Source of the DNA: a virus
Taxonomy: Duplodnaviria; Heunggongvirae; Uroviricota; Caudoviricetes
Strand: one strand, 5' to 3'
IMG/VR virus record: IMGVR_UViG_2563366988_000007
Location: 1 to 40,587 of that record
Length of the DNA stretch: 40,587 bases
Shown here: one piece after another, positions 1 to 40,587 of the stretch
How the letters are laid out: every line of letters begins with the position of its first letter
Numbering within the stretch: position 1 is the stretch's first letter
Position numbers and translations under genes: made by a program
The notes under the pieces: model-generated
Seen by the model: the letters and a program-made list of their open reading frames with translations, nothing else
Told to the model about the DNA's origin: nothing
Database searches by the model: none

Positions 1-516
1 ATGAAATTTAAAAAATGTCTTCTGCCTGTGGCAATGTTAGCGTCATTCACTCTGGCAGGATGCCAGTCAAATGCTGATGATCATGCCGCCGATGTTTATC
101 AAACCGATCAACTGAATACCAAACAAGAAACTAAAACCGTTAATATTATTTCCATTCTTCCCGCAAAAGTTGCCGTAGACAACTCCCAAAATAAACGGAA
201 CGCACAAGCCTTCGGCGCGCTTATTGGTGCAGTCGCTGGCGGTGTAATCGGCCACAACGTGGGGTCTGGCAGCAATTCCGGAACGACGGCAGGTGCAGTT
301 GGCGGCGGAGCTGTTGGCGCGGCAGCGGGTTCTATGGTGAATGATAAAACCTTAGTGGAAGGTGTTTCTTTAACGTATAAGGAAGGCACCAAAGTGTATA
401 CCTCCACCCAGGTGGGTAAAGAGTGCCAGTTTACGACAGGTTTAGCCGTTGTTATTACCACGACGTATAACGAAACGCGTATTCAGCCAAATACGAAATG
501 TCCTGAAAAGAGCTAA
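1..516 (+). CDS. Lipoprotein with glycine-zipper segment (YcfJ-like); host gene or prophage cargo
   Basis: Signal peptide with lipobox LAGC; Gly/Ala zipper GAVAGGVIGHNVG; ATG at window position 1. Confidence 0.6.
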   Translation: MKFKKCLLPVAMLASFTLAGCQSNADDHAADVYQTDQLNTKQETKTVNIISILPAKVAVDNSQNKRNAQAFGALIGAVAGGVIGHNVGSGSNSGTTAGAVGGGAVGAAAGSMVNDKTLVEGVSLTYKEGTKVYTSTQVGKECQFTTGLAVVITTTYNETRIQPNTKCPEKS

Positions 517-531
517 TGATCAGGAGGAGTC

Positions 532-1071
532 ATGAAGAAAGTTTTTCTTTGCGCCATCTTAGCCTCCTTAAGCTATCCGGCTATCGCCTCATCATTGCAG
601 GATCAACTCTCGGCTGTCGCAGAAGCGGAACAGCAAGGTAAAAATGAAGAGCAAAGGCAGCATGACGAATGGGTCGCGGAGCGCAACAGGGAAATCCAGC
701 AAGAGAAGCAACGTCGCGCAAACGCCCAGGCCGCGGCTAATAAAAGAGCGGCAACGGCAGCGGCGAATAAGAAAGCTCGTCAGGATAAACTGGACGCCGA
801 AGCCACTGCGGACAAAAAACGCGATCAAAGTTATGAAGATGAGCTACGCAGCTTAGAGATTCAGAAACAAAAACTGGCGCTGGCGAAAGAAGAAGCCCGC
901 GTCAAGCGCGAAAACGAATTTATCGATCAGGAACTGAAGCACAAAGCTGCGCAAACCGATGTGGTGCAATCTGAAGCTGACGCAAACAGAAATATGACTG
1001 AAGGCGGTCGCGATCTGATGAAAAGCGTGGGCAAAGCAGAAGAGAACAAATCGGACAGCTGGTTTAACTAA
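532..1071 (+). CDS. Secreted coiled-coil protein, charged K/E/R/A/Q-rich, unknown function
   Basis: N-terminal signal peptide (MKKVFLCAILASLSYPAIA); SD aggagg 8 nt upstream; same operon as 1-516. Confidence 0.55.
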   Translation: MKKVFLCAILASLSYPAIASSLQDQLSAVAEAEQQGKNEEQRQHDEWVAERNREIQQEKQRRANAQAAANKRAATAAANKKARQDKLDAEATADKKRDQSYEDELRSLEIQKQKLALAKEEARVKRENEFIDQELKHKAAQTDVVQSEADANRNMTEGGRDLMKSVGKAEENKSDSWFN

Positions 1072-1111
1072 GCGATGTCAGTAACTTCAAGCCTATGATT
1101 CGTGAGTATAA

Positions 1112-1141
1112 AAAACCCTCTGTAGTAACAGAGGGTTTTGT
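1112..1141 (+). terminator. Intrinsic terminator (A-tract, 7-bp GC stem ccctctg/cagaggg, T-tract), possibly bidirectional
   Basis: aaaaccctctg-tagtaa-cagagggtttt read directly. Confidence 0.6.
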
Positions 1142-1289
1142 TCATTCATAGTGCAGGGTTCAAATCATTCCCACTCAATTATTTACGATAACCATAACCA
1201 ATTGAGTGATAACATTTTTCCAAATCTCAATTTTTCCCGTACCGTTTTATATACCGTCACCGGAAATCAGTACCATGAAAAATGCCATG

Positions 1290-1772
1290 CTATCTGGTCA
1301 AAGTGTCGTACTGTTTTTCGCAGACTCTTCCGGCTTCGGCTGCCCGGTCAGCATACTCTGCCAGTTGTCTGTTTCTCTCGAGAGATTTGCTGAGCACGTC
1401 GGCAAGCAAAACTCCGGTGTCTGCGGCTGACGACCCAGCGCCGACAATGGCGTTATACTGCCTGAGCTGCTCACGGATGGCAAAGAGTTGTTGCTGCAAC
1501 CGGCCAGCGCTAGCGGCAGCATCAAGAGCATCATTGCGCGCCTGGTCGATCCTCTGCTGAGCTTCACGTTCATTGGTCACTTTCTCCTGTTCGTAGTACT
1601 GACGAACTTTGTCTTCTTCGGCTTTGCGGTCTTCTTCCGCCTGAGCATACCCGGCATCGTACTGGCGACTGCCGTGTATATTCCAGGCAACCACTCCTGA
1701 TATGACCAGAACAGCAAGCACTGCCACGATAAGAAACTGTTTCCAGTATGCTTTTACGAATGCCCAGATCAT
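1290..1772 (-). CDS. Rz-like i-spanin
   Basis: N-terminal TM helix then charged coiled-coil periplasmic domain; directly downstream of endolysin. Confidence 0.65.
1298..1573 (-). CDS. Rz1-like o-spanin lipoprotein embedded out of frame inside Rz
   Basis: Lipoprotein signal [27 protein letters not shown], Pro-rich mature part; AGGAG about 10 nt upstream. Confidence 0.5.
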   Translation of the reverse strand: MNVKLSRGSTRRAMMLLMLPLALAGCSNNSLPSVSSSGSITPLSALGRQPQTPEFCLPTCSANLSRETDNWQSMLTGQPKPEESAKNSTTL

Positions 1773-2398
1773 ACCGCCAGCACCTTACTGGCAGTGATGT
1801 ACCGCGCTCGCCGGTCGTCGATGCCGTTCCGGCCACCATTGATAATCAGAGTTACACGTGCAATATCGCCGGTATACTTCATGCATCCTTTGCTGGCGAA
1901 GAACCACGCCGCGCTACGAGCCGCATATCCGTCCTGCGCCAGCAGTTCAGGGCTCTCCAGCAGGTCAACCTTCAGACCGTTTCCGCAATCACGATAGTTA
2001 TTCAAACCGGTAATCTGGATAAGTCCGCGCCCTCGGTAATTCCAGCCATCACCAGGGGCATTGTTCCCCATGCGTTTGCTGTATACCAGATTTGCGATCG
2101 CGCGCTGGCGCTCAAGTGGCAATGGTGGTTCACCAGCACGGCGCCCCAGTGCATTAGCCTGCCCCTGAGTGAGACGCCCAGCCCGAACGAAGTTAGCCAG
2201 TCCGCTGACACTGTAGTTGAAATTCTCCTGCAACCTGGTGAAGCCCCCAGACTCATGCCCGACTTGAGCAATAAACATTGCCTGATCTTCTGCTTTGCTG
2301 ATACCAAACTCTTTCATCGCAGAAGTTATATGCGAGAACCAGCGTGCGGCCAGTGCCTCGCTGATACCAGCAGCTCGCTGGAATTGTTTAATCTCCAT
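1769..2398 (-). CDS. Endolysin, glycoside hydrolase family 19 (chitinase-like lysozyme)
   Basis: Start at [11 protein letters not shown] with GAGG SD; motifs [22 protein letters not shown] typical of GH19 endolysins; long upstream ORF extension judged non-coding. Confidence 0.8.
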
Positions 2399-2696
2399 GT
2401 TTAGACCTCGATACTTTAAAAATTTGAACGACGTTACCGCGCGTTTTAATAACCGCAGCCAGCATGACAGCGTTGATAATGACCTCAGATAAATCCACAG
2501 CCATTGGCGTACGTAACCAGATTGCATAGGCGACTCGAACAGGAATACTGGCCGCAGCAACAATCAGGAAATAAGCAAGCCATCCTCCCCACCTTCGATG
2601 TTGAGAGCCGTTACGCCGGAATGTGACAACGCGAATTGCTATGCCAGTGCAAATAACTGCATTGGTGATAAGCAAAAAAAACTCATGCGTTACCAT
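2388..2696 (-). CDS. Small membrane protein of lysis cassette (holin/antiholin-like)
   Basis: Two to three predicted TM segments; position between holin and endolysin. Confidence 0.45.
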
Positions 2697-3087
2697 CGTC
2701 TTTTCTCCCCGGAATTAACTCGCGTGGATTATCGGAACGGTGATAGAGCCATATACCAATACGCACAGCGACAATTGCTGACACGAATGCGCCTGCAGAG
2801 AAAACAATCCCTTTTTCAAAAGAGTCCTGCGTGATGGTAGGGATCAGGCTGGCTATGCCGATAAGAATTGATGCTGCTGGTTTGTAAAAGAGAAGGCCGC
2901 AAAGAAAGCTGAGCATCGACAGGAGCACCCGGCGACGGATGGGGTACTCTACTGCAGAGGTAACAAAAATTACCGCCCCAGCCAAAGCCCCTAAAGCAAC
3001 CTCCGGAGGGACACCTGCAATAACCGCAGCAAGAGAACCAAAACTAAGCAACTGATTTAATTGCTCACTTGTTACTTGAGCAGACAT
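2683..3087 (-). CDS. Holin-like membrane protein
   Basis: Multiple hydrophobic helices, charged C-terminus, first gene of lysis cassette. Confidence 0.5.
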   Translation of the reverse strand: MSAQVTSEQLNQLLSFGSLAAVIAGVPPEVALGALAGAVIFVTSAVEYPIRRRVLLSMLSFLCGLLFYKPAASILIGIASLIPTITQDSFEKGIVFSAGAFVSAIVAVRIGIWLYHRSDNPRELIPGRKDDGNA

Positions 3088-3367
3088 ACTTTCTCCTGTT
3101 TACTATCTATAAGCCAGTCAATTATTGATGACTAAACCCGCATAGTAAACCATATATGAATCATTATTGTTCCATATCATATATCTCAATAAAAGTACTA
3201 ATGATTTTACAGAACGAGCCAGCAGAGTGGGGGCAGTTGTACAGGAACCATAGACTTAATTTTGTATTTAATAATGCTATGGTGTAATAAACCTGAACAT
3301 GTATTTAAAATACGTACTGATTCATGATAGAATTCAAAGATAACTTTTCACAAACTCCGTTTTTGAT

Positions 3368-3395
3368 ACCCGCAAAATATTGCGGGCTTTTTTTT
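3368..3395 (+). terminator. Intrinsic terminator oriented on + strand (stem cccgcaa/ttgcggg plus T8)
   Basis: acccgcaaaatattgcgggctttttttt; T-tract only on + side. Confidence 0.45.
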
Positions 3396-6300
3396 AACGT
3401 TCTTCCAGAGACTGAATCCGCTCTTTTATCTTATCCATTTCTCTGCGCTGCCATGCTGCCTCGATATAGAATAAGAGATCAGGTCTGACCCCCCATCTAG
3501 ATCCTGCTGGCGTTATTTCAACGCGCTCAATGATGTCTTCTATTACCATCACTGGATTATCATCCTCATCAACAATGATGCTCCCGTCATTATCAGTCAG
3601 CGGCATTTCCCTTTGGCCAGTAATGACGTCATCATATACTGCGGGATAATCGTCATAGCAAAGAAAGGCATAGCGGCATGTTGTGCTTTCTTCTTCCATG
3701 AGTCCGTGAGAAATAAGAACATCACGAAGTTGCTGCGCGATTACACCATGATGTATCCTCGCCCCTTCTTCCCCCTTTATAGCGACAGCGTTCAGCCATT
3801 TATAAGCGATATACCTGACGTCACCCCAGGCATCCAGCAATGCTTCGTCAGGAGAGACCGGCTCTGTCTTTAATGTTCCGTCACTGGTAACCACAGGATT
3901 GGAGCCAAGATAAACTGTCGAGAACCTGTTTCCCGGACCACCAAGAGCATTTACATTATCAAGATAAGGTTTAACATCTCCGTTCTCAAAAAGATGTTCG
4001 AGTGCGTTATATACCGCGCGACGTGGAGTACTGCTTCCGGAACCATGCAACGTTATCATTGCACCATCTGCTGAAGACGTTGTTTCACCGCCGCTAACGA
4101 TTAATCTCTGAGCGGTAACATCATCAGACGGTACTTTCTTCGCAATAATGGCGTAATTACCCTCAAGTTTGACTTCCGCGCGAACTTGTCCTGATGTACC
4201 TGCATGGACAGTCAGTGACTGGACGGCAACATCATCTGTGAAATCAACGGGTACAGGAACCGTCCTCACGCCTGACGTCGACATAAAAGTAGGAAGCGTT
4301 CTGTTAGGAGTGGCTCCGTAGACAAAATCCCTTGAAACAAATTCTTCCTGTTTAATTTTCACCCTGAAACAATACAAATCAGCCGGGTGACCATCGTGAA
4401 CATAAGGATATTTTCTGTTGTTATCCCCTATGCTCCATGGGTTTAGAAAGTCTTCCCCACCGAAAATGTAGTACAGCCAGTTGTCTTTGATACAAACTGA
4501 ACCAACACCAACCGCAGAGTTAACTATTCCGCCCTGATAAATCTGATCAGTAACATTAACCCACTCTACATTATCCAGACTCCACTCATTGACGTTAACT
4601 CTGGTCATAAATGTTCTTGGATAATTTCCTGCATAACGGTTATCAGGTTCTCCTCCTTCCCACTCACCAAATGCGCGCTCACTGCCAAAAATAATCAGCT
4701 CATCGCCAACTTTGGCAAAAGGAAGGTTTGAGTGATGAACATTATTTGGGAAGCGAAGAGAATTCCATGATGTACCTAAATCAGAGCTTCTGTGCAATGA
4801 ACTACCGGGTTGAGTACTTAATGTCCCCCTGGTCGTCAGATACAGAATGCCATCATAATATTTTACACATGGCTCAGATGCATTCGCCTCATATTCTACA
4901 GGTATGCGTCTGCGAACAAAGCTACCAGGAGAACCGAAAGCATCAGAGAAATAGAGTATCCCAAGCTCGCGTGGACCAATATCACCATTATGGTAGCCAA
5001 CAGCAAAACTGTTATCGCTAATCGTCGCAAAACTGTGAATCTCAGTAACAGGAGTGCTTCCGTCAACAAAAGAAGGAATAGTTCCAAGACTGGTTTTTCT
5101 CCATGGTGACGAGTGAAATGATGTACCAAAACTCCAGTATCTACCCTCGTTATTCTGATCCACATCCTGGGTATTTTGCGTCGTAACTGTAAAAGTATTT
5201 TTATCAATAACAGTAGTCACCGTCATATTCCCGGTAACACCTGTAACACCAGAGTTTGAGAAGTTGACAAAATCACCAGCAAATAATCCGTGATCAGTAA
5301 TGCGAATATAAGCGACTTGCTGATTTGCTGCTTTCGTTATACCACCATAAACGCGAAGGCTGCGACTCATTGGGCGATCCCACAACTCTGCAACCTGCAG
5401 TTTATTTCCGCTCACGGTCCGCGTCTCAATTACAGCAAAAAGGCGATTTCTGACAACCCCCATACTCATGCAGTGATAGTTAACTGTGGGATAGTTTTCA
5501 TGTAAATCTGTAAGCCATTCCGGCGTTGTCCAGGTCTTCCCGTCATCTCCTGAGCGAACCCATGCAACATGGAGGTTATTTACACCATGGCGGTCTCCAG
5601 CCATAAAAGGCGCATAGATGACATTGTCATATACAAACGTTTTATCCTGCGTCCAGGCGTTGTACCACGGTGTATCTGTAATTTTAAATAACTCTCCCTG
5701 GATAAAATCTTCAGAAGCATAAAAAAGAGGCTGGCCCGGTATTCTCTCAAATAAAAAACGAGCATTTTTAAATCGACTGACATCCGGAAGAGTTGATACT
5801 TTAAAAGTAAGCCCTAATCCGTCAATTTTATAACCTGGAGATGAGGCTTCAAGGCACGCGCTTATTGCAGTGGAATCGTCATTTATACCATCACCAACAG
5901 CTCCAAAATCTTTGGGGCTAATAGCATCACGCATTTTATCCTGGAACGTTCGGTACACAGCCCCAGAACCATACTGAATAAACCAACCAAAACCACCAAC
6001 AACCCCGGCGATTGCAGCATCGACATAATTACGCATTGAGCGATTATTTACAGCGTCCTGCTCAAATGATGGATCTGCAAGGTTAGAAATTTTGTTTTGC
6101 TTTGCATCGTAATATTTTGCAAGCAAAGATGGTTTCATCAATGCACGTCTGAACCACCCAAAACATTGCTGGATCAGCATCGTCAGGTAGTCAAAGGCAT
6201 CTTCATGCACTTCGGGGAAAAATTTTCCCTGATTGCGAAGGTCTGTCTCCTGCACTACATCAAGCACACGATCTATCGTAATTCGCCATCCAGTAGCAAG

Positions 6301-6513
6301 CGGAGACGGAAGAACCACAGAACCGCCACTATAAGTGCCCGCCCCAGTTACCGTATAACCGGTATCCAGAACCAATTCTGTTACGTTCCCGTTCAGGTCA
6401 GACACCTGAACAACCAGGTCTGATTTTCTGAAAATTCGAAAAGTATACGGAAACGATGTCGTAACGCCGTTACCGGTGTATTCGTTGTGGTCAACTTCGG
6501 TTGAGACCGTCAT
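3394..6513 (-). CDS. Tailspike/depolymerase: epsilon15-type N-terminal anchor, beta-helix-like central domain, C-terminal intramolecular chaperone (peptidase S74-like)
   Basis: N-term MTVSTEVDHNEYTGNGVTTSFPY; FGAVGDGINDDSTAI motif; Asp-box-like SGDDGKTW and SSDLGTSW; C-terminal SDGTLK cleavage-type motif. Confidence 0.8.
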   Translation of the reverse strand: MTVSTEVDHNEYTGNGVTTSFPYTFRIFRKSDLVVQVSDLNGNVTELVLDTGYTVTGAGTYSGGSVVLPSPLATGWRITIDRVLDVVQETDLRNQGKFFPEVHEDAFDYLTMLIQQCFGWFRRALMKPSLLAKYYDAKQNKISNLADPSFEQDAVNNRSMRNYVDAAIAGVVGGFGWFIQYGSGAVYRTFQDKMRDAISPKDFGAVGDGINDDSTAISACLEASSPGYKIDGLGLTFKVSTLPDVSRFKNARFLFERIPGQPLFYASEDFIQGELFKITDTPWYNAWTQDKTFVYDNVIYAPFMAGDRHGVNNLHVAWVRSGDDGKTWTTPEWLTDLHENYPTVNYHCMSMGVVRNRLFAVIETRTVSGNKLQVAELWDRPMSRSLRVYGGITKAANQQVAYIRITDHGLFAGDFVNFSNSGVTGVTGNMTVTTVIDKNTFTVTTQNTQDVDQNNEGRYWSFGTSFHSSPWRKTSLGTIPSFVDGSTPVTEIHSFATISDNSFAVGYHNGDIGPRELGILYFSDAFGSPGSFVRRRIPVEYEANASEPCVKYYDGILYLTTRGTLSTQPGSSLHRSSDLGTSWNSLRFPNNVHHSNLPFAKVGDELIIFGSERAFGEWEGGEPDNRYAGNYPRTFMTRVNVNEWSLDNVEWVNVTDQIYQGGIVNSAVGVGSVCIKDNWLYYIFGGEDFLNPWSIGDNNRKYPYVHDGHPADLYCFRVKIKQEEFVSRDFVYGATPNRTLPTFMSTSGVRTVPVPVDFTDDVAVQSLTVHAGTSGQVRAEVKLEGNYAIIAKKVPSDDVTAQRLIVSGGETTSSADGAMITLHGSGSSTPRRAVYNALEHLFENGDVKPYLDNVNALGGPGNRFSTVYLGSNPVVTSDGTLKTEPVSPDEALLDAWGDVRYIAYKWLNAVAIKGEEGARIHHGVIAQQLRDVLISHGLMEEESTTCRYAFLCYDDYPAVYDDVITGQREMPLTDNDGSIIVDEDDNPVMVIEDIIERVEITPAGSRWGVRPDLLFYIEAAWQRREMDKIKERIQSLEER

Positions 6514-6617
6514 GTTAAATCTCCAGATAGTCGCAGCACCCGTTGCGCCGCATATCTGGTTATTCTATTACCTGTAAAACCACATATGGATAGAAAGGCT
6601 GTAAATACGAATAGATA

Positions 6618-6632
6618 TTACCTTTCAGGTAA
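6618..6632. promoter_or_regulatory. Operator-like palindrome TTACC-N5-GGTAA (ttacctttcaggtaa)
   Basis: Perfect 5+5 inverted repeat; identical 15-mer at 25228. Confidence 0.5.
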
Positions 6633-6669
6633 TTTGCAAAACGTGCTGGATAGCAAACAAATTATTTGC

Positions 6670-6689
6670 TACTGTATAAATATACAGTT
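6670..6689. promoter_or_regulatory. LexA box (SOS box) tACTGTataaatatACAGtt
   Basis: CTGT-N8(AT-rich)-ACAG matches LexA consensus; 20 nt upstream of SD/ATG of 6709 gene. Confidence 0.7.
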
Positions 6690-6708
6690 ATTGCATGGAG
6701 AAGATAAG

Positions 6709-6966
6709 ATGCAGCAGTATCACTATCCACTGGAAGACGGATTTACCGAAAGGATTCACACGCCGGGAGGCGTCAGGTCACTGGTGGAGGGATCGCACTT
6801 GATGAAATTACTCCGGGATCTCGATAAGGATGGATTTAATGTCGATGGCCCACTTGCCGAACTGACTGCACTGATTAACTACGTCACCAGCTCACAGATG
6901 TCTATGCGGGATCTGCAAACACATCTCGACTATTGTGCCGAACAATTACGAAAACAAACCAGATAA
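6709..6966 (+). CDS. Small SOS-regulated protein, candidate antirepressor (Tum-like logic); paralogous to C-terminal domain of adjacent Bro-N protein
   Basis: GGAG SD 8 nt upstream of ATG; LexA box in promoter; shared motifs HTPGGV/HSPSGV, AEL, RDLQTH/RDIQTH with 7282-7977 C-terminus. Confidence 0.55.
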   Translation: MQQYHYPLEDGFTERIHTPGGVRSLVEGSHLMKLLRDLDKDGFNVDGPLAELTALINYVTSSQMSMRDLQTHLDYCAEQLRKQTR

Positions 6967-7104
6967 GGTTTGCAATTACCAAGTGGAGTGCTTATATTTA
7001 CCTTTGAGATAAATTTACATCGCACTCCTCTTGTGCCATAGTAATCGGGCACTGGCAAAATCCAGTGCCGGGATTGGCGTCCCGGATTACTAAAAGGCGC
7101 ATTC

Positions 7105-7124
7105 ACCGCGCAAGCGGTTTTTTT
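7105..7124 (+). terminator. Intrinsic terminator (accgc-gcaa-gcggt plus T7)
   Basis: caccgcgcaagcggttttttt. Confidence 0.5.
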
Positions 7125-7281
7125 ATGCGTATAGCACGGCCACATTCGTATTATGGTGGGCTGTGTGGGGGCACCGAAAGGTGCGCCGGGTCCTTTTAGC
7201 CGGTTACGCCAACCCTGCACAGTTCACCACCAACCGATTGGCGTCGGTAGTGGTGATTAACCAGACTAAAAGGTAACCACT

Positions 7282-7977
7282 ATGACAGCTACAAAAAGCA
7301 CGTCCATTTTTTCTTTCGAATCCCAAGCCGATATACGGGTAATCGTCATTAATGGTGAGCCATGGTTTATCGCTTCAGATGTTTGTCGGGCTATAGGCAT
7401 AGCAAACCATCGAGATGCTGTTCGAAAACTTGATGATGATGAGAAGGGCGTCGCTTCAACCGACACCCCTGGCGGTGAGCAAGAATCGATCATCATCTCC
7501 GAGTCAGGCCTCTACACACTGATCCTCCGCTGCCGCGACGCAGTGACACCAGGCACTATCCCCTACCGCTTTCGTAAATGGGTTACAGGTGAGGTTCTTC
7601 CTCAGATCCGCCGCACCGGAAGCTACATTAAAAACTCGCTCCCGCAGGAAGAACGCATAAAGATGGTTGCCGACCAGGTAGCCAACGCCACGGCGTCAGC
7701 AGTAATGCAGGCGATGAAGATAGAGAACAAAACCTACAGCGCCCCGCTGAAGCCCGGCTACCGCAGCCTGATTCACTCGCCGTCTGGTGTTCTCGGCCTG
7801 ACGGAAAACTCACTGCTGATGAATCTGCTGAACCAGTTACAGGACGACGGGCACGACGTATCGGGCGCGGCGGCGGAGCTGACCACCATGTTCTGCTACA
7901 TCGTCGGTGTGAGCAAATGCCTGCGTGATATCCAGACCCACGCGGAATACATCAACGACAAGGCAGGGTTCTTCTGA
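7282..7977 (+). CDS. Antirepressor, Bro-N domain protein with C-terminal domain shared with 6709-6966
   Basis: Bro-N signature IRVIVINGEPWFIASDVCRAIGI...SESGLYTLIL; SD aaaagg. Confidence 0.75.
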   Translation: MTATKSTSIFSFESQADIRVIVINGEPWFIASDVCRAIGIANHRDAVRKLDDDEKGVASTDTPGGEQESIIISESGLYTLILRCRDAVTPGTIPYRFRKWVTGEVLPQIRRTGSYIKNSLPQEERIKMVADQVANATASAVMQAMKIENKTYSAPLKPGYRSLIHSPSGVLGLTENSLLMNLLNQLQDDGHDVSGAAAELTTMFCYIVGVSKCLRDIQTHAEYINDKAGFF

Positions 7978-8021
7978 CGGGCGGTGGCACAGGGATGTGC
8001 CTTTAAATAATTCTGTACAGA

Positions 8022-8050
8022 TTGCAGACTGTGGGTGAATAGCGTACTAT
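8022..8050 (+). promoter_or_regulatory. Putative sigma70 promoter (-35 TTGCAG, 17-bp spacer, -10 TACTAT) abutting operator palindrome
   Basis: Hexamers read directly; drives 8077 ORF. Confidence 0.35.
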
Positions 8051-8064
8051 TACCTTAAAGGTAA
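8050..8064. promoter_or_regulatory. Operator-like palindrome TTACC-N5-GGTAA (ttaccttaaaggtaa)
   Basis: Perfect inverted repeat immediately upstream of SD aaggagg. Confidence 0.5.
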
Positions 8065-8076
8065 AGGAGGCGCGAT

Positions 8077-8244
8077 ATGACAGCGTTGAAAAATCGTACT
8101 CAGCACAATGAACAAGCCAAGCAATGCTGGGATGTCATTGGAAAAGTTATGCTTGGCCGCGCAAGCAAAGAGCGCGACAAGGATATGGTTTACCAGACAG
8201 GAACATCTTTCAGCGACTTCAAGGCGGCATTTCGCTCCAAATAG
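8077..8244 (+). CDS. Small protein (55 aa), unknown function; not in ORF track (below length cutoff)
   Basis: Strong SD AAGGAGG 7 nt upstream of ATG; translation MTALKNRTQHNEQAKQCWDVIGKVMLGRASKERDKDMVYQTGTSFSDFKAAFRSK. Confidence 0.4.
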   Translation: MTALKNRTQHNEQAKQCWDVIGKVMLGRASKERDKDMVYQTGTSFSDFKAAFRSK

Positions 8245-8264
8245 AAGCACATCAGGAGTTTTCC

Positions 8265-8705
8265 TTGAAGTTTAACATTAGAATATCTAATAGTTTTCTA
8301 CATGGGGAAAGCAACACCCCTTTCGCTGTAGACGGACCTTTCCTTACTGATGATGAAATAAAAATCATACAAAGTTTTTTAGAGGATGTTGCCAATGGAA
8401 GGGCGCTTGTTGGAAAAAACAAGCCCTCGTGGGTTGATGATAACCATGATAAAATTCCCGGCTCAGACAATTATGAGCAAGAGAATTATTGGCATTATCA
8501 TTGTGGGCCAACATGGTATCCAAACACATTTAAGAATTATACCATTAACTTAAATTTCAACCCTGGCGGAAGGCATTCTAATGAATGCATTCATTATGCA
8601 AAAAATGATAATGAAATTGTCATTGTTGGATTTTCAAGAGAACACATACCTTTCCTTTCATCAGATGGAAACAACAATCCGCTTTTTAATGATGAAGAAG
8701 AATAG
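8265..8705 (+). CDS. AT-rich moron protein (146 aa from TTG start; alternative ATG start at 8124), unknown function
   Basis: AGGAG SD 6 nt before in-frame TTG; no internal Met; low-GC codon usage unlike flanking phage genes; followed by terminator. Confidence 0.4.
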   Translation: MKFNIRISNSFLHGESNTPFAVDGPFLTDDEIKIIQSFLEDVANGRALVGKNKPSWVDDNHDKIPGSDNYEQENYWHYHCGPTWYPNTFKNYTINLNFNPGGRHSNECIHYAKNDNEIVIVGFSREHIPFLSSDGNNNPLFNDEEE

Positions 8706-8726
8706 CCCGCGCTGCGGGCTTTTTTG
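8704..8726 (+). terminator. Intrinsic terminator (gcccgc-gct-gcgggc plus T6)
   Basis: agcccgcgctgcgggcttttttg directly after stop codon. Confidence 0.6.
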
Positions 8727-8797
8727 TGGACGAAACAAAAGTCAGTGCTACACTCATTGACGCCACATTGAGGTGGCTTATAGATGGAAATTTCACA

Positions 8798-8959
8798 ATG
8801 AAAAAAGCATTTGCTGCACTGTTCGTTTTGTTGTCTCTGGTAGCTTCAACTCAGGCCTTTGCCGGTCGTTGTCAGCACGACAGCGACACTGCTGCTGACG
8901 GCTCCCGCTGCGGTGGGCGTTCTGCGGACTCCCGTCCGGGCGGCGGTGGCATTCGTTAA
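8798..8959 (+). CDS. Small secreted peptide (signal peptide plus about 30-aa Cys-containing mature part)
   Basis: MKKAFAALFVLLSLVASTQAFA signal; weak SD; inner ATG of ORF 8726-8959. Confidence 0.35.
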   Translation: MKKAFAALFVLLSLVASTQAFAGRCQHDSDTAADGSRCGGRSADSRPGGGGIR

Positions 8960-8981
8960 AAACAAGGCCGCGAAAGCGGCC
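8955..8981 (-). terminator. Intrinsic terminator for minus-strand virion operon (ggccgc-tttc-gcggcc then ttgttttt)
   Basis: Hairpin with T-tract on minus strand immediately after last minus-strand ORF. Confidence 0.45.
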
Positions 8982-8982
8982 T

Positions 8983-8994
8983 GTGACATGTCAC
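8983..8994. repeat. 12-bp perfect palindrome GTGACATGTCAC (copy 1 of 3)
   Basis: Exact palindrome; also at 26219 and 28670. Confidence 0.6.
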
Positions 8995-9001
8995 GCTCAC
9001 G

Positions 9002-9142
9002 TTATGACAAGCCTATGTACCCTGCTACGCCAGATAATATCATAATAACTGCAACAGCAAATTCGCCATCGTCAATGATACATTTACGGTTCATAACGCC
9101 AAGTGCAACAAGCGCAAACACAACAAGAATAAAAGCAATCAT
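9002..9142 (-). CDS. Small hydrophobic two-TM protein (46 aa), not in ORF track
   Basis: ATG 10 nt after stop of 9152-11626 gene; translation MIAFILVVFALVALGVMNRKCIIDDGEFAVAVIIMILSGVAGYIGLS. Confidence 0.3.
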   Translation of the reverse strand: MIAFILVVFALVALGVMNRKCIIDDGEFAVAVIMILSGVAGYIGLS

Positions 9143-9151
9143 TTCTCATCC

Positions 9152-11626
9152 TTATTGCGGAGTGACATCCTGTGGTCGCCACCAGTATGTCTGGTTAAAC
9201 TCTTTCTTCGAACGTTGCTCCATTTTACGCAAATAACCTGGTGAAAAATACTCCTGCATCTGGTTAAAGATCATGTGATCGAGAGCCGCCTTCAAGTACC
9301 AGAGATTCGCACCTGGCATCAAACCTTTCCCCAGCTTCACCAGATCACCACCAGTCTGCTCACTCTTCCCTTCCACAGCATTTAACGGTATGCCCTGAGC
9401 AATCTTCACTACGTCATCAACCAGACCAGCTACCGGGCCAAGCATCGACGCCAGCGCGCCGCTTCCGTACCTAGTGTGATCTGACAATAAAAAGTCACCG
9501 TAAAGGCCAAGGCCACCACCTTTCAGTAGAGCACCAAGCCAGAATTTTGCGGCACCTTCTCCTGTCATCTCTCGAGGATTACGACCAGACGCAAGGTCGT
9601 TAAGTTGCTGCGACAAAGCGCCAAGAATGGTCGTACTGGCAATAAACGTCGCAATATATGCCGCACGCCCACCAGCAGACGGCATACCCATAGCGCGTGA
9701 CCAGTGACGCATAACAACCGAGATAGGGAACGATTTAAACAGGAAAACACTTCTCGTTAATTCACCTTTCCATGTTCCACGCTGAATACCAGAACCGGTT
9801 ATCAGTTGCTCACGTGCTCCCGGTGTAATAACAGCCATATCAACTTCTTCAGTTACGGCACCGAGCAGTTTACGCATTGCCTCAAATTTCACGCGTTCAG
9901 GCTCACCAAGATGTTTAACTGCTGAATCAGGGATACGCATAATGCTTTCCGGTGTCAGCATCGTATTATTACCGTTCCCCCAGTCCTCCTGTTTCGCCAG
10001 CTTCCATACGCTCCAGTCTGTGTCAGTAATCCCTTTGCTTTTCAGGATACGAAAATCAGAGTCATCGAGGCTACGAAGGTCTGGTGTCCGTGACACTACT
10101 TCTCCCAGGCTTCCCATCATGGTTACGCCATAGGCGCGCTTGTGCGCATCTGACCATGCTGTAAGCCCACTGGCACGCATTACCGCCGTTGCCGCCCAAC
10201 GAGACACTGACGGCCCCATATTATCCATCGCCCAGCGGTTAACGCTGCCAAGTAGAGATTCCATCGCCAGACCAGCGCGGCGCGCCCGCGCAAGTTCTGT
10301 ACGGTTCGTTGGGTCCATAGCTTCAAGCTGGTTGCGGAATAACTGGTTCATTGGAAGGTTGGTAACCTTCGCAGACAGATACATGGTTCCAAGATCAGAG
10401 AACGATGACAGCAACGCGGATCCGAGTCTGCTGGCAACCAGCCAGTTGCGGATATTGTCAGACCATCGCGCGATGTGCGGATTCGCTACAGGCTGTGTCT
10501 TTCCGGAAATAAAGTTGTACAGATTCTCTGTGTTGTTCGCCAGCCGCTCGACTTTACCGGTTTTACTCGGGTTAGCTGTTGCCGTTTCTGCCTTCACCTG
10601 ATCAAGAAGAGAGCGGAAAACATGATCGGGGTTTGGGCCATATGTTTCCACCAGTGCAATATCTTTACTGATACCTTCCAGGTGACCGACCATGATTTCC
10701 CATAGAGAGCGATCGCCATAAAGTTGCTGATATTGCAGATAGGAATCTGCATCTTTGAAATGTATCTGTCGTGATGCATTACCACGGTTAGCACGTGCGC
10801 CGGAAATTCGCATTCCGGTATCAGTAAGCTTATTCAGCCCACCAGTAGCGATCGTGTTATAAGCCTCTCCAAGAAATGAAGACAACTCGGCATCGTTCAT
10901 CAGTTGTCCATCGGCTCGGATATAATATTTGCGATCCAGCTTACCTATAACATCGCTAACCCACTTATCCTTTGATACTGCCCCAACCTTTTCCATAGAA
11001 TGATGTTGAGGGATCCCCCAGTTTTCGAGATAGCCAATGTCCCCACCAGCATCATTAAACCGGCGGCGCAGCAGCTCTGTAACTTCTCTCCACGCCTTAG
11101 CACCGTTTCTTGCTTTAGCATTGCCAGTATTTTGCCCCCGCATTTCATATACCAGGTCACGTACGCCCGCTTCATCTTCAAACAGACCAAAAAAGCGAGG
11201 ATCAACTGCTTCGAATGCCTCCTGCAATTGACTCAATGCATAATCACGGGTGGCTTTTGTTCTGGATTCAACAGAGAGGAAATTAGATTTACCGTCTGCA
11301 TTAAAAGCTATAGTACGGTTAAGAGCGCCAAGTTTCCCATCAGCCCCTTGATAGCTATTGATAAATTTATCCAATCTCTGACGCGCGGCTATAGTGAGAG
11401 CCACACGACGTTTCTTTAATGCCGCTTCTCGCTGTAATTCTTCAGATGCCAATTGTGCTGCTCGATATAGCCGCTCTGATTCGGAAAGTTGTCTCCACGA
11501 CATCGGGTCATCACGAGCAATGGAGCGCATATTTCGATAAATGCGGTCTTCAATGTTCTGTATTTCTCGCGCCGTTAACGTGCGCTGCGCCGCCTGCTGG
11601 ACCGCTTGTATACATTCCTGTCTCAT
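9152..11626 (-). CDS. Large internal virion/ejection protein
   Basis: 824-aa ORF in virion operon, T7 gp15/16-like position. Confidence 0.55.
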   Translation of the reverse strand: MRQECIQAVQQAAQRTLTAREIQNIEDRIYRNMRSIARDDPMSWRQLSESERLYRAAQLASEELQREAALKKRRVALTIAARQRLDKFINSYQGADGKLGALNRTIAFNADGKSNFLSVESRTKATRDYALSQLQEAFEAVDPRFFGLFEDEAGVRDLVYEMRGQNTGNAKARNGAKAWREVTELLRRRFNDAGGDIGYLENWGIPQHHSMEKVGAVSKDKWVSDVIGKLDRKYYIRADGQLMNDAELSSFLGEAYNTIATGGLNKLTDTGMRISGARANRGNASRQIHFKDADSYLQYQQLYGDRSLWEIMVGHLEGISKDIALVETYGPNPDHVFRSLLDQVKAETATANPSKTGKVERLANNTENLYNFISGKTQPVANPHIARWSDNIRNWLVASRLGSALLSSFSDLGTMYLSAKVTNLPMNQLFRNQLEAMDPTNRTELARARRAGLAMESLLGSVNRWAMDNMGPSVSRWAATAVMRASGLTAWSDAHKRAYGVTMMGSLGEVVSRTPDLRSLDDSDFRILKSKGITDTDWSVWKLAKQEDWGNGNNTMLTPESIMRIPDSAVKHLGEPERVKFEAMRKLLGAVTEEVDMAVITPGAREQLITGSGIQRGTWKGELTRSVFLFKSFPISVVMRHWSRAMGMPSAGGRAAYIATFIASTTILGALSQQLNDLASGRNPREMTGEGAAKFWLGALLKGGGLGLYGDFLLSDHTRYGSGALASMLGPVAGLVDDVVKIAQGIPLNAVEGKSEQTGGDLVKLGKGLMPGANLWYLKAALDHMIFNQMQEYFSPGYLRKMEQRSKKEFNQTYWWRPQDVTPQ

Positions 11627-11631
11627 TTAAT

Positions 11632-13434
11632 TTAACCTCTCAAGAAACACGCCACAGCGACATCAAACAGGCTGGAATCCTGTATTGCCTGCTCACTTTC
11701 CCTGTTCGCTTCATCCAGTACTTCACGCGCGCTGCGCGATTGTGGATTACCATCATCATCCAGCACGGTGATTATCATGTCCGGATATTCAAGCAGCGAG
11801 TCTTCAGCTATACGCAGATCAATATCTCCTGCCGGATCTGCCATCATTTTTTGTTCTGTCTGTTGCAATATCTTACCGGGCTCAAAAGGAGCTACTTCGT
11901 CTGGCGTCCTGACCTCTGCTGTTTTATAGAATGAAACAGCCTGAGCATTAAGTTCACTTTCTGCCTGCTGTCTCCGAGCCAGTTCTGCTCGAGCTTCAAA
12001 AAACTGACCGCCAGGCTCATGCGGTGCCAACGCGTTACGGGAAAATTCCAGGCGTTCTTGTGCCTGCCGGATTCGTTGGTCAATATCCCGAAGTCTGGCC
12101 TGTTTATCTGATCGAGCACGAGACAAAGCTTTACCGCTACCGGCTGGATCTTCTGCAAGAATTTGTGCGCGCTGTTCAGTGAGATTTTCAATAATTCGTT
12201 GGCTATTAGCGATTTCAGACTGGTAAACCTGTCTATCGCCACGCGGCAAAAGCTGCGCGGCCTGTTCTTCAAGCAACCGATTTTCTATAGCGCGCGCCGT
12301 TACTCCATCATCTACAGATGACAGAGCCTCATTAACTGCCTGAGACAGCAGACTCTTGCGTCCAGGAATTTCACTGAAAGATGCAGACTCAACAATGCTG
12401 GCAACGTCTACAGGTCTCCCCTGGCTAACATCAGACATGGCTTTTCGCAGAGCCTGAATGTGCGAATTACGCGAAAGCACGTTGATCGGCACGCCGGGAG
12501 CAATATCAATTTCAGCATGATGAGCGGCATTCGCCGCCAGTGCAGCATCGATATCAACTGGTGAAAAATTTGGTGCGCTTGTAGACTCGCCGCGAGAGTT
12601 AATAAATCTGCCGACACCACCAAACGCCACCCCAAGAACAGCATCAATAGCAATTGCCTGTCGATCCAACACATCATACTGGTTAGCCATTTCGCTATAG
12701 CCACCATCACGAAGCGTTTTTGCAGTAAGCCCACGCTGTGCCATACCGAACGCAATATTTGTACCTGCGGCATAGGCAATATCTGGCGTTGCACGTACTG
12801 CTGTTGCTGCGGCGCGTCGCACTGAACTTTCACCCGTCCGCGCAAGCTGAGCCGCCACACCTTCCGCCAGCGCACCACCAGCACGTAACCCGAGGCTCAT
12901 AGGGATCAGTGTTCCGGCACCAGCAGTAATACCCTGCACTAATCCCGCTTCCTGCGCCGTCCTGAAATCAACACCCTGTGCTGTAAGCCGTTCAAACTCA
13001 GAAAAACCCTGTAGAGAAGTTACCGCCGCAGCACCTCCGACCGGACCACCGAGCGTTGTACCGACAACAGCCTGCCCGCCCATATCGAACAACCCATAAA
13101 GGACCTGCCCGGCGGTTCCGGTTGTCGCGGCATCAGGCGTCAGCCGCTTAACCTGCTGCTCTGCTAGTTTTCTCTGCTCAGCAATGTATGAAACTGAAGT
13201 GTCATTGATCGAGGTGTTTTCGTTAACAAACTGAGCAATCGGGGATACGATTTTATCCATCCCTGCCCATAGCAACTGATCTGGCTTTGCCACCAGCCCG
13301 GAGTACAAACCAGACAATGCCGCTCCTACAGCATTGTCGAAAAAACCAACATCGCTGTTAAAGCCAGCTGGATTTGATGCTGCTTCGTCAAGCTGCTGAT
13401 TCTGGTTTACTGGATTAAGGCCAAAGTAACTCAT
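11632..13434 (-). CDS. Internal virion/ejection protein
   Basis: 600-aa ORF, Gly/Ala-rich N-terminal half, position in virion operon. Confidence 0.55.
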   Translation of the reverse strand: MSYFGLNPVNQNQQLDEAASNPAGFNSDVGFFDNAVGAALSGLYSGLVAKPDQLLWAGMDKIVSPIAQFVNENTSINDTSVSYIAEQRKLAEQQVKRLTPDAATTGTAGQVLYGLFDMGGQAVVGTTLGGPVGGAAAVTSLQGFSEFERLTAQGVDFRTAQEAGLVQGITAGAGTLIPMSLGLRAGGALAEGVAAQLARTGESSVRRAAATAVRATPDIAYAAGTNIAFGMAQRGLTAKTLRDGGYSEMANQYDVLDRQAIAIDAVLGVAFGGVGRFINSRGESTSAPNFSPVDIDAALAANAAHHAEIDIAPGVPINVLSRNSHIQALRKAMSDVSQGRPVDVASIVESASFSEIPGRKSLLSQAVNEALSSVDDGVTARAIENRLLEEQAAQLLPRGDRQVYQSEIANSQRIIENLTEQRAQILAEDPAGSGKALSRARSDKQARLRDIDQRIRQAQERLEFSRNALAPHEPGGQFFEARAELARRQQAESELNAQAVSFYKTAEVRTPDEVAPFEPGKILQQTEQKMMADPAGDIDLRIAEDSLLEYPDMIITVLDDDGNPQSRSAREVLDEANRESEQAIQDSSLFDVAVACFLRG

Positions 13435-15944
13435 TGCGGAATATCTCCGGAGAATCTCTGACGCTTCTGTGTCAGATTAAGAACAACGGGAGAACCATCA
13501 TCTTTCAGCAGATAACCAGTACCAAGTTTAACCAGGTACTGACTATCGCCGTAACTTTGCAAACCATACTGACCAGGCGGTGTTTTTATCCCGGAGCCGA
13601 CAACTTGTTCATTCCAAGCCTGATTAACCTGCTTATCGAATTGCTCTGCAGACATTCCCCACGGCAAAAGGACATTCCCCATTCCGTTATAGTCATGCAC
13701 GCCACCTGTAGCTACGTTAACAGCCTGTTTCCAGACATCATTGTCAATTTCGCCTGATACCACGCCTTTTTTCGCCATCACACCAGCGTAATAATCCTTT
13801 GCGATCTCGTATGCCATTGATGCGCCCTGAGCGTCACCAGCAAATGCATCCTTCACCATGTCAGAAAACTCAAGGCGAAGATCAGCATCTTTAGGCATCG
13901 GAATACCTTTCGCATCATCAGTACCTTTACGAGCCGCCGCGCCAGCAAGAATTGTCTGCGCAGCGGTTTCAGGAGACACGGAAACATCCGGATTAAACCA
14001 GTTTTTTTCTGCCAAAATACCACCAGGCTTATCCATCAGTATCCCGGCAACGGCAGCAGATGGAGCGTTGGCACTGATCTGCTGTAGTGCTGACATATAC
14101 ACCTGCCCACCACCAGTGCTCTGCCTGATGGTATCGAGATATGCTGCCTGTTGGGAAACTGGAGCATCACGAAAGAAAACACCGATCTGATTGGCCTCGT
14201 CTTTGGAAAAGAACGTCAGTGGAGTGCCATATGACTTAGCAAGGTCACTGACCTGAGCGGCACGCAAGGCAACGCTCTGTCCAAAGTTATCCTTATTGCT
14301 CATGTCGATAGGCTTTGCCTGTCCGGAGGCAAGAGAGAACTGCACAGGATCCGACTGCCGCTGCTTTATCACCTGATTTGCAGCCGAAACAACGTTGTCA
14401 TAAAGAGTTGCGCGTGCCGCATACCCCTCCCCTGTATCACCAGTATCCGGGCGTAATTGCTCAACATATGCTGTAATGCTGCTTGTCGGCATGTTGCGGA
14501 AAGAGCCTATATACTGTCCGGCGATCTGCGTATTCTTAAACTCGGTATATCGCAGGTTTCCTTCTCTGACTCCATAAGCTGCAATAAAATCATCCTCACC
14601 AGGTGGGTTAGGAAATTCAATGCCACGCATATACGCAGCCGTCGCATCGCGAACCCGGCTGTCGAGCATCGTTTTATATTCAGCCTGCTGTTGTCTGGCT
14701 AGTGCATCAGTCTGTCGCAACACGCTGGCCTGATCTGATTCACTTAAAGCATCGAACCAGGCTATACCGGTATAACGTTTATTTTTTGTCGGTAGCTGAG
14801 AAAGCCCCAGCGCAGCACTAACACCTGCAGTTAACTGCTGATCACTGTATGGCTGGCTACCGTTTTCATGATGGATAATGGCTGCACAAAGCGCCTTCAG
14901 GGTATCAGGATTTGATGCATCGAGAGGCTCATCAGCAGAAACGCCAAGTTGTTCGCACACTGCTTTGATATACGACATAGTGTCATTTTTATCAGTAGGC
15001 GGTGCCCAGCGATTAATTATCTCGCTGACGGTATCAATACCCTGCCGCTGATACGACATCAGGTTCCGCCCTAATGCACGAATACCGTGTTCAGGGGTTT
15101 CGAATTTGGCAAAGCGACCATCATCACCAGTCTGCCCAACCCACGGATTAGTTTTGCTGTATTCAAGATTGCCGGGGTTATTGTTGCGTATACCGCGGGT
15201 ACGATCGGAAGAGCCACTATCTGCTACAGCACGGCGATAACCAGCAGCAGTATCGCTTAACTCGCCGTTTTGCTGTCTTACCTGAAGATAGTTTGCTCCA
15301 ATAGCATTTTGAGCAGTTGCTTTTGCTGTTGCTTCTTTAAACTCGATTTTCTTGGCCTGGATTTGCTCGTCGCTCCAGCCATGCGCAATGCCGTAATCCT
15401 CAATTTGCTGGAAAGTTTGCTTATTAGCCAATACGTATGCGGCGTTGTCGCCATACAATGCTGCGGCATTTTTACCATTGTTCAGCAGCGTAGCCTGAAA
15501 CTGGCCTTCTTCGTAGGCATTTATTTGCCCTATCTCGTGCCGCCCGGCCTGCGTAGTGAACTGAATACGCTGCTGCTGCGCCTGCTGCATGAAAGCATTA
15601 CGAGCCTGTTCATCTGGCAGCGACATAGCCAGTTGTTCGACCTGAGCATCAAACTGCTGCGTATACTCCTGGCCTTTTCCAATAGCATTTTTCCCTTTCA
15701 GGTTAAGCAAACCTGTTTCAGGGTTATTCAGCAGATCGCTGCTTATCTGGCTTAAGCTAAGAGAAGCATCCTGAGCCATAGCAACATTCGCACGCTGTTT
15801 TGCCTGCGCAATAATACCTGCATATTGCTCTGCAACATCGCCAAGTACATCACCGACATTTGGTGTCTGAAACGATGAGAATCCCTGCGTCGAAATCCCT
15901 CTGCTCTGAACCTGACGGCCCGATGTTGTTGGTACAACTGGCAT
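13431..15944 (-). CDS. Internal virion protein with possible cell-wall-hydrolase domain
   Basis: 837-aa ORF; motif RGIRNNNPGNLEY...FETPEHGIRA resembling virion-associated peptidoglycan-acting domains (recollection, unverified). Confidence 0.55.
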   Translation of the reverse strand: MPVVPTTSGRQVQSRGISTQGFSSFQTPNVGDVLGDVAEQYAGIIAQAKQRANVAMAQDASLSLSQISSDLLNNPETGLLNLKGKNAIGKGQEYTQQFDAQVEQLAMSLPDEQARNAFMQQAQQQRIQFTTQAGRHEIGQINAYEEGQFQATLLNNGKNAAALYGDNAAYVLANKQTFQQIEDYGIAHGWSDEQIQAKKIEFKEATAKATAQNAIGANYLQVRQQNGELSDTAAGYRRAVADSGSSDRTRGIRNNNPGNLEYSKTNPWVGQTGDDGRFAKFETPEHGIRALGRNLMSYQRQGIDTVSEIINRWAPPTDKNDTMSYIKAVCEQLGVSADEPLDASNPDTLKALCAAIIHHENGSQPYSDQQLTAGVSAALGLSQLPTKNKRYTGIAWFDALSESDQASVLRQTDALARQQQAEYKTMLDSRVRDATAAYMRGIEFPNPPGEDDFIAAYGVREGNLRYTEFKNTQIAGQYIGSFRNMPTSSITAYVEQLRPDTGDTGEGYAARATLYDNVVSAANQVIKQRQSDPVQFSLASGQAKPIDMSNKDNFGQSVALRAAQVSDLAKSYGTPLTFFSKDEANQIGVFFRDAPVSQQAAYLDTIRQSTGGGQVYMSALQQISANAPSAAVAGILMDKPGGILAEKNWFNPDVSVSPETAAQTILAGAAARKGTDDAKGIPMPKDADLRLEFSDMVKDAFAGDAQGASMAYEIAKDYYAGVMAKKGVVSGEIDNDVWKQAVNVATGGVHDYNGMGNVLLPWGMSAEQFDKQVNQAWNEQVVGSGIKTPPGQYGLQSYGDSQYLVKLGTGYLLKDDGSPVVLNLTQKRQRFSGDIPQ

Positions 15945-15956
15945 CTTATTATCCCC

Positions 15957-16496
15957 TTATCGACCGGTTGGAGTGCCAACAGCAGCAGAAATCGGCGCAG
16001 CCTTCTGAGAGAACGGGCTCCACGTTCCGCCGCCCATCTGGTATGCACCGTATGCTTTTAGGGGTGCCGTTAACAAAGTGCTGGTCATCGATGATTTAGC
16101 AGCCGACTGAGCAGCAGCCCCCTGTGCCTGAGCATTCATTCCCTGAACCTGATACCCATATGCCTCACGCTGAGCATTATTCACTGTCGTTAACGCATCA
16201 AGAGTGCCGAACTGAGCATTATCCGCAAAAACATCAAGAGCTGTTCCACTACTTAATTCCGCACCGGTAGCCCCCATAGTGGCCGCCGCAGTGCCTGAGC
16301 GTTGACGCATTTCACGACGACGCTGATCCGCTTCAATATTCCCACGATTGATTGAATCCTGTGCCTGGGCTTCAGCAATCTCAGCATTCCGATCAGCTAC
16401 GGCTGACTGGTATCTTGCCTGCTTGCTCTGGCTGTACATTGATGCGGCTGTGGATGCCACTGTGACTGCAACCAAAGCGATGGCTGGGTTACACAT
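15957..16496 (-). CDS. Internal virion protein (small, Ala/Gln-rich)
   Basis: 179-aa ORF in conserved position after tail tube genes. Confidence 0.45.
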   Translation of the reverse strand: MCNPAIALVAVTVASTAASMYSQSKQARYQSAVADRNAEIAEAQAQDSINRGNIEADQRRREMRQRSGTAAATMGATGAELSSGTALDVFADNAQFGTLDALTTVNNAQREAYGYQVQGMNAQAQGAAAQSAAKSSMTSTLLTAPLKAYGAYQMGGGTWSPFSQKAAPISAAVGTPTGR

Positions 16497-16960
16497 TATT
16501 TTCTCTCCATGTGAAATCTGTGGAAATTAAGACCAAGAGCACCATAAGGCGCGGCTTCTTCAAGCCTGAATCCAAGCCAGTGCAGCCATGCTTTGGCAAC
16601 ATGGTTTCGCTCGTCGACGTAGTTTTCCAGGCGCGGATAAACTGCCAGCATCTGCTGCAATACAGGGCGGCAGTGGCGAAGAAATGTCTTCTGATATTTT
16701 TCGATACGGCTGGTTCCGACCAGCCAGGGCGTACCATTGCCACCGATCATTGACGCCGGAGATACGCCAAATATGGTTACCAGTTCTCCGTTCGCAAATC
16801 CTGACCAGGCCATAGTCGCAGTACGCAGACCAACACGCAGCGCATCTTCGGTAGTCATCAGTGATACCGCATACAGTTCGTCAATATCAGCCTGACGAAC
16901 ATCCGGCAAAATCATCTGAAGATGCTCTTCGGTTGCGGGAATAATTTGAACATCTATCAT
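16496..16960 (-). CDS. Virion-associated protein, unknown function
   Basis: 154-aa ORF, coupled start/stop with neighbours. Confidence 0.45.
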   Translation of the reverse strand: MIDVQIIPATEEHLQMILPDVRQADIDELYAVSLMTTEDALRVGLRTATMAWSGFANGELVTIFGVSPASMIGGNGTPWLVGTSRIEKYQKTFLRHCRPVLQQMLAVYPRLENYVDERNHVAKAWLHWLGFRLEEAAPYGALGLNFHRFHMERK

Positions 16961-19431
16961 CAGAATCCCCCAACAGTAAGGCGAGGAATAACGGCAAGAA
17001 CAGACAGCGGCAACGGGTCAAGCTGACGGATTTTTACACGTCCGTTTTTGCCCCAGTTACTGTCCAGTTTCACTTCTACTTTTCCGGTAGCATCATCAAC
17101 AGGATCATCGTAGAACTCGAATTCACGCTGTGGATATTCGTACCATTTACCGCCGGGCGTAGTCGCCCAGATGCCGCGACTGGCATTCACAACCAGAGTA
17201 ACGGAGGGGATCACCTGTTTTTTGTCCAGCAGCGTTTCCTGTCCGTTAATGTTGATATCCAGTGTTTCGAATTCAGCAGTTATTGGCAGGCCGATGTGCA
17301 CTACAGCCCCCGGAGATTCCAGCGTGACGGCACCTCCGGAAACCACTTTCTGTGGTTCCACGTTCGCATCAGAGAGAATGTTTACGGTCTGGCCTTCAAG
17401 ATGAGACAGGCCTCCAAATGTCCGGCGCGCCATCTGCCAGTTCGTGGTAGCCACATTCCTGAGGGATGGCGGGACGTTCCTGTTAGCACGAACCACTACA
17501 GCGGTATTGCTGGTTACAGAAATGATGTCGCAACGTAATTCTTTTGACACTTCATCGCCAGTATCAGGATCAGTTCCGGTATAAGGGAACTGTAGTTGAG
17601 CACCGATATCACTACTGGTGAAGTACGCACCACCAGAAACACTGATTGTATATTCCGCGCGGTAATCCCATTCGCCAGAACCACCAGTGATGGTCATCGT
17701 TCTGTCAGACGTATTTCTTCCATCATAGCTAAGGCCAGAATCAACAAAGAAAGCATCTTCATCGCTGGTAAATAAACGGCTGGACAGCCGCTCGATGTAT
17801 CTCACTGTTTGCCCGTTAACGGTTCGGTTAACGACGAAATACACCGCATCTTCATTGCCTTCGCTGATACTGCATGTGCTTTCATATTTTCCGGTACTGG
17901 ATTGTGGTGCCCATGCAAAAACCTGCTGATCACGCAAATAGGTCATCACCAGTAATTTACCGTCATCACGAATGCAGAAGGCACTGGAGTAAGGGACAAT
18001 CGAGAAGCACCAGTCAACAATGCTGTGCTTCTGAAAAAGATGATTGGCAAGGATGGTCAGGTCGTTCCCCTGATAGCCGTCAACATCGAATGAGTAGGCC
18101 AGATCACGGACAACGCTGCCTTTCTCCTGGACGAACAGAGCAATATTCGCCACGGCAATTGGCGGGACGTTGCTTGAGCCATTTGATCCCTGAGAGCTGA
18201 ATGCAAATGATGATGGGGTTAACACTTTGTTCTGGTCGCCGGTGATGACGTACTCACCTCCGGAAGTCAGCGCCACCAGCGAACCGACATCAATCAGGTG
18301 GCGGATCTCATTAACCTGACGCCCGGCATAGGTGTAGATAATTCTGTCGTCATCCTGCGTAGGATTGCTTTTGCCAAAATCCTTATAATCCCCGGTACGG
18401 CTGGCCCAGATAGTCTGAGGGAACGCAGTCGATGCGGCGAAGTAAAGACGTTGTTGATAATAAACAACAGTGCCAGGATAACCATTAACACTGTTCCAGG
18501 CATATTTAGCCCATTTATAGCTGGCATTATCCTCGCCAACGACCTGCGAAGGGATATAGGAAATCACCTCAGCAGTTGCAGTAGTGCCATTTGCAGCAGT
18601 GATACGGGCAATGCCAAAACCACTGTGCAGATACTCCCACTCAATGCCAGTATCATCATCACCGGATCCGCCCCAGCCATCCCATGATGTGCCTTCTGTA
18701 TGCGAAGGGCGCAAAGTACCTGTTTTGCCTGCTGTAACGGCGCGATAGTAGTTACTGTCTGCACGGCGAATATCGCCAATCGACGTACTCTTACTGGTTT
18801 CCCATACCGGCACAGAATCCACTGCAGGCTGTTCCAGATAGAACAATTTGCCTACCTGCTCCGCGCCAAAAATAGAGGCGCTTGCCGTTAACGTAATTGT
18901 CCCGGTGCTGGCGCTGGCATAAACCGTCACTGACTCGTCAATATTGATATCTTCAAATGGCCCGTTCTTCGTTACCACATCAACCAGTTGCCAGTTGTCA
19001 TGCGCATAGCGGCGCAACTCTTTCGGCGGGTATGCCGGATGAACCAGCGTAAGCACGTCTGCGCTTTGCGTGAATTTAATTCGGAACAGATCGGCTTCAG
19101 TATATGGCGTGGAAATTTCATAAATAACATTGCTGCTGTTCAGCACCAACGCACCATCTTTGATAACGCGCATGTACTGGTGTCCGAACTCCAGAGCATA
19201 AGTCTGAACCGTCGAGAACTGGAACGGGATCAGGCGGCATTTCCGATTTGGGTATTTGGCGGCACCGACAAAACGCGTACCAGGTCGATTCTCAACTCCG
19301 CCATACTGCCGCACGATAAAGTTATCGCACTTGCGCAATGCCACCTGGTACTTCGCCATGTCAATACGACCGTACAACGACGGTCCAATCTCACCACCGG
19401 CAAAGCTGGGCTGGATCCAACTGATAGCCAT
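16960..19431 (-). CDS. Tail tubular protein B-like (nozzle)
   Basis: 823-aa ORF following a roughly 200-aa partner, as T7 gp11/gp12 pair; size and order. Confidence 0.5.
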   Translation of the reverse strand: MAISWIQPSFAGGEIGPSLYGRIDMAKYQVALRKCDNFIVRQYGGVENRPGTRFVGAAKYPNRKCRLIPFQFSTVQTYALEFGHQYMRVIKDGALVLNSSNVIYEISTPYTEADLFRIKFTQSADVLTLVHPAYPPKELRRYAHDNWQLVDVVTKNGPFEDINIDESVTVYASASTGTITLTASASIFGAEQVGKLFYLEQPAVDSVPVWETSKSTSIGDIRRADSNYYRAVTAGKTGTLRPSHTEGTSWDGWGGSGDDDTGIEWEYLHSGFGIARITAANGTTATAEVISYIPSQVVGEDNASYKWAKYAWNSVNGYPGTVVYYQQRLYFAASTAFPQTIWASRTGDYKDFGKSNPTQDDDRIIYTYAGRQVNEIRHLIDVGSLVALTSGGEYVITGDQNKVLTPSSFAFSSQGSNGSSNVPPIAVANIALFVQEKGSVVRDLAYSFDVDGYQGNDLTILANHLFQKHSIVDWCFSIVPYSSAFCIRDDGKLLVMTYLRDQQVFAWAPQSSTGKYESTCSISEGNEDAVYFVVNRTVNGQTVRYIERLSSRLFTSDEDAFFVDSGLSYDGRNTSDRTMTITGGSGEWDYRAEYTISVSGGAYFTSSDIGAQLQFPYTGTDPDTGDEVSKELRCDIISVTSNTAVVVRANRNVPPSLRNVATTNWQMARRTFGGLSHLEGQTVNILSDANVEPQKVVSGGAVTLESPGAVVHIGLPITAEFETLDININGQETLLDKKQVIPSVTLVVNASRGIWATTPGGKWYEYPQREFEFYDDPVDDATGKVEVKLDSNWGKNGRVKIRQLDPLPLSVLAVIPRLTVGGF

Positions 19432-20039
19432 CAGGACAACCTCGCAATGGTAAACTCGTCAACCGGTGGCAGTGGTTCCTGTGATTCATTCTGGCTATGC
19501 GAGCCAGCACTAAGAATCACGCGATTGTACATATTGAGGGCAAACGTACCGAGGTCTGCATTCCCAGTCAGCGCCATGTTAATAGCTGCAGCAAGACGCC
19601 AGGCCAACGCCTCCATAAAAATGGCATCAAACATGTTCACATCTGAAACGCGAGAGACATACTTGAGCCATGCCTGCGGCTGGTCTGTGTAGATCAACTT
19701 TCCTGTTCCGTTGGTGTCTGCACCAACTTCGTACTGAACGCGCATTGCTGCTGTTGGATTGCGTACACCAGGAAGCATAATTTCAGTAATGCGCAGACAA
19801 TCGGACGGGTACTGGTACGCATATTCCCAGTCAGGCGGTGGATTGTTCGTATCTGCAAGCGCCACGCGTTTGGTAGCAAAGTTCCAGTCAAAATCAGAAA
19901 GCACAGCATCACGGCAGGCCTCAAAGTGCAGCGAACATTCCCCTGCTTCCTTGCTGGCTTCCGTCAGGCTGTTAATGCTGCGGCTGTTGCCAATATTGGA
20001 CAGCGCACGATTACAGATCTCTACTACAGAGGCCATCAC
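19431..20039 (-). CDS. Tail tubular protein A-like (adapter)
   Basis: 202-aa ORF immediately upstream of 823-aa gene. Confidence 0.45.
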   Translation of the reverse strand: MMASVVEICNRALSNIGNSRSINSLTEASKEAGECSLHFEACRDAVLSDFDWNFATKRVALADTNNPPPDWEYAYQYPSDCLRITEIMLPGVRNPTAAMRVQYEVGADTNGTGKLIYTDQPQAWLKYVSRVSDVNMFDAIFMEALAWRLAAAINMALTGNADLGTFALNMYNRVILSAGSHSQNESQEPLPPVDEFTIARLS

Positions 20040-20365
20040 TCACCCCCGTTACCGTAGAGGGTTTCAGCCGCTGATTTTTCTACATCACCGGAAACAGGAG
20101 CGATTGCCATATCAGTGATCTGCAGATCGGCGCTGCGATTAACACCATCGTCAGTTTCTCTGGCAGACAGGCCTCGAATAACAGCCTTTGCAGTTATCAT
20201 CACTTCTGTTCCGACGCCCTGAGGTTGCGCCTTCAGCTTATTCAATGTGTCGTTATTAAGAGTGATGCACAGCCCCCACGGGTATTCATCGCGAGTTCTG
20301 GTTTCTCCGCTCTCATCCTGGTAGCTGTCAGTGCCGGTTTTGAGGTTTACGAGTTCCATATACAC
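20036..20365 (-). CDS. Head-tail connector/neck protein candidate
   Basis: 109-aa ORF between capsid and tail genes. Confidence 0.4.
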   Translation of the reverse strand: MYMELVNLKTGTDSYQDESGETRTRDEYPWGLCITLNNDTLNKLKAQPQGVGTEVMITAKAVIRGLSARETDDGVNRSADLQITDMAIAPVSGDVEKSAAETLYGNGGE

Positions 20366-20379
20366 TCCTGCAATAAAGG

Positions 20380-20397
20380 GGCCGAAGCCCCTTGTCG
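20380..20397 (-). terminator. Hairpin (aggggc-ttcg-gcccct) with T-rich tail on minus strand; possible partial terminator after capsid-proximal genes
   Basis: Read directly; lies in 44-bp gap between 20410 and 20365. Confidence 0.3.
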
Positions 20398-20409
20398 GAT
20401 TCGCGAGGC

Positions 20410-20754
20410 TTACACGCCCAGTTCTTTACGCTTATCTGCGATCTTCTCGCGGAGCGTTTCGGCTTTAGCGTTATGGTGTGGCTTCTCGTTAAAGAGCAAT
20501 TCGTACTCTTCACGGAGCTTATCCAGTTCACCATCATCTGACACATCATTGATGATTTTGGTGCTGGTTGCTGCCATTGACACCTTTCCTGCAACTTTTG
20601 CTTTTGCCTGTCTGGCTGCATCGTTAACAGGTTCCAGTGCGCTACCAGGCTCACCTTCGTATTCGATTTCTGCCCCCTCCGGCCACAGAGTGTTATGGAT
20701 ATGAGAGAGGCGCAGAACGAGGTATCTTGGTTTCTCACCTGACATCGATATCAC
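20410..20754 (-). CDS. Small head protein (decoration/connector candidate)
   Basis: 114-aa ORF downstream of capsid gene; chosen over overlapping 20328-20738 ORF. Confidence 0.4.
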   Translation of the reverse strand: MISMSGEKPRYLVLRLSHIHNTLWPEGAEIEYEGEPGSALEPVNDAARQAKAKVAGKVSMAATSTKIINDVSDDGELDKLREEYELLFNEKPHHNAKAETLREKIADKRKELGV

Positions 20755-20755
20755 C

Positions 20756-21193
20756 TTAACCAGTTACTTTTGAGCGGATCGGATACGGCGTATTGGCATC
20801 AACATCAAGACTGATACCAGCAGTGAATTCGCCAGCCGTTAGTGGGCCAGTTGCGACGGAGTAGTTAACACGCAGATATCGCTGAACACCGGCAGGCACC
20901 TTTGCAGAAACAACTCGTTTACCTGCTGTCAGGGCGGTCTTTGCCAGTGCGCCACTATCATAAATAGTGGTCCATGAGCTGTTATTTTCACTCGTCTGCA
21001 ACTGGATGTTTACAGTTGCATCACCACTTGCCGTGGCGGCTGTGTTAACCAGCGCCCAAAACTCAAGCGGGTAACCAACGCCGATATCACGACGTTTTCC
21101 GTCAATTGGACCGAGATCGATTACGTCAGTAGAAGCCGCGGTATCAGTTACCGCCTGTGCTTCGGAGAACATCAACAGTTTGTCGGTGATCAT
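20756..21193 (-). CDS. Capsid-associated protein
   Basis: 145-aa ORF immediately after major capsid gene. Confidence 0.45.
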   Translation of the reverse strand: MITDKLLMFSEAQAVTDTAASTDVIDLGPIDGKRRDIGVGYPLEFWALVNTAATASGDATVNIQLQTSENNSSWTTIYDSGALAKTALTAGKRVVSAKVPAGVQRYLRVNYSVATGPLTAGEFTAGISLDVDANTPYPIRSKVTG

Positions 21194-21244
21194 CTTCTTT
21201 CTCCATTAGTGGGTCTGTTACGACCCACAGGTTAATAACAGGCG

Positions 21245-22237
21245 TTACACCACGCGGGCTTCTGTTTCCAGAAGCGCATCAGTTTCACGGATTGGTACAC
21301 CACGGAATGAAGTCCACCACTCGCCTTCTGTCTCTTTTACGCTGATAGCCAGAGATGTTTTCTCCAGAGACTGCAGATCAAGAGCCTGGCCTACAGTGCG
21401 GTTCATGTAGAACACCGGGCGGCCCATGCCACGGTTTGGAATGCGATGTAGTGCTTTAACCATCAACTTCGCAATATTTGCGGCAGAGGATGGTTCTGAA
21501 AGATTGCTGACATCGATGTTTGCAATGCGAACAACATAACGCCAGTCACGCAGAGCAAGTCCGTTGTCCCATTTGTAATGGGTACGGTAGCCTTCGTACT
21601 TGCCGCCATTAGCATCTTCCAGTGTCACCTGGCCTTTATCTTCCATCTGGATGCCAGCCTTCTGCCCTTTCGGGAAGATGCCATGCACGGTGTTTTCGCC
21701 CCACACCACTAACCAGATTGAGGTGTTATCTGTACCCGTGCCACCAGCATCAATGATGTTCTGAGCATTACCCGCAGACAGGCTGGAATAGCGGGAGGAC
21801 AGTCCCATAAACTGCTGAGGGTTAACGCTGGAATCACCATAAAACAGCGTCTGCGCCATCTGCTGATTCATCGCTTCAATAAATGCGCGGTCTTCAGACA
21901 GGCGGAATTCGGCGGTATTGCCGTTCAGATCAGCCAGTGACTTATCGACTTCCGCATAGGTTTCCAGCATGCCAACGGAATCGGTTACCTGCACTGTGGT
22001 TGATTTGCTTGGCTGTACGCCATAGTTCAGCAAACGCCAGGTAGCTGAAGGTAAACCAGAACGAATGGTGGTTCGGTGTCCGGTAGGAAGGTTCCCTTCG
22101 ACAAAAGGCATATCCTGAAGGATCGGGTTAGTTTGACCGAGAAGCTCGATAATCTTATCGACTTTCCCGTTTGGATCGACGCGCTTACCCCAGTCAGCCA
22201 GCGTCAGCGCAGTTAAGCCTTTAACAGCCATTGTCAT
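21245..22237 (-). CDS. Major capsid protein
   Basis: 330-aa ORF after scaffold, typical size and position. Confidence 0.75.
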   Translation of the reverse strand: MTMAVKGLTALTLADWGKRVDPNGKVDKIIELLGQTNPILQDMPFVEGNLPTGHRTTIRSGLPSATWRLLNYGVQPSKSTTVQVTDSVGMLETYAEVDKSLADLNGNTAEFRLSEDRAFIEAMNQQMAQTLFYGDSSVNPQQFMGLSSRYSSLSAGNAQNIIDAGGTGTDNTSIWLVVWGENTVHGIFPKGQKAGIQMEDKGQVTLEDANGGKYEGYRTHYKWDNGLALRDWRYVVRIANIDVSNLSEPSSAANIAKLMVKALHRIPNRGMGRPVFYMNRTVGQALDLQSLEKTSLAISVKETEGEWWTSFRGVPIRETDALLETEARVV

Positions 22238-22245
22238 TTCCTCTC

Positions 22246-22947
22246 TTATTTGCCATAGAGCACTTCGGCCGCACTACGCTGGCCTTCATTACCACCGGTG
22301 ACCATGCCATCTTCAGACATCGCCTTTCCGATTTTCACGAACGTTTTGACCAGATCAGGGTGATTACCCAGCCCGGTGGTGTTCAGATATTCTTTGAGTT
22401 CAGGTGTCCCGAACTGGTCAAGCGCACGCTGTGCGGCGCTAAGGTTAGAAATCAACTTGTCGCCACCGATTTCTTTGTCGGCTTTTACATCCGCAGCCCA
22501 CTGCTCGGTTGTTTTCTGCCAGGCTTCTGCCTGGCGCTGCTGAACACCTGCCAGAATCTTCGGATAAGCATCAACCAGCTTTTGCGCTTGCTCGTTGGTC
22601 AGGTTTAGTTCTCGCGCCACCGGCTCGAATTCCTTCAACGCTTCTGTATCCAGCTCTACGCCTTCGGCAGCCTGAAACTCGTACTTTTCAGGCGCACCCT
22701 CTGGTTTATCGCCGTCCTTTTTTTCATCCTGCTTATCGTTTTCAGGCTTTTTGTCATCAGCAGGTTTATCGCCATCAGCAACAGGTTGTGGCTTATCACC
22801 TTCCTGTTGTGATGGATCACCAACTGGAGCAGGGTTATCACCTGCAGGCGCTGACGGTTCTGACGCAGCCGGAGCTGCTCCACCATCGACTGGTTGCTCA
22901 TTGCAAATACGGCGATACAGCAAACGCTCAAATAAATTCATGATCAC
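22246..22947 (-). CDS. Scaffolding protein
   Basis: 233 aa, acidic, Pro/Ala/Glu-rich low-complexity middle, helical C-terminus, between portal and capsid. Confidence 0.5.
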   Translation of the reverse strand: MIMNLFERLLYRRICNEQPVDGGAAPAASEPSAPAGDNPAPVGDPSQQEGDKPQPVADGDKPADDKKPENDKQDEKKDGDKPEGAPEKYEFQAAEGVELDTEALKEFEPVARELNLTNEQAQKLVDAYPKILAGVQQRQAEAWQKTTEQWAADVKADKEIGGDKLISNLSAAQRALDQFGTPELKEYLNTTGLGNHPDLVKTFVKIGKAMSEDGMVTGGNEGQRSAAEVLYGK

Positions 22948-23240
22948 TCCTGTTCACTGGCCTCTTTGGCCATCTTCAAATACTGTTCAGGGCAATGCGC
23001 CATAACGCGCTGAAACAGTTCCAGCGCCAGATTGCGTTGCCCCTCATTAAATGCCATTGCCATAGCGTCCATCGGTGAGATAGCGGAAAACACACGGCCT
23101 TTCTCCAGCACCGACCAGACAACGCGACGCCCCTGTTCACTGCTCATGACAAAGCGAATGTCATCAATTTCACGCTGCGCCATGTCACGTTGCTTACGGG
23201 CGTTTTCTTCTTTCAGTTGATCGTCTTCGTAATCTGTCAT
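22944..23240 (-). CDS. Small head-morphogenesis protein
   Basis: 98-aa ORF, overlapping stop/start with portal and scaffold. Confidence 0.45.
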   Translation of the reverse strand: MTDYEDDQLKEENARKQRDMAQREIDDIRFVMSSEQGRRVVWSVLEKGRVFSAISPMDAMAMAFNEGQRNLALELFQRVMAHCPEQYLKMAKEASEQE

Positions 23241-24922
23241 TGTGATTGCCCACCCTGACCACTAACTGCATTCGCCATAGCTGACAAAACACTCGGATCC
23301 GAAGTTTTAGCTTCACTTAGCGTCTTGGCACCCTGTGCCGCCGCCATCCCCATCGCCATCATTTGTTGCTGCTGTTGTTGCTGTGCCCGTTGCTGGCGAG
23401 CCTGCTCAACCTGTTCCTGCGGAACAATGACGGTTGGAGACACTCCGGACATATCAGCGAATGCATCGATCGCCTGATCAACGTTGAGTTTGTCGAGAGC
23501 TTCTGGTTTCGCTTGCGCAAGTTGACCAATGAAGTTGACCGTAGACGCCAGACTGGACAGGCCGATAGACTTCTGCGCCTGAGCCATGACGGAAATGTAT
23601 TCGACCTTCAGGGGCATACCTTCCATCGCGTCAGGCGGTGGCGGCAGCATGTTTTTACGCACCATCATCGAGAAAGCGCGGTCAATGAGAGGATTAAGAC
23701 ATTCGTCGTTCAGACGCTCCAGAACCGGCCCCAACATCAGAAGTTTTTCTTCTTTCATTTCGATCACCGCTTCAACAGGCATCGAGCGGGTATTGATGTT
23801 CTGCAACATCATGAACAGATCGACAAAGTAGGCGCTGTTAATGATTTGACGGGTGTCCTGAATGTCTGCCACCAAATCTGCTGTACTGGGGTTAACCAGA
23901 TAAGCAGGCCTGAAACCATCCTGACCAGTAATCTGATCGATATACGTGATGTCGCCAGGAAGAAGGGAGGCACGCTGATTCTTGAGGGAAGTCGGAGCAA
24001 CCATCGGCGGATTGGTGGCTTTATCAATCAACTGCGACTTGCGCTTCTGGAGAAGCTGCAATGCCTTAACAGGTCCAAGCGCCAGCATACCCGGGCATGA
24101 TGATCCATAAACATCTTCGCCGTTAACTTCCCAGCGCGGAGCCATAATTGGAAACTCATCGAATCCGGACTCACGCAACAACTTGTCGTTATCGCCACCA
24201 ACCTCGTAATAAACCGATTTGAATGGCTTGTTCTTGCTATCCAGCTTCGATGTATCGCGGTCAATGTTCGGGTAAACCGAATGCATCACTTCAATCCACT
24301 TCTCGTAGGTGCCGCTTTCCCACATGCTTTTTACGGATTCGCTGACGTTATTTAGCCCGAACTCCTGAACAAGCTGACGAACAGTCATAGAGAACTTGCG
24401 AAAACAGGTGTCCACACTGCCACGAGGTGAGTTAGCCAGGTAGTAACTGCCTATCGGGAATGGCATTGTGCGAATGATGTCCTCGTCATCCTCCAGCACC
24501 GCCATTGCACCAGTGCTGTATGTGCCGAGGCTTCCGTATAACTGCGGAAGAGACTGGTAGAGATTCGACTTATTGAACATATCGTTCATGCGGTTCTGCA
24601 CCGCCTCGAGCCACAACTTAACAGGACCATAATCCATCATTTCAGGATCTGGCGTAGCCAGGCGAAACCACGGACGCGCAGGGCTTGTGATGCCTGACAT
24701 CATGCCGCTGGCGAGAGTGCGCGCCGCCATAGTCCCGGTCGAATCAATAATGCGTGTATTGCGTCGATCGTTACGGTTGACTTCAGAAGTCAGAAAGCGG
24801 GAACCACGCGGGTTGATGTAATCACTCAACTCGCGCCAGTGCGGCTCGAACGACTGACGCTCGCTTTCAAGTTGTGCGAACTGTTTGTTCAATCGCTCTT
24901 TAGTTGTTTCCGCCATTTCCAT
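23237..24922 (-). CDS. Portal protein
   Basis: 561-aa ORF directly after terminase block; poly-Q C-terminal tail. Confidence 0.75.
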   Translation of the reverse strand: MEMAETTKERLNKQFAQLESERQSFEPHWRELSDYINPRGSRFLTSEVNRNDRRNTRIIDSTGTMAARTLASGMMSGITSPARPWFRLATPDPEMMDYGPVKLWLEAVQNRMNDMFNKSNLYQSLPQLYGSLGTYSTGAMAVLEDDEDIIRTMPFPIGSYYLANSPRGSVDTCFRKFSMTVRQLVQEFGLNNVSESVKSMWESGTYEKWIEVMHSVYPNIDRDTSKLDSKNKPFKSVYYEVGGDNDKLLRESGFDEFPIMAPRWEVNGEDVYGSSCPGMLALGPVKALQLLQKRKSQLIDKATNPPMVAPTSLKNQRASLLPGDITYIDQITGQDGFRPAYLVNPSTADLVADIQDTRQIINSAYFVDLFMMLQNINTRSMPVEAVIEMKEEKLLMLGPVLERLNDECLNPLIDRAFSMMVRKNMLPPPPDAMEGMPLKVEYISVMAQAQKSIGLSSLASTVNFIGQLAQAKPEALDKLNVDQAIDAFADMSGVSPTVIVPQEQVEQARQQRAQQQQQQQMMAMGMAAAQGAKTLSEAKTSDPSVLSAMANAVSGQGGQSQ

Positions 24923-24930
24923 GACTCCGG

Positions 24931-25137
24931 TTACTGACCAAGCAGCGTTTTACCGCTGGTATTAGCGGTTGATGTGTCGCCCTGAGAACCGGTAAGCAGC
25001 GTAGAACTACGACCAGCAGCAGCGCGACGGCGACGTGTTTCTTCGTCGCGGGCATCAACAACGGCGGCATCCTGCTCCTGTGGTGCTGCCTGAACTTCTG
25101 GTGTTGCAGGCACTGATGGTGAGCTACCCATGCACAT
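24931..25137 (-). CDS. Possible small low-complexity protein upstream of portal
   Basis: 68-aa ORF, weak SD, Ala/Thr/Ser-rich; could be non-coding. Confidence 0.25.
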   Translation of the reverse strand: MCMGSSPSVPATPEVQAAPQEQDAAVVDARDEETRRRRAAAGRSSTLLTGSQGDTSTANTSGKTLLGQ

Positions 25138-25227
25138 ATCAATGACTCCGTACGCAATTAAATTATTACCAATTTAACCACATATGATTTATTTATCGTA
25201 GAAGGTTGACATTTAACGCGTTAATTA

Positions 25228-25242
25228 TTACCTTTCAGGTAA
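25228..25242. promoter_or_regulatory. Operator-like palindrome TTACC-N5-GGTAA (ttacctttcaggtaa) preceded by TTGACA
   Basis: Identical to 6618 site; TTGACA at 25206-25211. Confidence 0.5.
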
Positions 25243-25564
25243 CCAAAGGGCTCATTCTGGTTACTAACCTGACTGGCTTGTCGTTAAATTAAACAGGTGG
25301 AGTGAGCTTTTATTTTGAGCAGTACGGCGTATGGCACATGCGCCGATAGCGGTCTGGATACGTTTAAGGGGCACCCTCCCTTGCTCGGGCAAACGAACCA
25401 GGTAGCCGGAATGTGCAAGTCGAGCGGTTTTATTCCGCGCACGGGGATTCACCATCCCGGCGATTCGATGTGACGCCTCGGAAGAGACGAGGGTACAACG
25501 ATGAGAGCATTTATGGAGCCGCGACAAAGTGTGGCGCCTTAACAGGCTAAGTGCTCTCAGCGTT

Positions 25565-25641
25565 GTGGCATTAGCTCAGTTGGACAGAGCAACCGCCTTC
25601 TAAGCGGTTGGTCGCAGGTTCGAATCCTGCATGCCACGCCA
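25565..25641 (+). tRNA. tRNA-Arg, anticodon UCU
   Basis: Cloverleaf folded by hand: acceptor GTGGCAT/ATGCCAC, D-arm GCTC/GAGC, anticodon stem ACCGC/GCGGT with loop CTTCTAA, T-arm GCAGG-TTCGAAT-CCTGC, discriminator G, encoded CCA. Confidence 0.85.
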
Positions 25642-25684
25642 GAATCACGCCTAAGGACCGTGATGCCAGAAGTTCCAGGTGCTT

Positions 25685-25727
25685 GGCGGTGATAGTTTCC
25701 CTTGAAGGACTATCACCGCCCTTTTTA
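25685..25727 (+). terminator. Intrinsic terminator downstream of tRNA (12-bp stem ggcggtgatagt/actatcaccgcc plus T-tract)
   Basis: Read directly. Confidence 0.5.
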
Positions 25728-25804
25728 CAGCAGGACGCCATTGCGATGACTTCATGCTGTAAACCCGTACAGCCACGGAAGGCATAACTCATTGCTTCCA
25801 GTTC

Positions 25805-25828
25805 GCCCGGTTCGCCGGGCATTTTTTT
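25805..25828 (+). terminator. Hairpin with UUCG tetraloop (gcccgg-ttcg-ccgggc) followed by T7
   Basis: Read directly; abuts SD of gp49-like gene. Confidence 0.4.
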
Positions 25829-25839
25829 AAGGTGAGATT

Positions 25840-26214
25840 ATGAACGACCAGCAAATCGAAAAAGAAATCGTTGAGAAAGGCAAAACCGCTCCGCGTGTAA
25901 CACCCGAGAAAATTGAAGGCCTCATTTGCAGTGAGCATTTTTTCACTGCTGCGCAGGGTGACCACCAGGCTAAAGAAGATGACCTTATTTATAATCCGGA
26001 GCCTTATGTCGAAGCCACCCCTGATGCTCTGCACCTTCTCACTTTCTGCGTATTGGTACTGAAGAATGGCTTCACCGTTACCGGAGAGAGTGCCTGTGCA
26101 AGCCCGGAAAACTTTGATGCAGAAATTGGTCGGAAGATTGCCCGGCAGAATGCTGTAAACAAAATCTGGATGCTCGAAGGTTACTTGCTGAAGCAGAAGT
26201 TAAGCGAGCAATAA
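25840..26214 (+). CDS. Gp49-like phage protein (N4 gp49 / Sf6 gp66 family), moron
   Basis: Motifs LICSEHFF, GFTVTGESACASPENFD, IGRKIARQNA; SD aaggtgag. Confidence 0.55.
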   Translation: MNDQQIEKEIVEKGKTAPRVTPEKIEGLICSEHFFTAAQGDHQAKEDDLIYNPEPYVEATPDALHLLTFCVLVLKNGFTVTGESACASPENFDAEIGRKIARQNAVNKIWMLEGYLLKQKLSEQ

Positions 26215-26218
26215 CACC

Positions 26219-26230
26219 GTGACATGTCAC
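26219..26230. repeat. 12-bp perfect palindrome GTGACATGTCAC (copy 2 of 3)
   Basis: Exact; flanked by AACACC as at copy 3. Confidence 0.6.
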
Positions 26231-26232
26231 AA

Positions 26233-26262
26233 ACAGCCAGCCGATGAGCTGGCTTTGTTTTA
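26233..26262 (+). terminator. Intrinsic terminator (cagccagc-cgatga-gctggct plus ttgtttt)
   Basis: Read directly after gp49-like gene. Confidence 0.45.
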
Positions 26263-26304
26263 TCCTCACCAGAGGATATCAGCAGTATTATCCCCACCAG
26301 CGGA

Positions 26305-27780
26305 TTAAGCATAAGGGTCATAATCCGTTATGGCCCTTCCCTGCTGGCTTTGCTGTCCAGGTATATTTATGCGTTTCGAGACCGGGAAAGCAAACGTCAG
26401 CAGTAGCGCATCGCCTTTACCAGGAGAACGCCCAAGTCGCTCTTTGATATCTTCCTTCGGTTCGATAACGATTTTACCGTCCACTCGAACTTTGTACTCT
26501 GCCGCCGACAGGTCGTCTGCTGTTTCCTGGTCATCCAGCATGCCGCCCAGCCTCAGCCATGTCTTGCATGAATTGAACATCTCCCCACGCTTGTTGAGCA
26601 TCTGCGGGTCAGTAGACGCGCCACCGAACGGAACAAGTTGCCATGTACGACCCCAGCCGTCACCGATTGACTTCAAACCGGTTCCGTAACCGAAGTCGAT
26701 GAACACCGCGTCAGCCTGATACTGGTCTTCAAAGTCAGCGATACGCTTCGCCATAATCAGATCGTCGGTAGTCTTGTTGCCAGTCCACAGCACCTTACTG
26801 TGTAGCCCCTGCCGCAGGTATATCACAGCGTCATCAACGCCGGAGTATGCCGGGTCAACGCCGATTATCACCGGAGCATGTGCAACCTGCGCAGCGGTTA
26901 CCACCCGTTTCATTGCCTCGTCAGTAAGACCGGTAGGGATAAACTGCAATTCAGATGCATCAGGGAATATGCCACGCACACGGATTTTAACGAAGTCGCT
27001 GTCTTCCCCGTAGTCATCAACCCATTTCTGCAACTGCTGTTTGTTAGTGCCTTCCACCGTCCGGCTGTCAATCTGCGCAGTTTTCCAGCGGTGTTTATAT
27101 TTGCGGAAACATTCGCGAAAACGCCCGGTGTTACGTGTAGGGTTTCCGAACGCCACCCAGATAATCTCAGTGTCTTCGTCCGTAAGCGCACCCTCGGCAA
27201 CTTCCCACACCAGATCCGCAATGTTCGACGCTTCATCAAACACCACGATGATGCGTTTGCGCTCGTTGTGTAGTCCGGCGAATGCCTCGGTGTTGTGCTC
27301 AGACCAGGGTATTGCGTCAGCCCGCCACCGCTTGTCGTGCCCTAGGTCATTGCTGTACATCGCGGTAGCGGTACAGGTAAACCAGTCTTTCGTGATAGCA
27401 AGGTTCGACCACTTGATAATTTCCGGCCAGGTCTTCGTTCGTAGCTGGTTGTCGGTGTTGGCGGTCACCACGACCTTACAATCCTCGCAAGTGGACATGC
27501 CCCAGTTGATCAGCATTGAGATGAATGCGGATTTACCAATACCGTGACCAGAAGCGCGTGCCAGCATAAGCGGCTGATAGCGCGTCTCTGGATTCTGCAG
27601 GTGATCACGTATCTCTCGGAACGCATCAGCCTGCCACTGACGTGGGCCGGTGGCATGTGCCAGTTCAGTCCCCTCTTCCCCCCATGGGAACGCATAGAGG
27701 GCATAGCCAAGCGGATCGTGAGTGAACCCTGCAATATCCTCGATTAACTGCTCTTCAGGAGATAACGCTGTATCTGTCAC
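26305..27780 (-). CDS. Terminase large subunit
   Basis: Walker A-like ASGHGIGKS, ATPase plus C-terminal nuclease layout, 491 aa. Confidence 0.85.
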   Translation of the reverse strand: MTDTALSPEEQLIEDIAGFTHDPLGYALYAFPWGEEGTELAHATGPRQWQADAFREIRDHLQNPETRYQPLMLARASGHGIGKSAFISMLINWGMSTCEDCKVVVTANTDNQLRTKTWPEIIKWSNLAITKDWFTCTATAMYSNDLGHDKRWRADAIPWSEHNTEAFAGLHNERKRIIVVFDEASNIADLVWEVAEGALTDEDTEIIWVAFGNPTRNTGRFRECFRKYKHRWKTAQIDSRTVEGTNKQQLQKWVDDYGEDSDFVKIRVRGIFPDASELQFIPTGLTDEAMKRVVTAAQVAHAPVIIGVDPAYSGVDDAVIYLRQGLHSKVLWTGNKTTDDLIMAKRIADFEDQYQADAVFIDFGYGTGLKSIGDGWGRTWQLVPFGGASTDPQMLNKRGEMFNSCKTWLRLGGMLDDQETADDLSAAEYKVRVDGKIVIEPKEDIKERLGRSPGKGDALLLTFAFPVSKRINIPGQQSQQGRAITDYDPYA

Positions 27781-28373
27781 TGATTGCCATCCTGACGTTC
27801 TTTCAGTCTCTTCCTGGCTGCCGCTATGCGATCAGCAATTGTCACATTCACATTAACATCCAGGCGTTCTTTGAATGCGTTGACGTCGACGTGCTTACCA
27901 ATCAGTTCGAGGTTCTTCACCTTGTCAGGCCATTTAATTTTTTTGAGGATTGTCTCTATCGAATCCTCGTTCATGTTCATGATGGTCGATGACAGATCAA
28001 AGCCACTAAGCGTAGTGCGCCAGATTTTCGGCCACTCGCGGATTGGCTTAAGGCTCCCATCGTCGTTGAGGATGTCGATCACGTCCATCTGGTCGATCTC
28101 CACCAGGCGCATGAGAACGTAATCAGCACTGACGCGCATTCGTTTGTTGCGCTCTTCCATCAGCTCGGCAATCCGTTTTTGAATGCGTTCATCGCGCATC
28201 ATGAGACTGGCTTTAACTGCCGCTGTATTTGGGGAGAATCCTGCGTTAATCGCAGCCTGAGTCTGGTTTTCAGGCGTTTGGATGTATGACTGGCAATAAG
28301 CCTCCTGCATTGCTGTTAGTGGCTTAAATTGCGTTGATTTGCGTTTATAGGTTTTAGGTTCAGCAGGCATCAT
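27777..28373 (-). CDS. Terminase small subunit (start chosen at MMPAEP; ORF extends to 28451)
   Basis: HTH-like motif TQAAINAGFSPNTA typical of small terminases; overlaps TerL start. Confidence 0.65.
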   Translation of the reverse strand: MMPAEPKTYKRKSTQFKPLTAMQEAYCQSYIQTPENQTQAAINAGFSPNTAAVKASLMMRDERIQKRIAELMEERNKRMRVSADYVLMRLVEIDQMDVIDILNDDGSLKPIREWPKIWRTTLSGFDLSSTIMNMNEDSIETILKKIKWPDKVKNLELIGKHVDVNAFKERLDVNVNVTIADRIAAARKRLKERQDGNQ

Positions 28374-28447
28374 AACCACCGTGGTAATAGTTACCGTTGT
28401 GGTAATAGTACCATGCAAAATAAAGCCGCCATAGTTGGCGGCAGTAT

Positions 28448-28660
28448 TCAAAGTCCATCAAATTCATCGTAAAAACTCTCGTCAAGATACCCTTCCCATT
28501 TACCGCGAATGAAAATTACATCCTCGCCGCAAGGGTGCTGACTGTCGATAACTATATCCCTCCTGGCGCAACCATACTTATGCATGAGAAATTTAACCTC
28601 TTTCGGAAAATTTGCTGAGTTATCTCTCATATCTTCAAGGTCGTAGCGTATTTTTGGCAT
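28448..28660 (-). CDS. Hypothetical protein (70 aa from ATG with AGGTG SD; ORF extends to 28681)
   Basis: SD gaaggtg 5 nt upstream of ATG at 28660. Confidence 0.4.
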   Translation of the reverse strand: MPKIRYDLEDMRDNSANFPKEVKFLMHKYGCARRDIVIDSQHPCGEDVIFIRGKWEGYLDESFYDEFDGL

Positions 28661-28669
28661 AACACCTTC

Positions 28670-28681
28670 GTGACATGTCAC
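28670..28681. repeat. 12-bp perfect palindrome GTGACATGTCAC (copy 3 of 3)
   Basis: Exact; immediately 5-prime of SD of 28448-28660 gene. Confidence 0.6.
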
Positions 28682-29019
28682 ACTATTAATTTCGTTTCAT
28701 GCCAGCCTTTAGTCACCCAGCATTGCGAGTCACCATTACACGGGCATGAATTAACGGGAACTCTCTCGCCGCACTTACCGCAAAGTTTTCTGCTGATCGA
28801 TTTTATACGCCCGCGCACACGTGCATCATCCTGGCGGATCAGCAGCGCGATGTACTCGGCCATTTCATAGGGATCGTGACCAGGGCGCCGGGCGGCGCAG
28901 TTCCGCGCCAGCATTTCCTGCTCCTGCTTATCCAGAACCAGTTCAATTTTGCGCTCACCGGCGGCGGACTGCCGAGCGCGCTGCGCGGCTTTGCGCTCTG
29001 CTGCTGATTTAGCCATCAA
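28678..29019 (-). CDS. Hypothetical protein with C-terminal Cys cluster (possible zinc-binding regulator)
   Basis: CGKCG...CPCNGDSQC motif; basic N-terminus. Confidence 0.4.
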   Translation of the reverse strand: MMAKSAAERKAAQRARQSAAGERKIELVLDKQEQEMLARNCAARRPGHDPYEMAEYIALLIRQDDARVRGRIKSISRKLCGKCGERVPVNSCPCNGDSQCWVTKGWHETKLIV

Positions 29020-29290
29020 TATTCACCTTTATAGCGAACACCTTTACCGGTTTATCGCCGAAGTGCGGATGTGTGATTGTCTTGATTTCATATCCGTCAT
29101 ACGGGACGTCAATTCTGCGGCTGGAATCGTCGCGCTTCGGATATCCCTTTGTGATAATCAGGCGGTCATACTCGCGGAACATAATTCGCTTATTCCAGTA
29201 GTCATTACACAGGCGATACTCTTCCGTTTTCTCTCCGCGAATCATGGCATCGAAGTATTCACCTTTAACGGCAAGTTGCAGGTTAGCCAC
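29009..29290 (-). CDS. Hypothetical protein, tentative ASCH/PUA-like fold
   Basis: 93-aa ORF; weak motif resemblance only. Confidence 0.4.
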   Translation of the reverse strand: MANLQLAVKGEYFDAMIRGEKTEEYRLCNDYWNKRIMFREYDRLIITKGYPKRDDSSRRIDVPYDGYEIKTITHPHFGDKPVKVFAIKVNIDG

Positions 29291-29570
29291 GACCTTCCTC
29301 CTTTGGCTTGTGAATTTGTATCGTCATGCCGCTTTGAGTGGTGACTACAACGACAGAACCAGGCTGAAGACTGTTAAGATTGAATGCTTCGTAAAACGAA
29401 GCCAAGGCCAGCGCTTTTTTATTCTTTCGGTTCCACCAACGCCATCCATTGCTACAGGCTACACTGACAATCCACTGTCCACTCCTGTAAGCCATATAAA
29501 ACCAGATGAGCAAAACCTGAATGAATGCTATCCAGTCAATAATCGTATATTTCGCGAAGGAGACCATCAA
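29283..29570 (-). CDS. Small membrane protein, unknown function
   Basis: Trp-rich hydrophobic N-terminal helix, 95 aa. Confidence 0.4.
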   Translation of the reverse strand: MMVSFAKYTIIDWIAFIQVLLIWFYMAYRSGQWIVSVACSNGWRWWNRKNKKALALASFYEAFNLNSLQPGSVVVVTTQSGMTIQIHKPKEEGRG

Positions 29571-30331
29571 TTAACCTCCTGCGGCGGTTCCGGTAGAGGC
29601 ATCCAGTACAAGGCGTTCCCTAACCACGATAAAGTGCCGTCGCTCAACTCCACGTATTCCCCTTGTACCTGTCCTGCCATATACTCGCCGTGCTTTGAAT
29701 AAATTAAAATCCAATCATCTTGAGCGGGCATTCGCTCACTACAGCTTATCCAACCATCCGGAGTTACCGGATAGTTGCCAGCCTGAACAGTAGGCATATC
29801 AGGACCTTTGCGAATCGCCCTGGCAAGATCGATTGGGTCGTCGTACAACCAGTCACCTGTTTGCGGATGATTGGCTTCTGCCAATTGTGCAGCCCACTCC
29901 AGGCCGTCTTTGTGTCCTTGCAGATAGTCCAGCGGTAACTCATCACTATTACTTACAGGTTCGGCCTGAAGCATGGCGGCGCGGCAGGCGTTCCAGCCTC
30001 TCACCTCTGCAATAGCGGCAACAGCATCGACCGCGTACATTTTAAGAGGGTTAGGCATTGGTTTTTCTTCAGGTACTACTGGCACTGGAGGGGCGGCATA
30101 AACAGGAATAACGTCCGGTTGCTCTTTATTGCTTTCATCCGTTAAAGCCCAGAATAATTTCCCGGCCGGATGTTTGAAAATATAAGCAACTGGTTCTGCT
30201 TCCAGTGATGCCAGCGCAATTTTGTATACTTCCAGATCCATTTGTGCAGTTACTAAATCAGGATAACGATCCATAACCGTTATATTGCGCTTAATCATCT
30301 CTATTAATTGTTCTTTAGTAAAAGTGGTCAT
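29567..30331 (-). CDS. Phage protein with C-terminal DUF551-like domain
   Basis: C-terminal GWISCSERMP...YWMPLPEPP motif. Confidence 0.45.
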   Translation of the reverse strand: MTTFTKEQLIEMIKRNITVMDRYPDLVTAQMDLEVYKIALASLEAEPVAYIFKHPAGKLFWALTDESNKEQPDVIPVYAAPPVPVVPEEKPMPNPLKMYAVDAVAAIAEVRGWNACRAAMLQAEPVSNSDELPLDYLQGHKDGLEWAAQLAEANHPQTGDWLYDDPIDLARAIRKGPDMPTVQAGNYPVTPDGWISCSERMPAQDDWILIYSKHGEYMAGQVQGEYVELSDGTLSWLGNALYWMPLPEPPQEVN

Positions 30332-30341
30332 TCGTTATGCC

Positions 30342-30539
30342 TCAATACACAAAATCTGTTTTAAATTCATGGTTACATTCTGGACAGCATGTTTCGTAAC
30401 CTTTTATTTCTTCACATGCCTGTTTTGCTCCAGAAAAATCCCAGAAATCTGGATCACAAAGCAGATCGAAATTGTGACCGCATTTTGGGCATTCGGTATC
30501 AAGTGACAGATTCCAGTAAGCAGTGGTGTTTTTATCCAT
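30342..30539 (-). CDS. Small zinc-ribbon protein
   Basis: CPKCGH...CCPECNH two CxxC pairs, 65 aa. Confidence 0.45.
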   Translation of the reverse strand: MDKNTTAYWNLSLDTECPKCGHNFDLLCDPDFWDFSGAKQACEEIKGYETCCPECNHEFKTDFVY

Positions 30540-30540
30540 A

Positions 30541-31038
30541 TCAGTCTCCTTTGATGCGAATGCCAGTGGTACTCATTCTCCTGATTTCCCAGAGCACACG
30601 AGGAACACCACCGTTTCCGACCGGATCGCGTTTACTCCGCAGGGCGACGCTTGATTCCGCCCAGCTTTTTCTTGGAGGAAGCTCTTTCACACGAACAAAA
30701 CCAGCTGCGCGAAGAGATGCTCCTGATTCATCTGCCTGGGTGTACGTAATACAACGTTGATAACCCATAGCCTTTGCTGCCCGCCAGACAGCACCATAAA
30801 GCGCGCTGTTAGCGTTGCGTTCTCCTGTGGTACATGTGCGATTTACTTCAAGCGTTAATCCATCGTCCAAATGTCGTGCAACAGGTCTACCGGCTGTCGC
30901 CACACCTATCAATTCTCCGGCATCATTTCTCAGACCAATGCTGAATTTATGCCCCACCGGGGGTTTATTGTGTCGGTGATGTCTGGATATAAACGCCTTC
31001 GCAACACGAAGAGTAACCGGTGAAATCTGCACTCTCAC
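30541..31038 (-). CDS. Conserved phage protein, unknown function (GTG start)
   Basis: 165-aa ORF; shares duplicated 3-prime end GIRIKGD with upstream neighbour. Confidence 0.45.
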   Translation of the reverse strand: MRVQISPVTLRVAKAFISRHHRHNKPPVGHKFSIGLRNDAGELIGVATAGRPVARHLDDGLTLEVNRTCTTGERNANSALYGAVWRAAKAMGYQRCITYTQADESGASLRAAGFVRVKELPPRKSWAESSVALRSKRDPVGNGGVPRVLWEIRRMSTTGIRIKGD

Positions 31039-31520
31039 TCTCCTTTGATGCGAATGCCTGTTGCAATGCTGTTTATGATGCTGTCAGTGCATGGGGTAGA
31101 AAGCTGGGCATCTCCAGCAATTTTCATGACCTCAACATCTGCATATCGAATACCGAGGTGTATCAGACCGGCTATGCCTGACTTAAGCCGAGCATTTTCC
31201 ATAAATAGAACTTTTGCCCGCTGTTTTTCTGCTTCAAGCTCAACGCGCAGCTTCCCTACCGTTAGCGCAATATCCTCGTTCTCCTGATCGCGGCTTTTGA
31301 TGTATTGCTGGTTCCTTTCCCGTTCATCCAGTAGTGCCAGCACGGTTTCTGGTCCGGCCAGAAATTTGAAGGCGTTGAGCGCATCAATATCCACACCGTA
31401 ATCTTTAAGTTCCTGTTCACTTAACAAATCATCATCAGCTGGCAACATTAACAGGCGTTCCATTGCTGGAATTGCACGTTCCGCCGCCTCACGCAGTGCC
31501 TGGTAATTAATTTCGCTCAC
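31035..31520 (-). CDS. Ead/Ea22-like protein
   Basis: N-terminus MSEINYQALREAAERA, acidic coiled-coil. Confidence 0.45.
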   Translation of the reverse strand: MSEINYQALREAAERAIPAMERLLMLPADDDLLSEQELKDYGVDIDALNAFKFLAGPETVLALLDERERNQQYIKSRDQENEDIALTVGKLRVELEAEKQRAKVLFMENARLKSGIAGLIHLGIRYADVEVMKIAGDAQLSTPCTDSIINSIATGIRIKGE

Positions 31521-32035
31521 TGGTTGCCTCCTTTGCGAAGCTGGGCAGCAAAGTCAACTAACCACTCAGTCATTTCAACCTTCCCTACCAGGTCTGAACC
31601 AGGGTGCATACAGCAATCACTCTGCGCCGCTTTGAAATCCTTATACTCATATTCTTGGGCCACCAGATTTTTTGCAGCTTCTATAGCAGCATCCACCCCC
31701 TGCGCCCGCACTTCAGACAGGAAAGCATCGGTGGCTGGCATATTTCCTGTTGCCTTCATTGCCTCCAAAATAACCAGAACGCCATCTCGCCCAATCTCCT
31801 CGCAGATAACCTCGGTGCTGTCGCCAACAACATCGCAAAATGCCTGAACTGCTTTACGAGCCAGCGCATTCTCCGCAGCCAGCGCATTAGCACGCACCAG
31901 TTGCACTTCCAGTTGCGTTGCCAAATAGCTGATCAGCTTTGCCACACTGCGCATATCAACGGCACCACATTCTGCTTTCAGTTCCGAAGCCATCTCATGC
32001 CCGGCGGCAACTAACCCTTTGATATTACTTTCCAT
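31517..32035 (-). CDS. Ead/Ea22-like protein
   Basis: Acidic helical protein in Ea22 position, overlapping start/stop. Confidence 0.4.
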   Translation of the reverse strand: MESNIKGLVAAGHEMASELKAECGAVDMRSVAKLISYLATQLEVQLVRANALAAENALARKAVQAFCDVVGDSTEVICEEIGRDGVLVILEAMKATGNMPATDAFLSEVRAQGVDAAIEAAKNLVAQEYEYKDFKAAQSDCCMHPGSDLVGKVEMTEWLVDFAAQLRKGGNQ

Positions 32036-32096
32036 CTTTACCCTCGCTTATCCACATAACTTATTGATTACATTGATAACTAAAAAGATCGTCGAT

Positions 32097-32444
32097 TCAG
32101 AACTCTTCGATGTTCCAGCCACCACCTGCTTTCTTTGGCTTAACCGTTACCCCGATGATTCGGAACGGATACTGATCTGCGGCGACTTTGGTTTTCACTC
32201 TGGCGTCATCGGTCCAGAATCCCCCTTTCACTTCGTGCAGTTCCATCTCGCCGGTGGCGAGCATCACAGCAAAATCTGGCGTATAGAACGTGTTGTCAGC
32301 TAACCGCAGCTTGATACCCTCAAATCGATACCAGACGATTTCTCCTGCACGTTTACGCAGCTCAAGGTGCTGGCAATACGCAGATTCTGTTTTGTTCATC
32401 TGGCCTGTTTTGAGTCGACCAAGAGCCTGCATCTGTTTTCTCAT
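32097..32444 (-). CDS. DUF1064-like phage protein
   Basis: 115-aa ORF, motif memory only. Confidence 0.4.
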   Translation of the reverse strand: MRKQMQALGRLKTGQMNKTESAYCQHLELRKRAGEIVWYRFEGIKLRLADNTFYTPDFAVMLATGEMELHEVKGGFWTDDARVKTKVAADQYPFRIIGVTVKPKKAGGGWNIEEF

Positions 32445-32447
32445 GAT

Positions 32448-32462
32448 TTACCCCTTAGGTAA
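32448..32462. promoter_or_regulatory. Operator-like palindrome TTACC-N5-GGTAA (ttaccccttaggtaa)
   Basis: Perfect inverted repeat 4 nt upstream of start codon of 32097-32444. Confidence 0.45.
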
Positions 32463-32509
32463 TTAAAAACCACATAAGACACGAAATCAATAGATTTTAG
32501 AATATTTTA

Positions 32510-32524
32510 TTACCTCTAAGGTAA
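32510..32524. promoter_or_regulatory. Operator-like palindrome TTACC-N5-GGTAA (ttacctctaaggtaa)
   Basis: Perfect inverted repeat downstream of P gene. Confidence 0.45.
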
Positions 32525-32561
32525 TTATCGAGACGTAAAAAAATGCGCTATCGCGCTGGTA

Positions 32562-33344
32562 TTACTTGATAAATCCTGACGCCTTTCCCCGCCTGTATTC
32601 CTCCATCAGCCACTGCGCCGGTGTTATTCCCCCAAGGGTGGCGGCGTTAGGCATGCACCCGAAACTTCGCCCTGGTGGATGGTAAACGTCTCTCCCTGTG
32701 TCCGGAGGCGTACTCATGGGTTCTGGCTTTGCCTGTATGCTGATCACCGGATCGGGTATCTGCTGTCCGGAAGCCACCTTTTTCGCCCAATCATCGAGCA
32801 GCCTGCGCGCGTGTTTCTCAACCTCAATCTCGCTAAGCTGGCGCTGATACATTGCACGGCGGGTATCACATACGACCCAGTACATAACCGGATGTCGCCA
32901 CGGGAATCTTTCGGGACCACCAGGATATAAACTTTTTTCCTTGCTGTACCGGTGAAACTCCGCCATCACATCGTCAATGGTGACGCCAAGAACCATCTTG
33001 CTGTCTTTACACCACTTGATGAATTGCCCTGGCGACGGCCAGAACGGAGACTCACTGGCGCGGGCGTGGCGCATACCAGCGTTAACCTGTTCCATTGTTG
33101 TGATCCCATTCTCCAGAAACGCAAGCATCCATTGTTTTCGAAATTCGTTTAGCTTTCCTTGCTCGCTGATAGCAGCGATGCTGCCTGGAAATGCAGCCTG
33201 TAACTGGACAAACATTTCGTTGAAAATTCTTGCAACCTGCTCCTTCTTTGCCCTTTCATCGTCAGCAGAAGCAACCGCCGTCGAGTGGTCATGCCCACCA
33301 CGAAAGCGATCGTACTCATTAAGAAGTTCTGGAGTTGATTTCAT
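32562..33344 (-). CDS. P: Replication protein P (lambda P-like helicase loader)
   Basis: WMLAFLENGITTMEQVNAGMRHAR and PFWPSPGQFIKWC match lambda P as recalled; start at MKSTPE with GAGGTG SD. Confidence 0.8.
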   Translation of the reverse strand: MKSTPELLNEYDRFRGGHDHSTAVASADDERAKKEQVARIFNEMFVQLQAAFPGSIAAISEQGKLNEFRKQWMLAFLENGITTMEQVNAGMRHARASESPFWPSPGQFIKWCKDSKMVLGVTIDDVMAEFHRYSKEKSLYPGGPERFPWRHPVMYWVVCDTRRAMYQRQLSEIEVEKHARRLLDDWAKKVASGQQIPDPVISIQAKPEPMSTPPDTGRDVYHPPGRSFGCMPNAATLGGITPAQWLMEEYRRGKASGFIK

Positions 33345-34152
33345 CCCACACCTCATCTATCCAGTCAGTGTTATGCCAGTCAAGGCTCTTTCTGACTTCA
33401 CCTGATTTCTGTCTACAGAACTGGATGCGCCTTGCCAGCTTCTGCTCCCACTGTGCCTGATGGTATGCCTTACCCTCAGCCATCCAGTAAATTCTGAACT
33501 CTGCAAGTTCCTGTGCCGTTGGCAGACTGTCCAGGTAGATTCCCTGCAATGAGCTTTTCCGAAGAAAGTCATCTGATGGCTGCCATTGTTCATGCATGAC
33601 AAATTTGCCTAATTGCCCTGGCCCACCAGGAGGAACAAAGTTATTCATCACGGCGTTGTTTGCGCCGGGGTCATGAGGCACAGAATCCCCGGTTTTTGTC
33701 CTGCTCTCCCTCTCTTGGTTAAATGACTGGTTATATGACTGGTTCTGGATCCCGTTTTTGGGATCATTCAACATCCCGTTTTTGGGATCATTCAACATCC
33801 CGTTTTTGGGTATATTCCCGTTTTCGGTAACATTACCGTTTTCGGGTTCATTGCCCCCCTCCCGGTTGCCTTTAATGTTCCCGTTTTTGGTTATATTAAG
33901 AGAGAAAACCCGCACTCTTTTTGTCGCTCCCTTTCTCTCTCCGGTATCTGAAATAAGCCCCATTTTCATGAGCGATATAAGCCCGGCCTGCACGGTTTTT
34001 TTATTCAGGCAAGTGTCTTTAACGAGGCGTTCTATGCTGGGGTAGCAGAGGTTATATTCATCGGCTCTGTCAGCCATCGAGAGCAGTATGAGCTTTAATG
34101 ATGAGCTACCTGGATCTGTCTCCCAGGCCCAATCTGTTGCATGTCTGCTCAT
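33319..34152 (-). CDS. Replication initiator (O-like) with iteron origin inside coding sequence
   Basis: N-terminal winged-helix-like domain; Asn/Gly repeat linker encoded by iterons; overlaps P start. Confidence 0.65.
   Translation of the reverse strand: MSRHATDWAWETDPGSSSLKLILLSMADRADEYNLCYPSIERLVKDTCLNKKTVQAGLISLMKMGLISDTGERKGATKRVRVFSLNITKNGNIKGNREGGNEPENGNVTENGNIPKNGMLNDPKNGMLNDPKNGIQNQSYNQSFNQERESRTKTGDSVPHDPGANNAVMNNFVPPGGPGQLGKFVMHEQWQPSDDFLRKSSLQGIYLDSLPTAQELAEFRIYWMAEGKAYHQAQWEQKLARRIQFCRQKSGEVRKSLDWHNTDWIDEVWDEINSRTS
33749..33898. repeat. Iteron-type replication origin: six copies of core CCGTTTT(T/C)GG, two as exact 24-bp tandem repeat
   Basis: atcccgtttttgggatcattcaac x2 exact, then degenerate copies at 19-24 bp spacing. 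Confidence 0.65.
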
Positions 34153-34167
34153 GATTAATCTCCGCTA

Positions 34168-34368
34168 TCAGCTTGAGTGTTGTGGGGAGGAATTAATCAT
34201 GATCTGCTTAATCTCTGCCCTGATGCGACGGTTTGATTCCATGGTGCACTCAACACAGTGTCCGTTGTAAACCCAGCGTTCACTGTCATGTCCATGCTTA
34301 CATGGTTTTCCGGTGTAGTAGCGTTTAAGTCCGCGCTTTGCGGCATCAATACGTGTAATGATTTCCAT
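34168..34368 (-). CDS. Small Cys/His-rich protein in CII position (start uncertain; ORF extends to 34431)
   Basis: MEIITRIDAAKRGLKRYYTGKPCKHGH...CVEC. Confidence 0.35.
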   Translation of the reverse strand: MEIITRIDAAKRGLKRYYTGKPCKHGHDSERWVYNGHCVECTMESNRRIRAEIKQIMINSSPQHSS

Positions 34369-34448
34369 GGTAAGCCCTGTTATTAGTATTGGGATTACGG
34401 TCATTTTGTGCTGACACAAAAAAAAGATCAACCAGATTTGGTTTTTTA

Positions 34449-34463
34449 TTACCTTTGAGGTAC
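34449..34463. promoter_or_regulatory. Operator-like palindrome, imperfect (ttacctttgaggtac)
   Basis: 4 of 5 match in right arm. Confidence 0.35.
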
Positions 34464-34471
34464 GAATAGAT

Positions 34472-34496
34472 ATGAAAAGACCGCCGGGTGGCGGTC
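34472..34496 (-). terminator. tR1-like intrinsic terminator downstream of cro (gaccgcc-gggt-ggcggtc then T-tract on minus strand)
   Basis: Read directly. Confidence 0.45.
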
Positions 34497-34518
34497 TACA
34501 GAGGGTTGTAGCTGGATA

Positions 34519-34749
34519 TCATGAGTAGAAGAAGTATGCCAGTTCTGCTTTTGAGCGCAGCCATTGTCTTGTTTTACAGGCTTTAAAAAGCCCATTCATC
34601 AATACCTTACCTGGCATTTTGCGCTTACCTGTTAAGTGAGTCTGGATATAGTGACTCGTCGTTCCGGCTTCCTGTGCGAAGGCTTCACGCTCATCCGGAG
34701 TAAGTGCAAGCCAGTGCTTTTTGAAATCGAAATGTCCGTTATCGCTCAT
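34519..34749 (-). CDS. Cro-like regulator (divergent from repressor)
   Basis: 76 aa, position divergent to repressor across operator cluster. Confidence 0.5.
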   Translation of the reverse strand: MSDNGHFDFKKHWLALTPDEREAFAQEAGTTSHYIQTHLTGKRKMPGKVLMNGLFKACKTRQWLRSKAELAYFFYS

Positions 34750-34785
34750 AGCTATTGCCTGATATTTATTTCAGATAATAAATAT

Positions 34786-34841
34786 TCACCCATAAGGTAA
34801 CAAAAATCAAGGATAGTTACCTACGGGGTGCATTTACCTGT
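34786..34841. promoter_or_regulatory. Immunity operator cluster: three overlapping TTACC-N5-GGTAA-type sites (34786-34800 imperfect, 34809-34823 half, 34827-34841 perfect)
   Basis: tcacccataaggtaa / ttacctacggggtgc / ttacctgttgggtaa between cro and repressor. Confidence 0.55.
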
Positions 34842-34903
34842 TGGGTAATATTGCTTTAAATTGAATCATCTACTGATTCATATATGAGGCGATTTTCCAG
34901 AAA

Positions 34904-35488
34904 ATGAAAAGTATCCAGGACGTCCGCAGGCAAAATCTCAACGACTTGATCGACCGTGAATTCAATGGTGTTCAGACGCGGATGGCAGAAAAACTTGGAA
35001 CTCAGGCAAATCTGGTAAACCGCTGGGCTCTTGGCAAGAAGGTTATCGGCGACCAGGTTGCGCGAAAAATTGAAGCTGCCGCCAATAAACCCCGTAACTG
35101 GCTTGATATCGATCGCTCGCTTTCTCAGGAAGGTTTTCAGCCTGTCGGCCCAAGCGACATTGGTCAGCTGGCGGCTCACAACCTGGAACGCTGGATGAGC
35201 GAAAGCCGCGACCTTTCAACACAGGGAAAACTTCACCGCGCATCCGGCGTCGCCCAGGTGACAATCAGCCGCCTGTTAAACAATGAGGTCAGCGTTTCCA
35301 TTTCCACCCTGGAGAATGTTGCATCCGCATTCGGGCGTCACGGCTATGAATTACTGATTCACCCGCACGACCCTGCGACTATCAACTATGACCGCTCGCG
35401 CTACGCATTGTTACCCGAAACAGAGAAGGCAAAGATCGAAAGTTACATTGAATTTGTCATCAGCCAGAACGAAAAAAACAAACAATAA
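34904..35488 (+). CDS. Immunity repressor, tandem HTH (XRE-type) domains, no LexA-like S24 autocleavage domain
   Basis: Two HTH-like segments (QTRMAEKLGTQANLVNRW and ASGVAQVTISRLLNNE); no GDSM/Ser-Lys peptidase motif. Confidence 0.7.
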   Translation: MKSIQDVRRQNLNDLIDREFNGVQTRMAEKLGTQANLVNRWALGKKVIGDQVARKIEAAANKPRNWLDIDRSLSQEGFQPVGPSDIGQLAAHNLERWMSESRDLSTQGKLHRASGVAQVTISRLLNNEVSVSISTLENVASAFGRHGYELLIHPHDPATINYDRSRYALLPETEKAKIESYIEFVISQNEKNKQ

Positions 35489-35508
35489 AATCATATTTTT
35501 CAGTAAGT

Positions 35509-35532
35509 AAGCCGCCTCATGGCGGCTTTTTT
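35509..35532 (+). terminator. Intrinsic terminator after repressor gene (aagccgcc-tcat-ggcggctt plus T6)
   Basis: Read directly. Confidence 0.55.
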
Positions 35533-35545
35533 ATTGCCAGCAAGA

Positions 35546-35622
35546 TTACCTTATGGGTAATTTTTTTAACTCATATCTATTGACATCAAACCAGATACGC
35601 ATAATCATTACCTCAACGGTAA
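35546..35622 (+). promoter_or_regulatory. Early promoter with two operator palindromes (35546-35560 ttaccttatgggtaa; 35608-35622 ttacctcaacggtaa) and -35 TTGACA at 35579
   Basis: Perfect palindromes flanking TTGACA; precedes early plus-strand operon. Confidence 0.5.
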
Positions 35623-35641
35623 CAGACCGAGGTAACAAATT

Positions 35642-35794
35642 ATGCAGTGGAAAATCATCAACGGTTGGTACTGCGTTACTGCATGCGGATTCATGAGCTG
35701 GAAGTTCCGCACCTTACAGGAAGGCATTAAGTGGGCTTTCGTCAGCAAAGAAGCTCGCGATGTGGCCAACGATAACGAGATATGGGAGGGCTGA
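35642..35794 (+). CDS. Small protein (50 aa), first gene of early plus-strand operon; not in ORF track
   Basis: GAGG SD 8 nt upstream; translation MQWKIINGWYCVTACGFMSWKFRTLQEGIKWAFVSKEARDVANDNEIWEG. Confidence 0.35.
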   Translation: MQWKIINGWYCVTACGFMSWKFRTLQEGIKWAFVSKEARDVANDNEIWEG

Positions 35795-35796
35795 TA

Positions 35797-36096
35797 ATGA
35801 ACGTTAATCAGCAGAAAAATCTTCAAAAAATCATGCAGGCATTCGACAAGGACTACCACCTGTCAGAACAGCTATATGACCGACAAGTTGAACTGATTGA
35901 GAGCATCCGACTTCATCAACTGTCATCAACTTTCGACGTTGTAACAGGCAAAGGCGTTCGTCAGGAAGTACTGGAGGCTGCTAAAGACAGCCCTGAGTTC
36001 GAAGAACTGATGGATGCCTATCGGCGAGAGGCAATGGCAATTATCGCCCGCTGGGATCTGGCGGATCAGCTTGATGGACAGAAGGACGCGGCATGA
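35797..36096 (+). CDS. Hypothetical protein upstream of exonuclease (possible recombination accessory/nuclease inhibitor)
   Basis: Start at MNVNQQ with GGGAGGG SD; acidic helical 99 aa. Confidence 0.45.
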   Translation: MNVNQQKNLQKIMQAFDKDYHLSEQLYDRQVELIESIRLHQLSSTFDVVTGKGVRQEVLEAAKDSPEFEELMDAYRREAMAIIARWDLADQLDGQKDAA

Positions 36097-36914
36097 AACC
36101 GGGAATTTATTTCGGCATCAGCAACGAAGACTACCACGCAGGTGACGGCGTGAGTAAGTCGCAACTGGACATGGTTGCCAAGAATCCGGCGCTTCTTAAA
36201 TGGGTTCAGGCAGCACCAGAAGACGAAGAGAAAAAGTCTGCATTGGATATGGGAACCGCATTGCACTGCCTGCTTCTGGAACCTGGAGAATTCGACAAAC
36301 GCTTCATCGTGTCACCGAAATTCGATCGTCGGACAAAACAAGGTAAAGCTGACGAAGAAGCATTTCTTCGTGATGTGGCGGATATGGGTATTACGGTACT
36401 TGATGTCGAGCAGTGGCGAAAACTTGAGCTCATGCGTGATAGCGCAATGGCTCATCCGGCGGCACGCTGGATGTTGGAAGCACCTGGTTACTGCGAAGCA
36501 TCAATGTACTGGAACGATGAAGAGACGGGTGAGTTGTGCCGAATTCGTCCAGACAAATGGCTGAACGAGCACAACGTGATCGTCGACGTGAAAAAGGTTG
36601 CAGATATGGACCGTTTTGCACGCCACATCGAGGAATTCCGCTACCACGTGCAGGACGCAATGTACCGCGAAGGCGCAACGAGGGTTACTGGTCAACCGCA
36701 TGGTTTTTTCTTTCTTGCCGTGAGCGAAAGCATTGATTGTGGTCGGTATCCGGTACGCGTGTTCGAGTTGGATGCGCCGGATGTCGATGCCGGGCACGCT
36801 CTGTTCCGCCGGGATCTGAATACCTATCACGAATGCCGCATAAATGATGAATGGGGCGGCGTGGAAATTATTAAACGCCCTGACTGGGCACGTAAACAGG
36901 ATATGTATGTATGA
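36093..36914 (+). CDS. RecE-like 5-prime to 3-prime exonuclease (PD-(D/E)XK nuclease domain only)
   Basis: GIYFGISNEDYHAG and downstream D...E.K-type motifs resembling RecE C-terminal domain; paired with annealing protein. Confidence 0.6.
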   Translation: MKPGIYFGISNEDYHAGDGVSKSQLDMVAKNPALLKWVQAAPEDEEKKSALDMGTALHCLLLEPGEFDKRFIVSPKFDRRTKQGKADEEAFLRDVADMGITVLDVEQWRKLELMRDSAMAHPAARWMLEAPGYCEASMYWNDEETGELCRIRPDKWLNEHNVIVDVKKVADMDRFARHIEEFRYHVQDAMYREGATRVTGQPHGFFFLAVSESIDCGRYPVRVFELDAPDVDAGHALFRRDLNTYHECRINDEWGGVEIIKRPDWARKQDMYV

Positions 36915-37792
36915 GCAATGATATCGCAATCACATCACAACCAGGCGCAACTGTAGGCACTGCTGCGGCAATCTTCAGCCCCGAGGGCATGAATCAACTG
37001 GTGCGTTTCGCGGAGTTGATGTCACAAAGCAAAGCGACTGTACCGAAACATCTTGAAGGCAAACCTGCCGATTGCCTGGCGGTGACTATGCAGGCGGCAC
37101 AGTGGGGAATGAACCCTTTCGCCGTGGCGCAGAAAACGCATGTGGTAAACGGAACGTTAGGCTACGAAGCACAGTTGGTAAACGCGGTCGTATCCTCTTC
37201 CAGCCTGCTGGCGACACGCCTGAATTATCGCTGGAGCGGTGACTGGTCGAATGTTAACGGCAAAACAGATAAATCACCGAATCTGACGGTAACTGTGTCA
37301 GCAGTTCTTAAAGGTGAAACAGAACCCCGTGAGCTTACCATCAGTATGGCGCAAGCCGGAGTGCGTAACTCTCCATTGTGGGAACAGGATCCGCGCCAGC
37401 AGCTTGCCTATCTTTGCACGAAACGATGGGCTCGCCTGCACGCTCCTGATGTGCTTCTCGGTGTTTACACCCCTGACGAATTACAGGAAACGGCACCGCG
37501 CGTTGAGCGAGACATTACTCCGCAAACAACTACTGCTGCGGGAATGAACAGTCTGATCAACGCTAAACCAGTGAAAAAGCCTGATGAGCAAACTCGTAAA
37601 GCGGATAGCCGTGATCCAGAAGAAATGCTGATGGCCTTTACCAGCGCAGCGATGAATTACAGCACTGTCTCCGAACTGGATAAGGCTTACAAATACATTG
37701 CACAAAAACTTTCAGATGATGACGAACTGCTGGCAAAAGCCACCGACGTTTACAGCGTTCGTCGGGAAGAATTAAACGAAACATCTATGTAA
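36911..37792 (+). CDS. Single-strand annealing protein (RecT-like)
   Basis: Position after exonuclease; motif QWGMNPF...GTLGYEAQL resembles RecT family. Confidence 0.55.
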   Translation: MSNDIAITSQPGATVGTAAAIFSPEGMNQLVRFAELMSQSKATVPKHLEGKPADCLAVTMQAAQWGMNPFAVAQKTHVVNGTLGYEAQLVNAVVSSSSLLATRLNYRWSGDWSNVNGKTDKSPNLTVTVSAVLKGETEPRELTISMAQAGVRNSPLWEQDPRQQLAYLCTKRWARLHAPDVLLGVYTPDELQETAPRVERDITPQTTTAAGMNSLINAKPVKKPDEQTRKADSRDPEEMLMAFTSAAMNYSTVSELDKAYKYIAQKLSDDDELLAKATDVYSVRREELNETSM

Positions 37793-37841
37793 CCACCACC
37801 GCGGCGCCACGCGCGCCGCACTGCAACCAAGAGAGGTATTT

Positions 37842-38090
37842 ATGAAAGGTGCATTAGGTAAGAAGGAACTCCTGGCGGTGGTGCCACTGTCATGGAGCAC
37901 TATCGACCGTATGGAGCGCGCAGGGGAATTTCCTAAACGCTGGTATATCACCGATAAACGCTGCGCATGGAACCGTGACGAAGTTGAGCGTTGGCTTGAT
38001 GAACGTCAGGCAGCAAGCCCGGCAGAGTTCCAGGGTAAAAAACCTCCTGTTCAGCAACGTGTATATCGTCCCGTGAGCAACGCTGCATGA
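37842..38090 (+). CDS. AlpA/Xis-type DNA-binding protein (excisionase candidate)
   Basis: 82 aa, AlpA-like motif near integrase. Confidence 0.55.
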   Translation: MKGALGKKELLAVVPLSWSTIDRMERAGEFPKRWYITDKRCAWNRDEVERWLDERQAASPAEFQGKKPPVQQRVYRPVSNAA

Positions 38091-38203
38091 GTGCGCTGCT
38101 AAGGCACTGGATCAAATGGTCAGGATGGTACTTATTCCTGGCCTCTGTTTCAGCATGGCTTTATCTGCTGGCATTAATTTTCAGAGAGGGTTGGATTAAG
38201 TGA
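38087..38203 (+). CDS. Small single-TM protein (38 aa), translationally coupled on both sides; not in ORF track
   Basis: ATGA overlap with xis stop and overlap with next GTG start; translation MSALLRHWIKWSGWYLFLASVSAWLYLLALIFREGWIK. Confidence 0.3.
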   Translation: MSALLRHWIKWSGWYLFLASVSAWLYLLALIFREGWIK

Positions 38204-38499
38204 GAAAGTTAAGCCGACTTGAAAAATACCACATGAATAAGGTTTCAATGCGCAGTCCGTCAAAGATTGTCGCCGTTACTCCTGCGGCGATAGAGATCGA
38301 AAAACGCGCGATTGAAAGAGAGAAAAAAGGGCAGTTCCGCATTGCCGCTCACCTTTGGCTTCAGTGTATGGATGTTGCTTCTGGTGATGTTGAACGTGCA
38401 AGGATCGCGGTTCGCAGGGACCAATGTATCACAAAAGGTAACGGCCTTCGCCGTGGCGACTATAGCGGCATAGGATGTTGTGGGGTGGTTTATGACTAA
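38200..38499 (+). CDS. PerC-like small regulator (tentative), GTG start
   Basis: Motif AHLWLQCMDVASGDVERARIAVRRDQC resembles PerC family as recalled. Confidence 0.4.
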   Translation: MRKLSRLEKYHMNKVSMRSPSKIVAVTPAAIEIEKRAIEREKKGQFRIAAHLWLQCMDVASGDVERARIAVRRDQCITKGNGLRRGDYSGIGCCGVVYD

Positions 38500-39142
38500 G
38501 AAATACACACTAATCTATGCAGATCCACCCTGGGTATACCGGGACAAAGCCGCAGATGGTAATCGCGGTGCCGGTTTTAAATATCCAGTTATGAGTGTGC
38601 TGGATATCTGCCGCCTTCCTGTGTGGGATTTGACCGCTGAAAACTGTCTGTTGGCCATGTGGTGGGTGCCAACACAACCACTCGAAGCACTAAAAGTTGT
38701 TGAAGCCTGGGGATTTCGTCTGATGACGATGAAGGGCTTCACGTGGATAAAATGTGGTAGTCGACAACCAGATAAACTGGTTATGGGTATGGGACACATG
38801 ACTCGCGCCAATAGTGAAGATTGCCTGTTTGCGGTAAAGGGAAAACTACCTACGCGCATTAATGCAGGGATCGTTCAGTCATTTACCGCACCGCGGCTTG
38901 AGCATTCAAGAAAGCCAGATATCGTTCGTGAAAAACTTGTGCAATTATTAGGCGATGTTTCTCGCATTGAACTGTTCGCCCGCCAGACGTCTCATGGCTT
39001 CGATGTTTGGGGTAATCAGTGCGAAGACCCGGCAGTGCAACTACACCCTGGATACGCGTTGGATATTGGCGGATTAACAAATGCATTCAGCAATGCTCCG
39101 CTGTCACCAACAGACATCCAGGGGCGGGAGCGTGCTGCATGA
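38480..39142 (+). CDS. DNA N6-adenine methyltransferase, MT-A70 family (orphan)
   Basis: YADPPW catalytic motif; no adjacent restriction gene. Confidence 0.8.
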   Translation: MGWFMTKKYTLIYADPPWVYRDKAADGNRGAGFKYPVMSVLDICRLPVWDLTAENCLLAMWWVPTQPLEALKVVEAWGFRLMTMKGFTWIKCGSRQPDKLVMGMGHMTRANSEDCLFAVKGKLPTRINAGIVQSFTAPRLEHSRKPDIVREKLVQLLGDVSRIELFARQTSHGFDVWGNQCEDPAVQLHPGYALDIGGLTNAFSNAPLSPTDIQGRERAA

Positions 39143-39333
39143 ACAGGGCATCACCAGCAGATTTAAGAAAATGCCTTGAAACTGCAAACATGCTTGCACA
39201 CAGCGGGATCAGGTTTGTTCCAATTCCCGCTGTCACTGATGCTGAATTTGCAACACTGTCAGCAATATTCGAAAACAAAATTGAATCACTGGCAGCAGAA
39301 GCAGAGATGGAAGAAAATCAGCAGAACTATTAA
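39139..39333 (+). CDS. Small hypothetical protein (64 aa)
   Basis: ATGA overlap with methylase stop; inner start of ORF 39019-39333. Confidence 0.4.
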   Translation: MNRASPADLRKCLETANMLAHSGIRFVPIPAVTDAEFATLSAIFENKIESLAAEAEMEENQQNY

Positions 39334-39336
39334 ACG

Positions 39337-40587
39337 TTATTCCCCCGCCATCCACTTCTCAAACTTCGACGGGGAGAACGGAATCAGATCCGTATGCTCC
39401 CCGTCAATCCATGAATCAATCATATCGGCCCACTGCTGCAACATGTAGGCGCGCTGTCTGGCGTATTCCGCTTTGTTATATACGGCGCGCACACCTTTCT
39501 GCTCATGTGCCAGAGCCTTTTCAATCCAGTCTGAAGGATAACCAGCCTCATGCAACAACGTACTGGCTGTACGGCGCATATCGTGTACGGTGAAGCCCTG
39601 AATATGCTCACCATCTTCATTTATTATTTTCACCGTTCTGTCGATCAGAGAGTTCAGCGCGGCATTAGATAATGGCTTCCGGAAATTGTAACGACCAGGA
39701 ACCAGATATTCACTTCCACCAGCGCACATCTGCAACCCAACCAATATATCCTGTGCCTGTTTAGGCAGGTAAATAACGTGCGCCCGGCTTCCCTTCATGC
39801 GGTCTGAAGGAATTGTCCATGTCCATTTTTTAAAATCTATTTCATCCCACGTTGCATTGGTGAATTCGCCTTTACGAACCATAGTGATAAGCACCAGCTT
39901 TAAAGCCATTTTCATAGTGCCCATAGCACCAATGGCATCCAGCGTGCGGAAGAACAGGCCAATTTCTTCTGGTGTCAGTGTTCGCTCTCGTGGTTTAAAT
40001 ATGGCGATAGACGAAGGTTTAATGTCAGCCGCAGGATTAAACAAACCATGACCACGGTCATTGGCGTGACGGTATACGCTGCTGATGATCTCCCTAGCCT
40101 GTACTGCTGTTGCCCGACCACCGCGTTCGACAATCCGGTCACACAAATCACGAACCATCGATGTGGTAATTTCAGCCATCATTTTGTTACCAAGAACAGG
40201 AAGTATGTCACGGTCGATCACCGCCTGCTTCATTGCGCGGGTACTGTCAGCCAGGATGACGTGTTTCATATAACTGTCGGTATGTACCGCAAACGTCTCG
40301 GCACCACGAATCTTTTTGATACCGTCACGTTTAGCCGCAGCCGGTGACTGGCCTGCTTTAAGCAGCTTCTTTGCAGCAATCAGTTCTTCTCGCGCTTCTG
40401 CCAGGCTGATACCGTCACGCCCATACTGCCCGATTACCAGTGTTTCGCGGCGACCGTTGATACGGTAGTCATAGCGAAACGAGACCGTGCCTGACGTAAG
40501 CACAGCTACATACAGCCCGTCACGATCGGAGACCTTGTACAGTTTGTCCTGCGGCTTGAGGTTTTTTAATTTTGTATCGGTAAGCAC
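39337..40587 (-). CDS. int: Tyrosine integrase (P4-like arm-binding N-terminus); GTG start at window edge, N-terminus may extend beyond window
   Basis: N-term LTDTKLKNLKP; catalytic region HDMRRTASTLLHEAGY...LAHEQKGVRAVYN. Confidence 0.85.
   Translation of the reverse strand: MLTDTKLKNLKPQDKLYKVSDRDGLYVAVLTSGTVSFRYDYRINGRRETLVIGQYGRDGISLAEAREELIAAKKLLKAGQSPAAAKRDGIKKIRGAETFAVHTDSYMKHVILADSTRAMKQAVIDRDILPVLGNKMMAEITTSMVRDLCDRIVERGGRATAVQAREIISSVYRHANDRGHGLFNPAADIKPSSIAIFKPRERTLTPEEIGLFFRTLDAIGAMGTMKMALKLVLITMVRKGEFTNATWDEIDFKKWTWTIPSDRMKGSRAHVIYLPKQAQDILVGLQMCAGGSEYLVPGRYNFRKPLSNAALNSLIDRTVKIINEDGEHIQGFTVHDMRRTASTLLHEAGYPSDWIEKALAHEQKGVRAVYNKAEYARQRAYMLQQWADMIDSWIDGEHTDLIPFSPSKFEKWMAGE

Follow-up and report, generated by a model that had tools for sequence, protein, structure and literature searches.

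Palindromic YGTGAC-NN-GTCACR sites at gene and operon ends of an epsilon15-like phage and their association with a PHROG 536 protein

The genome of a tailed phage (IMG/VR record IMGVR_UViG_2563366988_000007, positions 1 to 40,587; the whole 40,587-nucleotide stretch is called the window here) carries the perfect 12-bp palindrome GTGACATGTCAC at three junctions between transcription units, and we asked what this repeat is, which protein may read it and what it may do there. The window is an epsilon15/phiV10-like E. coli phage. Exact matching located the 12-mer three times, at 8983, 26219 and 28670, while none of 100 dinucleotide-preserving shuffles of the window contained a single exact copy. 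This bears out the original prediction that a palindrome repeated in this way lies far above chance; by our own estimate a perfect 12-bp palindrome of any sequence would turn up three times in 40.6 kb with a probability of about 1e-5. Allowing up to two mismatches added one site only, at 23177 within a coding region, so the three copies are not surrounded by a cloud of degenerate ones. The sites and their neighbours are as follows.

8965..8982, minus strand: intrinsic terminator hairpin AGGCCGC-TTTC-GCGGCCT with T tract (terminator scan and sequence)
8983..8994, no strand: palindrome copy 1 (site C), tGTGACATGTCACg (exact match)
9002..9142, minus strand: gene for a 46-aa membrane protein, equivalent of phiV10 p21 (sequence; phiV10 annotation of the homologous 19345-19485)
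25840..26214, plus strand: 124-aa moron gene, PF13876, N4 gp49 / Sf6 gene 66 family (Pfam E=2.4e-34)
26219..26230, no strand: palindrome copy 2 (site B), cGTGACATGTCACa (exact match)
26235..26254, plus strand: intrinsic terminator hairpin AGCCAGC-CGATGA-GCTGGCT with T tract (terminator scan)
28425..28442, minus strand: intrinsic terminator GCCGCC-AACTAT-GGCGGC with T tract, ending the early-right operon (terminator scan)
28448..28660, minus strand: 70-aa gene, PHROG 1541, function unknown (PHROG match)
28670..28681, no strand: palindrome copy 3 (site A) (exact match)
28678..29016, minus strand: gene for a 112-aa protein, candidate binder of the site, epsilon15 gp49 / phiV10 p55 / N15 gp46 family, PHROG 536

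Analysis of these contexts indicated that copy 1 is flanked by the stop of the 46-aa gene, the final gene of the virion operon, which lies 7 nt before it, and by the terminator of that operon, whose stem (8982..8965 on the minus strand) directly abuts the palindrome. Copy 2 begins 4 nt past the TAA stop of the PF13876 gene and is followed after 4 nt by the stem of a bidirectional terminator shared with terL. Copy 3 overlaps the TGA stop (28680-28678) of the 112-aa gene, the last gene of the early-right operon, and lies just 5' of the Shine-Dalgarno sequence of the 70-aa gene. The junctions marked in the window are those of the early operon into the terminase, of the terminase with a moron and of the virion operon with a moron; two of the three copies lie between convergent genes, with some 0.9-1 kb between them and the closest late promoter or operator. 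The contexts given in the original prediction were essentially right and are refined here by the terminator scan and the stop-codon positions: copy 3 had been placed correctly with respect to the Shine-Dalgarno sequence, while its overlap with the upstream TGA had gone unseen. Comparison of the site A flanks of epsilon15, phiV10 and the window showed that in this lineage the 70-aa gene was inserted exactly after copy 3 and before the terminator, which is homologous to the epsilon15 terminator located 22 nt after site A in that phage. The flank AACACC, described earlier as shared by copies 2 and 3, is real but out of register, standing 3 nt from copy 3 and 0 nt from copy 2, and was rejected as a part of the motif.

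In phiV10, epsilon15 (about 80% DNA identity), SPN1S and Tyrion the 12-mer stands at the three corresponding junctions, with diverged flanks. The equivalents of site C begin at 19493 in phiV10, 19517 in epsilon15, 19662 in SPN1S and 20377 in Tyrion, and those of site B at 2262, 2142, 2174 and 2702, respectively; conservation at equivalent positions, put forward beforehand as a check, is therefore present. Over a wider set of loci the 12-mer proved to be one local version of a 14-bp conserved site, YGTGAC-NN-GTCACR. Its arms and 2-bp spacing do not vary, while the two central bases do (AT, GC, CA, AC), and as a rule position -1 is a pyrimidine and position +1 a purine. The pattern GTGAC-N2-GTCAC occurred 261 times in 2.79 Mb of related loci, while spacings of 0, 1, 3, 4 and 6 were absent from the same 2.79 Mb and a spacing of 5 occurred once. 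Next to homologs of the 112-aa protein at 40-45% identity cTGTGACGCGTCACAg directly follows a TAG stop, and GTGACCAGTCAC and GTGACACGTCAC are further variants. Temperate phages of widely differing kinds carry about three copies per genome (range 1-3). The site is found in both orientations with respect to transcription, and within genes as well; some of the copies kept within coding sequence have all synonymous positions fixed. Strong purifying selection acts on the site, among related phages and unrelated ones alike.

Across 143 unique contexts, which are not phylogenetically independent, 85% of the sites lay within -14 to +5 nt of an ORF end, against 15% of random positions, 41% were at most 30 nt from a terminator (random, 5%), and the order ORF end, site, terminator was found in 34% (random, 0.5%). 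In 77 of these contexts the TGA inside the site serves as the stop codon. In other phages some copies are located inside genes or just upstream of start codons and not at terminators.

The site travels with one protein family. Of 80 close IMG/VR loci, 77 have it at the stop codon of the PHROG 536 gene, overlapping or adjoining that codon; most loci of a more diverse set show the same, and this association persists to approximately 35-40% protein identity. Phages whose homologs are 34-68% identical contain three sites (N15, ZF40 and Vibrio phage K303) or one (a Yersinia P2-like phage); N15, ZF40 and the Yersinia phage each have a site at the end of the PHROG 536 gene, and in K303 one lies 226 nt downstream of that gene. 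Ten complete phage genomes that encode the protein, comprising podo-, sipho- and myoviruses of Enterobacterales and Vibrio, contained 26 sites against 0.39 expected, an enrichment of about 65-fold. No site was found in lambda or P22, both of which lack the protein, or in 125 kb of sampled E. coli K-12, a result that also speaks against the 12-mer being a repeat of the host. When five unrelated motif-bearing phages were compared, the PHROG 536 protein was the only ORF family common to all, and 31 of 93 short IMG/VR pieces fetched by the DNA pattern alone also encoded it. Exceptions were the L058-type loci, where the protein is encoded but its gene does not end at a site, and Klebsiella phage ST16-OXA48phi5.3, which has one site, providing the stop of cro and the ATG of the following gene, and no detectable PHROG 536 homolog. 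Since the site co-occurs with the PHROG 536 protein and one copy lies at the end of its own gene, this protein is most likely the binder, a pairing deduced from co-occurrence and position.

Homologs of the PHROG 536 protein occur in epsilon15-like, lambdoid, N15-like, P2-like and Vibrio phages whose hosts are Enterobacterales, Vibrio and Aeromonas, and the family carries the label 'transcriptional regulator'. Its layout consists of a basic N-terminal helix with invariant Arg residues, a core weakly resembling the ribbon-helix-helix (RHH) fold and a Cys-rich C-terminal module. The structural neighbours, all weak matches, are RHH DNA-binding proteins, and the MatP-matS complex is among the two best of these weak matches. 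Proteins of the RHH class (CopG/Arc/MetJ) pair an N-terminal strand with two helices in an intertwined dimer. Residues 46-106 of the family align with nearly all of F-plasmid TraR (hhalign probability 48%, pairwise E 1.8e-4, 59 columns), covering a helix, CxxC, a loop, a Cys and the C-terminal helix; in a profile search of PDB sequences TraR was found at E 0.4. None of the 32 members scanned matched PF01258 (the DksA/TraR zinc finger), even at E<=10, and no similarity to DksA was seen beyond CxxCG. The TraR/DksA proteins, which are secondary-channel factors of RNA polymerase with homologs in phages too, differ in having a CxxC-x17-CxxC finger behind a long helix, whereas the fourth Cys (the Zn ligand) of PHROG 536 is displaced outside the CxxC position, and a 45-residue N-terminal module stands where the free tip of TraR would enter the polymerase.

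We consider it probable that the site is bound by a symmetric dimer of the PHROG 536 protein and marks gene and operon ends as a boundary or roadblock. The 112-aa protein would be the final product of the early-right operon, and its dimer would then bind YGTGAC-NN-GTCACR. Binding at gene and operon boundaries may reinforce terminators and limit read-through, and as a by-product the conserved site plus terminator could serve as a recombination joint for moron swaps. Recognition of duplex DNA is indicated by the invariant arms, which show no compensatory changes, and by an RNA hairpin of only -1.2 kcal/mol. The boundary or roadblock function is suggested by the position of the sites at gene 3' ends, often right before intrinsic terminators; it is the weakest step of the proposal, since copies elsewhere are found inside genes or upstream of start codons. 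The original prediction of a late-regulator site is thus upheld as regards a regulator, given a site under selection that co-occurs with one family of DNA-binding type, and loses the word 'late': N15 has this protein and site alongside Q, a P2-like phage has them alongside Ogr, and the distance of two of the window copies from the nearest late promoter or operator also disfavours it.

Stoperators of cluster A mycobacteriophages, bound in lysogens by an HTH immunity repressor (L5 gp71), are asymmetric, orientation-dependent 13-mers present in about 24-30 copies per genome, and they reportedly block elongating RNA polymerase. Like them, the present sites, here with a predicted binder, are short, scattered through a phage genome in small gaps at gene junctions and frequently overlap stop or start codons. 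They differ in being perfect palindromes, in numbering about three per genome, and in their candidate binder, which is an early protein of the lytic cycle and not the immunity repressor, so that the resemblance would be one of placement, not of sequence or binder. As the product of an early operon the PHROG 536 protein should be missing from lysogens, and a stoperator-like role in prophage silencing was rejected. The Rep operators of epsilon15 and SPC32H (ATTACC-N5-GGTAAT), annotated in epsilon15, are likewise palindromic and dispersed over the same genomes, including positions before late operons, but have another sequence, lie in promoter regions rather than gene ends and belong to another protein, an HTH repressor. 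Nine such dyads were found in the window (at 6618, 8050, 25228, 28391, 32448, 32510, 34834, 35546 and 35608), none overlapping a 12-mer site.

The closest likeness in sequence is matS, the 13-bp MatP site of the E. coli Ter macrodomain, GTGAC-RNY-GTCAC (PMC3603311). Both have the same inverted 5-bp arms, a degenerate centre and dispersed low-copy sites in gamma-proteobacterial DNA. MatP contains an RHH domain. The phage spacer is 2 bp instead of 3, the 3-bp form being absent from the window as well as from the related loci; the phage sites lie at gene ends of phage or prophage genomes and not at the chromosomal terminus; and the Cys-rich module takes the place of the coiled coil of MatP. The same binder might therefore have an architectural job, in which bridging or tethering of the roughly three sites would organise, position or condense phage DNA in the manner of MatP/matS or ParB-type systems, the gene-end positions arising only because binding there spares promoters and coding sequence. 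We hold this to be rather unlikely, although it would agree with the matS arms, with the low and constant number of sites despite differing transcription programmes and late regulators, and with a site beside the binder's own gene, which is typical of parS/parB-type systems; the taxa with MatP also largely overlap the hosts of the family. It has to face the lack of sequence similarity between the PHROG 536 protein and MatP (hhalign probability 0.16%, BLASTP E=12, a Smith-Waterman score no better than shuffles), the absence of a ParA partner from the window and a coupling to stop codons and terminators tighter than mere promoter avoidance needs. That host MatP itself binds the sites, or is titrated by them, so that the phage or prophage joins or disturbs the Ter-macrodomain system, is very improbable. 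The matching arms and host range would fit, but the spacer is 2 bp in all 261 copies, the strict linkage to the PHROG 536 gene is left unexplained and prophages are reported to avoid matS (PMC3603311).

It is improbable, too, that palindrome and terminator are mainly a recombination joint, a 'boundary sequence' conserved by repeated copying and not by protein reading. Such a joint would account for the site B type cassette, terminator-TT-palindrome-GGYG-TTA, which abuts at least five unrelated moron genes in other loci, for the at least five unrelated sequences that follow site A across loci, for the 70-aa gene inserted there in the window, and for the break in homology with relatives near site C. 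Copying explains neither the in-gene copies with all synonymous positions fixed nor the Y/R flank rule, and the arms and spacing are fixed around a free centre in N15, a P2-like phage and a Vibrio siphovirus, whose flanks have nothing in common. We give hardly any credence to an RNA element, that is, a 3'-UTR hairpin or self-complementary 12-mer acting in mRNA stability, processing or RNA-RNA pairing: three transcription units carry the site in their transcripts, at the 3' end and just ahead of terminator hairpins, and its intermolecular self-duplex would be stable (-19 kcal/mol), but the 12-mer hairpin is weak and not consistently formed in context, the arms lack compensatory changes and the site lies in either orientation to transcription, also inside genes. 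Intrinsic terminators and REP-like stem-loops differ in forming a stable GC-rich hairpin in the transcript, the real terminators here being separate, adjacent hairpins. The readings as a packaging site or a methyltransferase target, both raised in the original prediction, or as a restriction target are extremely unlikely and find no support in the comparative data. One copy does lie upstream of terS, yet a pac site is a single recognition site in or next to terS of headful packagers, and the motif is dispersed in about three copies per genome, in cos phages (N15, P2-like) just as in the headful epsilon15-like ones. The window form does include CATG and ACATGT, and these phages encode methyltransferases, but a target of this kind should show a constant short core in every copy and depend on a cognate methyltransferase. 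The central dinucleotide varies (GC, CA/TG, AC), which destroys CATG, and the site is retained in the Yersinia P2-like phage, for which no methyltransferase is annotated.

A bolder version, which we regard as unlikely, is that PHROG 536 is a site-tethered transcription factor of a new kind, at work in many temperate phages of Enterobacterales and Vibrionales, or that protein and site together are a phage-borne counterpart of MatP/matS for organising phage DNA. In the former case the N-terminal module would read a matS-like site from which one central base pair has been removed, making it orthogonal to host MatP; this reader would be fused to a TraR-like zinc module engaging RNA polymerase, and the protein, parked at gene and operon ends, might decide locally whether polymerase stops or reads through.

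If the proposal is confirmed, a cis element and a testable activity would be assigned to a protein family now 'hypothetical', a second, repressor-independent layer of control or organisation would be added to epsilon15-type genomes, and the frequent exchange of morons at exactly these junctions would be explained. The near-identity to matS raises the question of cross-talk with, or deliberate insulation from, the host chromosome-organising system. YGTGAC-NN-GTCACR provides a practical annotation marker for operon ends and moron insertion points in these prophages. The segment of the window carrying the regulator gene and site A matched 1548 of 5426 complete E. coli genomes by megablast, mostly as partial matches.

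Analysis of the window revealed that the 12-bp palindrome GTGACATGTCAC is present exactly three times (8983, 26219 and 28670). Not a single copy turned up in 100 dinucleotide-preserving shuffles, and a search allowing two mismatches returned one extra, unrelated site within a coding region. The window, whose late genes are on the minus strand, represents an E. coli phage or prophage of the epsilon15/phiV10-like (Uetakevirus) kind, and the three copies mark the early-right operon/terminase, terminase/moron and virion operon/moron junctions. The original prediction had placed them at three operon boundaries, and sequence, terminator and Pfam checks indicated that these contexts were correct; one feature had been missed, namely an additional overlap between copy 3 and the TGA with which the upstream 112-aa gene ends. 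An intrinsic terminator comes after every copy in the direction in which the preceding gene is read. The features concerned are the following.

8983-8994: copy 1 (site C)
8982..8965: terminator, stem adjoining copy 1; ends the virion operon
25840-26214 (+): PF13876 moron gene
26219-26230: copy 2 (site B)
26235-26254: terminator, 4 nt past copy 2; ends the PF13876 moron on one strand and terL on the other
28442..28425: terminator after copy 3, with an inserted 70-aa gene in between
28448-28660 (-): 70-aa gene, PHROG 1541, function unknown, exactly between copy 3 and the terminator
28670-28681: copy 3 (site A)
28678-29016 (-): 112-aa gene, PHROG 536

The 70-aa PHROG 1541 gene is absent from phiV10 and epsilon15, and the epsilon15 homologue of the 28442..28425 terminator directly follows the palindrome, 22 nt after it. 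Copies 2 and 3 share, on the same side and with a 3-nt offset, the 8-mer GGTGTTAT in the late-strand reading (26231-26238 and 28659-28666). At copy 2 the TTA within the 8-mer provides the moron's stop codon in the opposite-strand reading, and at copy 3 the 8-mer forms the SD and ATG of the inserted 70-aa gene; the sharing may be a scar left by this insertion. A tRNA-Arg gene (anticodon TCT; 25565-25641, +) lies in the variable terL-portal region on the strand opposite to the late genes, overlapping the mechanical ORF 25571-25822 (-), PHROG 4647.

The 12-mer was found at the same three junctions in phiV10, epsilon15, SPN1S and Tyrion with diverged flanks, the DNA of epsilon15 sharing only some 80% identity with that of the window, and TL-2011b carries two copies. 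The phiV10 copy at site A (39101), GTGACATGTTAC, has one arm mismatch where almost all relatives are exact, and reflects either natural loss of the site or an error in sequencing. The palindrome is a real, strongly selected cis element. Across 2.79 Mb of related loci GTGAC-N2-GTCAC occurred 261 times, arm spacings of 0, 1, 3, 4 and 6 never, and a spacing of 5 once. The central dinucleotide was variable, AT being far commoner than AC, GC or CA, and a pyrimidine occupied position -1 in 98% of half-sites; the consensus, YGTGAC-NN-GTCACR, is wider than the 12-mer. Since the arms are invariant without compensatory change, the centre is unconstrained and the RNA hairpin contributes just -1.2 kcal/mol, the sequence patterns point to recognition as duplex DNA by a symmetric dimer and not as an RNA structure. 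All three N15 sites (28550, 33237 and 39269) read CGTGAC-CA-GTCACG, with an asymmetric centre in differing orientations, and all three ZF40 sites read TGTGACATGTCACA. Within a genome, centre and flank thus appear to have become uniform, which may reflect co-evolution with the variant of the protein that the genome encodes.

The gene whose stop is overlapped by copy 3 is a member of PHROG 536 (annotated as 'transcriptional regulator'), and its counterparts are epsilon15 gp49, phiV10 p55 and N15 gp46. The site was located at the stop codon of the close homologue's gene in 77 of 80 IMG/VR loci, and likewise in most of 69 more diverse loci. In Serratia-type phages, whose homologues show 40-45% identity, cTGTGACGCGTCACAg comes directly after a TAG stop, so the stop codon itself is not what explains the conservation. 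The L058-type phages are an exception, encoding the protein with no site at its gene end and three sites elsewhere. Homologues at 34-68% identity were found in cultured phages of quite different kinds.

Sites in cultured phages encoding a PHROG 536 homologue
N15, telomere siphovirus: 3 sites; nearest overlaps the stop of gene 46
ZF40, Pectobacterium myovirus: 3 sites; nearest 3 nt past the homologue's gene
vB_YenM_201.16, Yersinia P2-like phage: 1 site; overlaps the homologue's stop
K303, Vibrio siphovirus: 3 sites; nearest 226 nt downstream of the homologue's gene end

Ten complete genomes encoding a PHROG 536 protein contained 26 sites versus 0.39 expected; both the protein and the motif are missing from lambda and P22. 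When the ORFs of the window, N15, ZF40, the Yersinia phage and K303 were compared all against all by BLASTP, PHROG 536 proved to be the sole ORF family present in at least four of the five; it was found in all five and not in lambda or P22. When the collection was scanned in the reverse direction with the 14-mer GTGACATGTCACAA as query pattern, 31 of the 93 short IMG/VR pieces found by this DNA pattern alone encoded a PHROG 536 protein. The best reading of the site is as a target bound by a widespread, uncharacterised phage protein. The one palindrome of Klebsiella phage ST16-OXA48phi5.3 (7537) supplies the TGA of a putative cro and the ATG of the next gene. Despite this single site no PHROG 536 homologue was found in the 29-kb prophage record, so the copy might be acted on by a regulator that another prophage encodes.

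The PHROG 536 family has a basic, strongly conserved N-terminal helix (AERKxAQRxR, R8 invariant), then a helical core followed by invariant Cys79 and Cys82 and a nearly invariant Cys99; the protein is likely DNA-binding, and probably dimeric and zinc-containing. The 112-aa protein gave no significant family in Pfam, NCBIfam or PADLOC and no informative Foldseek match in PDB or BFVD. No similarity to DksA was found, a similarity to TraR is a lead only, and P22 NinX, although of equal length, is unrelated to the family. The last bases of the upstream early gene 29009-29290 are shared with the 112-aa gene, which therefore looks translationally coupled and is the final product of the early operon.

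The arms of the phage site are identical to those of matS, GTGAC-RNY-GTCAC, which is reported as avoided by prophages (PMC3603311), but the phage site has one central bp fewer without exception. Membership of the MatP/matS system was rejected because no sequence similarity between the 112-aa protein and MatP could be detected, homology being rejected by hhalign, BLASTP and a shuffle test. K303 carries, besides its three 12-bp sites, a sequence that fits the matS consensus over its full 13 bp (GTGACACCGTCAC, 19491).

The annotated repressor operators of epsilon15, ATTACC-N5-GGTAAT, form a different dyad. Nine 15-nt matches to the epsilon15/SPC32H-type TTACC-N5-GGTAA dyad were found in the window, at 6618, 8050, 25228, 28391, 32448, 32510, 34834, 35546 and 35608. 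As these differ from the palindrome in sequence and position, the palindrome constitutes a second, independent site system. Copies of the dyad closely precede terS (28391), precede the portal operon (25228) and occur in pairs in the immunity region; the immunity repressor thus appears to act directly on the late operons, in line with the epsilon15 annotation.

Comparison of 143 unique contexts with random positions showed an ORF end within -14 to +5 nt of the site in 85% (15% random), a terminator within 30 nt in 41% (5% random) and the order ORF end, site, terminator in 34% (0.5% random). The site contains TGA and ATG, which repeatedly serve as stop codon, start codon or both. In the favoured reading the protein-bound site would act as a boundary element that reinforces terminators and restricts read-through. 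An architectural role of the protein-site pair, similar to that of MatP or ParB, is a real rival, since other phages have copies within PHROG 2479, a conserved early-left gene, where all synonymous positions are fixed, further copies lie after cII or cro, and about three sites occur per genome regardless of the phage transcription programme. The original prediction had proposed a late-regulator site, which is rejected because the protein coexists with Q in N15 and with Ogr in a P2-like phage, and because a distance of about 0.9-1 kb separates sites B and C from the closest promoter under Rep control. Its packaging site is rejected in view of about three copies per genome and of the motif in cos phages, and its methyltransferase target in view of a CATG centre that is the variable part and a site kept without an annotated methyltransferase. 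A host repeat is not indicated either, the motif being absent from a sampled 125 kb of E. coli K-12.

The cassette terminator-TT-site-GGYG-TTA adjoins at least five unrelated moron genes, and what comes after site A is any of at least five unrelated sequences, so the conserved site and terminator also behave as a gene-exchange joint; this is regarded as a consequence of the site's conservation, not its cause.

No description of the element was found in the searchable literature, including full text for the 12-mer, and nothing relevant in that on epsilon15/phiV10 terminators or palindromes, N15 gp46 or ZF40 repeats. The system belongs to a known category, dispersed phage operator systems, among which its gene-end placement, breadth over phage types and near-identity to matS are unusual.

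The palindromes within PHROG 2479 (function unknown) are located at 3709 in locus L127 (gene 3482-3805, -), 5125 in ZF40 (gp08) and 1985 in L058. They encode Cys-Asp-Met-Ser, and both in lambdoid prophages and in the myovirus ZF40 the 12-mer is exact in homologues with differing flanking codons. In L058, a different phage type, two copies (15501 and 16115) flank one 190-aa gene inserted between the scaffold/protease-like and major capsid genes; the 15501 copy overlaps the upstream stop codon and a terminator follows the 16115 copy.

Follow-up and report, generated by a model that had tools for sequence, protein, structure and literature searches.

A structured leader RNA upstream of tRNA-Arg(UCU) and an Acb4-family gene in a Uetakevirus prophage, and its possible role in terminator read-through

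Introduction

Structured RNAs transcribed from phage genomes include elements that act on the transcribing polymerase as well as small RNAs defined by terminators or linked to tRNA genes. In phage lambda the loop of the nutL boxB hairpin is GAAGA, and the PreS/LPR1 RNA is a small RNA of the early-left operon defined by the terminator tL2a, while the tRNA cluster of phage T4 encodes the stable species 1 and 2 RNAs. The put RNA of phage HK022 (putL and putR) binds the zinc-binding domain of the RNA polymerase beta' subunit and suppresses termination in cis. It is about 70 nt long and comprises two stem-loops (PMC9378689). How early antitermination is achieved in lambdoid phages of the yfdP/Q/R type, which have no N gene, has been stated to be unexplained and possibly put-like (PMC12315714, 2025). 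Among the proteins carried by phages, family PF13876 has been equated with Acb4, and 8 of 8 homologues assayed bound cGAMP (PMC11722364).

This report describes a cassette in which a tRNA and an Acb4-type gene, both known kinds of phage cargo, follow a long structured leader RNA, which is the new part. The leader is located where lambdoid phages devoid of N must solve early antitermination, the gap stated in PMC12315714. Should it prove to be an antiterminator, it would represent a second RNA-only mechanism of antitermination; should it instead be a trans-acting early RNA encoded beside anti-defence genes, it would be a candidate counter-defence factor at the RNA level. In both cases the leader is the mark of a portable cassette for the early expression of genes encoding anti-CBASS and anti-Thoeris sponges, and could aid the discovery of new anti-defence genes.

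Organization of the cassette

The window (the whole stretch of 40,587 nt that was analysed, IMG/VR record IMGVR_UViG_2563366988_000007) contains a prophage of the phiV10/epsilon15 type (Uetakevirus). The genes for the large terminase subunit (terL, 26305-27780), a 68-aa gp3-like protein (24931-25137) and the portal protein (23237-24922) all lie on the minus strand. Positions 25206-26262 form a single plus-strand transcription unit located between terL and the portal gene and hence antisense within the late operon; the sequence-only reading had placed a tRNA and a gp49-like gene on that strand and in that interval, in agreement with the gene positions. The order of the unit is promoter/operator, structured RNA of about 320 nt (M1, Domain 1 and P6), tRNA-Arg(UCU), terminator T1, spacer, terminator T2, Acb4-family gene and terminator T3, as follows.

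25206-25243, plus strand: cassette promoter, -35 TTGACA at 25206-25211, 17-nt spacer, -10 TACCTT at 25229-25234 (sequence inspection)
25228-25242: operator palindrome TTACC-N5-GGTAA, overlapping the -10
25245-25316, plus strand: leader module M1, a long stem of AAAGGGCUCAUUC with GGAGUGAGCUUUU and, after it, a U-rich run (centroid fold)
25325-25492, plus strand: Domain 1, about 170 nt, helices P1-P5 and a pseudoknot (covariation)
25325-25345, plus strand: P1 hairpin of Domain 1
25354-25401, plus strand: P2 of Domain 1
25401-25419, plus strand: invariant single-stranded segment of Domain 1, GGUAGCCGGAAUGUGCAAG
25424-25438, plus strand: P3 of Domain 1
25444-25458, plus strand: P4 of Domain 1
25450-25453 with 25467-25470, plus strand: pseudoknot of Domain 1, formed by CACC of the P4 loop
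25476-25492, plus strand: P5 hairpin of Domain 1, boxB-like, loop GAAGAGA
25496-25565, plus strand: P6, about 70 nt, a three-way junction of tRNA size (fold z = -4.95, compensatory variants)
25565-25641, plus strand: tRNA-Arg(UCU) with encoded CCA (ARAGORN; Rfam RF00005)
25644-25664, plus strand: trailer hairpin AUCACG..CGUGAU
25685-25720, plus strand: T1, 14-bp stem, apical loop UUUCCCUUGAAGG, U-tract to 25728 (terminator scan)
25729-25828, plus strand: conserved structured spacer, about 100 nt, ending in T2
25805-25820, plus strand: T2, strong, GCCCGG-UUCG-CCGGGC followed by U7 (terminator scan)
25829-26214, plus strand: RBS AAGGUGA and a 124-aa PF13876 gene (N4 gp49 / Sf6 gp66), ORF 25840-26214 (Pfam)
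26235-26254 (element 26235-26262), plus strand: T3, end of the cassette before the convergent terL (terminator scan)

The promoter is sigma-70-like, is kept in every Uetakevirus compared and has a predicted transcription start at about 25241. It lies at 25206-25234, just upstream of the leader (25243-25564) and not within it, where the sequence-only reading had allowed for one; a consensus promoter scan missed it because no more than 3 of the 6 positions of the -10 fit the consensus. There are 13 copies of the palindrome in the window where 0.54 would be expected, including copies in the cI/cro and PL regions, and the homologous site of epsilon15 is annotated in its record as a repressor/IHF site. 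Since this operator of the prophage overlaps the -10, the unit is most likely an early lytic cassette under repressor control. The cI-like gene of the prophage lies at 34905-35489. The label of moron given to the unit earlier stands in part: the cargo and the tRNA are real, but a promoter of its own overlapped by an operator makes the unit a likely early lytic cassette and not a classic moron. The PL of this Uetakevirus prophage has no such leader.

The terminator scan recovered the three plus-strand terminators that had been proposed, a count which is not in itself above chance (2.2 +/- 1.6 such sites in shuffled sequences); T1 and T2 are conserved across Uetakeviruses with compensatory changes in their stems, for instance GCCCAC-UUCG-GUGGGC in T2, and conservation extends to the spacer of about 100 nt, unlike the variable gene that follows it. 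T3 is annotated in the phiV10 record as a rho-independent terminator and is flanked by A/U runs, so that it is possibly bidirectional, though weak on the minus strand. The PL leaders of phages LLS and BUCT708 contain an RprA-like module whose terminator is syntenic with T1. These two modules share the run UUGCUGUGUGUAGUCUU with RprA and score 39.7 and 50.2 bits on the Rfam RprA model, below the RF00034 threshold of 70 bits; the RprA-like seed of the window copy is degenerate, and Rfam gave no RprA match there. The likeness concerns the T1 module and not Domain 1. Like PreS/LPR1 of lambda, a terminator-defined RNA, the T1 module belongs to an early operon.

On the late strand, the gp3-like gene beside the cassette encodes a protein with an Arg-rich run, ETRRRRAAAGR.

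Structure of the leader RNA

The leader had been described as non-coding and rich in hairpins, possibly holding a second non-coding RNA, and both the fold energy and the covariation of its helices bear this out: 25240-25645 folds better than shuffled sequences (z = -3.4), and a covarying, pseudoknotted RNA is present. Its first module, M1, is a degenerate copy of an ACAAC...GUUGUG module that recurs in related leaders and is homologous to the GUCGUUAAAU-bearing modules of Klebsiella, epsilon15, Tyrion, BUCT708 and mEp390.

Domain 1 is present as a single copy per locus. Its 26 pairs are paired in 95.7% of cases and 12 of them have changed on both sides (81 such cells), a result matched by none of 500 shuffles; the covariation score is 0.319, compared with at most 0.08 in slid controls. 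The pseudoknot also covaries (C-G 28 / A-U 4 for one pair), and in the copy of the window a G-to-A change at 25468 breaks one pseudoknot pair. G-U pairs are abundant in the fold, which indicates that the plus strand is the one under selection. Across genera there is almost no change in the single-stranded core of 19 nt, and the rare variants of it are uncompensated.

P6 is closed by CAACG 25496-25500 with CGUUG 25561-25565, continues with GAGAGCA paired to UGCUCUC and encloses two apical hairpins; its last pair shares G25565, which is position 1 of the tRNA. Relatives carry the compensatory variants GAGAGUA/UACUCUC, GAUGGCU/AGUCAUC, GAGAGCGCA/UGCGCUC and AAAAGGCG/CGCCGUUU, in addition to GAU..AGC against AGG..CC, and the apical insert is variable.

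RNAalifold favours a long-range helix, GCACAU/AUGUGC, of 11 bp that would replace P1 and is pairable in 99.4% of cells. This helix was set aside, being invariant and devoid of covariation: IUPAC variant scans returned 15 element copies, in which no change was compensated, along with 3 chance matches; of the five kinds of change, two keep a wobble pair and three break the helix. Two candidate reading frames were rejected as well. The minus-strand ORF at 25264-25527, already considered non-coding in the sequence-only reading, is equalled in stop-free length by 46 of 500 shuffles, and among relatives three different frames are used across the invariant 19-mer; an N-like Arg-rich mini-ORF after P6 (VVNAQADARK...) is not conserved and its sequence forms an RNA hairpin.

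Distribution and novelty of the leader RNA

With gathering thresholds, an Rfam scan of the whole window returned only isrK, C4 and tRNA; at E <= 10 a scan of 24900-26400 gave no plus-strand match over the leader, and seven related loci scanned at E <= 0.5 had nothing over Domain 1. The Rfam check proposed with the sequence-only reading thus recovered the tRNA, and on its plus strand the leader matches no family of Rfam 15. The sole overlap with the leader is a chance match of 14.1 bits on the minus strand (25231-25319). Literature searches with conserved sequence strings retrieved no paper on the leader RNA, and those on P1 transcriptomes and on prophage RprA-like RNAs found nothing. Domain 1 accordingly belongs to an RNA family that we could not find described in Rfam or in the literature.

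The Domain 1 core is present in 2148 of 5426 complete E. coli genomes (about 40%), and also in Stx phages, P1-like phage-plasmids and Uetakeviruses; in the records inspected nothing is annotated under the matches except a few calls of hypothetical proteins. The element occurs in three contexts, namely the Uetakevirus cassette, a position just downstream of PL in lambdoid phages devoid of N (cdtI, Stx2 phages) and a position after trnI in the ban operon of P1. In five lambdoids (cdtI, 1720a-02, Stx2a_WGPS2, mEp390 and BUCT708) it lies downstream of a cI-like gene on the same strand, within an untranslated stretch of 430-780 nt before the first early-left ORF, and no N gene is annotated at its locus; a PL-like promoter could be read just upstream of the element in cdtI only. 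These contexts make a pac-type site in the leader, another of the earlier suggestions, unlikely, since the same RNA is common to lambdoid PL leaders and the P1 ban operon. The pac site of P1 itself lies within pacA.

The association with tRNAs is exact where it exists: at 31 loci a tRNA-Arg begins at the last pair of P6 and at 27 loci a tRNA-Ile2 ends 15 nt before Domain 1, while 97 of about 157 loci have the leader RNA without any tRNA. Parts of the element have been lost in some phages. Prototype P1 has Domain 1 but neither P6 nor a strong terminator downstream; LLS, a viable phage devoid of N, has no Domain 1 and only an M/P6-type module; and in epsilon15, still a working phage, a deletion between two 13-nt repeats has removed the tRNA and the greater part of Domain 1.

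Comparison with antitermination elements

Like the HK022 putL and putR sites, the element is a structured RNA with conserved unpaired bases, and in its lambdoid relatives it shares their setting, that is, after a repressor-controlled early promoter, before terminators and in phages with no N gene. It differs from put in size and architecture (170-250 nt, five or six helices and a pseudoknot), in occurring once per phage and not as a left/right pair, and in being found in P1 with no terminator downstream. A second Domain 1 in the same phage, which would be the analogue of putR, was looked for and none was seen; an nhmmer profile of Domain 1 had no match in the HK022 genome, and blastn of three leaders against HK022 gave a best E of 0.27.

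Likeness to the nut sites of lambda, and to the boxB-boxA-boxC leaders of rrn operons, is confined to details, and the order and spacing of the elements differ from nut. P5, a GC stem of 5 bp with the purine loop GAAGAGA, recalls boxB of nutL. The 3' strand of P6, UGCUCUCA (UGCUCUUU in relatives), resembles boxA of nut and rrn (consensus CGCUCUUA / UGCUCUUUAACAA) and is followed by a GU-rich run. These sequences were found inside the P6 stem, where they are base-paired, and a boxA reading is doubtful, as the motif is not conserved and relatives have AGUCAUCU or CGCCGUUU in its place. No N-like gene was annotated or seen in cdtI, WGPS2, 1720a-02 or the window.

The tRNA and the cargo gene

The tRNA, whose UCU anticodon had been read from the sequence, is supported by ARAGORN, by a score of 73.3 bits on RF00005 (gathering score 29) and by alignment with argU of K-12 and with phage homologues; it has a perfect acceptor stem of 7 bp and a canonical cloverleaf. 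Its D arm, T arm and anticodon loop closely resemble those of argU and the anticodon is identical, whereas the acceptor and anticodon stems differ by compensatory changes. The argN and argO genes of Stx phages share the anticodon; unlike a simple tRNA gene, the tRNA of the window is embedded in a long structured transcript. Codon usage, suggested as a check for the late genes, was counted over the prophage ORFs: AGA and AGG together come to 12.1 per 1000, some 3-4 times what is usual in E. coli, which makes the supply of AGA/AGG decoding a plausible role for the tRNA.

The product of the cargo gene, earlier called gp49-like, scores 118.1 bits on PF13876 (cut-off 27), the family of the Acb4 anti-CBASS sponges. 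A profile comparison with Acb4 of PDB 9e4w gave E = 7.8e-5, and with an AlphaFold model of the protein (pLDDT 81) Foldseek ranks 1-13 against the PDB were all 9e4w (probability 1.00, target-normalised TM 0.61-0.69). On this profile and model evidence the protein is probably an Acb4-family cyclic-dinucleotide sponge directed against CBASS; its predicted fold is that of SPO1 Acb4, from which it differs by an N-terminal extension. As such a sponge it would be expected to bind 3'3'-cGAMP or other signals of CBASS as an oligomer. A Klebsiella Uetakevirus has a Tad2-like gene in the slot occupied by this cargo gene, and in a P1-like phage a Tad2-like gene directly follows the leader copy.

Possible function of the leader

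The leader may be a cis-acting, put-like element for terminator read-through, a reading which we infer from the layout alone and prefer tentatively, with confidence short of even. T2 ends 1 nt before the RBS of the cargo and 12 nt before its start codon, and neither sequence inspection nor a consensus scan found a promoter-like site between T1 and the cargo gene, so that the cargo would be made only by read-through. A terminator with dG <= -15 kcal/mol is found 240-670 nt downstream of the element in 23 of 32 context clusters. The place of the element in the five lambdoids with no annotated N gene at the locus, between a cI-like gene and the first early-left ORF, points in the same direction. 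In the proposed sequence of events, loss of repression would allow the cassette promoter to fire; the nascent RNA of Domain 1 and P6 would act in cis on the transcribing RNA polymerase, as HK022 put RNA does; and a fraction of the polymerases would pass T1 and T2, giving early expression of the anti-defence cargo. Cleavage by RNase P at G25565 and processing of the tRNA 3' end would free the tRNA and thereby supply AGA/AGG decoding. The near-invariant 19-nt core with its uncompensated variants would fit contact with conserved host machinery, and the anti-defence nature of the cargo fits a need for early expression. It is possible, if rather doubtful, that Domain 1 and P6 make up a new class of protein-independent antiterminator RNA that modifies RNA polymerase, is unrelated to put and, in N-less lambdoids (including Stx2a and Stx2c phages), Uetakeviruses and P1-like phages, drives accessory or anti-defence genes early through strong terminators.

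Several observations stand against read-through. Both LLS, which is devoid of N, and epsilon15 are viable without full Domain 1; HK022 put has no likeness to the element in sequence or architecture, and the window copy has its broken pseudoknot pair; and the terminators might do no more than set the ends of stable small RNAs, the part played by tL2a for lambda PreS, with the cargo expressed by leak-through. Domain 1 must also have a value apart from T1 and T2, because prototype P1 keeps it with no strong terminator downstream.

Alternative explanations

The leader could also switch its conformation, in the manner of a riboswitch or in response to a factor: by sensing a small molecule or a protein it would let transcription stop at T1/T2 or continue into the cargo. 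Two pairings of the run GUUGUGG are mutually exclusive, one with CAAC upstream (P6a) and the other, in relatives without a tRNA, with CCACAAC downstream; P1 could give way to the 11-bp long-range helix, and high sequence invariance is typical of ligand pockets. We consider this improbable, as that helix lacks covariation and natural variants break it uncompensated, no Rfam riboswitch matched, and the distance of 120-500 nt from the conserved core to the terminators, spanned here by a complete tRNA, resembles no known expression platform. The portal and head genes can be reached from terL only by way of the strand opposite the cassette, which raises the further idea of a device against the late operon: its RNAs would pair with the terL-gp3/portal mRNA and direct RNase III cleavage, or its transcription would collide with late transcription. 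In the epsilon15 record an RNase III site is annotated on the late strand, facing M1. This is quite improbable: no annotated gene lies on the strand opposite the RNA in the lambdoid PL leaders or the P1 ban operon, and the G-U pairs point to selection on the fold of the plus strand. Nor is it at all probable that the unit is an ordinary phage tRNA moron whose 320 nt are a promoter and tRNA 5' leader, or a pac site, functionless and kept by recent descent. Phage genes for tRNA-Arg(UCU) are common, the prophage is rich in AGA/AGG and epsilon15 lives without most of the element, but compensatory changes across genera, a covarying pseudoknot and persistence in three unrelated phage backbones and gene contexts are not expected of neutral descent; the promoter is upstream of the leader and a pac site would not be expected in PL leaders or the P1 ban operon. 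This explanation is already contradicted by the covariation result.

The remaining alternative, which we regard as possible though on the unlikely side, is that tRNA processing releases Domain 1, alone or together with P6, as a stable RNA of early lytic growth that acts in trans and would bind or decoy a conserved host factor (candidate partners being a defence sensor, a nuclease, an RNA chaperone or RNA polymerase in trans), the terminators merely ending its transcript. It suits the three contexts alike, even P1 with no terminator downstream, and the exact tRNA junctions at the 31 tRNA-Arg and 27 tRNA-Ile2 loci; the element travels in cassettes with anti-defence cargo, its invariant single-stranded 19-mer and pseudoknot suggest a specific partner, and lambda provides a precedent for terminator-defined small RNAs of the early-left operon. 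Against it, no complementary site was found in the E. coli core genome and the leader core is matched in only 2148 of 5426 genomes, the lambdoid copies have no obvious determinant of a 3' end, and expression of the genes past T1 and T2, which the read-through reading addresses, is left unexplained. The ends of such an RNA would be set by RNase P at the 5' end of tRNA-Arg in this cassette and by 3' maturation of tRNA-Ile2 in P1; since the structured RNA abuts a co-transcribed tRNA, tRNA-processing enzymes can indeed define its ends. The species 1 and 2 RNAs of T4 are likewise co-transcribed with, and abut, a phage tRNA, without any sequence relation to the leader described here.

The prophage and its cassette

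The window represents a nearly complete E. coli prophage of the phiV10/epsilon15 type (Uetakevirus). Segment 25140-26262 recurs at 99.9% identity in prophages of three complete E. coli genomes, and its identity to phiV10 and the O157 typing phages 9 and 10 is 96-97%. The terS, head and tail genes lie on the minus strand, and the interval between terL and the gp3-like gene carries on the plus strand a tRNA-Arg(UCU), a 124-aa ORF (the cargo) and three terminator-like sites. The features are as follows:

23237-24922, minus: portal gene
24931-25137, minus: 68-aa gp3-like gene (PHROG 831, function unknown)
25206-25234, plus: promoter upstream of the leader (-35 TTGACA, 25206-25211; 17-nt spacer; -10 TACCTT, 25229-25234)
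25228-25242: palindrome TTACC-N5-GGTAA, overlapping the -10
25325-25492, plus: Domain 1, including P1 (hairpin with GCA loop), P5 (boxB-like hairpin) and a pseudoknot (CACC of the P4 loop with a downstream GGUG)
25496-25565, plus: P6, a tRNA-sized three-way junction (fold z-score -4.95)
25565-25641, plus: tRNA-Arg(UCU) (ARAGORN; Rfam 73.3 bits)
25685-25720, 25805-25820 and 26235-26254, plus: terminator-like sites T1, T2 and T3
25840-26214, plus: cargo ORF, 124 aa (PF13876, N4 gp49/Sf6 gp66 family, 118 bits)
26305-27780, minus: terL

The three ordinary cassette parts (tRNA, Acb4-type gene and terminators) are of known kinds. All had been noticed in the sequence-only reading (the gene as gp49-like), which was correct in its observation and partly correct in its interpretation.

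The gp3-like protein, whose gene adjoins the cassette and diverges from it, contains an arginine-rich run, DEETRRRRAAAGR. The FDAARGOS_1303 prophage is otherwise near-identical to the window, with a 256 bp offset around the cI-like gene (window ~34600-35500), and PGAP coordinates left of ~16 kb are likewise non-transferable between the two; the prophages therefore differ by insertions/deletions outside the segment.

A covarying RNA in the leader

A structure comprising P1, P2, P4, the pseudoknot and P5 was derived on 32 non-redundant sequences. It is 95.7% paired, both partners change in 12 of its pairs (81 cells), none of 500 shuffles was as good, and its covariation score is 0.319 vs at most 0.08 in slid controls. 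One pseudoknot pair is A-U instead of C-G in four sequences. Since G-U pairs are frequent, the RNA is assigned to the plus strand. The suspicion that the leader holds a second structured RNA is thereby borne out, as is the non-coding nature of the minus-strand ORF: a protein-coding reading was rejected because the ORF is not conserved, the invariant block being read in three different frames among relatives. The unpaired 19-nt segment GGUAGCCGGAAUGUGCAAG hardly varies at all, and six scans for single-base variants of its AUGUGC hexamer returned only 15 element copies. No Rfam family matched the plus strand of the leader, and no earlier description of this RNA family was found in the literature.

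Both P6 stems covary in relatives, and G25565 is at once a member of the last P6 base pair and nucleotide 1 of the tRNA.

Position 25468 is A in the window and G in 31 of 32 relatives and in the FDAARGOS_1303 prophage (99.9% identical); the A disrupts one of the four pseudoknot pairs. Apical inserts within P6 of some relatives (L136, SPN1S and 1720a-02) contain the T-arm-like hairpins GGGGUUCGAUUCCCC, GUCCGUUCGAUUCGGAC and CUGGUUCAAUUCCAG, and tRNA-less relatives have a helix GUUGUGG/CCACAAC where the acceptor stem would be; both features hint at modules derived from, or mimicking, tRNAs.

Distribution and genomic contexts

The RNA family of the leader is widespread. Positions 25324-25568, in the second half of the leader, are ~82% identical to unannotated DNA of lambdoid phages (cdtI, mEp460, twelve Stx2c phages, Stx2a_WGPS2 and 1720a-02), and 25324-25486 are ~79% identical to P1, P7, D6, SJ46 and RCS47. 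Pattern scans added further copies, from no fewer than 119 contigs of IMG/VR and from 23 genomes representing species; apart from one Bacillota-labelled MAG, all of these are Enterobacteriaceae or close relatives (including Kosakonia, Phytobacter, Citrobacter, Kluyvera, Klebsiella, Enterobacter and Erwinia dacicola). Of 5426 complete E. coli genomes, 2148 contain the core, none with more than four copies, and 554 of the places are on plasmids; among the 30 matches shown, 28 have no annotation under the core and two have hypothetical-protein calls only.

Each locus has one copy. In Uetakeviruses the order is promoter, M1 (the first leader module), Domain 1, P6, tRNA-Arg (31 loci), trailer hairpin, T1, conserved spacer, T2 and cargo. 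Lambdoids of at least five immunity types carry the element downstream of the cI-like gene and on its strand, within an untranslated region of 430-780 nt; in cdtI the distance to the element from a PL-like promoter, which has an operator-like inverted repeat, is ~50 nt. One or two strong terminators come next, and then yfdP/yfdQ/yfdR-type or other early-left genes, with no N gene annotated there. P1-like phages have Domain 1 in the ban operon, which is under C1 control, beginning 15 nt beyond tRNA-Ile2.

Compared with L132 and SPN1S, epsilon15 (2313-2380) is without most of Domain 1, P6 and the tRNA. Its junction falls within a 13-nt repeat, UUCCCUUGAUGCU, found in the P2 and T1 apical loops of relatives, which suggests deletion by recombination between two such repeats.

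Promoter and probable operator

A promoter had been proposed within the leader; it lies upstream instead, and was overlooked by a consensus scan because its -10 matches at only 3/6 positions. The arrangement is kept in E. coli, Salmonella, Klebsiella and Enterobacter relatives. The overlapping palindrome occurs 13 times in the window vs 0.54 expected (6618, 6998, 8050, 25228, 28373, 28391, 32448, 32510, 34449, 34786, 34834, 35546 and 35608), copies border the cI-like and cro-like genes as well as the prophage's own PL, and the homologous site is annotated in the epsilon15 GenBank record as a repressor and IHF site. It is probably the prophage repressor operator, and the cassette would be silenced in the lysogen and fire early after induction.

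Palindrome copies are also spread over late and accessory regions. Full-length Rfam matches to isrK (77.9 bits; 7049-7124, plus) and C4 antisense RNA (77.7 bits; 7149-7234, plus) lie upstream of a BRO-N antirepressor-like gene and within its 5' end, with a further copy of the 17-bp operator, ATTACCTTTCAGGTAAT (6616-6632), upstream; the layout resembles that of P1 immI. An isrK-C4 pair is also present in the PR operon of cdtI (277-465).

Terminators and cargo

The number of terminator-like sites is by itself not above chance; T1 and T2, however, are kept in all Uetakeviruses compared, with compensatory stem changes. T2 ends 1 nt before the cargo RBS and 12 nt before the start codon, and no promoter-like site was found between T1 and the gene.

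The cargo's family, PF13876, has been shown to be the Acb4 family of anti-CBASS sponges, of which 8/8 homologues tested bound 3'3'-cGAMP (PMC11722364). A profile from 27 homologues matched SPO1 Acb4 (PDB 9e4w) at E = 7.8e-5, and the best 13 Foldseek matches of the AlphaFold model (pLDDT 81) were all 9e4w chains (probability 1.00). The same slot holds a Tad2-like (anti-Thoeris) gene in Klebsiella phage ST512-KPC3phi13.3 (91.7 bits), and another (39 bits) follows an element-containing leader in a P1-like phage. Taken over all loci, the first post-leader ORFs form 23 clusters (including yfdP-like, ban, Acb4, Tad2-like, RdgC-like and HNH), so the slot is a variable accessory/anti-defence position.

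The IMG/VR Uetakevirus contigs L104, L022, L091 and L121 have no cargo gene directly after T2; in the first three an operator-like palindrome, UUACC-N5-GGUA, comes next, followed in L104 and L091 by a 280-296-aa membrane/coiled-coil protein. The ~100-nt T1-T2 spacer (25729-25828, plus) is conserved among Uetakeviruses irrespective of cargo and folds into two hairpins and a strong U7 terminator, resembling in shape the 3' end of a small RNA of the Hfq type; its only Rfam matches were weak and at chance level (RyhB, 18 bits). An RprA-like module lies in the PL leaders of the N-less lambdoids LLS (PQ299149, 5894-5992, minus; Rfam RprA, 39.7 bits) and BUCT708 (2631-2750, plus; 50.2 bits; gathering score 70), terminating at a terminator syntenic with T1. 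LLS shares a 25-nt run with the 3' half of K-12 RprA; no paper on prophage RprA-like RNAs was found.

Possible functions of the leader

The cassette has a promoter overlapped by the operator palindrome, a plus-strand RNA that covaries and, separating this RNA from the first ORF, strong terminators. Because T2 immediately precedes the cargo RBS and no promoter-like site follows T1, the cargo could be expressed only by read-through, with polymerases passing T1 and T2. The entire early-left operon of N-less lambdoids would depend on passing the same kind of terminators, and PMC12315714 describes their early antitermination mechanism as unexplained and possibly put-like. On these grounds a cis-acting, put-like read-through function is, tentatively, the most likely single explanation, and the position of the leader makes the open question on N-less lambdoids directly testable. 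A terminator of dG <= -15 kcal/mol lies 240-670 nt downstream of the core in 23 of 32 context clusters. Against put-like read-through, prototype P1 retains Domain 1 (without P6) though no strong terminator follows, LLS and epsilon15 manage without Domain 1, and the element has no homology to HK022 put. HK022 and LLS lack the element, and LLS has a related M/P6-type module and the RprA-like T1.

The main rival is a trans-acting, stable early RNA that tRNA processing would cut out. In its favour, the element exactly abuts tRNAs in two backbones and keeps company with anti-defence genes; we hold this reading somewhat less probable than read-through. We rate a ligand-sensing switch lower: the alternative long-range helix can pair (99.4%), but covariation is absent and natural variants disrupt it with no compensating change. 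The pac-type site once suggested for the leader was rejected, as was a plain tRNA leader for 25243-25564.

The tRNA-Arg gene

The tRNA differs from K-12 argU by compensatory changes in the acceptor and anticodon stems. In the prophage ORFs 12.1 of every 1000 codons are AGA or AGG, against an E. coli average some 3-4 times lower, which makes codon supply a plausible role. The two codons are enriched in the endosialidase tailspike, internal virion protein and replication genes, and the capsid and portal genes have hardly any.

Follow-up and report, generated by a model that had tools for sequence, protein, structure and literature searches.

Why should two neighbouring phage genes with otherwise unrelated products end in the same short stretch of DNA? 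The question is raised by a 40,587-nt stretch of viral DNA (IMG/VR record IMGVR_UViG_2563366988_000007), hereinafter the window, whose first 25 kb is 96–98% identical to phiV10-type (epsilon15-like) coliphages over 76–80% of its length. The first-pass annotation had described a 24-bp repeat with one mismatch at the 3' ends of two adjacent genes and had taken it for a likely recombination linker that marks module exchange.

A 24-bp repeat forms two consecutive gene junctions

The repeat is present in the window sequence as described. On the + strand, copy 1 (TCACTCTCCTTTGATGCGAATGCC) occupies 31035–31058 and copy 2 (TCAGTCTCCTTTGATGCGAATGCC) occupies 30541–30564, and the two 24-nt copies differ at one base. 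A repeat finder extends the match to 27 nt with 2 mismatches (30541–30567 versus 31035–31061). The uninterrupted identity between the two copies is only 20 nt, and they are spaced 494 bp apart. No third site was found in the window at up to 3 mismatches, and none of 100 dinucleotide-preserving shuffles of the window gave a match. Both flanking genes are on the − strand, and the coding-strand form of each copy is GGCATTCGCATCAAAGGAGA(G/C)TGA. Specifically, copy 1 (31035–31061, − strand; ACAGGCATTCGCATCAAAGGAGAGTGA) contains the GIRIKGE codons and TGA of an Ead/Ea22-like gene, while copy 2 (30541–30567, − strand; ACTGGCATTCGCATCAAAGGAGACTGA) contains the GIRIKGD codons and TGA of a Mom-like gene. 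The translations agree with the annotated common C-terminus, GIRIKG(D/E): ORF 31035–31520 terminates in SIATGIRIKGE, and ORF 30541–31038 terminates in MSTTGIRIKGD.

The Ead/Ea22-like gene (31035–31520, − strand, 161 aa) matches Pfam family PF13935 with an E-value of 1.5e-32 (113.5 bits versus a cut-off of 27). Its N-terminal and coiled-coil part is common to lambda Ea22 and HK620 HkaG, its C-terminal part is variable, and its tail is encoded by the linker. The putative Mom-like gene (30541–31032, − strand), which is the cassette between the linker copies, matches phrog_1384 (E=4e-42); against the Pfam Mom profile it scores 22.7 bits, under the family cut-off of 27.1. The profile matches of the two proteins differ, and the tail is their sole relatedness. 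A 65-aa Cys-rich (zinc-ribbon-like) gene (30342–30539, − strand) lies 3' of copy 2, followed by a DUF551 gene and the terminase genes. The Ead-like gene is preceded by a 172-aa hkaH-like gene (31517–32035, − strand; phrog_492), and upstream of this region are a DUF1064 gene, a P-like helicase loader, and an O-like initiator.

The repeat had also been annotated as the ribosome-binding site (RBS) of the gene that follows each copy. In copy 2, GGAG (30549–30546) is followed by ATG 30539 of the Cys-rich gene at a spacing of 6 nt. In copy 1, GGAG (31043–31040) is followed by two GTG codons, GTG 31038 at 1 nt and GTG 31032 at 7 nt. Because relatives of the Mom-like gene have ATG where the window has the second GTG, the Mom-like gene most likely starts at 31032 and encodes 163 aa, rather than starting at the longest-ORF start 31038. 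A start at 31032 would place the gene clear of the upstream stop codon (31037–31035). The assignment as an RBS thus stands, with GGAG 6–7 nt ahead of both starts, but the start annotated for the second gene, 31038, probably does not, and annotators should treat the longest-ORF start here as probably wrong.

The linker recurs in lambda, HK620, and more than half of complete E. coli genomes

The linker is the opposite of a sequence unique to this genome and free of module boundaries in relatives. An exact-match scan found the 20-nt linker core in at least 120 IMG/VR contigs, and the boundaries of both lambda and HK620 carry it. The lambda copy forms the 3' end of ea22 (…HMMSDAGIRIKGE, then the stop; NC_001416 29844–29874), and the protein ends in DAGIRIKGE. 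In HK620, the hkaG/hkaF boundary is an exact 27-mer, and HkaG ends in RAAGIRIKGE. A 43-nt consensus matched 396 phage records, including those of the Stx phages 933W, VT1-Sakai, VT2-Sakai, and P27, of Salmonella phages, and of P1-like phages. Among complete E. coli genomes, 3097 out of 5426 likewise contain a match to the 43-mer, at 6919 places in all (median 2, maximum 12 per genome); 445 of these places sit on plasmids. A genome-collection scan for taxonomic range carries little information on range, 32 of its 45 matches being lambda DNA contamination.

A literature search whose reach did not extend to Clark et al. 2001 and Tong et al. 2020 returned no phage paper on GIRIKGE or on the linker DNA string. 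The lone match for the DNA string in that search is an unrelated exercise-physiology paper.

The linker is joined to many different genes on both sides

For the flank analysis, 123 occurrences were brought into coding-strand orientation, and the 400 nt flanking each of them upstream and downstream were clustered. Among the matches listed, the flanks fall into 14 upstream and 20 downstream classes, which occur in 48 combinations in 116 occurrences. A four-gamete test on the same listed matches gave 34 quadruples, in each of which two upstream and two downstream classes are present in all four combinations, and such quadruples require repeated exchange at the linker point. The proposal that the linker marks module exchange is therefore supported by its relatives. 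With one representative taken per flank class among the matches listed, conservation extends ~7 nt upstream of the core (cgCCGCT) and ~8 nt downstream (GTGA(T/G)ATG) and then drops to background. The linker consensus is (CGCCGCT)GGCATTCGCATCAAAGGAGAGTGA(T/G)ATG. Where two partners have different flanks both upstream and downstream, their uninterrupted exact identity has a median length of 26 nt (interquartile range 24–30; among the matches listed).

The upstream partners among the matches listed are mostly Ea22-family genes; others encode a DUF977 protein and a Mom-like protein. The Ea22-family partners have a common N-terminal and coiled-coil part and, in the same listed set, at least 10 different C-terminal domains, all of which end in the linker. 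Because most upstream partners are of the Ead/Ea22 family and their variable C-terminal domains all end in the linker, the first-pass description can be refined: the linker is above all a conserved 3' ending of ea22-type genes, and Mom-like and DUF977 genes carry it as well. The IMG/VR scan required the exact 20-mer and is no measure of linker variability. In a sample of 80 Ea22-family genes picked by N-terminus, 35 have the exact 20-mer, and most of the rest have close variants (GIRIKGGE, GIRINGGE, ADIRIKGE, and NIGIKGE); 12 of the 80, all DUF551 fusions, have no linker.

The main rival to exchange at the linker is that illegitimate recombination of the kind described by Hendrix occurs anywhere, and that only products preserving the stop, the Shine-Dalgarno sequence, and the start survive. 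The linker would then mark boundaries without being the substrate of recombination. The 3' half of the linker is indeed a textbook arrangement of Shine-Dalgarno sequence, stop, and start; diverged variants keep the purine-rich Shine-Dalgarno sequence and the adjacent stop while other bases vary; and most mosaic boundaries are without conserved sequences according to reviews (PMC3029335). However, base-identical junctions across 48 flank combinations are not expected of illegitimate events, and the 34 quadruples call for repeated exchange at one point. Moreover, the 5' 12–19 nt of the linker (GCCGCTGGCATTCGCATC) are unneeded for the RBS, yet they are identical. Survival of illegitimate junctions is thus an improbable account of the linker, if one that keeps a real minority share of our confidence, and exchange at the linker is preferred.

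The linker is conserved as DNA

The same tail on many proteins could alternatively be a functional C-terminal peptide, in which (A)GIRIKGE acts as a tag or motif for docking, oligomerisation, or degradation and is under selection in the protein, with the identity of the DNA being secondary. We scanned for any coding of GIRIKGE followed by TGA, of which 3456 are possible, and pooled the results with the 20-mer loci. Of the 122 GIRIKGE-stop sites among the matches listed, 108 have the canonical codons, 14 are one synonymous base off, and none is more than one base off. Since essentially one coding among 3456 is used, the identity of the linker points to descent of the DNA and not to convergence on a peptide. 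Convergence at the peptide level was rejected as the main cause, because the degenerate scan gave almost only the canonical DNA.

The proteins that carry the tail also speak against a functional peptide. They have unrelated folds (Ea22 with at least 10 C-terminal domains, Mom-like, and DUF977), and more distant Mom-like homologues are without the tail, ending instead in EIRRGV or EIRRMK. In the largest downstream class among the matches listed, the stop is absent, and the peptide is internal (GIRIKGEEHGNKTRG, then a stop). Within the Ea22 family, non-conservative changes of the tail (G to D, K to N) are roughly as frequent as synonymous ones, a comparison with too few variants for a ratio.

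In its favour, all Ea22 proteins are reported to have Gly-Glu after a basic residue at their C-terminus ('+GE'), with the significance given as unknown (Dydecka et al. 2020, PMC7093339). Against this, K-G-E is exactly the Shine-Dalgarno sequence AAA-GGA-GAG read in frame, and the '+GE' ending would be explained by translation through the Shine-Dalgarno sequence that serves the next gene. The linker likewise accounts for the GIRIKGE tail on unrelated proteins (Ea22 variants, Mom-like, and DUF977), and for annotators such common C-termini are no sign of homology.

The 5' half of the linker is the part in which a peptide could matter. The diverged junctions ahead of distant Mom-like genes read AAGIKEESE, AAGIGVKGE, AGVNVEFE, and AGIRINGEG, each followed by a stop. 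All of them keep a purine-rich Shine-Dalgarno sequence and the adjacent stop. In more distant phages, the diverged junctions also retain the pattern A-G-I/V-x-I/V, with changes that are synonymous or conservative. This residual A-G-I/V pattern, beyond what an RBS needs, may leave some room for a peptide or other constraint. Overall, a functional peptide is an unlikely main explanation, more so than survival of illegitimate junctions, and descent of the linker as DNA is the reading carried forward.

Relatives suggest gain or loss of the Mom-like cassette at the linker

Comparison with relatives had been proposed in the first-pass annotation as a way to find alternative genes joined at the linker, and it revealed relatives with an empty site as well as relatives with the cassette only. 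One relative (L044) has the empty site, namely an Ead gene, one linker, and a zinc-ribbon gene. It aligns at 96% identity with window positions 31552–31035 (Ead-like gene and linker) and at 96% with 30567–30309 (linker and Cys-rich gene). The two alignments (3353–3870 and 3844–4102 of L044) overlap on a single 27-nt linker, so the window corresponds to L044 plus a 494-bp insertion consisting of the Mom-like gene and one linker. Equivalently, L044 may be read as the product of a deletion between the two repeats.

Conversely, the sole block that two other relatives (L010 and L109) and the P2-like PhiR44_2 have in common with the window is 31056–30536, at 98–99% identity. This block is the Mom-like gene bounded by linkers. 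Close homologues of the Mom-like gene have their C-terminus in the same linker at 80 loci.

Two further short conserved segments lie upstream of the linkers. The first is a coiled-coil segment of the Ead-like gene (31224–31343, − strand; …LLDERERNQQYIK.RDQENEDIALTVGKLRVELE), an isolated homology block with 92% identity to lambda and 89% identity to HK620, which is common to most upstream classes. This segment probably serves as the upstream homology anchor for swaps of Ea22 C-terminal domains. The second is another junction island (31489–31552, − strand), where the end of the hkaH-like gene (RKGGNQ, then the stop) overlaps the start of the Ead-like gene. It occurs as isolated patches of 58–64 nt with 86–100% identity in L008, L043, and HK620, and the C-terminus of HK620 hkaH is comparable (ADQLRKGGSQ, then the stop).

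Gain and loss of a single gene would also follow if the unit were a site-specific or autonomous mobile cassette (integron attC-like, T4 PeSL-like, a moron, or a homing-endonuclease target) that has a dedicated enzyme or is a regulatory cassette. The logic of an array of cassettes is indeed like that of integrons and of the promoter-early stem-loop (PeSL) elements of T4-type phages (PMC2839356). However, the sequence hallmarks of such units were sought at the linkers and not found. No inverted repeats involving the linkers were found in the window, ruling out attC-like inverted repeats. When the coding strand was scanned, neither the linkers nor the interior of the cassette showed a promoter-like site or a convincing terminator, which rules out a promoter/terminator cassette of the moron or PeSL kind at the linkers; a weak intragenic terminator-like match within the Mom-like cassette is the only one of its kind. 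An RNA element was ruled out by two results: the linkers match no Rfam family at gathering thresholds, and the folding of the linkers with 40 nt on either side is unremarkable (z-scores of +1.5 and −0.9). The ORFs examined in 28678–32444 include neither a homing endonuclease nor an integrase of the integron type, and the only integrase match in the window is a phage integrase-family protein at 39337–40587. A dedicated mobile cassette is therefore very improbable.

Chance resemblance or a local tandem duplication confined to this genome, for which one could cite merely the two copies 494 bp apart, is already refuted by the shuffles, by two proteins that are unrelated outside the tail, and by the presence of the same sequence in hundreds of other phages.

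A model for cassette exchange at the linker

Taken together with the rivals above, the best explanation, which we consider probable, is that the linker is a widespread boundary sequence of the accessory regions of temperate enterobacterial phages, that it acts both as a translation junction and as a short homology patch, and that the Mom-like cassette was recombined in at it.

As a translation junction, the linker supplies the last 7–10 codons and the stop of one gene, the AAAGGAG Shine-Dalgarno sequence, and, 6–7 nt on, the start of the next, such that any gene joined at the linker would be terminated and re-initiated correctly. As a sequence identical among phages with unrelated flanks, it would also provide a short patch of homology. 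At this patch RecET in the present phage, Red or Erf elsewhere, or host RecA could exchange, insert, or delete single-gene cassettes with the reading frames undamaged. In this window, the Mom-like gene with its own 3' linker would have been recombined in behind an Ead/Ea22-like gene that already ended in a linker. Insertion of a cassette with its own linker behind a linker-ending gene leaves a direct repeat. Specifically, if X-L-Mom-L-Y and A-L-C, where L is the linker, crossed over once at L, the product would be A-L-Mom-L-Y, and a second crossover at the other linker would restore C. Exchange between the two linker copies of one genome would delete the cassette.

The crossovers themselves are placed within the linker from the pattern of flanks, and the enzymes are suggested by the gene content. 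The window encodes a RecE-like exonuclease (36093–36914, + strand; phrog_412, E=1.6e-125) and a RecT-like annealing protein (36911–37792, + strand; phrog_561, E=1.3e-145), the phage's own candidates for recombination at short homology. Efficient pairing is quoted as needing at least 23–27 bp with Red-beta and 31–34 bp with RecA, and Rad52-like phage recombinases, including RecT, perform better than RecA on short or diverged homologies (PMC3945230). Even shorter homologies are usable by RecET at low frequency (PMC2327257). The median shared length of the linker among the matches listed, 26 nt, is inside the Red-beta minimum and below the RecA minimum. The 20 nt of uninterrupted identity between the window's own two copies is below the quoted pairing minimum, so exchange between these copies would be inefficient.

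The linker may have been selected for its role in exchange, or it may merely have been spread by exchange. The former is the more far-reaching reading, and we hold it to be less likely than not: the linker could be a maintained, recombinase-matched exchange site rather than just a scar, its ~26 nt tuned to the minimum of a Red-beta/RecT-type annealase. The accessory regions of lambda-, P22-, epsilon15-, P1-, and P2-like coliphages could then draw on one shared, integron-like reservoir of single-gene cassettes without promoters and of interchangeable C-terminal domains of Ea22, with the '+GE' tails as a by-product. For measuring short-homology exchange by RecET or Red, the linker is a testable substrate.

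Comparison with known systems

Several known systems resemble the linker in part. Morons in the sense of Hendrix have their own promoter and terminator, whereas the Mom-like cassette has no promoter-like site and is oriented as its neighbours. Integron cassettes are, like the genes joined here, promoterless single genes in one orientation with a recurring bounding sequence, and an array can gain, lose, or reorder them. However, the imperfect inverted repeat of attC and an IntI were not found here, and the exchange would proceed by general or phage homologous recombination.

The PeSL of T4-type phages is the closest functional analogue outside the lambdoid phages. PeSL are repeated short elements that flank single accessory genes in a hyperplastic region, and they were proposed as linkers for homologous insertion, deletion, and replacement that supply expression signals (Arbiol et al. 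2010, PMC2839356). The two differ in those signals: the promoter and terminator stem-loop of PeSL isolate the cassettes transcriptionally, whereas the linker has translation signals and an upstream coding end only. The early promoter and stem-loop terminator that define PeSL are thus absent from the linker. The '+GE' motif of Ea22 (PMC7093339) is the protein-level counterpart of the linker, K/R-G-E on unrelated C-terminal domains; unlike in that description, it is here traced to a DNA junction and occurs also on non-Ea22 proteins.

The closest match is with the boundary sequences of lambdoid phages. Short conserved boundary sequences are credited to Susskind & Botstein 1978, Botstein 1980, and Clark et al. 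2001 (the HK620 genome), as these are cited in PMC3029335, PMC2327257, and PMC2839356. Like them, the linker is tens of bp long, is conserved as DNA at boundaries of unrelated genes, and has alternative modules joined at it; the linker itself is present in HK620 (hkaG/hkaF) and in lambda (the 3' end of ea22). The defining features of boundary sequences that can be tested from sequence, namely conservation, position at a boundary, alternative modules, and presence in lambdoid phages, were all found. Unlike them, the linker here is in a phiV10/epsilon15-like phage, downstream of replication genes and not in the lambda early-left operon, and it is also in P1-like and P2-like records.

The linker therefore reveals no new kind of system. 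It belongs to a known kind and is itself very common, and the idea of boundary sequences is decades old. It illustrates, cleanly and quantifiably, the linker mechanism proposed in 1978–2001, which most mosaic boundaries are usually held to lack: one 24–35-nt junction is reused with dozens of gene partners, in phages of several types, and in the majority of complete E. coli genomes. What is modestly new relative to the earlier systems is the scale of this reuse over lambda-, P22-, epsilon15-, P1-, and P2-like phages, the match in length to annealases, and the explanation of the Ea22 '+GE' ending.

Further conserved islands

The linker, the repeat that encodes the C-terminal GIRIKG(D/E) and supplies the Shine-Dalgarno sequence of the next gene, is not the only conserved patch around the Ead-like gene (31035-31520, minus strand). 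A second junction island (31489-31552) lies at the boundary between the hkaH-like gene and the Ead-like gene, where the stop codon of the former (...LRKGGNQ*) overlaps the GTG start codon. The island recurs as an isolated 58-64-nt patch with 86-100% identity in two other loci (L008 and L043) and in HK620, with non-homologous flanks, and is probably another boundary sequence.

Within the Ead-like gene, a 120-nt coiled-coil-coding segment (31224-31343) forms an isolated homology block, with 92% identity to lambda ea22 and 89% to HK620 hkaG. The C-terminal domain of Ea22, which is variable, lies between this segment and the 3' linker, an arrangement suggestive of domain swapping with the two as anchors.

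The DUF551 gene (...WMPLPEPPQEV) has short conserved islands in its interior and at its 3' end (29727-29780 and 29565-29607). They are found again in many loci, where the remaining sequence differs. The DUF551 tail replaces the linker as the gene end in 12 of the 80 Ea22-family genes sampled.

Recombination, replication and RNA features

Adjoining genes for a RecE-like exonuclease and a RecT-like annealing protein (36093-37792, plus strand) have a repressor-like gene on one side and a gene for a DNA methyltransferase on the other. Direct repeats of 18-24 nt (ATCCCGTTTTTGGGATCATTCAAC with variants) form an array within the gene of the O-like replication initiator (33749-33898) and are probably origin iterons. 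Palindromic TTACC-N5-GGTAA motifs recur upstream of the DUF1064 gene and of the replication genes (32448-32465, 32510-32527 and 34449-34463). They adjoin the only promoter-like site on the minus strand (32531-32504), and may be operator or regulator sites. Three Rfam families have matches: the isrK Hfq-binding sRNA (7049-7124), the C4 antisense RNA (7149-7234) and tRNA (25565-25638).

The linker and its cassette in other phages

The lambda ea22 region is present with at least 99% identity in 32 of the 45 linker matches from species-representative genomes (L244-L288), including assemblies of Streptococcus, Streptomyces, Bradyrhizobium, Pseudomonas and others, with those of Pseudomonas residing on 48.4-kb contigs. 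These matches look like contamination of public assemblies with lambda control DNA.

The Mom-like cassette (gene 30541-31032, minus strand, between two linker copies) is 99% identical in the P2-like phage PhiR44_2 (L122, PV340564.1 10191-10711), where it is bordered by a partial linker upstream (...NIGIKGE*) and a full linker downstream. The cassette has therefore been exchanged across phage families.

In lambda, the sequence directly 3' of the ea22 linker (GTGAGATCGGTTTTGTAAAAGATAACGC...; L121, NC_001416 29655-29847) has no annotated gene. It is similar to a downstream class in which the post-linker reading frame has only seven codons (MSRNTGL), so this stretch between ea22 and ea8.5 has the look of a remnant left by a decayed cassette.

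Follow-up and report, generated by a model that had tools for sequence, protein, structure and literature searches.

The window, that is, the whole stretch of 40,587 nucleotides (40.6 kb) that was analysed, is a phiV10/epsilon15-type E. coli prophage adjoining guaA, and contains integrase, capsid and terminase genes. On its minus strand lie an initiator gene encoding 277 aa (33319..34152) and, downstream, a gene encoding a helicase loader of 260 aa homologous to lambda P (32562..33344), with an overlap of 26 nt at the initiator stop. Read along the transcript, the initiator gene comprises a winged-helix N-domain, a linker encoded by an iteron array and followed by phased 12-mers and a purine-rich run, a DnaT-like C-domain and a P-type tail. 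Probably, we are dealing with the module by which a temperate phage of the phiV10/epsilon15 type replicates, its origin being situated, like that of lambda, within the gene of its initiator.

The initiator as a whole matches phrog_1032 'replication initiation protein' (E = 2e-102), and the identical sequence in RefSeq is labelled 'DnaT-like ssDNA-binding domain-containing protein'. Length variants of 271 to 311 aa occur among near-identical Escherichia proteins (best 120 matches listed). An AlphaFold2 model of the initiator alone was unusable (mean pLDDT 37, pTM 0.23). The N-terminal DNA-binding domain (aa 1-85; 33898..34152, minus strand) contains the Pfam domain HTH_36 at aa 18-67 (E = 2e-10), while Phage_rep_O (PF04492), which recognizes lambda O itself with E = 6e-36, gave no Pfam match to the window initiator at E <= 0.01. 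Its identity to the N-domains of other initiators amounts to 35-50%, with 50% for Edwardsiella GF-2, 40% each for Vibrio Her and Acinetobacter AP22 and 35% for PPompW. A profile of 23 N-domain sequences aligned by hhalign with the lambda O and P22 gp18 N-domains gave a weak match (probability 57%, E = 1e-4, 51 columns), and window initiator and lambda O match overlapping parts of phrog_678 and phrog_345. These comparisons suggest an N-domain of the HTH_36 type that is only remotely O-like. HTH_36 is also listed among the HHpred domains in a comparison of O with the chromosomally encoded DopC, whose homology to O is limited to the N-terminus (Brezellec et al., 2017; PMC5509034).

The C-terminal part of the initiator has a different relationship. 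Residues 180-255 (33388..33615, minus strand) contain the Pfam DnaT DNA-binding domain (PF17948) at aa 184-250 (E = 1e-14) and match by phmmer the DnaT chains 6AEP, 4OU6, 9ZBT and 2RU8 in PDB with E = 3e-19 to 3e-17. Judged by these matches, this segment is a close homolog of the C-terminal ssDNA-binding domain of E. coli DnaT, with about half of the aligned residues identical. The DnaT C-terminal domain makes filaments on ssDNA and touches PriA (PMC13377028). With full-length DnaT (9ZBT_D) the match covers DnaT residues 85-160 only, and the N-terminal oligomerisation domain, the PriB-binding linker and the tail ...IPPGFRG of DnaT are all missing from the window initiator. Filing the initiator as DnaT was consequently rejected on account of its HTH_36 N-terminus, its other tail and the match to DnaT residues 85-160 alone, and filing as lambda O was rejected as neither Phage_rep_O nor the lambda O C-domain is present.

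Between the two domains lies the iteron array (33749..33894, minus strand) with six cores reading CCRAAAACGG on the coding strand, located at 33752-33761, 33776-33785, 33800-33809, 33818-33827, 33836-33845 and 33881-33890, the first coordinate of each being the plus-strand start of the complement CCGTTTTYGG. The start-to-start distances are 24, 24, 18, 18 and 45. That the initiator coding sequence carries six such iterons had been stated by the initial annotation and holds exactly: the 40.6-kb window contains these six copies, on one strand only, where 0.17 are expected by chance and 0/100 shuffles gave six, and allowing one mismatch adds merely three scattered background matches. An exact 24-bp tandem duplication, likewise noted before, was recovered by Tandem Repeats Finder as 2.6 copies of a 24-bp unit at 100% identity (33749..33810, minus strand; score 124), which corresponds to the three promoter-distal iterons, and an 18-bp unit is repeated 3.1 times at 33798-33852. 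The best iteron copies read GATCCC-AAAAAC-GGGATC, two dyad arms around an A-tract, and six direct repeats with an internal dyad (33752-33890) lie inside the initiator coding sequence past the DNA-binding domain. In the minus-strand ORF (33319-34152) all six fall into a single reading phase with [T/P][K/E]NG as their translation, which agrees with the Asn/Gly-rich linker described earlier (17 Asn and 9 Gly among the 61 residues of aa 86-146). Single-stranded folding of the iteron region is unremarkable (z = -1.09), no DnaA-box-like sequence occurs in 33200-34300, and the promoter and terminator pattern scans gave no excess over shuffles; two antisense-strand 'terminators' within the iterons are by-products of the dyad arms.

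Among near-identical relatives, which were drawn from a viral-contig scan and are 99-100% identical, the number of exact iteron copies ranges from 4 to 9 with a mode of 6 and indels comprise whole 18- or 24-nt units, which points to active slippage or unequal exchange. Variability of the repeats between closely related prophages, in which the initial annotation would have seen slippage only, thus concerns their number, but the array is lost in none of these relatives, and iteron number varies alike at the proven origins of lambda with four and Stx phages with six iterons (Kozlowska et al., 2020; PMC7466680).

As the six window iterons share one reading phase, the question of whether DNA or peptide is conserved depends on more distant relatives. 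A genome scan, in which each species was represented by one genome, yielded 80 loci with a distantly related N-domain from gamma-, beta-, alpha- and delta-proteobacteria. At the same position in their linkers, a loose version of the motif shows strong enrichment compared with a background of 0.07 per 390 nt. In these relatives CCRAAAACGG is distributed over the three reading phases as 89/10/26, and in 23 loci a single gene has it in two or more phases, where it encodes PKNG, QKR or PKTE. Because the motif is found in all three reading frames, the iterons are, on this comparative evidence, conserved as DNA and not as peptide. Relatives that have only the N-domain in common (GF-2, Vibrio Her, AP22 and PPompW) possess related repeats, CCCAAAAACGGG, CCCAAAATTGGG, CCGAAAACGGTA or CCCAAATTTGGG, at the same gene position, and iterons are absent from the relatives TL-2011b and SPN1S with the C-domain alone in common, which suggests that binding domain and iterons travel together. 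An Acinetobacter clade in which the region of the recognition helix is altered (DTEMDRKTVLKII) has CCAACRWYGG repeats instead; iteron type thus seems to change with the binding domain, as supported by essentially one clade change. The repeats therefore behave as the true iterons the initial annotation took them for, being conserved as DNA and present wherever this DNA-binding domain occurs.

Directly after the last iteron follow three units phased by 12 nt, GAACCAGTCATAT, TAACCAGTCATTT and TAACCAAGAGAGG (33709..33745, minus strand). Within 60 nt of the array, 27 of 56 diverse loci have three or more RAAYC units in phase, compared with 2 of 7514 background windows (0.03%), and in 30 loci the phased units stand in more than one reading frame. 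These 12-mers constitute a second conserved element and a candidate unwinding site, which is only mildly AT-rich (GC falls to a local minimum of 37.5% at 33720-33759). Past the 12-mers, a purine-rich coding-strand run read from the sequence, AAGAGAGGGAGAGCAGGACAAAAAC (33692..33716, minus strand), stands where lambda has its purine-rich AT-rich region and may, by position, have a comparable role.

That the helicase loader is homologous to lambda P, as had been proposed initially, is confirmed by a match to Pfam Phage_lambda_P (PF06992) over positions 2-162 of 162 (E = 4e-53), by 41% identity in an alignment of 174 aa with lambda P (residues 28-199 of the latter, which take in domains II-III) and by a match to the lambda P chains in PDB (8V9T; E = 5e-41). 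In RefSeq it bears the name 'replication protein P' and starts at the ATG equivalent to window position 33344, and an alternative ATG is located upstream at 33356. The BLASTP and phmmer alignments end at about residue 203, the phrog_109 match spans 14-263, and the protein exceeds by 27 aa the length of lambda P, in which domain IV (193-233) forms the C-terminal 'lasso' gripping DnaB (PMC12661323). By the domain limits given in the same study, the N-terminal segment of the window protein (aa 1-~92; 33069..33344, minus strand) corresponds roughly to lambda P domain I and most of domain II.

The initiator ends in a tail of aa 256-277 (33322..33387, minus strand) that contains LDWHNTDWI (33358-33384), identical in 7/9 residues to LDLTNTDWI of lambda O. 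This tail is also found in TL-2011b and GF-2, P being present in each, and is missing from P22 gp18 and AP22, where the partners are DnaB-type helicases; SPN1S, in which P is absent, does not have it either and has kept the DnaT tail. Nucleotide homology to TL-2011b (91%) spans P and ends just upstream of the initiator tail, and between window and phiV10 there is near-identity outside initiator aa ~243-277 and P aa 1-88. Across 75 close relatives, and in diverse loci as well, each type of tail goes without exception with its own type of P N-terminus, although, as the two genes overlap, the linkage could simply be physical adjacency. We propose that the tail is a docking peptide for the N-terminus of P.

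These boundaries modify the view of a modular exchange of the initiator DNA-binding domain with retention of its P partner. The non-lambda nature of the initiator N-terminus is borne out by HTH_36 in place of Phage_rep_O, and the module is indeed a mosaic; the initiator is, however, not a lambda O with only its DNA-binding domain swapped, as its C-domain is DnaT-like. Aligning the C-terminus to lambda O, a check suggested at the outset, failed to reveal a common domain, with BLASTP returning the 9-residue tail match only. What has stayed with P is just the last ~20-22 initiator residues (about 22 in the window), with the mosaic joints just upstream.

In its layout the module resembles oriλ, where direct, dyad-symmetric initiator sites with an A-tract lie in the initiator gene between DNA-binding domain and C-domain, iterons are followed in the direction of transcription by an A/purine-rich segment, and a P-type loader is encoded immediately downstream, with the initiator tail motif LD..NTDWI in common. 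The parts differ. Pfam assigns HTH_36 to the window N-domain and Phage_rep_O to lambda O, the C-domain is that of DnaT rather than that of lambda O, six iterons with arms spanning 14 bp (TCCC-N6-GGGA) compare with four of 17-18 bp (TCCCTC-N5-GAGGGA), and phased 12-mers occupy the place of a plain AT-rich block in lambda. As origins within the initiator gene form a known lambda-type class, which the window origin would join, repeated binding sites inside an initiator gene make this an ordinary kind of element with parts unlike those of lambda. The Stx phages P27 and 933W also have six iterons in the initiator gene and a longer linker (Kozlowska et al., 2020; PMC7466680); theirs is a true lambda O with lambda-type iterons, binding and function having been demonstrated by experiment. 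In P22 (gene 18/gene 12), the origin is likewise annotated inside the initiator gene (rep_origin), and GAATCAGTCA... after the last iteron resembles the 12-mer element of the window, but the N-domain of gp18 is of the lambda O type, its tail is without NTDWI, and its partner is a DnaB-type helicase instead of P.

Phage phiV10 (gp43/gp44; NC_007804) has a near-identical initiator body, the same six iterons, the same genome type and guaA-adjacent lifestyle, one more copy of the 12-mer than the window (three versus two), another initiator tail (…HWNSPEAWEDFL) and another P N-terminus. GF-2, on the other hand, shows that this type of N-domain together with its iterons can also be joined to a C-domain that is genuinely that of lambda O. 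An architecture identical to that of the window pair, HTH_36 plus DnaT C-terminal domain with a lambda P-like gene adjacent, is found in DopC/DopE of Cellvibrionales and Oceanospirillales, which the authors of the study regard as descended from lambdoid O and P and which are resident chromosomal genes of bacteria without dnaC and dciA, no iterons having been found in dopC (Brezellec et al., 2017; PMC5509034). The window pair, in contrast, resides in an E. coli prophage and has six iterons; it has the appearance of a phage-borne version that could have given rise to DopCE-like genes.

Alternative readings concern the repeats as well as the protein. The repeats could be nothing else than a slippage-prone, low-complexity Asn/Gly-rich peptide linker devoid of a DNA function, for which the single reading phase of the window copies and the exclusively whole, in-frame units by which copy number varies (4-9) would speak. 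This is a highly improbable explanation, since distant relatives carry the 10-mer in three frames, in 23 loci in more than one frame per gene and with unrelated peptides, since in the window first-codon positions vary (T/P, K/E) but third positions within the motif never do, and since the motif is kept across hosts of several proteobacterial classes and the array is a constant companion of this DNA-binding domain but is never seen with just the C-domain. An unlikely, though less far-fetched, alternative is that the iterons are bound by the initiator for control purposes such as autoregulation, titration/handcuffing or exclusion of related phages, with replication starting elsewhere in the phage. 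Iterons of plasmids do have control roles. Fragments containing the lambda ori reportedly give replication-inhibition phenotypes (PMC3349717), and the segment beside the array is not strongly AT-rich. Control sites alone would nevertheless leave aside that the 40.6-kb window contains no further copy of the motif, that a conserved phased-repeat element follows the array as an unwinding region would, and that the layout agrees with the proven oriλ and the annotated P22 origin.

With respect to the protein, the initiator might act mainly via the host restart machinery, its DnaT-like domain recruiting PriA/PriB or DnaC-DnaB, with P accessory or redundant and the tail no docking site for P. The similarity of the C-domain to DnaT residues ~85-160, the contact of the DnaT C-terminal domain with PriA (PMC13377028) and the epsilon15-type SPN1S initiator, which has a complete DnaT C-terminus and occurs where the P gene is absent, are compatible with such a role. 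In the window, however, a lambda O-like tail has replaced DnaT's own (…IPPGFRG), an intact and conserved P gene overlaps the initiator stop and tail type is always matched to the type of P N-terminus, which renders action mainly through restart proteins rather improbable.

For the preferred reading, an origin inside the initiator gene served by initiator and P, the observed sequence anatomy, domain homologies, conservation of both repeat elements as DNA and mosaic boundaries provide the frame into which we infer initiator-iteron binding, duplex unwinding, coating of ssDNA and tail-P docking. The N-terminal winged-helix domain would bind the six iterons in the initiator's own linker region, probably as dimers since TCCC/GGGA arms flank the A-tract, to form a bent nucleoprotein complex, and the duplex would open at the neighbouring phased 12-mers and the purine-rich stretch. 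The iteron array, to which an origin function is ascribed on the grounds of sequence, would hold the DnaT-like C-terminal domains at high local concentration, and these would cover the single-stranded DNA so exposed, in the manner of the DnaT C-terminal domain in the preprimosome of replication restart. Subsequently, the extreme C-terminal tail (LDWHNTDWI...) would dock the P homolog by its N-terminal part, and P would bring host DnaB.

A tentative proposal, to which we would give somewhat less than an even chance, combines two elements. The HTH_36 domain, CCCAAAAACGGG-type iterons and phased GAAYC 12-mers might constitute one portable origin cassette, distributed over Enterobacterales, Acinetobacter, Vibrio and beta-, alpha- and delta-proteobacteria and joined to interchangeable ends, namely the lambda O C-domain, the DnaT C-terminal domain, a DnaB-type helicase partner or none. 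At the same time, a short Trp-containing peptide in the last ~20 residues might select the P N-terminus, with at least two matched classes, ..D..NTDWI.. (lambda) and ..HWNSPEAWEDFL (phiV10). If so, cassette plus DnaT domain would be a DnaA-like initiator, in which sequence-specific duplex binding is combined with an ssDNA-filament domain, and the tail peptide would place the lambda O-P interface. The latest structural study on lambda P-DnaB leaves the initiator-to-P handover to speculation (PMC12661323); natural swaps of tail plus P offer a genetic and biochemical handle on the transfer from a lambda-type initiator to its P loader.

Database labels such as 'primosomal protein' and 'DnaT-like' are misleading for a phage replication initiator that probably carries its own origin, as 'primosomal protein' and 'DnaT' fit one domain only of the window protein. 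A literature search with phage names, domain names and the iteron sequence retrieved no description of this origin, and the phiV10 record NC_007804 has no rep_origin annotated. PMC8914354 was considered as a description and rejected, its subject being unrelated plasmid iterons, and the main literature matches to the iteron sequence, papillomavirus E2 sites (ACCGAAAACGGT), are a coincidence. The iteron family found by comparison is widespread and apparently undescribed, and could help to find the origins of many prophages in Acinetobacter, Vibrio, Edwardsiella and further genera. In E. coli itself, 537 of the 5426 complete genomes searched contain DNA resembling the replication module.

The replication module quite probably contains a lambda-style origin inside the initiator gene, in which a different DNA-binding domain with its iterons and a DnaT-type middle would be coupled to P via a lambda-like tail. 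The initiator gene (277 aa, 33319-34152, minus strand) overlaps the P gene (260 aa, 32562-33344, minus strand), for which an upstream ATG at 33356 is an alternative start. The element type is already known; this particular family of predicted origins appears to be undescribed in the searchable literature. A prophage of E. coli FDAARGOS_1303, which adjoins guaA and carries podovirus structural genes and an integrase, is 100% identical to the whole stretch, phiV10 and other Uetakevirus phages show 97-99% identity across approximately 80% of the window length, and among 5426 complete genomes of E. coli, 537 possess similar DNA.

The motif CCGTTTTYGG occurs six times in the window, all inside 33752-33890, against 0.17 occurrences expected and with six reached in 0 of 100 shuffles, while allowing one mismatch adds only three scattered matches at background level. 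The six iterons, an exact 24-bp tandem duplication and their translation as an Asn/Gly-rich linker, all proposed in the initial annotation, are thus borne out: the duplication covers 33749-33810 in 2.6 copies, an 18-bp array is equally found among the iterons, and the 61-residue linker contains 17 Asn and 9 Gly. All six share a single reading phase with the peptide [T/P][K/E]NG, whereby the third-codon positions of the motif are invariant and first positions vary (ACC/CCC, AAA/GAA). As there are only six, partly recent copies, this pattern argues weakly for a DNA signal, and the question of DNA versus peptide was therefore decided on relatives. On the antisense strand, adjacent iterons form hairpins GGGAT…ATCCC, followed by a T-run (33759-33778 and 33783-33802, plus strand), that were flagged as terminator-like; the number of such hits does not exceed that in shuffles, and the hairpins are probably a by-product of the iteron dyad arms.

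The phages GF-2 (Edwardsiella), Her (Vibrio), AP22 (Acinetobacter) and PPompW have only the N-domain in common with the window initiator (35-50% identity), and all four carry related repeats at the equivalent site (CCCAAAAACGGG, CCCAAAATTGGG, CCGAAAACGGTA or CCCAAATTTGGG); repeats are absent from TL-2011b and SPN1S, where only the C-terminal domain is common. Among 80 diverse loci (one genome per species from gamma-, beta-, alpha- and delta-proteobacteria, N-domain identity 40-87%), the linker contains a loose form of the iteron motif far more often than the background rate of 0.07 per 390 nt, and the exact 10-mer is read in all three phases (89/10/26). In 23 loci it even occurs in more than one phase of a single gene, encoding PKNG, QKR(D/N/E) or PKTE, which rules out a peptide repeat as the explanation. 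In an Acinetobacter clade with an altered recognition-helix region, CCAACRWYGG repeats replace the usual iterons, a change which fits protein-site co-evolution, but is a single evolutionary event. Variability among close prophages, raised in the initial annotation as a sign of mere slippage, does exist in number: 80 viral contigs with 99-100% identical N-domains carry 4 to 9 exact iterons (mode 6), each indel comprising complete units of 18 or 24 nt. Plasticity is thus evident, but every contig of this set keeps the array. Proven origins also vary, with four iterons in lambda and six in Stx phages (PMC7466680).

Directly after the last iteron, three 12-nt-phased units, GAACCAGTCATAT, TAACCAGTCATTT and TAACCAAGAGAGG (33709-33745, minus strand), are followed by a purine-rich run; phiV10 has one copy of the unit more. 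This stretch, the local GC minimum (37.5%), is a likely candidate for the unwinding element. Of 56 diverse loci, 27 have three or more phased RAAYC units after the array, versus 2 of 7514 background windows, and in 30 diverse loci the units occur in more than one reading frame. Many distant relatives display two to three such units with 11-13-nt phasing directly past the iterons. The annotated P22 origin has a similar GAATCAGTCA after its last iteron at the equivalent place. Phased RAAYC units may be common to O-like origins, as an element for unwinding or loading.

With respect to the protein, the N-domain is non-lambda as initially proposed, matching Pfam HTH_36 instead of Phage_rep_O. Only a remote kinship with the lambda O N-domain is indicated by an hhalign probability of 57% and matches to overlapping parts of common PHROG profiles. 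The C-domain (aa 180-255) is closely homologous (E = 3e-19) to the E. coli DnaT C-terminal single-stranded DNA-binding domain, which forms a filament on single-stranded DNA in the restart preprimosome (PMC13377028). BLASTP against lambda O, an alignment to which was initially proposed as a check of the C-terminus, detects no similarity except in the tail (LDWHNTDWI versus LDLTNTDWI). Of the proposed chimeric O/P module, the idea of an origin and the assignment of P stand, but a lambda O with a swapped head does not, because the tail alone is lambda-like. The same HTH_36, DnaT_C and P architecture has been described for the domesticated DopC/DopE genes in 2017, where, unlike in the window initiator, no iterons were found (PMC5509034).

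At the sequence level, the comparisons show three exchangeable parts, the DNA-binding domain with the iterons, the middle C-domain, and the last approximately 22 residues with P. GF-2 joins the DNA-binding domain and iteron cassette to a true lambda O C-domain, the window joins it to the DnaT domain, and AP22 to a short C-terminus with an adjacent DnaB-type helicase gene. The TL-2011b homology (91% nt) spans P and stops just upstream of the initiator tail, outside of which the initiator bodies are unrelated or only 57% identical. Phage phiV10 differs from the window only at initiator residues ~243-277 and P residues 1-88, a segment that there comprises the tail …HWNSPEAWEDFL and another P N-terminus. 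With the mosaic joints just upstream of it, the tail is therefore inherited with P and not with the initiator body. For the tail and P N-terminus segment (33322-33387 with 33069-33344, minus strand in the window), at least two Trp-containing tail types, ..D..NTDWI.. and ..HWNSPEAWEDFL, are observed across loci, and each is always accompanied by a P N-terminus type of its own.

The pairing of tail and P N-terminus types is perfect, both among 75 close relatives and among diverse loci whose C-domains differ, and neither tail type is present in P22 gp18 and AP22, which have DnaB-type helicase partners. This fits docking of the tail to the P N-terminus, with the caveat that the tail and the start of P are physically adjacent. 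The epsilon15-type Salmonella phage SPN1S has no P gene after its initiator (L009:2030-2845), which retains DnaT's own tail and aligns end to end with E. coli DnaT residues 85-179, …EPDSxIPPGFRG included. Related phages thus seem to use either a host-DnaT-like or a P-specific recruitment end. The latest structural work on lambda P speculated that O binds the P N-terminus (PMC12661323).

P itself is, as initially assigned, a clear lambda P homologue (Pfam E = 4e-53; 41% identity; E = 5e-41 against the lambda P structure in the PDB), exceeding it by 27 aa. Its residues ~204-260 (approximately 57; 32562-32735) give no BLASTP or phmmer alignment to lambda P domain IV, the DnaB-gripping lasso. In the 482-position profile phrog_15931, the DnaT-like domain matches positions 200-274 and P positions 353-452, which suggests natural single-chain fusions.

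A tRNA-Arg gene (anticodon TCT, 25565-25641, plus strand) lies approximately 255 nt from the position predicted by the FDAARGOS_1303 record, in which the module is identical, so that the window and the record may differ by an indel somewhere in the interval from this gene to the replication genes. The next gene past P (32097-32444, minus strand) codes for a DUF1064 protein whose PHROG match (E = 1e-43) carries the annotation Holliday-junction resolvase, and its position is kept in phiV10 and SPN1S.

Follow-up and report, generated by a model that had tools for sequence, protein, structure and literature searches.

A phiV10-type immunity switch with dispersed predicted repressor operators in a Uetakevirus prophage

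How lysogeny may be held and released by a repressor that carries two helix-turn-helix (HTH) segments and no peptidase domain, and whether the phage can then open its transcription units without antitermination, are the questions raised by this locus, which was analysed within a stretch of 40,587 nucleotides of viral DNA (the window). The prophage in the window is a phiV10-like Uetakevirus, its 1.5-kb switch is 98% identical to that of phiV10, and 562 of 5426 complete E. coli genomes contain the same switch DNA. The immunity switch claimed in the initial annotation was borne out, with all of its elements found in place, and the region is very probably the immC-type immunity switch of this phiV10-type prophage, operating like the Rep/Ant system of SPC32H.

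This phiV10/epsilon15-type lysis–lysogeny switch is an ordinary one that has been described before, and there is nothing new in it here: the repressor fold, the antirepressor and the dispersed operators are already in the literature or GenBank for phiV10, epsilon15, SPC32H and ZX5, with the phiV10 record annotating a "repressor, two HTH motifs" and both flanking terminators, and the epsilon15 record marking dispersed repressor-binding sites. The discovery value is small, and what the analysis offers is annotation of a switch present in about one tenth of complete E. coli genomes, which could take over the operator map along with ant under its predicted LexA control and the second antirepressor under C4/isrK control. 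In those genomes the switch genes carry no labels beyond "helix-turn-helix domain-containing protein" or "hypothetical protein".

The repressor and its two HTH-type domains

The predicted layout of the repressor (Rep) comprises an N-terminal HTH DNA-binding domain, an HTH_3-like middle domain and a C-terminal strand and helix. All 194 residues are covered by homology to SPC32H Rep, with phmmer searches of the PDB returning 5D50_A (SPC32H Rep) at E 4.1e-42 across aa 1-190 and 5D4Z at E 4.2e-20 across aa 89-190, and the protein is 99.5% identical to phiV10 p40 and ZX5 ORF21. The AlphaFold model, which is all-helical save for short linkers, shows a pair of helical HTH-type domains with a helix at the C-terminus, and 5D50/5D4Z were its top PDB matches in Foldseek.

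Autocleaving repressors of the CI/LexA-like type have a C-terminal S24 peptidase and an Ala-Gly (or Cys-Gly) cleavage site. The domain search of Rep that had been proposed found HTH_3 and, at E<=0.1 in Pfam, neither Peptidase_S24 nor any other peptidase family, and no S24 fold was present in the AlphaFold model or among the Foldseek matches. The C-terminal peptidase of lambda CI and LexA was thus not found in Rep, and the description of a repressor without a peptidase domain is sustained by Pfam, model and Foldseek alike.

The description of Rep as a tandem-HTH protein stands for the fold and very probably fails for two DNA readers, given that the second domain dimerises in the solved homologue. 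A true tandem-HTH binder, in which both HTH-like domains would lie on DNA and a monomer would read a composite or extended operator, is very improbable, even though it is the second domain that has the stronger Pfam HTH match (HTH_3 at aa 106-147, E 1.2e-9, with LacI- and HTH_26-type matches over the same stretch) and that folds, in the model of aa 84-151, as a five-helix HTH_3 domain of the classical type, next to a weak YdaS/Cro-like HTH match at aa 21-61. Against it stand the operators, which are simple 15-17 bp palindromes that fit two identical readers, and the putative recognition-helix stretch NLVNRW of the N-terminal domain, which is common to the Rep of the window and SPC32H Rep. With N36, R40 and W41 invariant in the Rep family alignment, this agrees with the shared operator core. 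The two domains also have no detectable sequence similarity in a BLASTP comparison of aa 1-75 with aa 85-194.

According to PMC9986798, SPC32H Rep reads DNA through its N-terminal domain and dimerises through its middle domain, which is followed by a domain for tetramerisation and Ant binding, and the domain roles together with the binding of the tetramer in "trans" are summarised in PMC9638917 and PMC9986798. By this comparison, the second HTH-like segment of Rep appears to match the middle dimerisation domain of SPC32H Rep, and would not be a second DNA reader; because the two proteins are only ~42% identical, the oligomeric state and Ant sensitivity of Rep are extrapolated. An internal duplication as the origin of the two HTH domains was rejected, as BLASTP between the halves gave nothing.

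Operators, promoters and antirepressors

The map of the switch (Table 1) is built on homology, motif statistics and the conservation of sites and of their geometry. A motif search of the window returned nine exact copies of TTACC-N5-GGTAA (0.03 expected), which is the core of the ATTACC-N5-GGTAAT palindromes characteristic of OR and PL in SPC32H-type switches. Both this core and the 62-bp operator pairs, including the spacing at PL, recur in eps15, SPC32H, phiV10 and Tyrion. A second palindrome, AACCA-N4-TGGTT, is also enriched (seven found, 1.3 expected) and often lies close to operators.

Table 1. Features of the switch and of the transcription units under predicted Rep operators (window coordinates)
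Feature	Position	Strand	Basis or context
Predicted operator near ant, exact	6618-6632	.	Between tailspike gene and ant
Near-consensus LexA box TACTGTATAAATATACAGTT, predicted	6670-6689	.	20 bp upstream of ant ATG
ant, 85-aa SPC32H-type antirepressor	6709-6966	+	PDB 5D50_E, phrog_450
Second antirepressor gene, Bro-N-Ant fusion	7282-7977		Downstream of isrK/C4 RNAs
Predicted operator, exact	8050-8064	.	12 bp upstream of 55-aa ORF (8077-8244), moron-like block
Predicted operator, exact	25228-25242	.	Upstream of gp3-like and portal (head) genes; eps15 equivalent annotated
terS-front element	28373-28442	-	Terminator 28442-28425, then extended -10-like TGGTACTAT, then two operators
Q-position gene, 113-aa phrog_536 "transcriptional regulator"	28678-29019		Cys-rich C-terminus
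Second PL-type cassette, predicted	32448-32524	-	Follows terminator after gene P; heads DUF1064/nin-like unit
Promoter-like TTGATC-17-CAAAAT	34403-34431	-	Ahead of gp42-like, O-like and P genes
Degenerate operator TTACCTTTGAGGTAC, 1 mismatch	34449-34463	.	Just downstream of post-cro hairpin
Hairpin, weak predicted intrinsic terminator	34497-34478	-	After cro-like gene; AGACCGCCACCCGGCGGTCT+TTTCATATCT
cro-like gene, 76-aa HTH protein	34519-34749	-	phrog_35 "transcriptional repressor", E 5.6e-13
PR-like promoter of cro-like gene	34775-34810	-	Consensus match alone; overlaps operator 34786-34800
OR, three predicted operators	34786-34800, 34817-34831, 34834-34848	.	Between divergent cro-like gene and rep
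rep, 194-aa prophage repressor	34904-35488	+	Pfam, phmmer vs PDB, structure model, Foldseek
Strong predicted intrinsic terminator	35509-35528	+	After rep; AAGCCGCCTCATGGCGGCTT+TTTTATTGCC; 8-bp GC stem, T6 tail
PL cassette, predicted	35546-35622	+	TTGACA-17-AATCAT between/overlapping two exact operators

At OR, the three overlapping palindromes that had been annotated proved to be three sites (34786 with one mismatch, 34817 with two, 34834 exact) that are adjacent, 31 and 17 bp apart from start to start, and overlap the divergent promoters instead of each other; their positions are kept in 7/7 Uetakevirus genomes aligned. The candidates for the PR-like promoter are TTGTTA-17-TATTAT (34803-34775) or the conserved TTGATT (34810-34805). 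The cro-like gene, which opens the rightward-type early unit, is the equivalent of phiV10 p41 and eps15 gp39, and its product had no match in Pfam.

On the other side of rep, the hairpin read earlier as a terminator was confirmed; it is annotated in phiV10 and retained in Tyrion and BUCT554, while the U-tract is missing in SPC32H and eps15 and the terminator is absent in Kp BUCT711. A permissive Rfam scan of 34000-36200 gave nothing above threshold, with sub-threshold chance matches on the terminator only. The early promoter with two operators that was said to follow directly is likewise there as a predicted PL, with its -35 (TTGACA) at 35580-35585 and its -10 (AATCAT) at 35603-35608, between a distal (35546-35560) and a proximal (35608-35622) operator that lie 62 bp apart.

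The same layout (distal operator, 27 bp, -35, 17 bp, and a -10 overlapping the proximal operator) is found in the cassette after gene P, with operators at 32510 and 32448, also 62 bp apart, around TTGATT-17-TTTAAT. The cassette after the cro-like gene is a degenerate copy of this type, in which the centre of the operator lies 25 bp from the -35-like hexamer and its right half-site GGTAAT is invariant in seven genomes; the promoter-like element is nearly invariant in five aligned genomes and readable in all seven, with a spacer of 16/17 nt, and is taken as a candidate promoter because its score of 8/12 is under the threshold of the scanner. A direct repeat shared with PL pointed to a plus-strand promoter at 34405-34450, which was rejected since its geometry is not that of a -35/-10 pair. 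Before terS, the two operators (28391, exact; 28373, one mismatch) abut the start codon in a site whose eps15 equivalent is annotated, and the extended -10 suggests a promoter.

The antirepressor gene ant sits 28 kb from the switch, and its product matches 5D50_E at E 1.4e-46, with 72/83 residues identical by the printed alignment count (~87%). A LexA box is also present upstream of the ant homologues of phiV10 and eps15, and the eps15 equivalent of the operator near ant is an annotated repressor-binding site. SPC32H Rep reportedly works without cleavage, with ant under LexA control, as Kim and Ryu are said to have described in 2013. The second antirepressor gene is preceded by two small RNAs, namely isrK (Rfam RF01394, 7049-7124, 77.9 bits against a gathering score of 50) and C4 (RF01695, 7149-7234, 77.7 bits against 45).

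In the close relative ZX5, no free phage was left when ORF21 was overexpressed and lysis-gene transcripts fell by ~99.97-99.99% (endolysin 99.99%, holin 99.97%), and overexpression of its Bro-N antirepressor lowered lysogeny (PMC9782041). These phenotypes and the SPC32H-type ant with its LexA box agree with the induction through an antirepressor that the initial annotation had supposed. Its further suggestion that regulation may be purely by repressor and antirepressor was not upheld, as LexA, the isrK/C4 RNAs and the Cro-like protein are also present, and putative regulators of the PerC, AlpA and phrog_536 types are encoded elsewhere in the window, the PerC-like gene at 38200-38499.

Given these elements, a mechanism may be proposed in which DNA binding, Ant action, LexA control, promoter activity and terminator strength are read from homologues or from the sequence. 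The N-terminal HTH domain of Rep would bind the 15-bp TTACC-N5-GGTAA operators, with dimers formed by the HTH_3-like middle domain and tetramers by the C-terminal domain; the three OR operators between rep and the cro-like gene lie over the divergent promoters. The strong terminator would close the rep transcript ahead of the leftward-type early promoter, bracketed by two operators whose 62-bp spacing would suit one Rep tetramer. Rep has no autocleavage domain, and DNA damage would clear LexA from the box ahead of ant, and Ant would then bind the C-terminal domain of Rep and release it from DNA. Rep operators are predicted beside promoter-like sequences ahead of the replication, post-P, packaging and head genes, and the loss of Rep could therefore open every unit directly, without antitermination of the N/Q type.

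Antitermination

The N protein of lambda is small, arginine-rich and encoded by the first PL gene, and nut sites (boxA/boxB) lie in the early leaders. The profile search for antiterminators proposed for the whole window was run on 39 ORFs with Pfam and/or PHROGs and returned no N or Q family, in keeping with the initial annotation, and no antiterminator family was matched by the ORFs scanned in the rightward early arm. The genes that come first after PL, of 50 and 99 aa, matched only PHROGs 898 and 856, of unknown function; since profiles are weak for N-like proteins, the missing match to the N family is not proof of absence. Matches to boxA were at chance level, with none in the early leaders (34400-34800 and 35600-35800), and a literature search on antitermination in Uetakevirus gave nothing relevant.

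The terminator after cro had been called tR1-like, of which the hairpin and its position hold, the likeness being positional only, with a weak U-tract that is lost in relatives. The hairpin is GC-rich (-14.5 kcal/mol), with a tail (UUUUCAUAUCU) of 4 U only, and is an annotated terminator in phiV10; it is kept in seven genomes, with the U-tract confined to the phiV10/Tyrion/BUCT554 clade and absent in the Salmonella and Klebsiella relatives. In these seven genomes, RNAalifold gave five pairs with one compensatory change, in a stem that is mostly conserved in sequence and across clades that align poorly.

In a logic like that of lambda, the hairpins that follow the cro-like gene and P and the one that precedes terS would be true regulatory terminators, overridden by an unrecognised antiterminator such as the phrog_536 protein at the Q position or a cis-acting put-like RNA. 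This is improbable, although three terminator-like hairpins do punctuate the rightward arm, only one gene separates that of the phrog_536 protein, with its Cys-rich C-terminus, from the late-operon terminator, sigma-70 matches ahead of terS and of the replication genes are weak, and N-like proteins, being small and divergent, may escape profile searches. It is opposed by the empty searches for antiterminator families, for boxA in the early leaders and for Rfam elements at threshold in 34000-36200, by the loss of the post-cro U-tract in relatives, by the phrog_536 protein having no Pfam or PDB relative, and by the Rep operator that each hairpin of the rightward arm has within 15-60 bp downstream, accompanied by a promoter-like sequence or, in front of terS, closely preceded by one.

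The promoters proposed beyond the hairpins are predictions at the level of consensus matches. Given the lack of N/Q matches and of boxA in the early leaders, and the operator and promoter-like sequence after each early-right terminator, a design free of antiterminators is plausible but unproven. That Uetakeviruses may have a lambda-ordered genome without any antitermination, in which Ant opens the early, replication and late units simultaneously, is proposed tentatively, at somewhat less than even chances. If no antitermination operates, a single Rep tetramer binding in "trans" would cover the conserved 62-bp operator pair, and timing would depend on promoter strength or on the putative regulators of the PerC, AlpA and phrog_536 types, which could be needed for late expression.

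Comparison with known systems

The closest systems are phiV10 (DQ126339) and vB_EcoP_ZX5 (MW722083), with 98% identical switch DNA and 99.5% identical repressors, from which the window differs by a few point substitutions within the switch; the phiV10 record carries no operator annotation. The Salmonella podophage SPC32H, whose switch was reportedly described by Kim and Ryu in 2013 and by Kim et al. in 2016 (PDB 5D50, 5D4Z), belongs to the same genus and has the same gene order, a full-length Rep homologue, an Ant ~87% identical, the LexA box before ant, the TTACC-N5-GGTAA core, a three-site OR and the 62-bp PL operator pair. It differs in the limited identity of Rep (~42%) and in the operator spacers, which are less A/T-rich in the window, and the window has in addition, downstream of the isrK/C4 RNAs, a Bro-N-Ant fusion as its second antirepressor. 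After rep and after the cro-like gene, the clade of the window has terminators with a canonical U-tract; these are missing in SPC32H and eps15.

The immunity region of lambda is alike in gene order and orientation, with a repressor divergent from cro over a three-site OR, a terminator after the repressor unit that is followed by an operator-controlled PL, and O/P-type replication genes downstream of cro. In contrast with lambda, the repressor of the window has no S24 autocleavage domain and induction would proceed by an antirepressor, N, Q, nut and boxA were not detected in the window, and operators are found at the replication, post-P and late units as well.

LexA-controlled antirepressor systems were reportedly described by Lemire et al. 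in 2011 for Gifsy-1/-3 and Fels-2, which share with the window a non-cleavable repressor inactivated by an SOS-induced antirepressor and differ in their repressor and antirepressor protein families, as set apart by PHROG names only. The C1 network and immI (c4 RNA-icd-ant) of P1 are similar in that a single repressor has numerous operators across the genome, and, as in the immI of P1/P7, a C4 antisense RNA (RF01695, 77.7 bits) was found upstream of an antirepressor gene. P1 C1 is nevertheless unrelated in sequence and acts as a monomer on asymmetric sites, whereas the operators of the window are palindromes for an oligomeric HTH protein.

The repressor and its operators

The switch comprises two divergent genes separated by a control region of 154 bp, of which rep encodes the prophage repressor (Rep) and the other, cro-like, encodes an HTH protein. 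On the 3' side of the cro-like gene come a small ORF rich in Cys and His, a replication initiator resembling DnaT/O, and a homologue of lambda P; two small ORFs, a PD-(D/E)XK exonuclease, and RecT lie 3' of rep. The O-like gene, 33319-34152(-), contains several direct repeats of CCGTTTT(T/C)GG plus approximately 10 bp, at about 33758-33900, which read in the protein as repeated NGN(I/V)...KNG motifs and look like origin iterons inside an initiator gene, as in lambda.

The initial annotation, in which the repressor has two HTH-like segments and no peptidase domain, proved correct. In Pfam, residues 106-147 match HTH_3 (E 1.2e-9) and residues 21-61 a YdaS/Cro-type HTH below threshold, with no peptidase match, while the PDB sequence search aligned residues 1-190 with the Rep repressor of the Salmonella phage SPC32H (5D50_A, E 4e-42) and residues 89-190 with the SPC32H Rep(92-198) tetramer (5D4Z). 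The AlphaFold model (28 homologues as input; mean pLDDT 78.5) has an N-terminal four-helix domain (residues 4-59) joined by a disordered linker to an HTH_3-type domain of five helices (84-151), and ends in a C-terminal segment with a long final helix (172-193). Its top Foldseek matches in the PDB are 5D50/5D4Z, followed by generic XRE/SinR/Stl/DdrO-type HTH domains, with no S24 fold among them. SPC32H Rep binds DNA through its N-terminal domain, dimerises through the middle one, and tetramerises through the C-terminal one, which also binds the antirepressor (PMC9986798); by homology to this layout, the second HTH-like segment would serve oligomerisation (dimerisation) and not the reading of DNA. 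No similarity is detectable between the two HTH-like domains; the N-terminal one shares the stretch NLVNRW with SPC32H Rep, and N36, R40, and W41 are invariant in the family alignment.

The Rep operator, TTACC-N5-GGTAA, occurs exactly nine times in 40.6 kb, against 0.03 expected, together with several one-mismatch copies. At OR, the cluster between rep and the cro-like gene, the three palindromes described as overlapping are indeed three, but they are adjacent; their positions are kept in seven Uetakevirus genomes, in which an invariant AAAAATCAA provides a putative -35 for the cro-side promoter. The arrangement reported 3' of rep, a terminator directly followed by the early promoter PL and two operators, is present as described. 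A second PL-type cassette, 3' of the post-P terminator, has its operators around TTGATT-17-TTTAAT, and in both cassettes (32448-32524 and 35546-35622) the distal operator lies 27 bp from the -35 hexamer. The 62-bp spacing of the PL pair recurs in epsilon15, SPC32H, phiV10, and Tyrion, and pairs with exactly this start-to-start distance are found at two promoters in each of the genomes covered (the window and these four), a spacing that a single Rep tetramer bound to both sites might explain. These four phages share an identical operator core, with Rep only about 42% identical between clades. Dispersed operators also occur, including two abutting copies placed between a terminator and the start codon of terS, which they touch, and the GenBank record of epsilon15 already labels the equivalent sites 'protein_bind: repressor'.

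Another palindrome, AACCA-N4-TGGTT, is found with its near copies seven times (1.3 expected), at positions including 6578, 6957, 25176, 34430, and, with two mismatches, 35589; in several cases a Rep operator is 6-40 bp away. A Cro-like protein or IHF might be its binding factor.

Regulatory features of the switch and of the loci connected with it
Feature	Position	Strand	Remarks
Single exact operator	6618		tailspike/ant intergenic region
ant	6709-6966	+	SPC32H-type antirepressor
Operator	6998		1 mismatch; upstream of Bro-N gene
isrK Hfq-binding RNA	7049-7124	+	Rfam, 77.9 bits, above gathering score
C4 antisense RNA	7149-7234	+	Rfam, 77.7 bits, above gathering score
Bro-N gene, 231 aa	7282-7977	+	Bro-N domain, residues 17-107
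Single exact operator	8050		before moron-like ORF
Single exact operator	25228		before head genes
Two abutting operators	28373-28405		at terS
phrog_536 'transcriptional regulator', 113 aa	28678-29019	-	Q-like position
Second-cassette operators	32448, 32510		62 bp apart
Degenerate operator	34449-34463		directly downstream of post-cro hairpin; right half GGTAAT invariant
Post-cro hairpin	34497-34478	-	-14.5 kcal/mol
cro-like HTH gene, 76 aa	34519-34749	-	divergent from rep
OR operator	34786		1 mismatch
OR operator	34817		2 mismatches
OR operator	34834		exact
rep, 194 aa	34904-35488	+	divergent from cro-like gene
Terminator 3' of rep	35509-35528		strong
PL distal operator	35546		exact
PL promoter	35580-35608		predicted; TTGACA-17-AATCAT
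PL proximal operator	35608		exact; overlaps last -10 base, runs downstream
AlpA-like protein	37842-38090		possible regulator
PerC-like protein	38200-38499		possible regulator

Antirepressors and induction

The cognate antirepressor gene, ant, lies 28 kb from the switch, and its product is identical to SPC32H Ant at 72 of 83 positions (5D50_E, E 1.4e-46). A near-consensus LexA box, TACTGTATAAATATACAGTT, is located 20 bases upstream of its start; phiV10 and epsilon15 have the box at the corresponding position. In SPC32H, Rep reportedly stays uncleaved during SOS and ant is repressed by LexA, while the Ant tetramer is said to bind the C-terminal domains of two Rep dimers, which are released from DNA. 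Secondary accounts agree (PMC9638917; bioRxiv 2025.11.27.690993). Rep is also 99.5% identical to ORF21 of Escherichia phage vB_EcoP_ZX5, the overexpression of which eliminated free phage and lowered transcripts of the endolysin gene by 99.99% and of the holin gene by 99.97%; a ZX5 antirepressor reduced lysogeny (PMC9782041).

The Bro-N protein, of the type assayed as ORF4 in ZX5, carries a C-terminal domain (residues 150-223) 43% identical to the small Ant (E 3e-16), and is probably a second antirepressor targeting the same Rep. The isrK and C4 RNA matches sit between the two genes, in a stretch that looks like an RNA-controlled antirepressor module of the P1/P7 immI or Gifsy-1 isrK-anrP kind. 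The earlier suggestion that regulation is purely by repressor and antirepressor holds as regards the antirepressor, but not as regards "purely", with LexA and two small RNAs as further layers of control.

Termination and antitermination

The hairpin 3' of the cro-like gene, which had been called tR1-like, is present and stable, but it has only UUUUCAUAUCU as a tail. A GC hairpin occupies the same position in seven of seven genomes, with minimal covariation, and in the Salmonella and Klebsiella phages its tail is UCCUUCCU-like, so that the hairpins there are not canonical intrinsic terminators. Directly downstream lies a promoter-like TTGATC-16/17-CAAAAT, nearly invariant across the genus. By inference, the replication genes are served by a separate promoter, weakly controlled by Rep, which would make it unnecessary to override the hairpin; the post-cro terminator is weak and probably bypassed by the downstream promoter.

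As first annotated, no N- or Q-like antiterminator was found: none of the 39 ORFs scanned with Pfam and/or PHROGs, which come from the two early arms, the surroundings of ant, and a set of accessory ORFs, matched N, Q, or another antitermination family. Words resembling boxA occur at chance frequency and in none of the early leaders, and Rfam gave nothing at threshold within the switch. The phrog_536 protein, with a basic N-terminus, a Cys-rich C-terminus, and no relatives in Pfam or PDB, is a candidate late regulator; its gene is next to last before the terminator and operators preceding terS. Given that this and the PerC-like and AlpA-like proteins are possible regulators, the phage may encode an unrecognised late factor. 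In an otherwise known system, the genus may nevertheless do without antitermination.

Accessory genes and relationship to known phages

A tRNA-Arg(tct) gene, 25565-25641(+), is located in non-coding DNA that separates the terminase from the head genes, and a Mom-like DNA modification protein (30541-31038(-); phrog_1384, E 4e-42) is encoded in the rightward early arm. In the leftward arm, ORF 38480-39142(+) corresponds, by position alone, to the putative adenine methylase gene (p33) of phiV10. Beyond the lysis genes, 1-1071(+) holds two ORFs that are probably lysogenic-conversion morons, a glycine-zipper/TraT-like protein (1-516), whose PHROGs name 'DNA methyltransferase' is unsupported by Pfam matches, and a DUF5384 protein (532-1071).

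By megablast, 34300-35800 is 97.5-98.7% identical to phiV10 and approximately 15 relatives and 76-78% identical to the Enterobacter phages Tyrion and BUCT554; the same 1.5 kb is present in 562 of 5426 complete E. coli genomes, nearly always at 95-99% identity, and repressors of this family are widespread among prophages of Enterobacteriaceae. In the GenBank record of phiV10, the repressor is already entered as 'putative transcriptional repressor; two helix-turn-helix motifs (PF01381)', and rho-independent terminators are marked 3' of it and of the cro-position gene. The gene order is the same as that of lambda (PL operon, repressor, OR, cro, O, P), and the initial interpretation, which holds in substance, describes a system that was already known: among SPC32H-type Rep/Ant switches, this is the one of phiV10.

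Follow-up and report, generated by a model that had tools for sequence, protein, structure and literature searches.

Organization of the Locus

The block at positions 35642–39333 of the window (the whole stretch of 40,587 nt that was analyzed) is very likely the early-left ("PL-type") operon of an epsilon15/phiV10-like temperate podovirus of the genus Uetakevirus, and this judgment extends to the mechanism of the operon as set out below. Nine close-packed genes, all on the plus strand, follow a sigma-70-like promoter in the order 50-aa protein, 99-aa protein, RecE-type exonuclease, RecT, AlpA, 38-aa peptide, PerC, MT-A70 methyltransferase, and Orf63 homologue (Table 1). Of the eight gene junctions, seven are overlaps or spacings of 2 nt, and the sole sizeable gap holds a GC-rich hairpin, at a position where the epsilon15 record labels a stem-loop "transcriptional pausing."

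The host is Escherichia coli, in which the prophage is seated between yfgI and guaA; in the one E. coli genome whose annotation was read, guaA adjoins the block. Among 5426 complete E. coli genomes, 566 carry the block, and identity to phages phiV10, TL-2011b, ZX5, and phiv142-3 is 95%–98%. The att core ATTGAGTGGGAATGATT, published in PMC9782041, was located at positions 1163–1179 of the window.

Table 1. Features of the operon and its flanks (positions in the window)
Feature	Position	Strand	Length	Evidence and counterparts
Intrinsic terminator	35509–35536	+		8-bp stem with 6 G-C pairs, then T-run; 3' of repressor gene (34904–35488)
PL-like promoter with two operators	35546–35622	+		Promoter scan, palindrome count
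50-aa protein, first operon gene	35642–35794	+	50 aa	phrog_898, E 1.9e-38; epsilon15 gp37, phiV10 p39
99-aa protein	35797–36096	+	99 aa	phrog_856, E 1.1e-54; epsilon15 gp36, phiV10 p38
Stand-alone RecE-type 5'-3' exonuclease	36093–36914	+	273 aa	DUF3799 PD-(D/E)XK, PF12684, E 1.1e-21
RecT single-strand annealing protein	36911–37792	+	293 aa	PF03837, E 8e-32; phrog_561, E 1.3e-145
GC-rich hairpin	37801–37819	+		GCGGCGC-5-GCGCCGC; read from the sequence
AlpA-family HTH protein	37842–38090	+	82 aa	PF05930, 24.2 bits (cut-off 21)
Single-pass membrane peptide	38087–38203	+	38 aa	phrog_17484, E 2.5e-26; epsilon15 gp32, phiV10 p35
PerC-family small regulator	38200–38499	+	99 aa	PF06069, 30.1 bits (cut-off 22.6)
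MT-A70 N6-adenine methyltransferase, orphan	38492–39142	+	216 aa	PF05063 positions 1–172 of 172, E 4.2e-22
Lambda Orf63 homologue (DUF1382), last operon gene	39139–39333	+	64 aa	PF07131, E 7.4e-30
P4-type tyrosine integrase	39337–40587	−		Arm-DNA-bind_3, Phage_int_M, and Phage_integrase domains

The same operon and gene order are found in phiV10 (p39–p32; NC_007804; 95.5% identity over the block) and epsilon15 (gp37–gp28; NC_004775), as are the upstream repressor, the terminator/promoter arrangement, and the convergent P4-type integrase. Every gene, including both small open reading frames (ORFs), the second as "membrane protein," is already annotated in these two phages, and nothing here is new in that respect. 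The order is also kept in Tyrion, PAT1, and Klebsiella phages. A single fused ORF encodes the exonuclease and RecT in phiV10; here there are two ORFs, the stop of the first overlapping the start of the second (ATGA). In epsilon15, the exonuclease/RecT cassette is a different one, an additional small gene precedes the methyltransferase, and a serotype-conversion gene takes the place of the Orf63 homologue. The endosialidase tailspike of the prophage analyzed here is a further difference.

More generally, the block resembles the lambda PL operon, a leftward early operon under repressor control, in encoding an exonuclease/annealase pair, small developmental proteins that include an Orf63 homologue, and an excisionase. 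In contrast to lambda, the pair is of the RecE and RecT types rather than Exo/Beta, the excisionase is of the AlpA type rather than xis, and the integrase is convergent rather than cotranscribed; no N or Gam homologue was recognized, and a methyltransferase and a PerC-family gene are present.

An earlier note on this DNA had described an accessory block next to the integrase. ORF checks and profile searches placed the ORFs it named at the coordinates given and upheld their family assignments, so its gene identities, the orphan status of the methyltransferase, and the small ORFs stand. The accessory, moron-like island does not, given the gene-for-gene synteny with epsilon15 and phiV10, and an epigenetic role in the lysogen is unlikely.

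Promoter, Operators, and Terminator

The promoter at 35580–35608 consists of TTGACA (35580–35585), a 17-nt spacer, and AATCAT (35603–35608), matching at 10 of 12 positions in the promoter scan. Two perfect repressor operators, TTACC-N5-GGTAA, flank it at 35546–35560 and 35608–35622; the window contains 13 copies of this palindrome, where 0.54 would be expected. The epsilon15 RefSeq record has curated repressor-binding sites at the equivalent positions, and on the basis of the sequence and this annotation, the repressor is predicted to occupy the putative operators. In ZX5, which is 97.6% identical, overexpressed repressor blocks lytic growth (PMC9782041). The terminator downstream of the repressor gene, annotated at the equivalent place in the phiV10 record, insulates the operon from repressor-gene transcription. 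Within the block, a simple promoter scan, which could miss a weak internal promoter able to drive PerC and the methyltransferase in lysogens, found no promoter-like site on the plus strand, and overlaps of 4–8 nt with upstream neighbors suggest that the genes depend on the operator-controlled promoter.

Based on this arrangement, a simple model would have the repressor keep the operon off in the lysogen, with transcription as a single unit following infection or antirepressor-mediated induction.

Two Small Open Reading Frames

It is important to note that the presence of an ORF is uninformative by itself, as 97 ORFs of at least 30 aa occur in 7.6 kb, and conservation was taken as the criterion. 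Both small ORFs are full length across 35–36 phage records, at amino-acid identities as low as 66%–70%, in phages of E. coli, Salmonella, Enterobacter, and Klebsiella; the 50-aa ORF is present in 36 records, and all 38 codons of the other are preserved in 35. The ratio pN/pS is 0.19 in the annotated frame of the 50-aa ORF versus 1.8 and 1.3 in the other frames, and 0.27 versus 1.4 and 1.3 for the 38-aa ORF. Conservation, together with substitutions that are strongly synonymous in the annotated frame only, indicates that both are genuine genes.

The 50-aa ORF is called by PGAP and is preceded by a GAGG Shine-Dalgarno sequence 9 nt upstream. The 38-aa product, already deposited in NCBI with an identical sequence (WMX18963.1), has one hydrophobic span at residues 14–32 (Kyte-Doolittle 19-residue mean of 1.92). 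The ORF shares ATGA with the end of AlpA and GTGA (ATGA in relatives) with the beginning of PerC, consistent with the single-transmembrane peptide, coupled on both sides, that the earlier note had described. The peptide would be made by termination-reinitiation between the excisionase and PerC.

Alternatively, neither ORF may be a gene, the 38-codon ORF being an out-of-frame shadow of a longer PerC and the 50-codon ORF a leader sequence. PGAP omits the 38-codon ORF, which lacks a good Shine-Dalgarno sequence, and in four phage records (among PAT1, VB_ST_E15, and Klebsiella phages) a PerC of 122–124 aa starts inside it. In the window and in phiV10, however, the PerC frame is interrupted by TAA at 38197–38199, directly before GTG 38200. 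Substitutions across the stretch are mostly synonymous in the 38-codon frame but mostly nonsynonymous in the PerC frame, and a short hydrophobic ORF is retained at this position in the divergent copy of BUCT554. With the Shine-Dalgarno sequence and low pN/pS of the 50-codon ORF also opposing it, this alternative appears extremely improbable.

The PerC start is most likely GTG 38200, since relatives carry an ATG in precisely this place, with their amino-acid sequence conserved from residues 3–4 onward. Assignment of the downstream protein as a PerC-like regulator holds: phrog_868 covers positions 1–99 of 99, and the PF06069 match, above its cut-off, spans just half of the Pfam profile.

An Orphan MT-A70 Methyltransferase

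ATG 38492, and not GTG 38480, is the most likely start of the methyltransferase, which shares 8 nt with the end of PerC. A DPPW motif at residues 11–14, invariant in relatives, and the full-length PF05063 match bear out the MT-A70 assignment. Homologues occur in 517 phage records; homologue searches found no close one with a known recognition sequence. The claimed absence of a restriction partner within the prophage was likewise reproduced: in PADLOC, the 38 other prophage ORFs gave methyltransferase hits only, and none of the 25 listed Pfam families, of 27 found, is a nuclease family.

The enzyme could be a low-specificity, or single-strand- or RNA-directed, adenine methylase rather than a sequence-specific protector of double-stranded DNA, its possible substrates being single-stranded DNA from the neighboring exonuclease/annealase or transcripts. 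The protein barely exceeds the catalytic domain, with no recognizable separate target-recognition domain, and it shares its Pfam family, the DPPW motif, and alignment over the whole catalytic domain with Tetrahymena MTA1/AMT1 and human METTL3. These act as heterodimers with accessory subunits on chromatin DNA or mRNA, whereas the phage protein is a bare domain not known to have a partner; within the family, METTL3 and MTA1 have RNA as their substrate or require partner subunits (PMC7544214). In many databases the phage protein appears as "N6-adenosine-specific RNA methylase IME4," but this name is annotation transfer only. Among solved structures, the top-scoring relative is the DNA 6mA enzyme of a ciliate (MTA1, E 6e-13; METTL3, E 3e-5), and the PADLOC Type II DNA methyltransferase model MTase_II matches with E 2.1e-78. 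Promiscuous methyltransferases are known from prophages (PMC5778455, PMC3299994), but M.EcoGII (349 aa, beta-class) and Hia5 (alpha-class, Dam-related) belong to other families and carry DPPY. In relatives, unrelated genes also separate the methyltransferase from the recombination genes, which are thus not in fixed linkage with it. Overall, such an activity is considered unlikely.

Expressed with the operon, the enzyme would N6-methylate adenines of replicating phage DNA, and progeny would thereby survive restriction in the next host. Given repressor operators on both sides of the promoter, the enzyme is probably not made in lysogens and instead modifies phage DNA during replication. The orphan prophage-borne adenine methyltransferases M.EcoGI/M.EcoGII (PMC5778455) and Hia5/Hin1523 (PMC3299994) are comparable: M.EcoGI, M.EcoGII, and Hin1523 are active enzymes, and both pairs stay silent in the lysogen and are believed to shield phage DNA from many restriction enzymes.

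A different view, toward which the earlier note leaned, is that PerC and the methyltransferase form a lysogenic-conversion module, expressed in the lysogen and reprogramming host gene expression by activating transcription and adding a new epigenetic mark. PerC/Pch proteins of other E. coli prophages switch on host virulence genes, and the integrase end of prophages, where this block lies, is a frequent site of morons; both points count for such a module. Prophages of the same family do alter host phenotypes, but those of phiv142-3 were mapped elsewhere, to orf6 and orf10 (PMC7724020), and ZX5 lysogeny had no measurable host effect (PMC9782041). The scan for internal promoters and the gene overlaps described above also argue against independent expression. 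Conversion is thus judged very unlikely, slightly more so than low specificity.

Of the two roles that had been offered for the orphan enzyme, epigenetic regulation in the lysogen is unlikely, as the sole promoter-like site is operator-bracketed and terminator-isolated, and anti-restriction is, by analogy, the most plausible inference. With the methyltransferase probably silent, lysogens would be expected to show no new methylated motif, and such a result would leave its activity unrefuted.

Recombination Genes, Probable Excisionase, and Orf63 Homologue

The gene for the 99-aa protein, which shares its last 4 nt with the exonuclease gene, begins at 35797 (called by PGAP, with a GGGAGGG Shine-Dalgarno sequence just upstream) and not at 35782. 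Homologues of the protein, 44%–53% identical, hold the same position in all relatives examined; no match was found in Pfam, NCBIfam, or PDB.

The RecE/RecT-like pair recognized earlier is well founded. The nuclease aligns with the RecE C-terminal domain (PDB 3H4R, E 1.6e-77; RecE residues ~606–866), retaining the RPD...DVK catalytic motif, and with positions 606–873 of 877 in NF007259; as in Rac, RecT lies directly downstream. The N-terminal part of Rac RecE, roughly 600 residues, is absent, and the NCBIfam RecE equivalog score of 309 is far under the cut-off of 1269. The exonuclease and RecT would perform phage recombination.

Two genes were not recognized in the earlier note, the AlpA-type excisionase and the Orf63 homologue. 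The AlpA-family protein matches phrog_66, "excisionase and transcriptional regulator" (E 2e-16), and its epsilon15 equivalent, gp33, is annotated as excisionase; it is a probable excisionase partner of the P4-type integrase, which it would steer toward excision. The integrase stop codon lies 3 nt from that of the convergent Orf63-like gene, with no terminator between them in a sequence and repeat check.

The Orf63 homologue most likely starts at 39139 rather than 39019, overlapping the methyltransferase stop (ATGA), and matches lambda Orf63 (PDB 8DSB, E 8.5e-13), which has a pro-lytic role (PMC10869804). It would bias development toward lysis, as in lambda.

A point against a fully silent operon is that the RecE-like and RecT genes are upregulated, though only modestly, in a phiv142-3 lysogen in serum, which fits either partial induction or leaky expression.

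An Already Annotated Early Operon of Epsilon15/phiV10-Type Phages

Nine plus-strand ORFs occupy positions 35642-39333 and converge on the integrase gene (see table). They are tightly packed, with successive junctions of +2, -4, -4, +49, -4, -4, -8, and -4 nt across the eight gene boundaries, and every ORF, the 50-aa and 38-aa ones included, has an end-to-end match to an existing PHROG family. The block is 95-98% identical to its counterparts in phages phiV10, TL-2011b, vB_EcoP_ZX5, phiv142-3, and others; among 5426 complete E. coli genomes it is present in 566, and several E. coli chromosomes carry it with 100% identity. In one genome with a 100%-identical copy, for which the annotation was read, the block lies beside the integrase, adjoining guaA.

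The same gene set, in the same order, is annotated in the RefSeq records of phiV10 and epsilon15. These records include the 50-aa protein (p39 in phiV10, gp37 in epsilon15), the 38-aa ORF as a "membrane protein" (p35 and gp32, respectively), the AlpA-type excisionase, the PerC-like activator, and the methyltransferase. Gene order is also kept in Enterobacter phage Tyrion, Salmonella phage PAT1, and Klebsiella phages, and the exact proteins encoded by both small ORFs, the PerC gene, and the methyltransferase gene are already contained in public databases. Synteny with epsilon15/phiV10 extends from repressor to integrase, accompanied by an operator-flanked promoter and the att core expected of a Uetakevirus early-left operon. 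By sequence and gene order, then, the block belongs to the epsilon15/phiV10 operon family and has already been annotated as such. The gene identities that the earlier note had assigned are confirmed by profile, PHROG, and structure-database matches; its description of the region as an accessory block is not well founded, given this early operon. The content of the block is already known, and the outcome is mostly a clean negative: the operon is a common, annotated prophage operon, and therefore no discovery claim is needed.

Positions of the early operon and associated features in the window
Feature	Position	Strand	Match or description
att core ATTGAGTGGGAATGATT	1163-1179	-	just after yfgI
Tailspike	3394-6513	-	End_beta_propel, E 3.7e-233
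Operator-like palindromes	6618, 6998, 8050, 25228, 28373, 28391, 32448, 32510, 34449, 34786, 34834, 35546, 35608		TTACC-N5-GGTAA, at most 1 mismatch
Perfect palindromes	35546 and 35608		second overlaps -10 region
Repressor gene	34904-35488		upstream of operon
Intrinsic terminator	35509-35528		after repressor gene
Promoter-like site	35580-35608		TTGACA, 17 nt, AATCAT
50-aa ORF	35642-35794	+	
99-aa ORF	35797-36096	+	
Exonuclease	36093-36914	+	PD-(D/E)XK nuclease; DUF3799, E 1.1e-21
RecT	36911-37792	+	PF03837, E 8e-32, 110.8 bits (cut-off 24)
Hairpin	37801-37819		GCGGCGC-5-GCGCCGC
AlpA family	37842-38090	+	PF05930, 24.2 bits (cut-off 21)
38-aa ORF	38087-38203	+	
PerC family	38200-38499	+	PF06069, 30.1 bits (cut-off 22.6)
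MT-A70 methyltransferase	38492-39142	+	PF05063, E 4.2e-22, 79.3 bits (cut-off 23.9)
Methyltransferase loop	38747-38785	+	residues 86-98
DUF1382	39139-39333	+	PF07131, E 7.4e-30, 103.3 bits (cut-off 27)
Integrase	39337-40587	-	convergent with operon

The window opens with yfgH/yfgI, followed by the att core and then by the prophage as far as the integrase. The att core, ATTGAGTGGGAATGATT, is the one published for phiV10, epsilon15, and ZX5 (PMC9782041) and marks where the prophage begins on the left. At the other side the window stops with the start of the integrase gene, leaving the guaA-side junction outside. An assignment of the window to E. coli BCE049 was rejected: the block alone is 100% identical, whereas the remainder differs and the starting points are different (yfgH versus ppx).

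Predicted Repressor Control of the Operon

Simple consensus scans for promoters and terminators placed an intrinsic terminator behind the repressor gene and a promoter-like site ahead of the first ORF; no further plus-strand promoter-like site was detected within the block. Two perfect palindromes accompany the promoter-like site, and the window contains 13 copies of the motif with at most one mismatch, where 0.54 would be expected. The palindrome is the counterpart of repressor-binding sites curated in epsilon15 at equivalent positions. Because of the terminator, the promoter-like site, the two operators, and the lack of an internal promoter-like site, we infer that the block would act as a repressor-controlled early-left operon, off in the lysogen and on after infection or induction. 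In ZX5, which is 97.6% identical, lytic development is blocked by overexpression of the repressor and promoted by an antirepressor (PMC9782041). Operator-like sites are also located far from the immunity region, some of them near genes of BRO/antirepressor-like type and others among the late genes, and these distant sites suggest that the repressor regulon may be wide.

The functional counterpart in lambda is the PL operon, with its recombination genes, small proteins of the exo-xis region, and excisionase. Unlike lambda, the operon in the window carries a RecE/RecT-type pair, an AlpA-type excisionase, and a convergent P4-type integrase, with PerC-family and MT-A70 genes added.

Recombination, Excision, and the Distal End of the Operon

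Over residues 11-268 the exonuclease aligns with the crystallized catalytic part of RecE from the Rac prophage (3H4R; E 1.6e-77), and its PD-(D/E)XK active-site motifs, RPD and DVK, coincide with those of RecE. It does not have the architecture of full-length Rac RecE (~866 aa): only positions 606-873 of the 877-position NCBIfam RecE equivalog are matched, at a score of 309 that falls below the cut-off of 1269, and the long N-terminal part of Rac RecE is missing. The start of the co-oriented recT gene overlaps the exonuclease stop by 4 nt, forming a paired exonuclease and annealase. This recombination slot is mosaic (36093-37792 in the window; 2594-4354 and 1276-3207 in two further sequences, L002 and L004). 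The two proteins are split in the window with an ATGA overlap, whereas they form a single fused ORF in phiV10, and epsilon15, Klebsiella phage ST512-KPC3phi13.3, and VB_ST_E15 hold a different exonuclease/RecT cassette in the same slot. A GC-rich hairpin without a T-run lies in the one sizeable gap that the operon has, which separates recT from the excisionase gene; the epsilon15 record has a "transcriptional pausing" stem-loop at this place.

The AlpA-family protein also matches the excisionase family phrog_66 (E 2e-16), and a P4-type integrase with an Arm-DNA-bind_3 domain is encoded 1.2 kb downstream, in keeping with a putative excisionase role. The match of the PerC-like protein is limited to positions 5-50 of the 90-position profile. 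PerC/Pch proteins activate target promoters such as ler/LEE. The last gene of the operon encodes a protein that covers the full DUF1382 profile (positions 1-60 of 60) and aligns over residues 2-62 with PDB entry 8DSB (E 8.5e-13); this entry is lambda Orf63, which is encoded in the exo-xis region and has a pro-lytic role (PMC10869804). Its stop and that of the integrase gene are 3 nt apart (39333-39339). No terminator or hairpin was found in between, so that read-through of early transcription would be antisense to int.

Two Small ORFs under Purifying Selection

A 7.6-kb stretch contains 97 ORFs of 30 aa or longer, so that the mere presence of a 38- or 50-codon ORF says little; its conservation is the relevant evidence. 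The earlier note had singled out the 50-aa and 38-aa ORFs as well placed for expression, and both prove genuine. By tblastn the 38-aa ORF is full length in 35 phage records, at identities down to 66%, and the 50-aa ORF in 36. When pN/pS was calculated for each reading frame, from few, related sequences and short alignments (eight diverged copies of the 38-aa ORF and seven of the 50-aa ORF), the annotated frame gave 0.27 for the 38-aa ORF (other frames, 1.40 and 1.32) and 0.19 for the 50-aa ORF (1.82 and 1.29), a large contrast that agrees with the AlpA control (0.22 versus 1.53 and 1.93). The 38-aa membrane peptide, with its single hydrophobic span, is thus subject to purifying selection; drift has altered its sequence in the divergent phage BUCT554, yet a short hydrophobic ORF persists at the same position. 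The 50-aa and 99-aa proteins had no match in Pfam, NCBIfam, PADLOC, or PDB.

The coupling of the 38-aa ORF on both sides, as earlier proposed, was borne out. Its start overlaps the AlpA stop as ATGA (or GTGA) in all relatives examined; at the other end, its stop and the PerC start share a GTGA in the window and an ATGA in most relatives. PGAP leaves the peptide out of the E. coli genome annotation examined, and annotated PerC starts differ by source: ATG 38248 in PGAP (83 aa), 38233 in phiV10 (88 aa), and the position of GTG 38200 (99 aa) in both epsilon15 and the PHROG profile. The comparison favors GTG 38200 as the likely start, the PGAP and phiV10 choices being less likely. In four phage records PerC is extended across the 38-codon ORF (122-124 aa), a reading that both the substitution pattern and a TAA at 38197-38199 rule out for the window. 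RefSeq annotation of E. coli genomes thus probably truncates PerC by 16 codons, and several phage records probably overextend it.

An Orphan MT-A70 Methyltransferase

The methyltransferase is 216 aa long and essentially a bare MT-A70 catalytic domain, residues 9-180 spanning the entire PF05063 profile (positions 1-172 of 172). Its DPPW motif (D11-P12-P13-W14) is invariant in eight Uetakevirus homologues and a Stx-phage homologue and lines up with the corresponding DPPW in MTA1, a ciliate DNA 6mA enzyme. MTA1 and METTL3 are the nearest solved relatives by sequence (E 6e-13 and 3e-5, respectively). Homologues are present in 517 phage records, many Vibrio phages among them; those of Stx2a-converting phages are ~84% identical and likewise lie near a genome end. 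The gene is carried by roughly one in ten complete E. coli genomes.

A PADLOC model for Type II methyltransferases matches the protein at E 2e-78. No PADLOC endonuclease model matched any of the 38 other prophage ORFs, no nuclease family was present among the 25 listed of the 27 Pfam families found in the prophage, and the annotation of a related prophage contains no endonuclease. The methyltransferase is therefore an orphan, as the earlier note had held, with no cognate endonuclease found nearby for a Type II restriction-modification system. One of the 38 ORFs gave a weak typeIV_DinG match (E 1.6e-05), probably a chance helicase- or terminase-like resemblance.

In the literature on phiV10, phage and prophage MT-A70 enzymes, and Stx2, no close homologue was found whose recognition sequence has been determined. 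Several enzymes considered as family relatives were rejected: M.EcoGIX is plasmid-borne, M.EcoGI/GII are 349-aa DPPY beta-class enzymes, and Hia5/Hin1523 are Dam-related alpha-class enzymes. The promiscuous prophage enzymes M.EcoGII and Hia5 thus belong to other families than the methyltransferase in the window. Both are active once cloned, and their methylation is absent from the natural lysogen (PMC5778455, PMC3299994). In view of this precedent, the refutation proposed in the earlier note, absence of a new methylated motif in lysogens, would be uninformative. The most likely role, to which we give slightly better than even chances by analogy, would be methylation of replicating phage DNA that shields progeny from restriction.

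A loop of 12-13 residues, flanked by the invariant motifs GFTW and GMGH, exists as two unrelated alleles, KCG(S/K)RQxDKLVM in E. coli and Stx-phage copies and HKTNKHKGNSAI in epsilon15, Klebsiella, and Enterobacter copies, and these follow host genus. A double frameshift as the origin of the divergent loop was rejected, since the alternative frames hold stops and give no match. The loop could influence target choice or dimerization. More unusual readings can be framed around the bare domain: it could have relaxed or short-motif specificity dictated by this loop, methylate single strands, or act as a homodimer and so model the eukaryotic METTL3/MTA1 enzymes in minimal form. In addition, the conserved, ATGA-joined trio of excisionase, membrane peptide, and PerC could be a previously unrecognized unit linking excision to a membrane signal. 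These readings, of the enzyme and of the trio, are improbable; protection of progeny DNA is the preferred reading for the enzyme.

Tailspike and Host Range

A connection of the block with the published host phenotypes of phiv142-3 was considered and rejected, as the genes implicated, orf6 and orf10, map elsewhere. The tailspike of the prophage is an endosialidase, and for this reason the phage probably targets K1-capsulated E. coli, whereas phiV10 is O157-specific.
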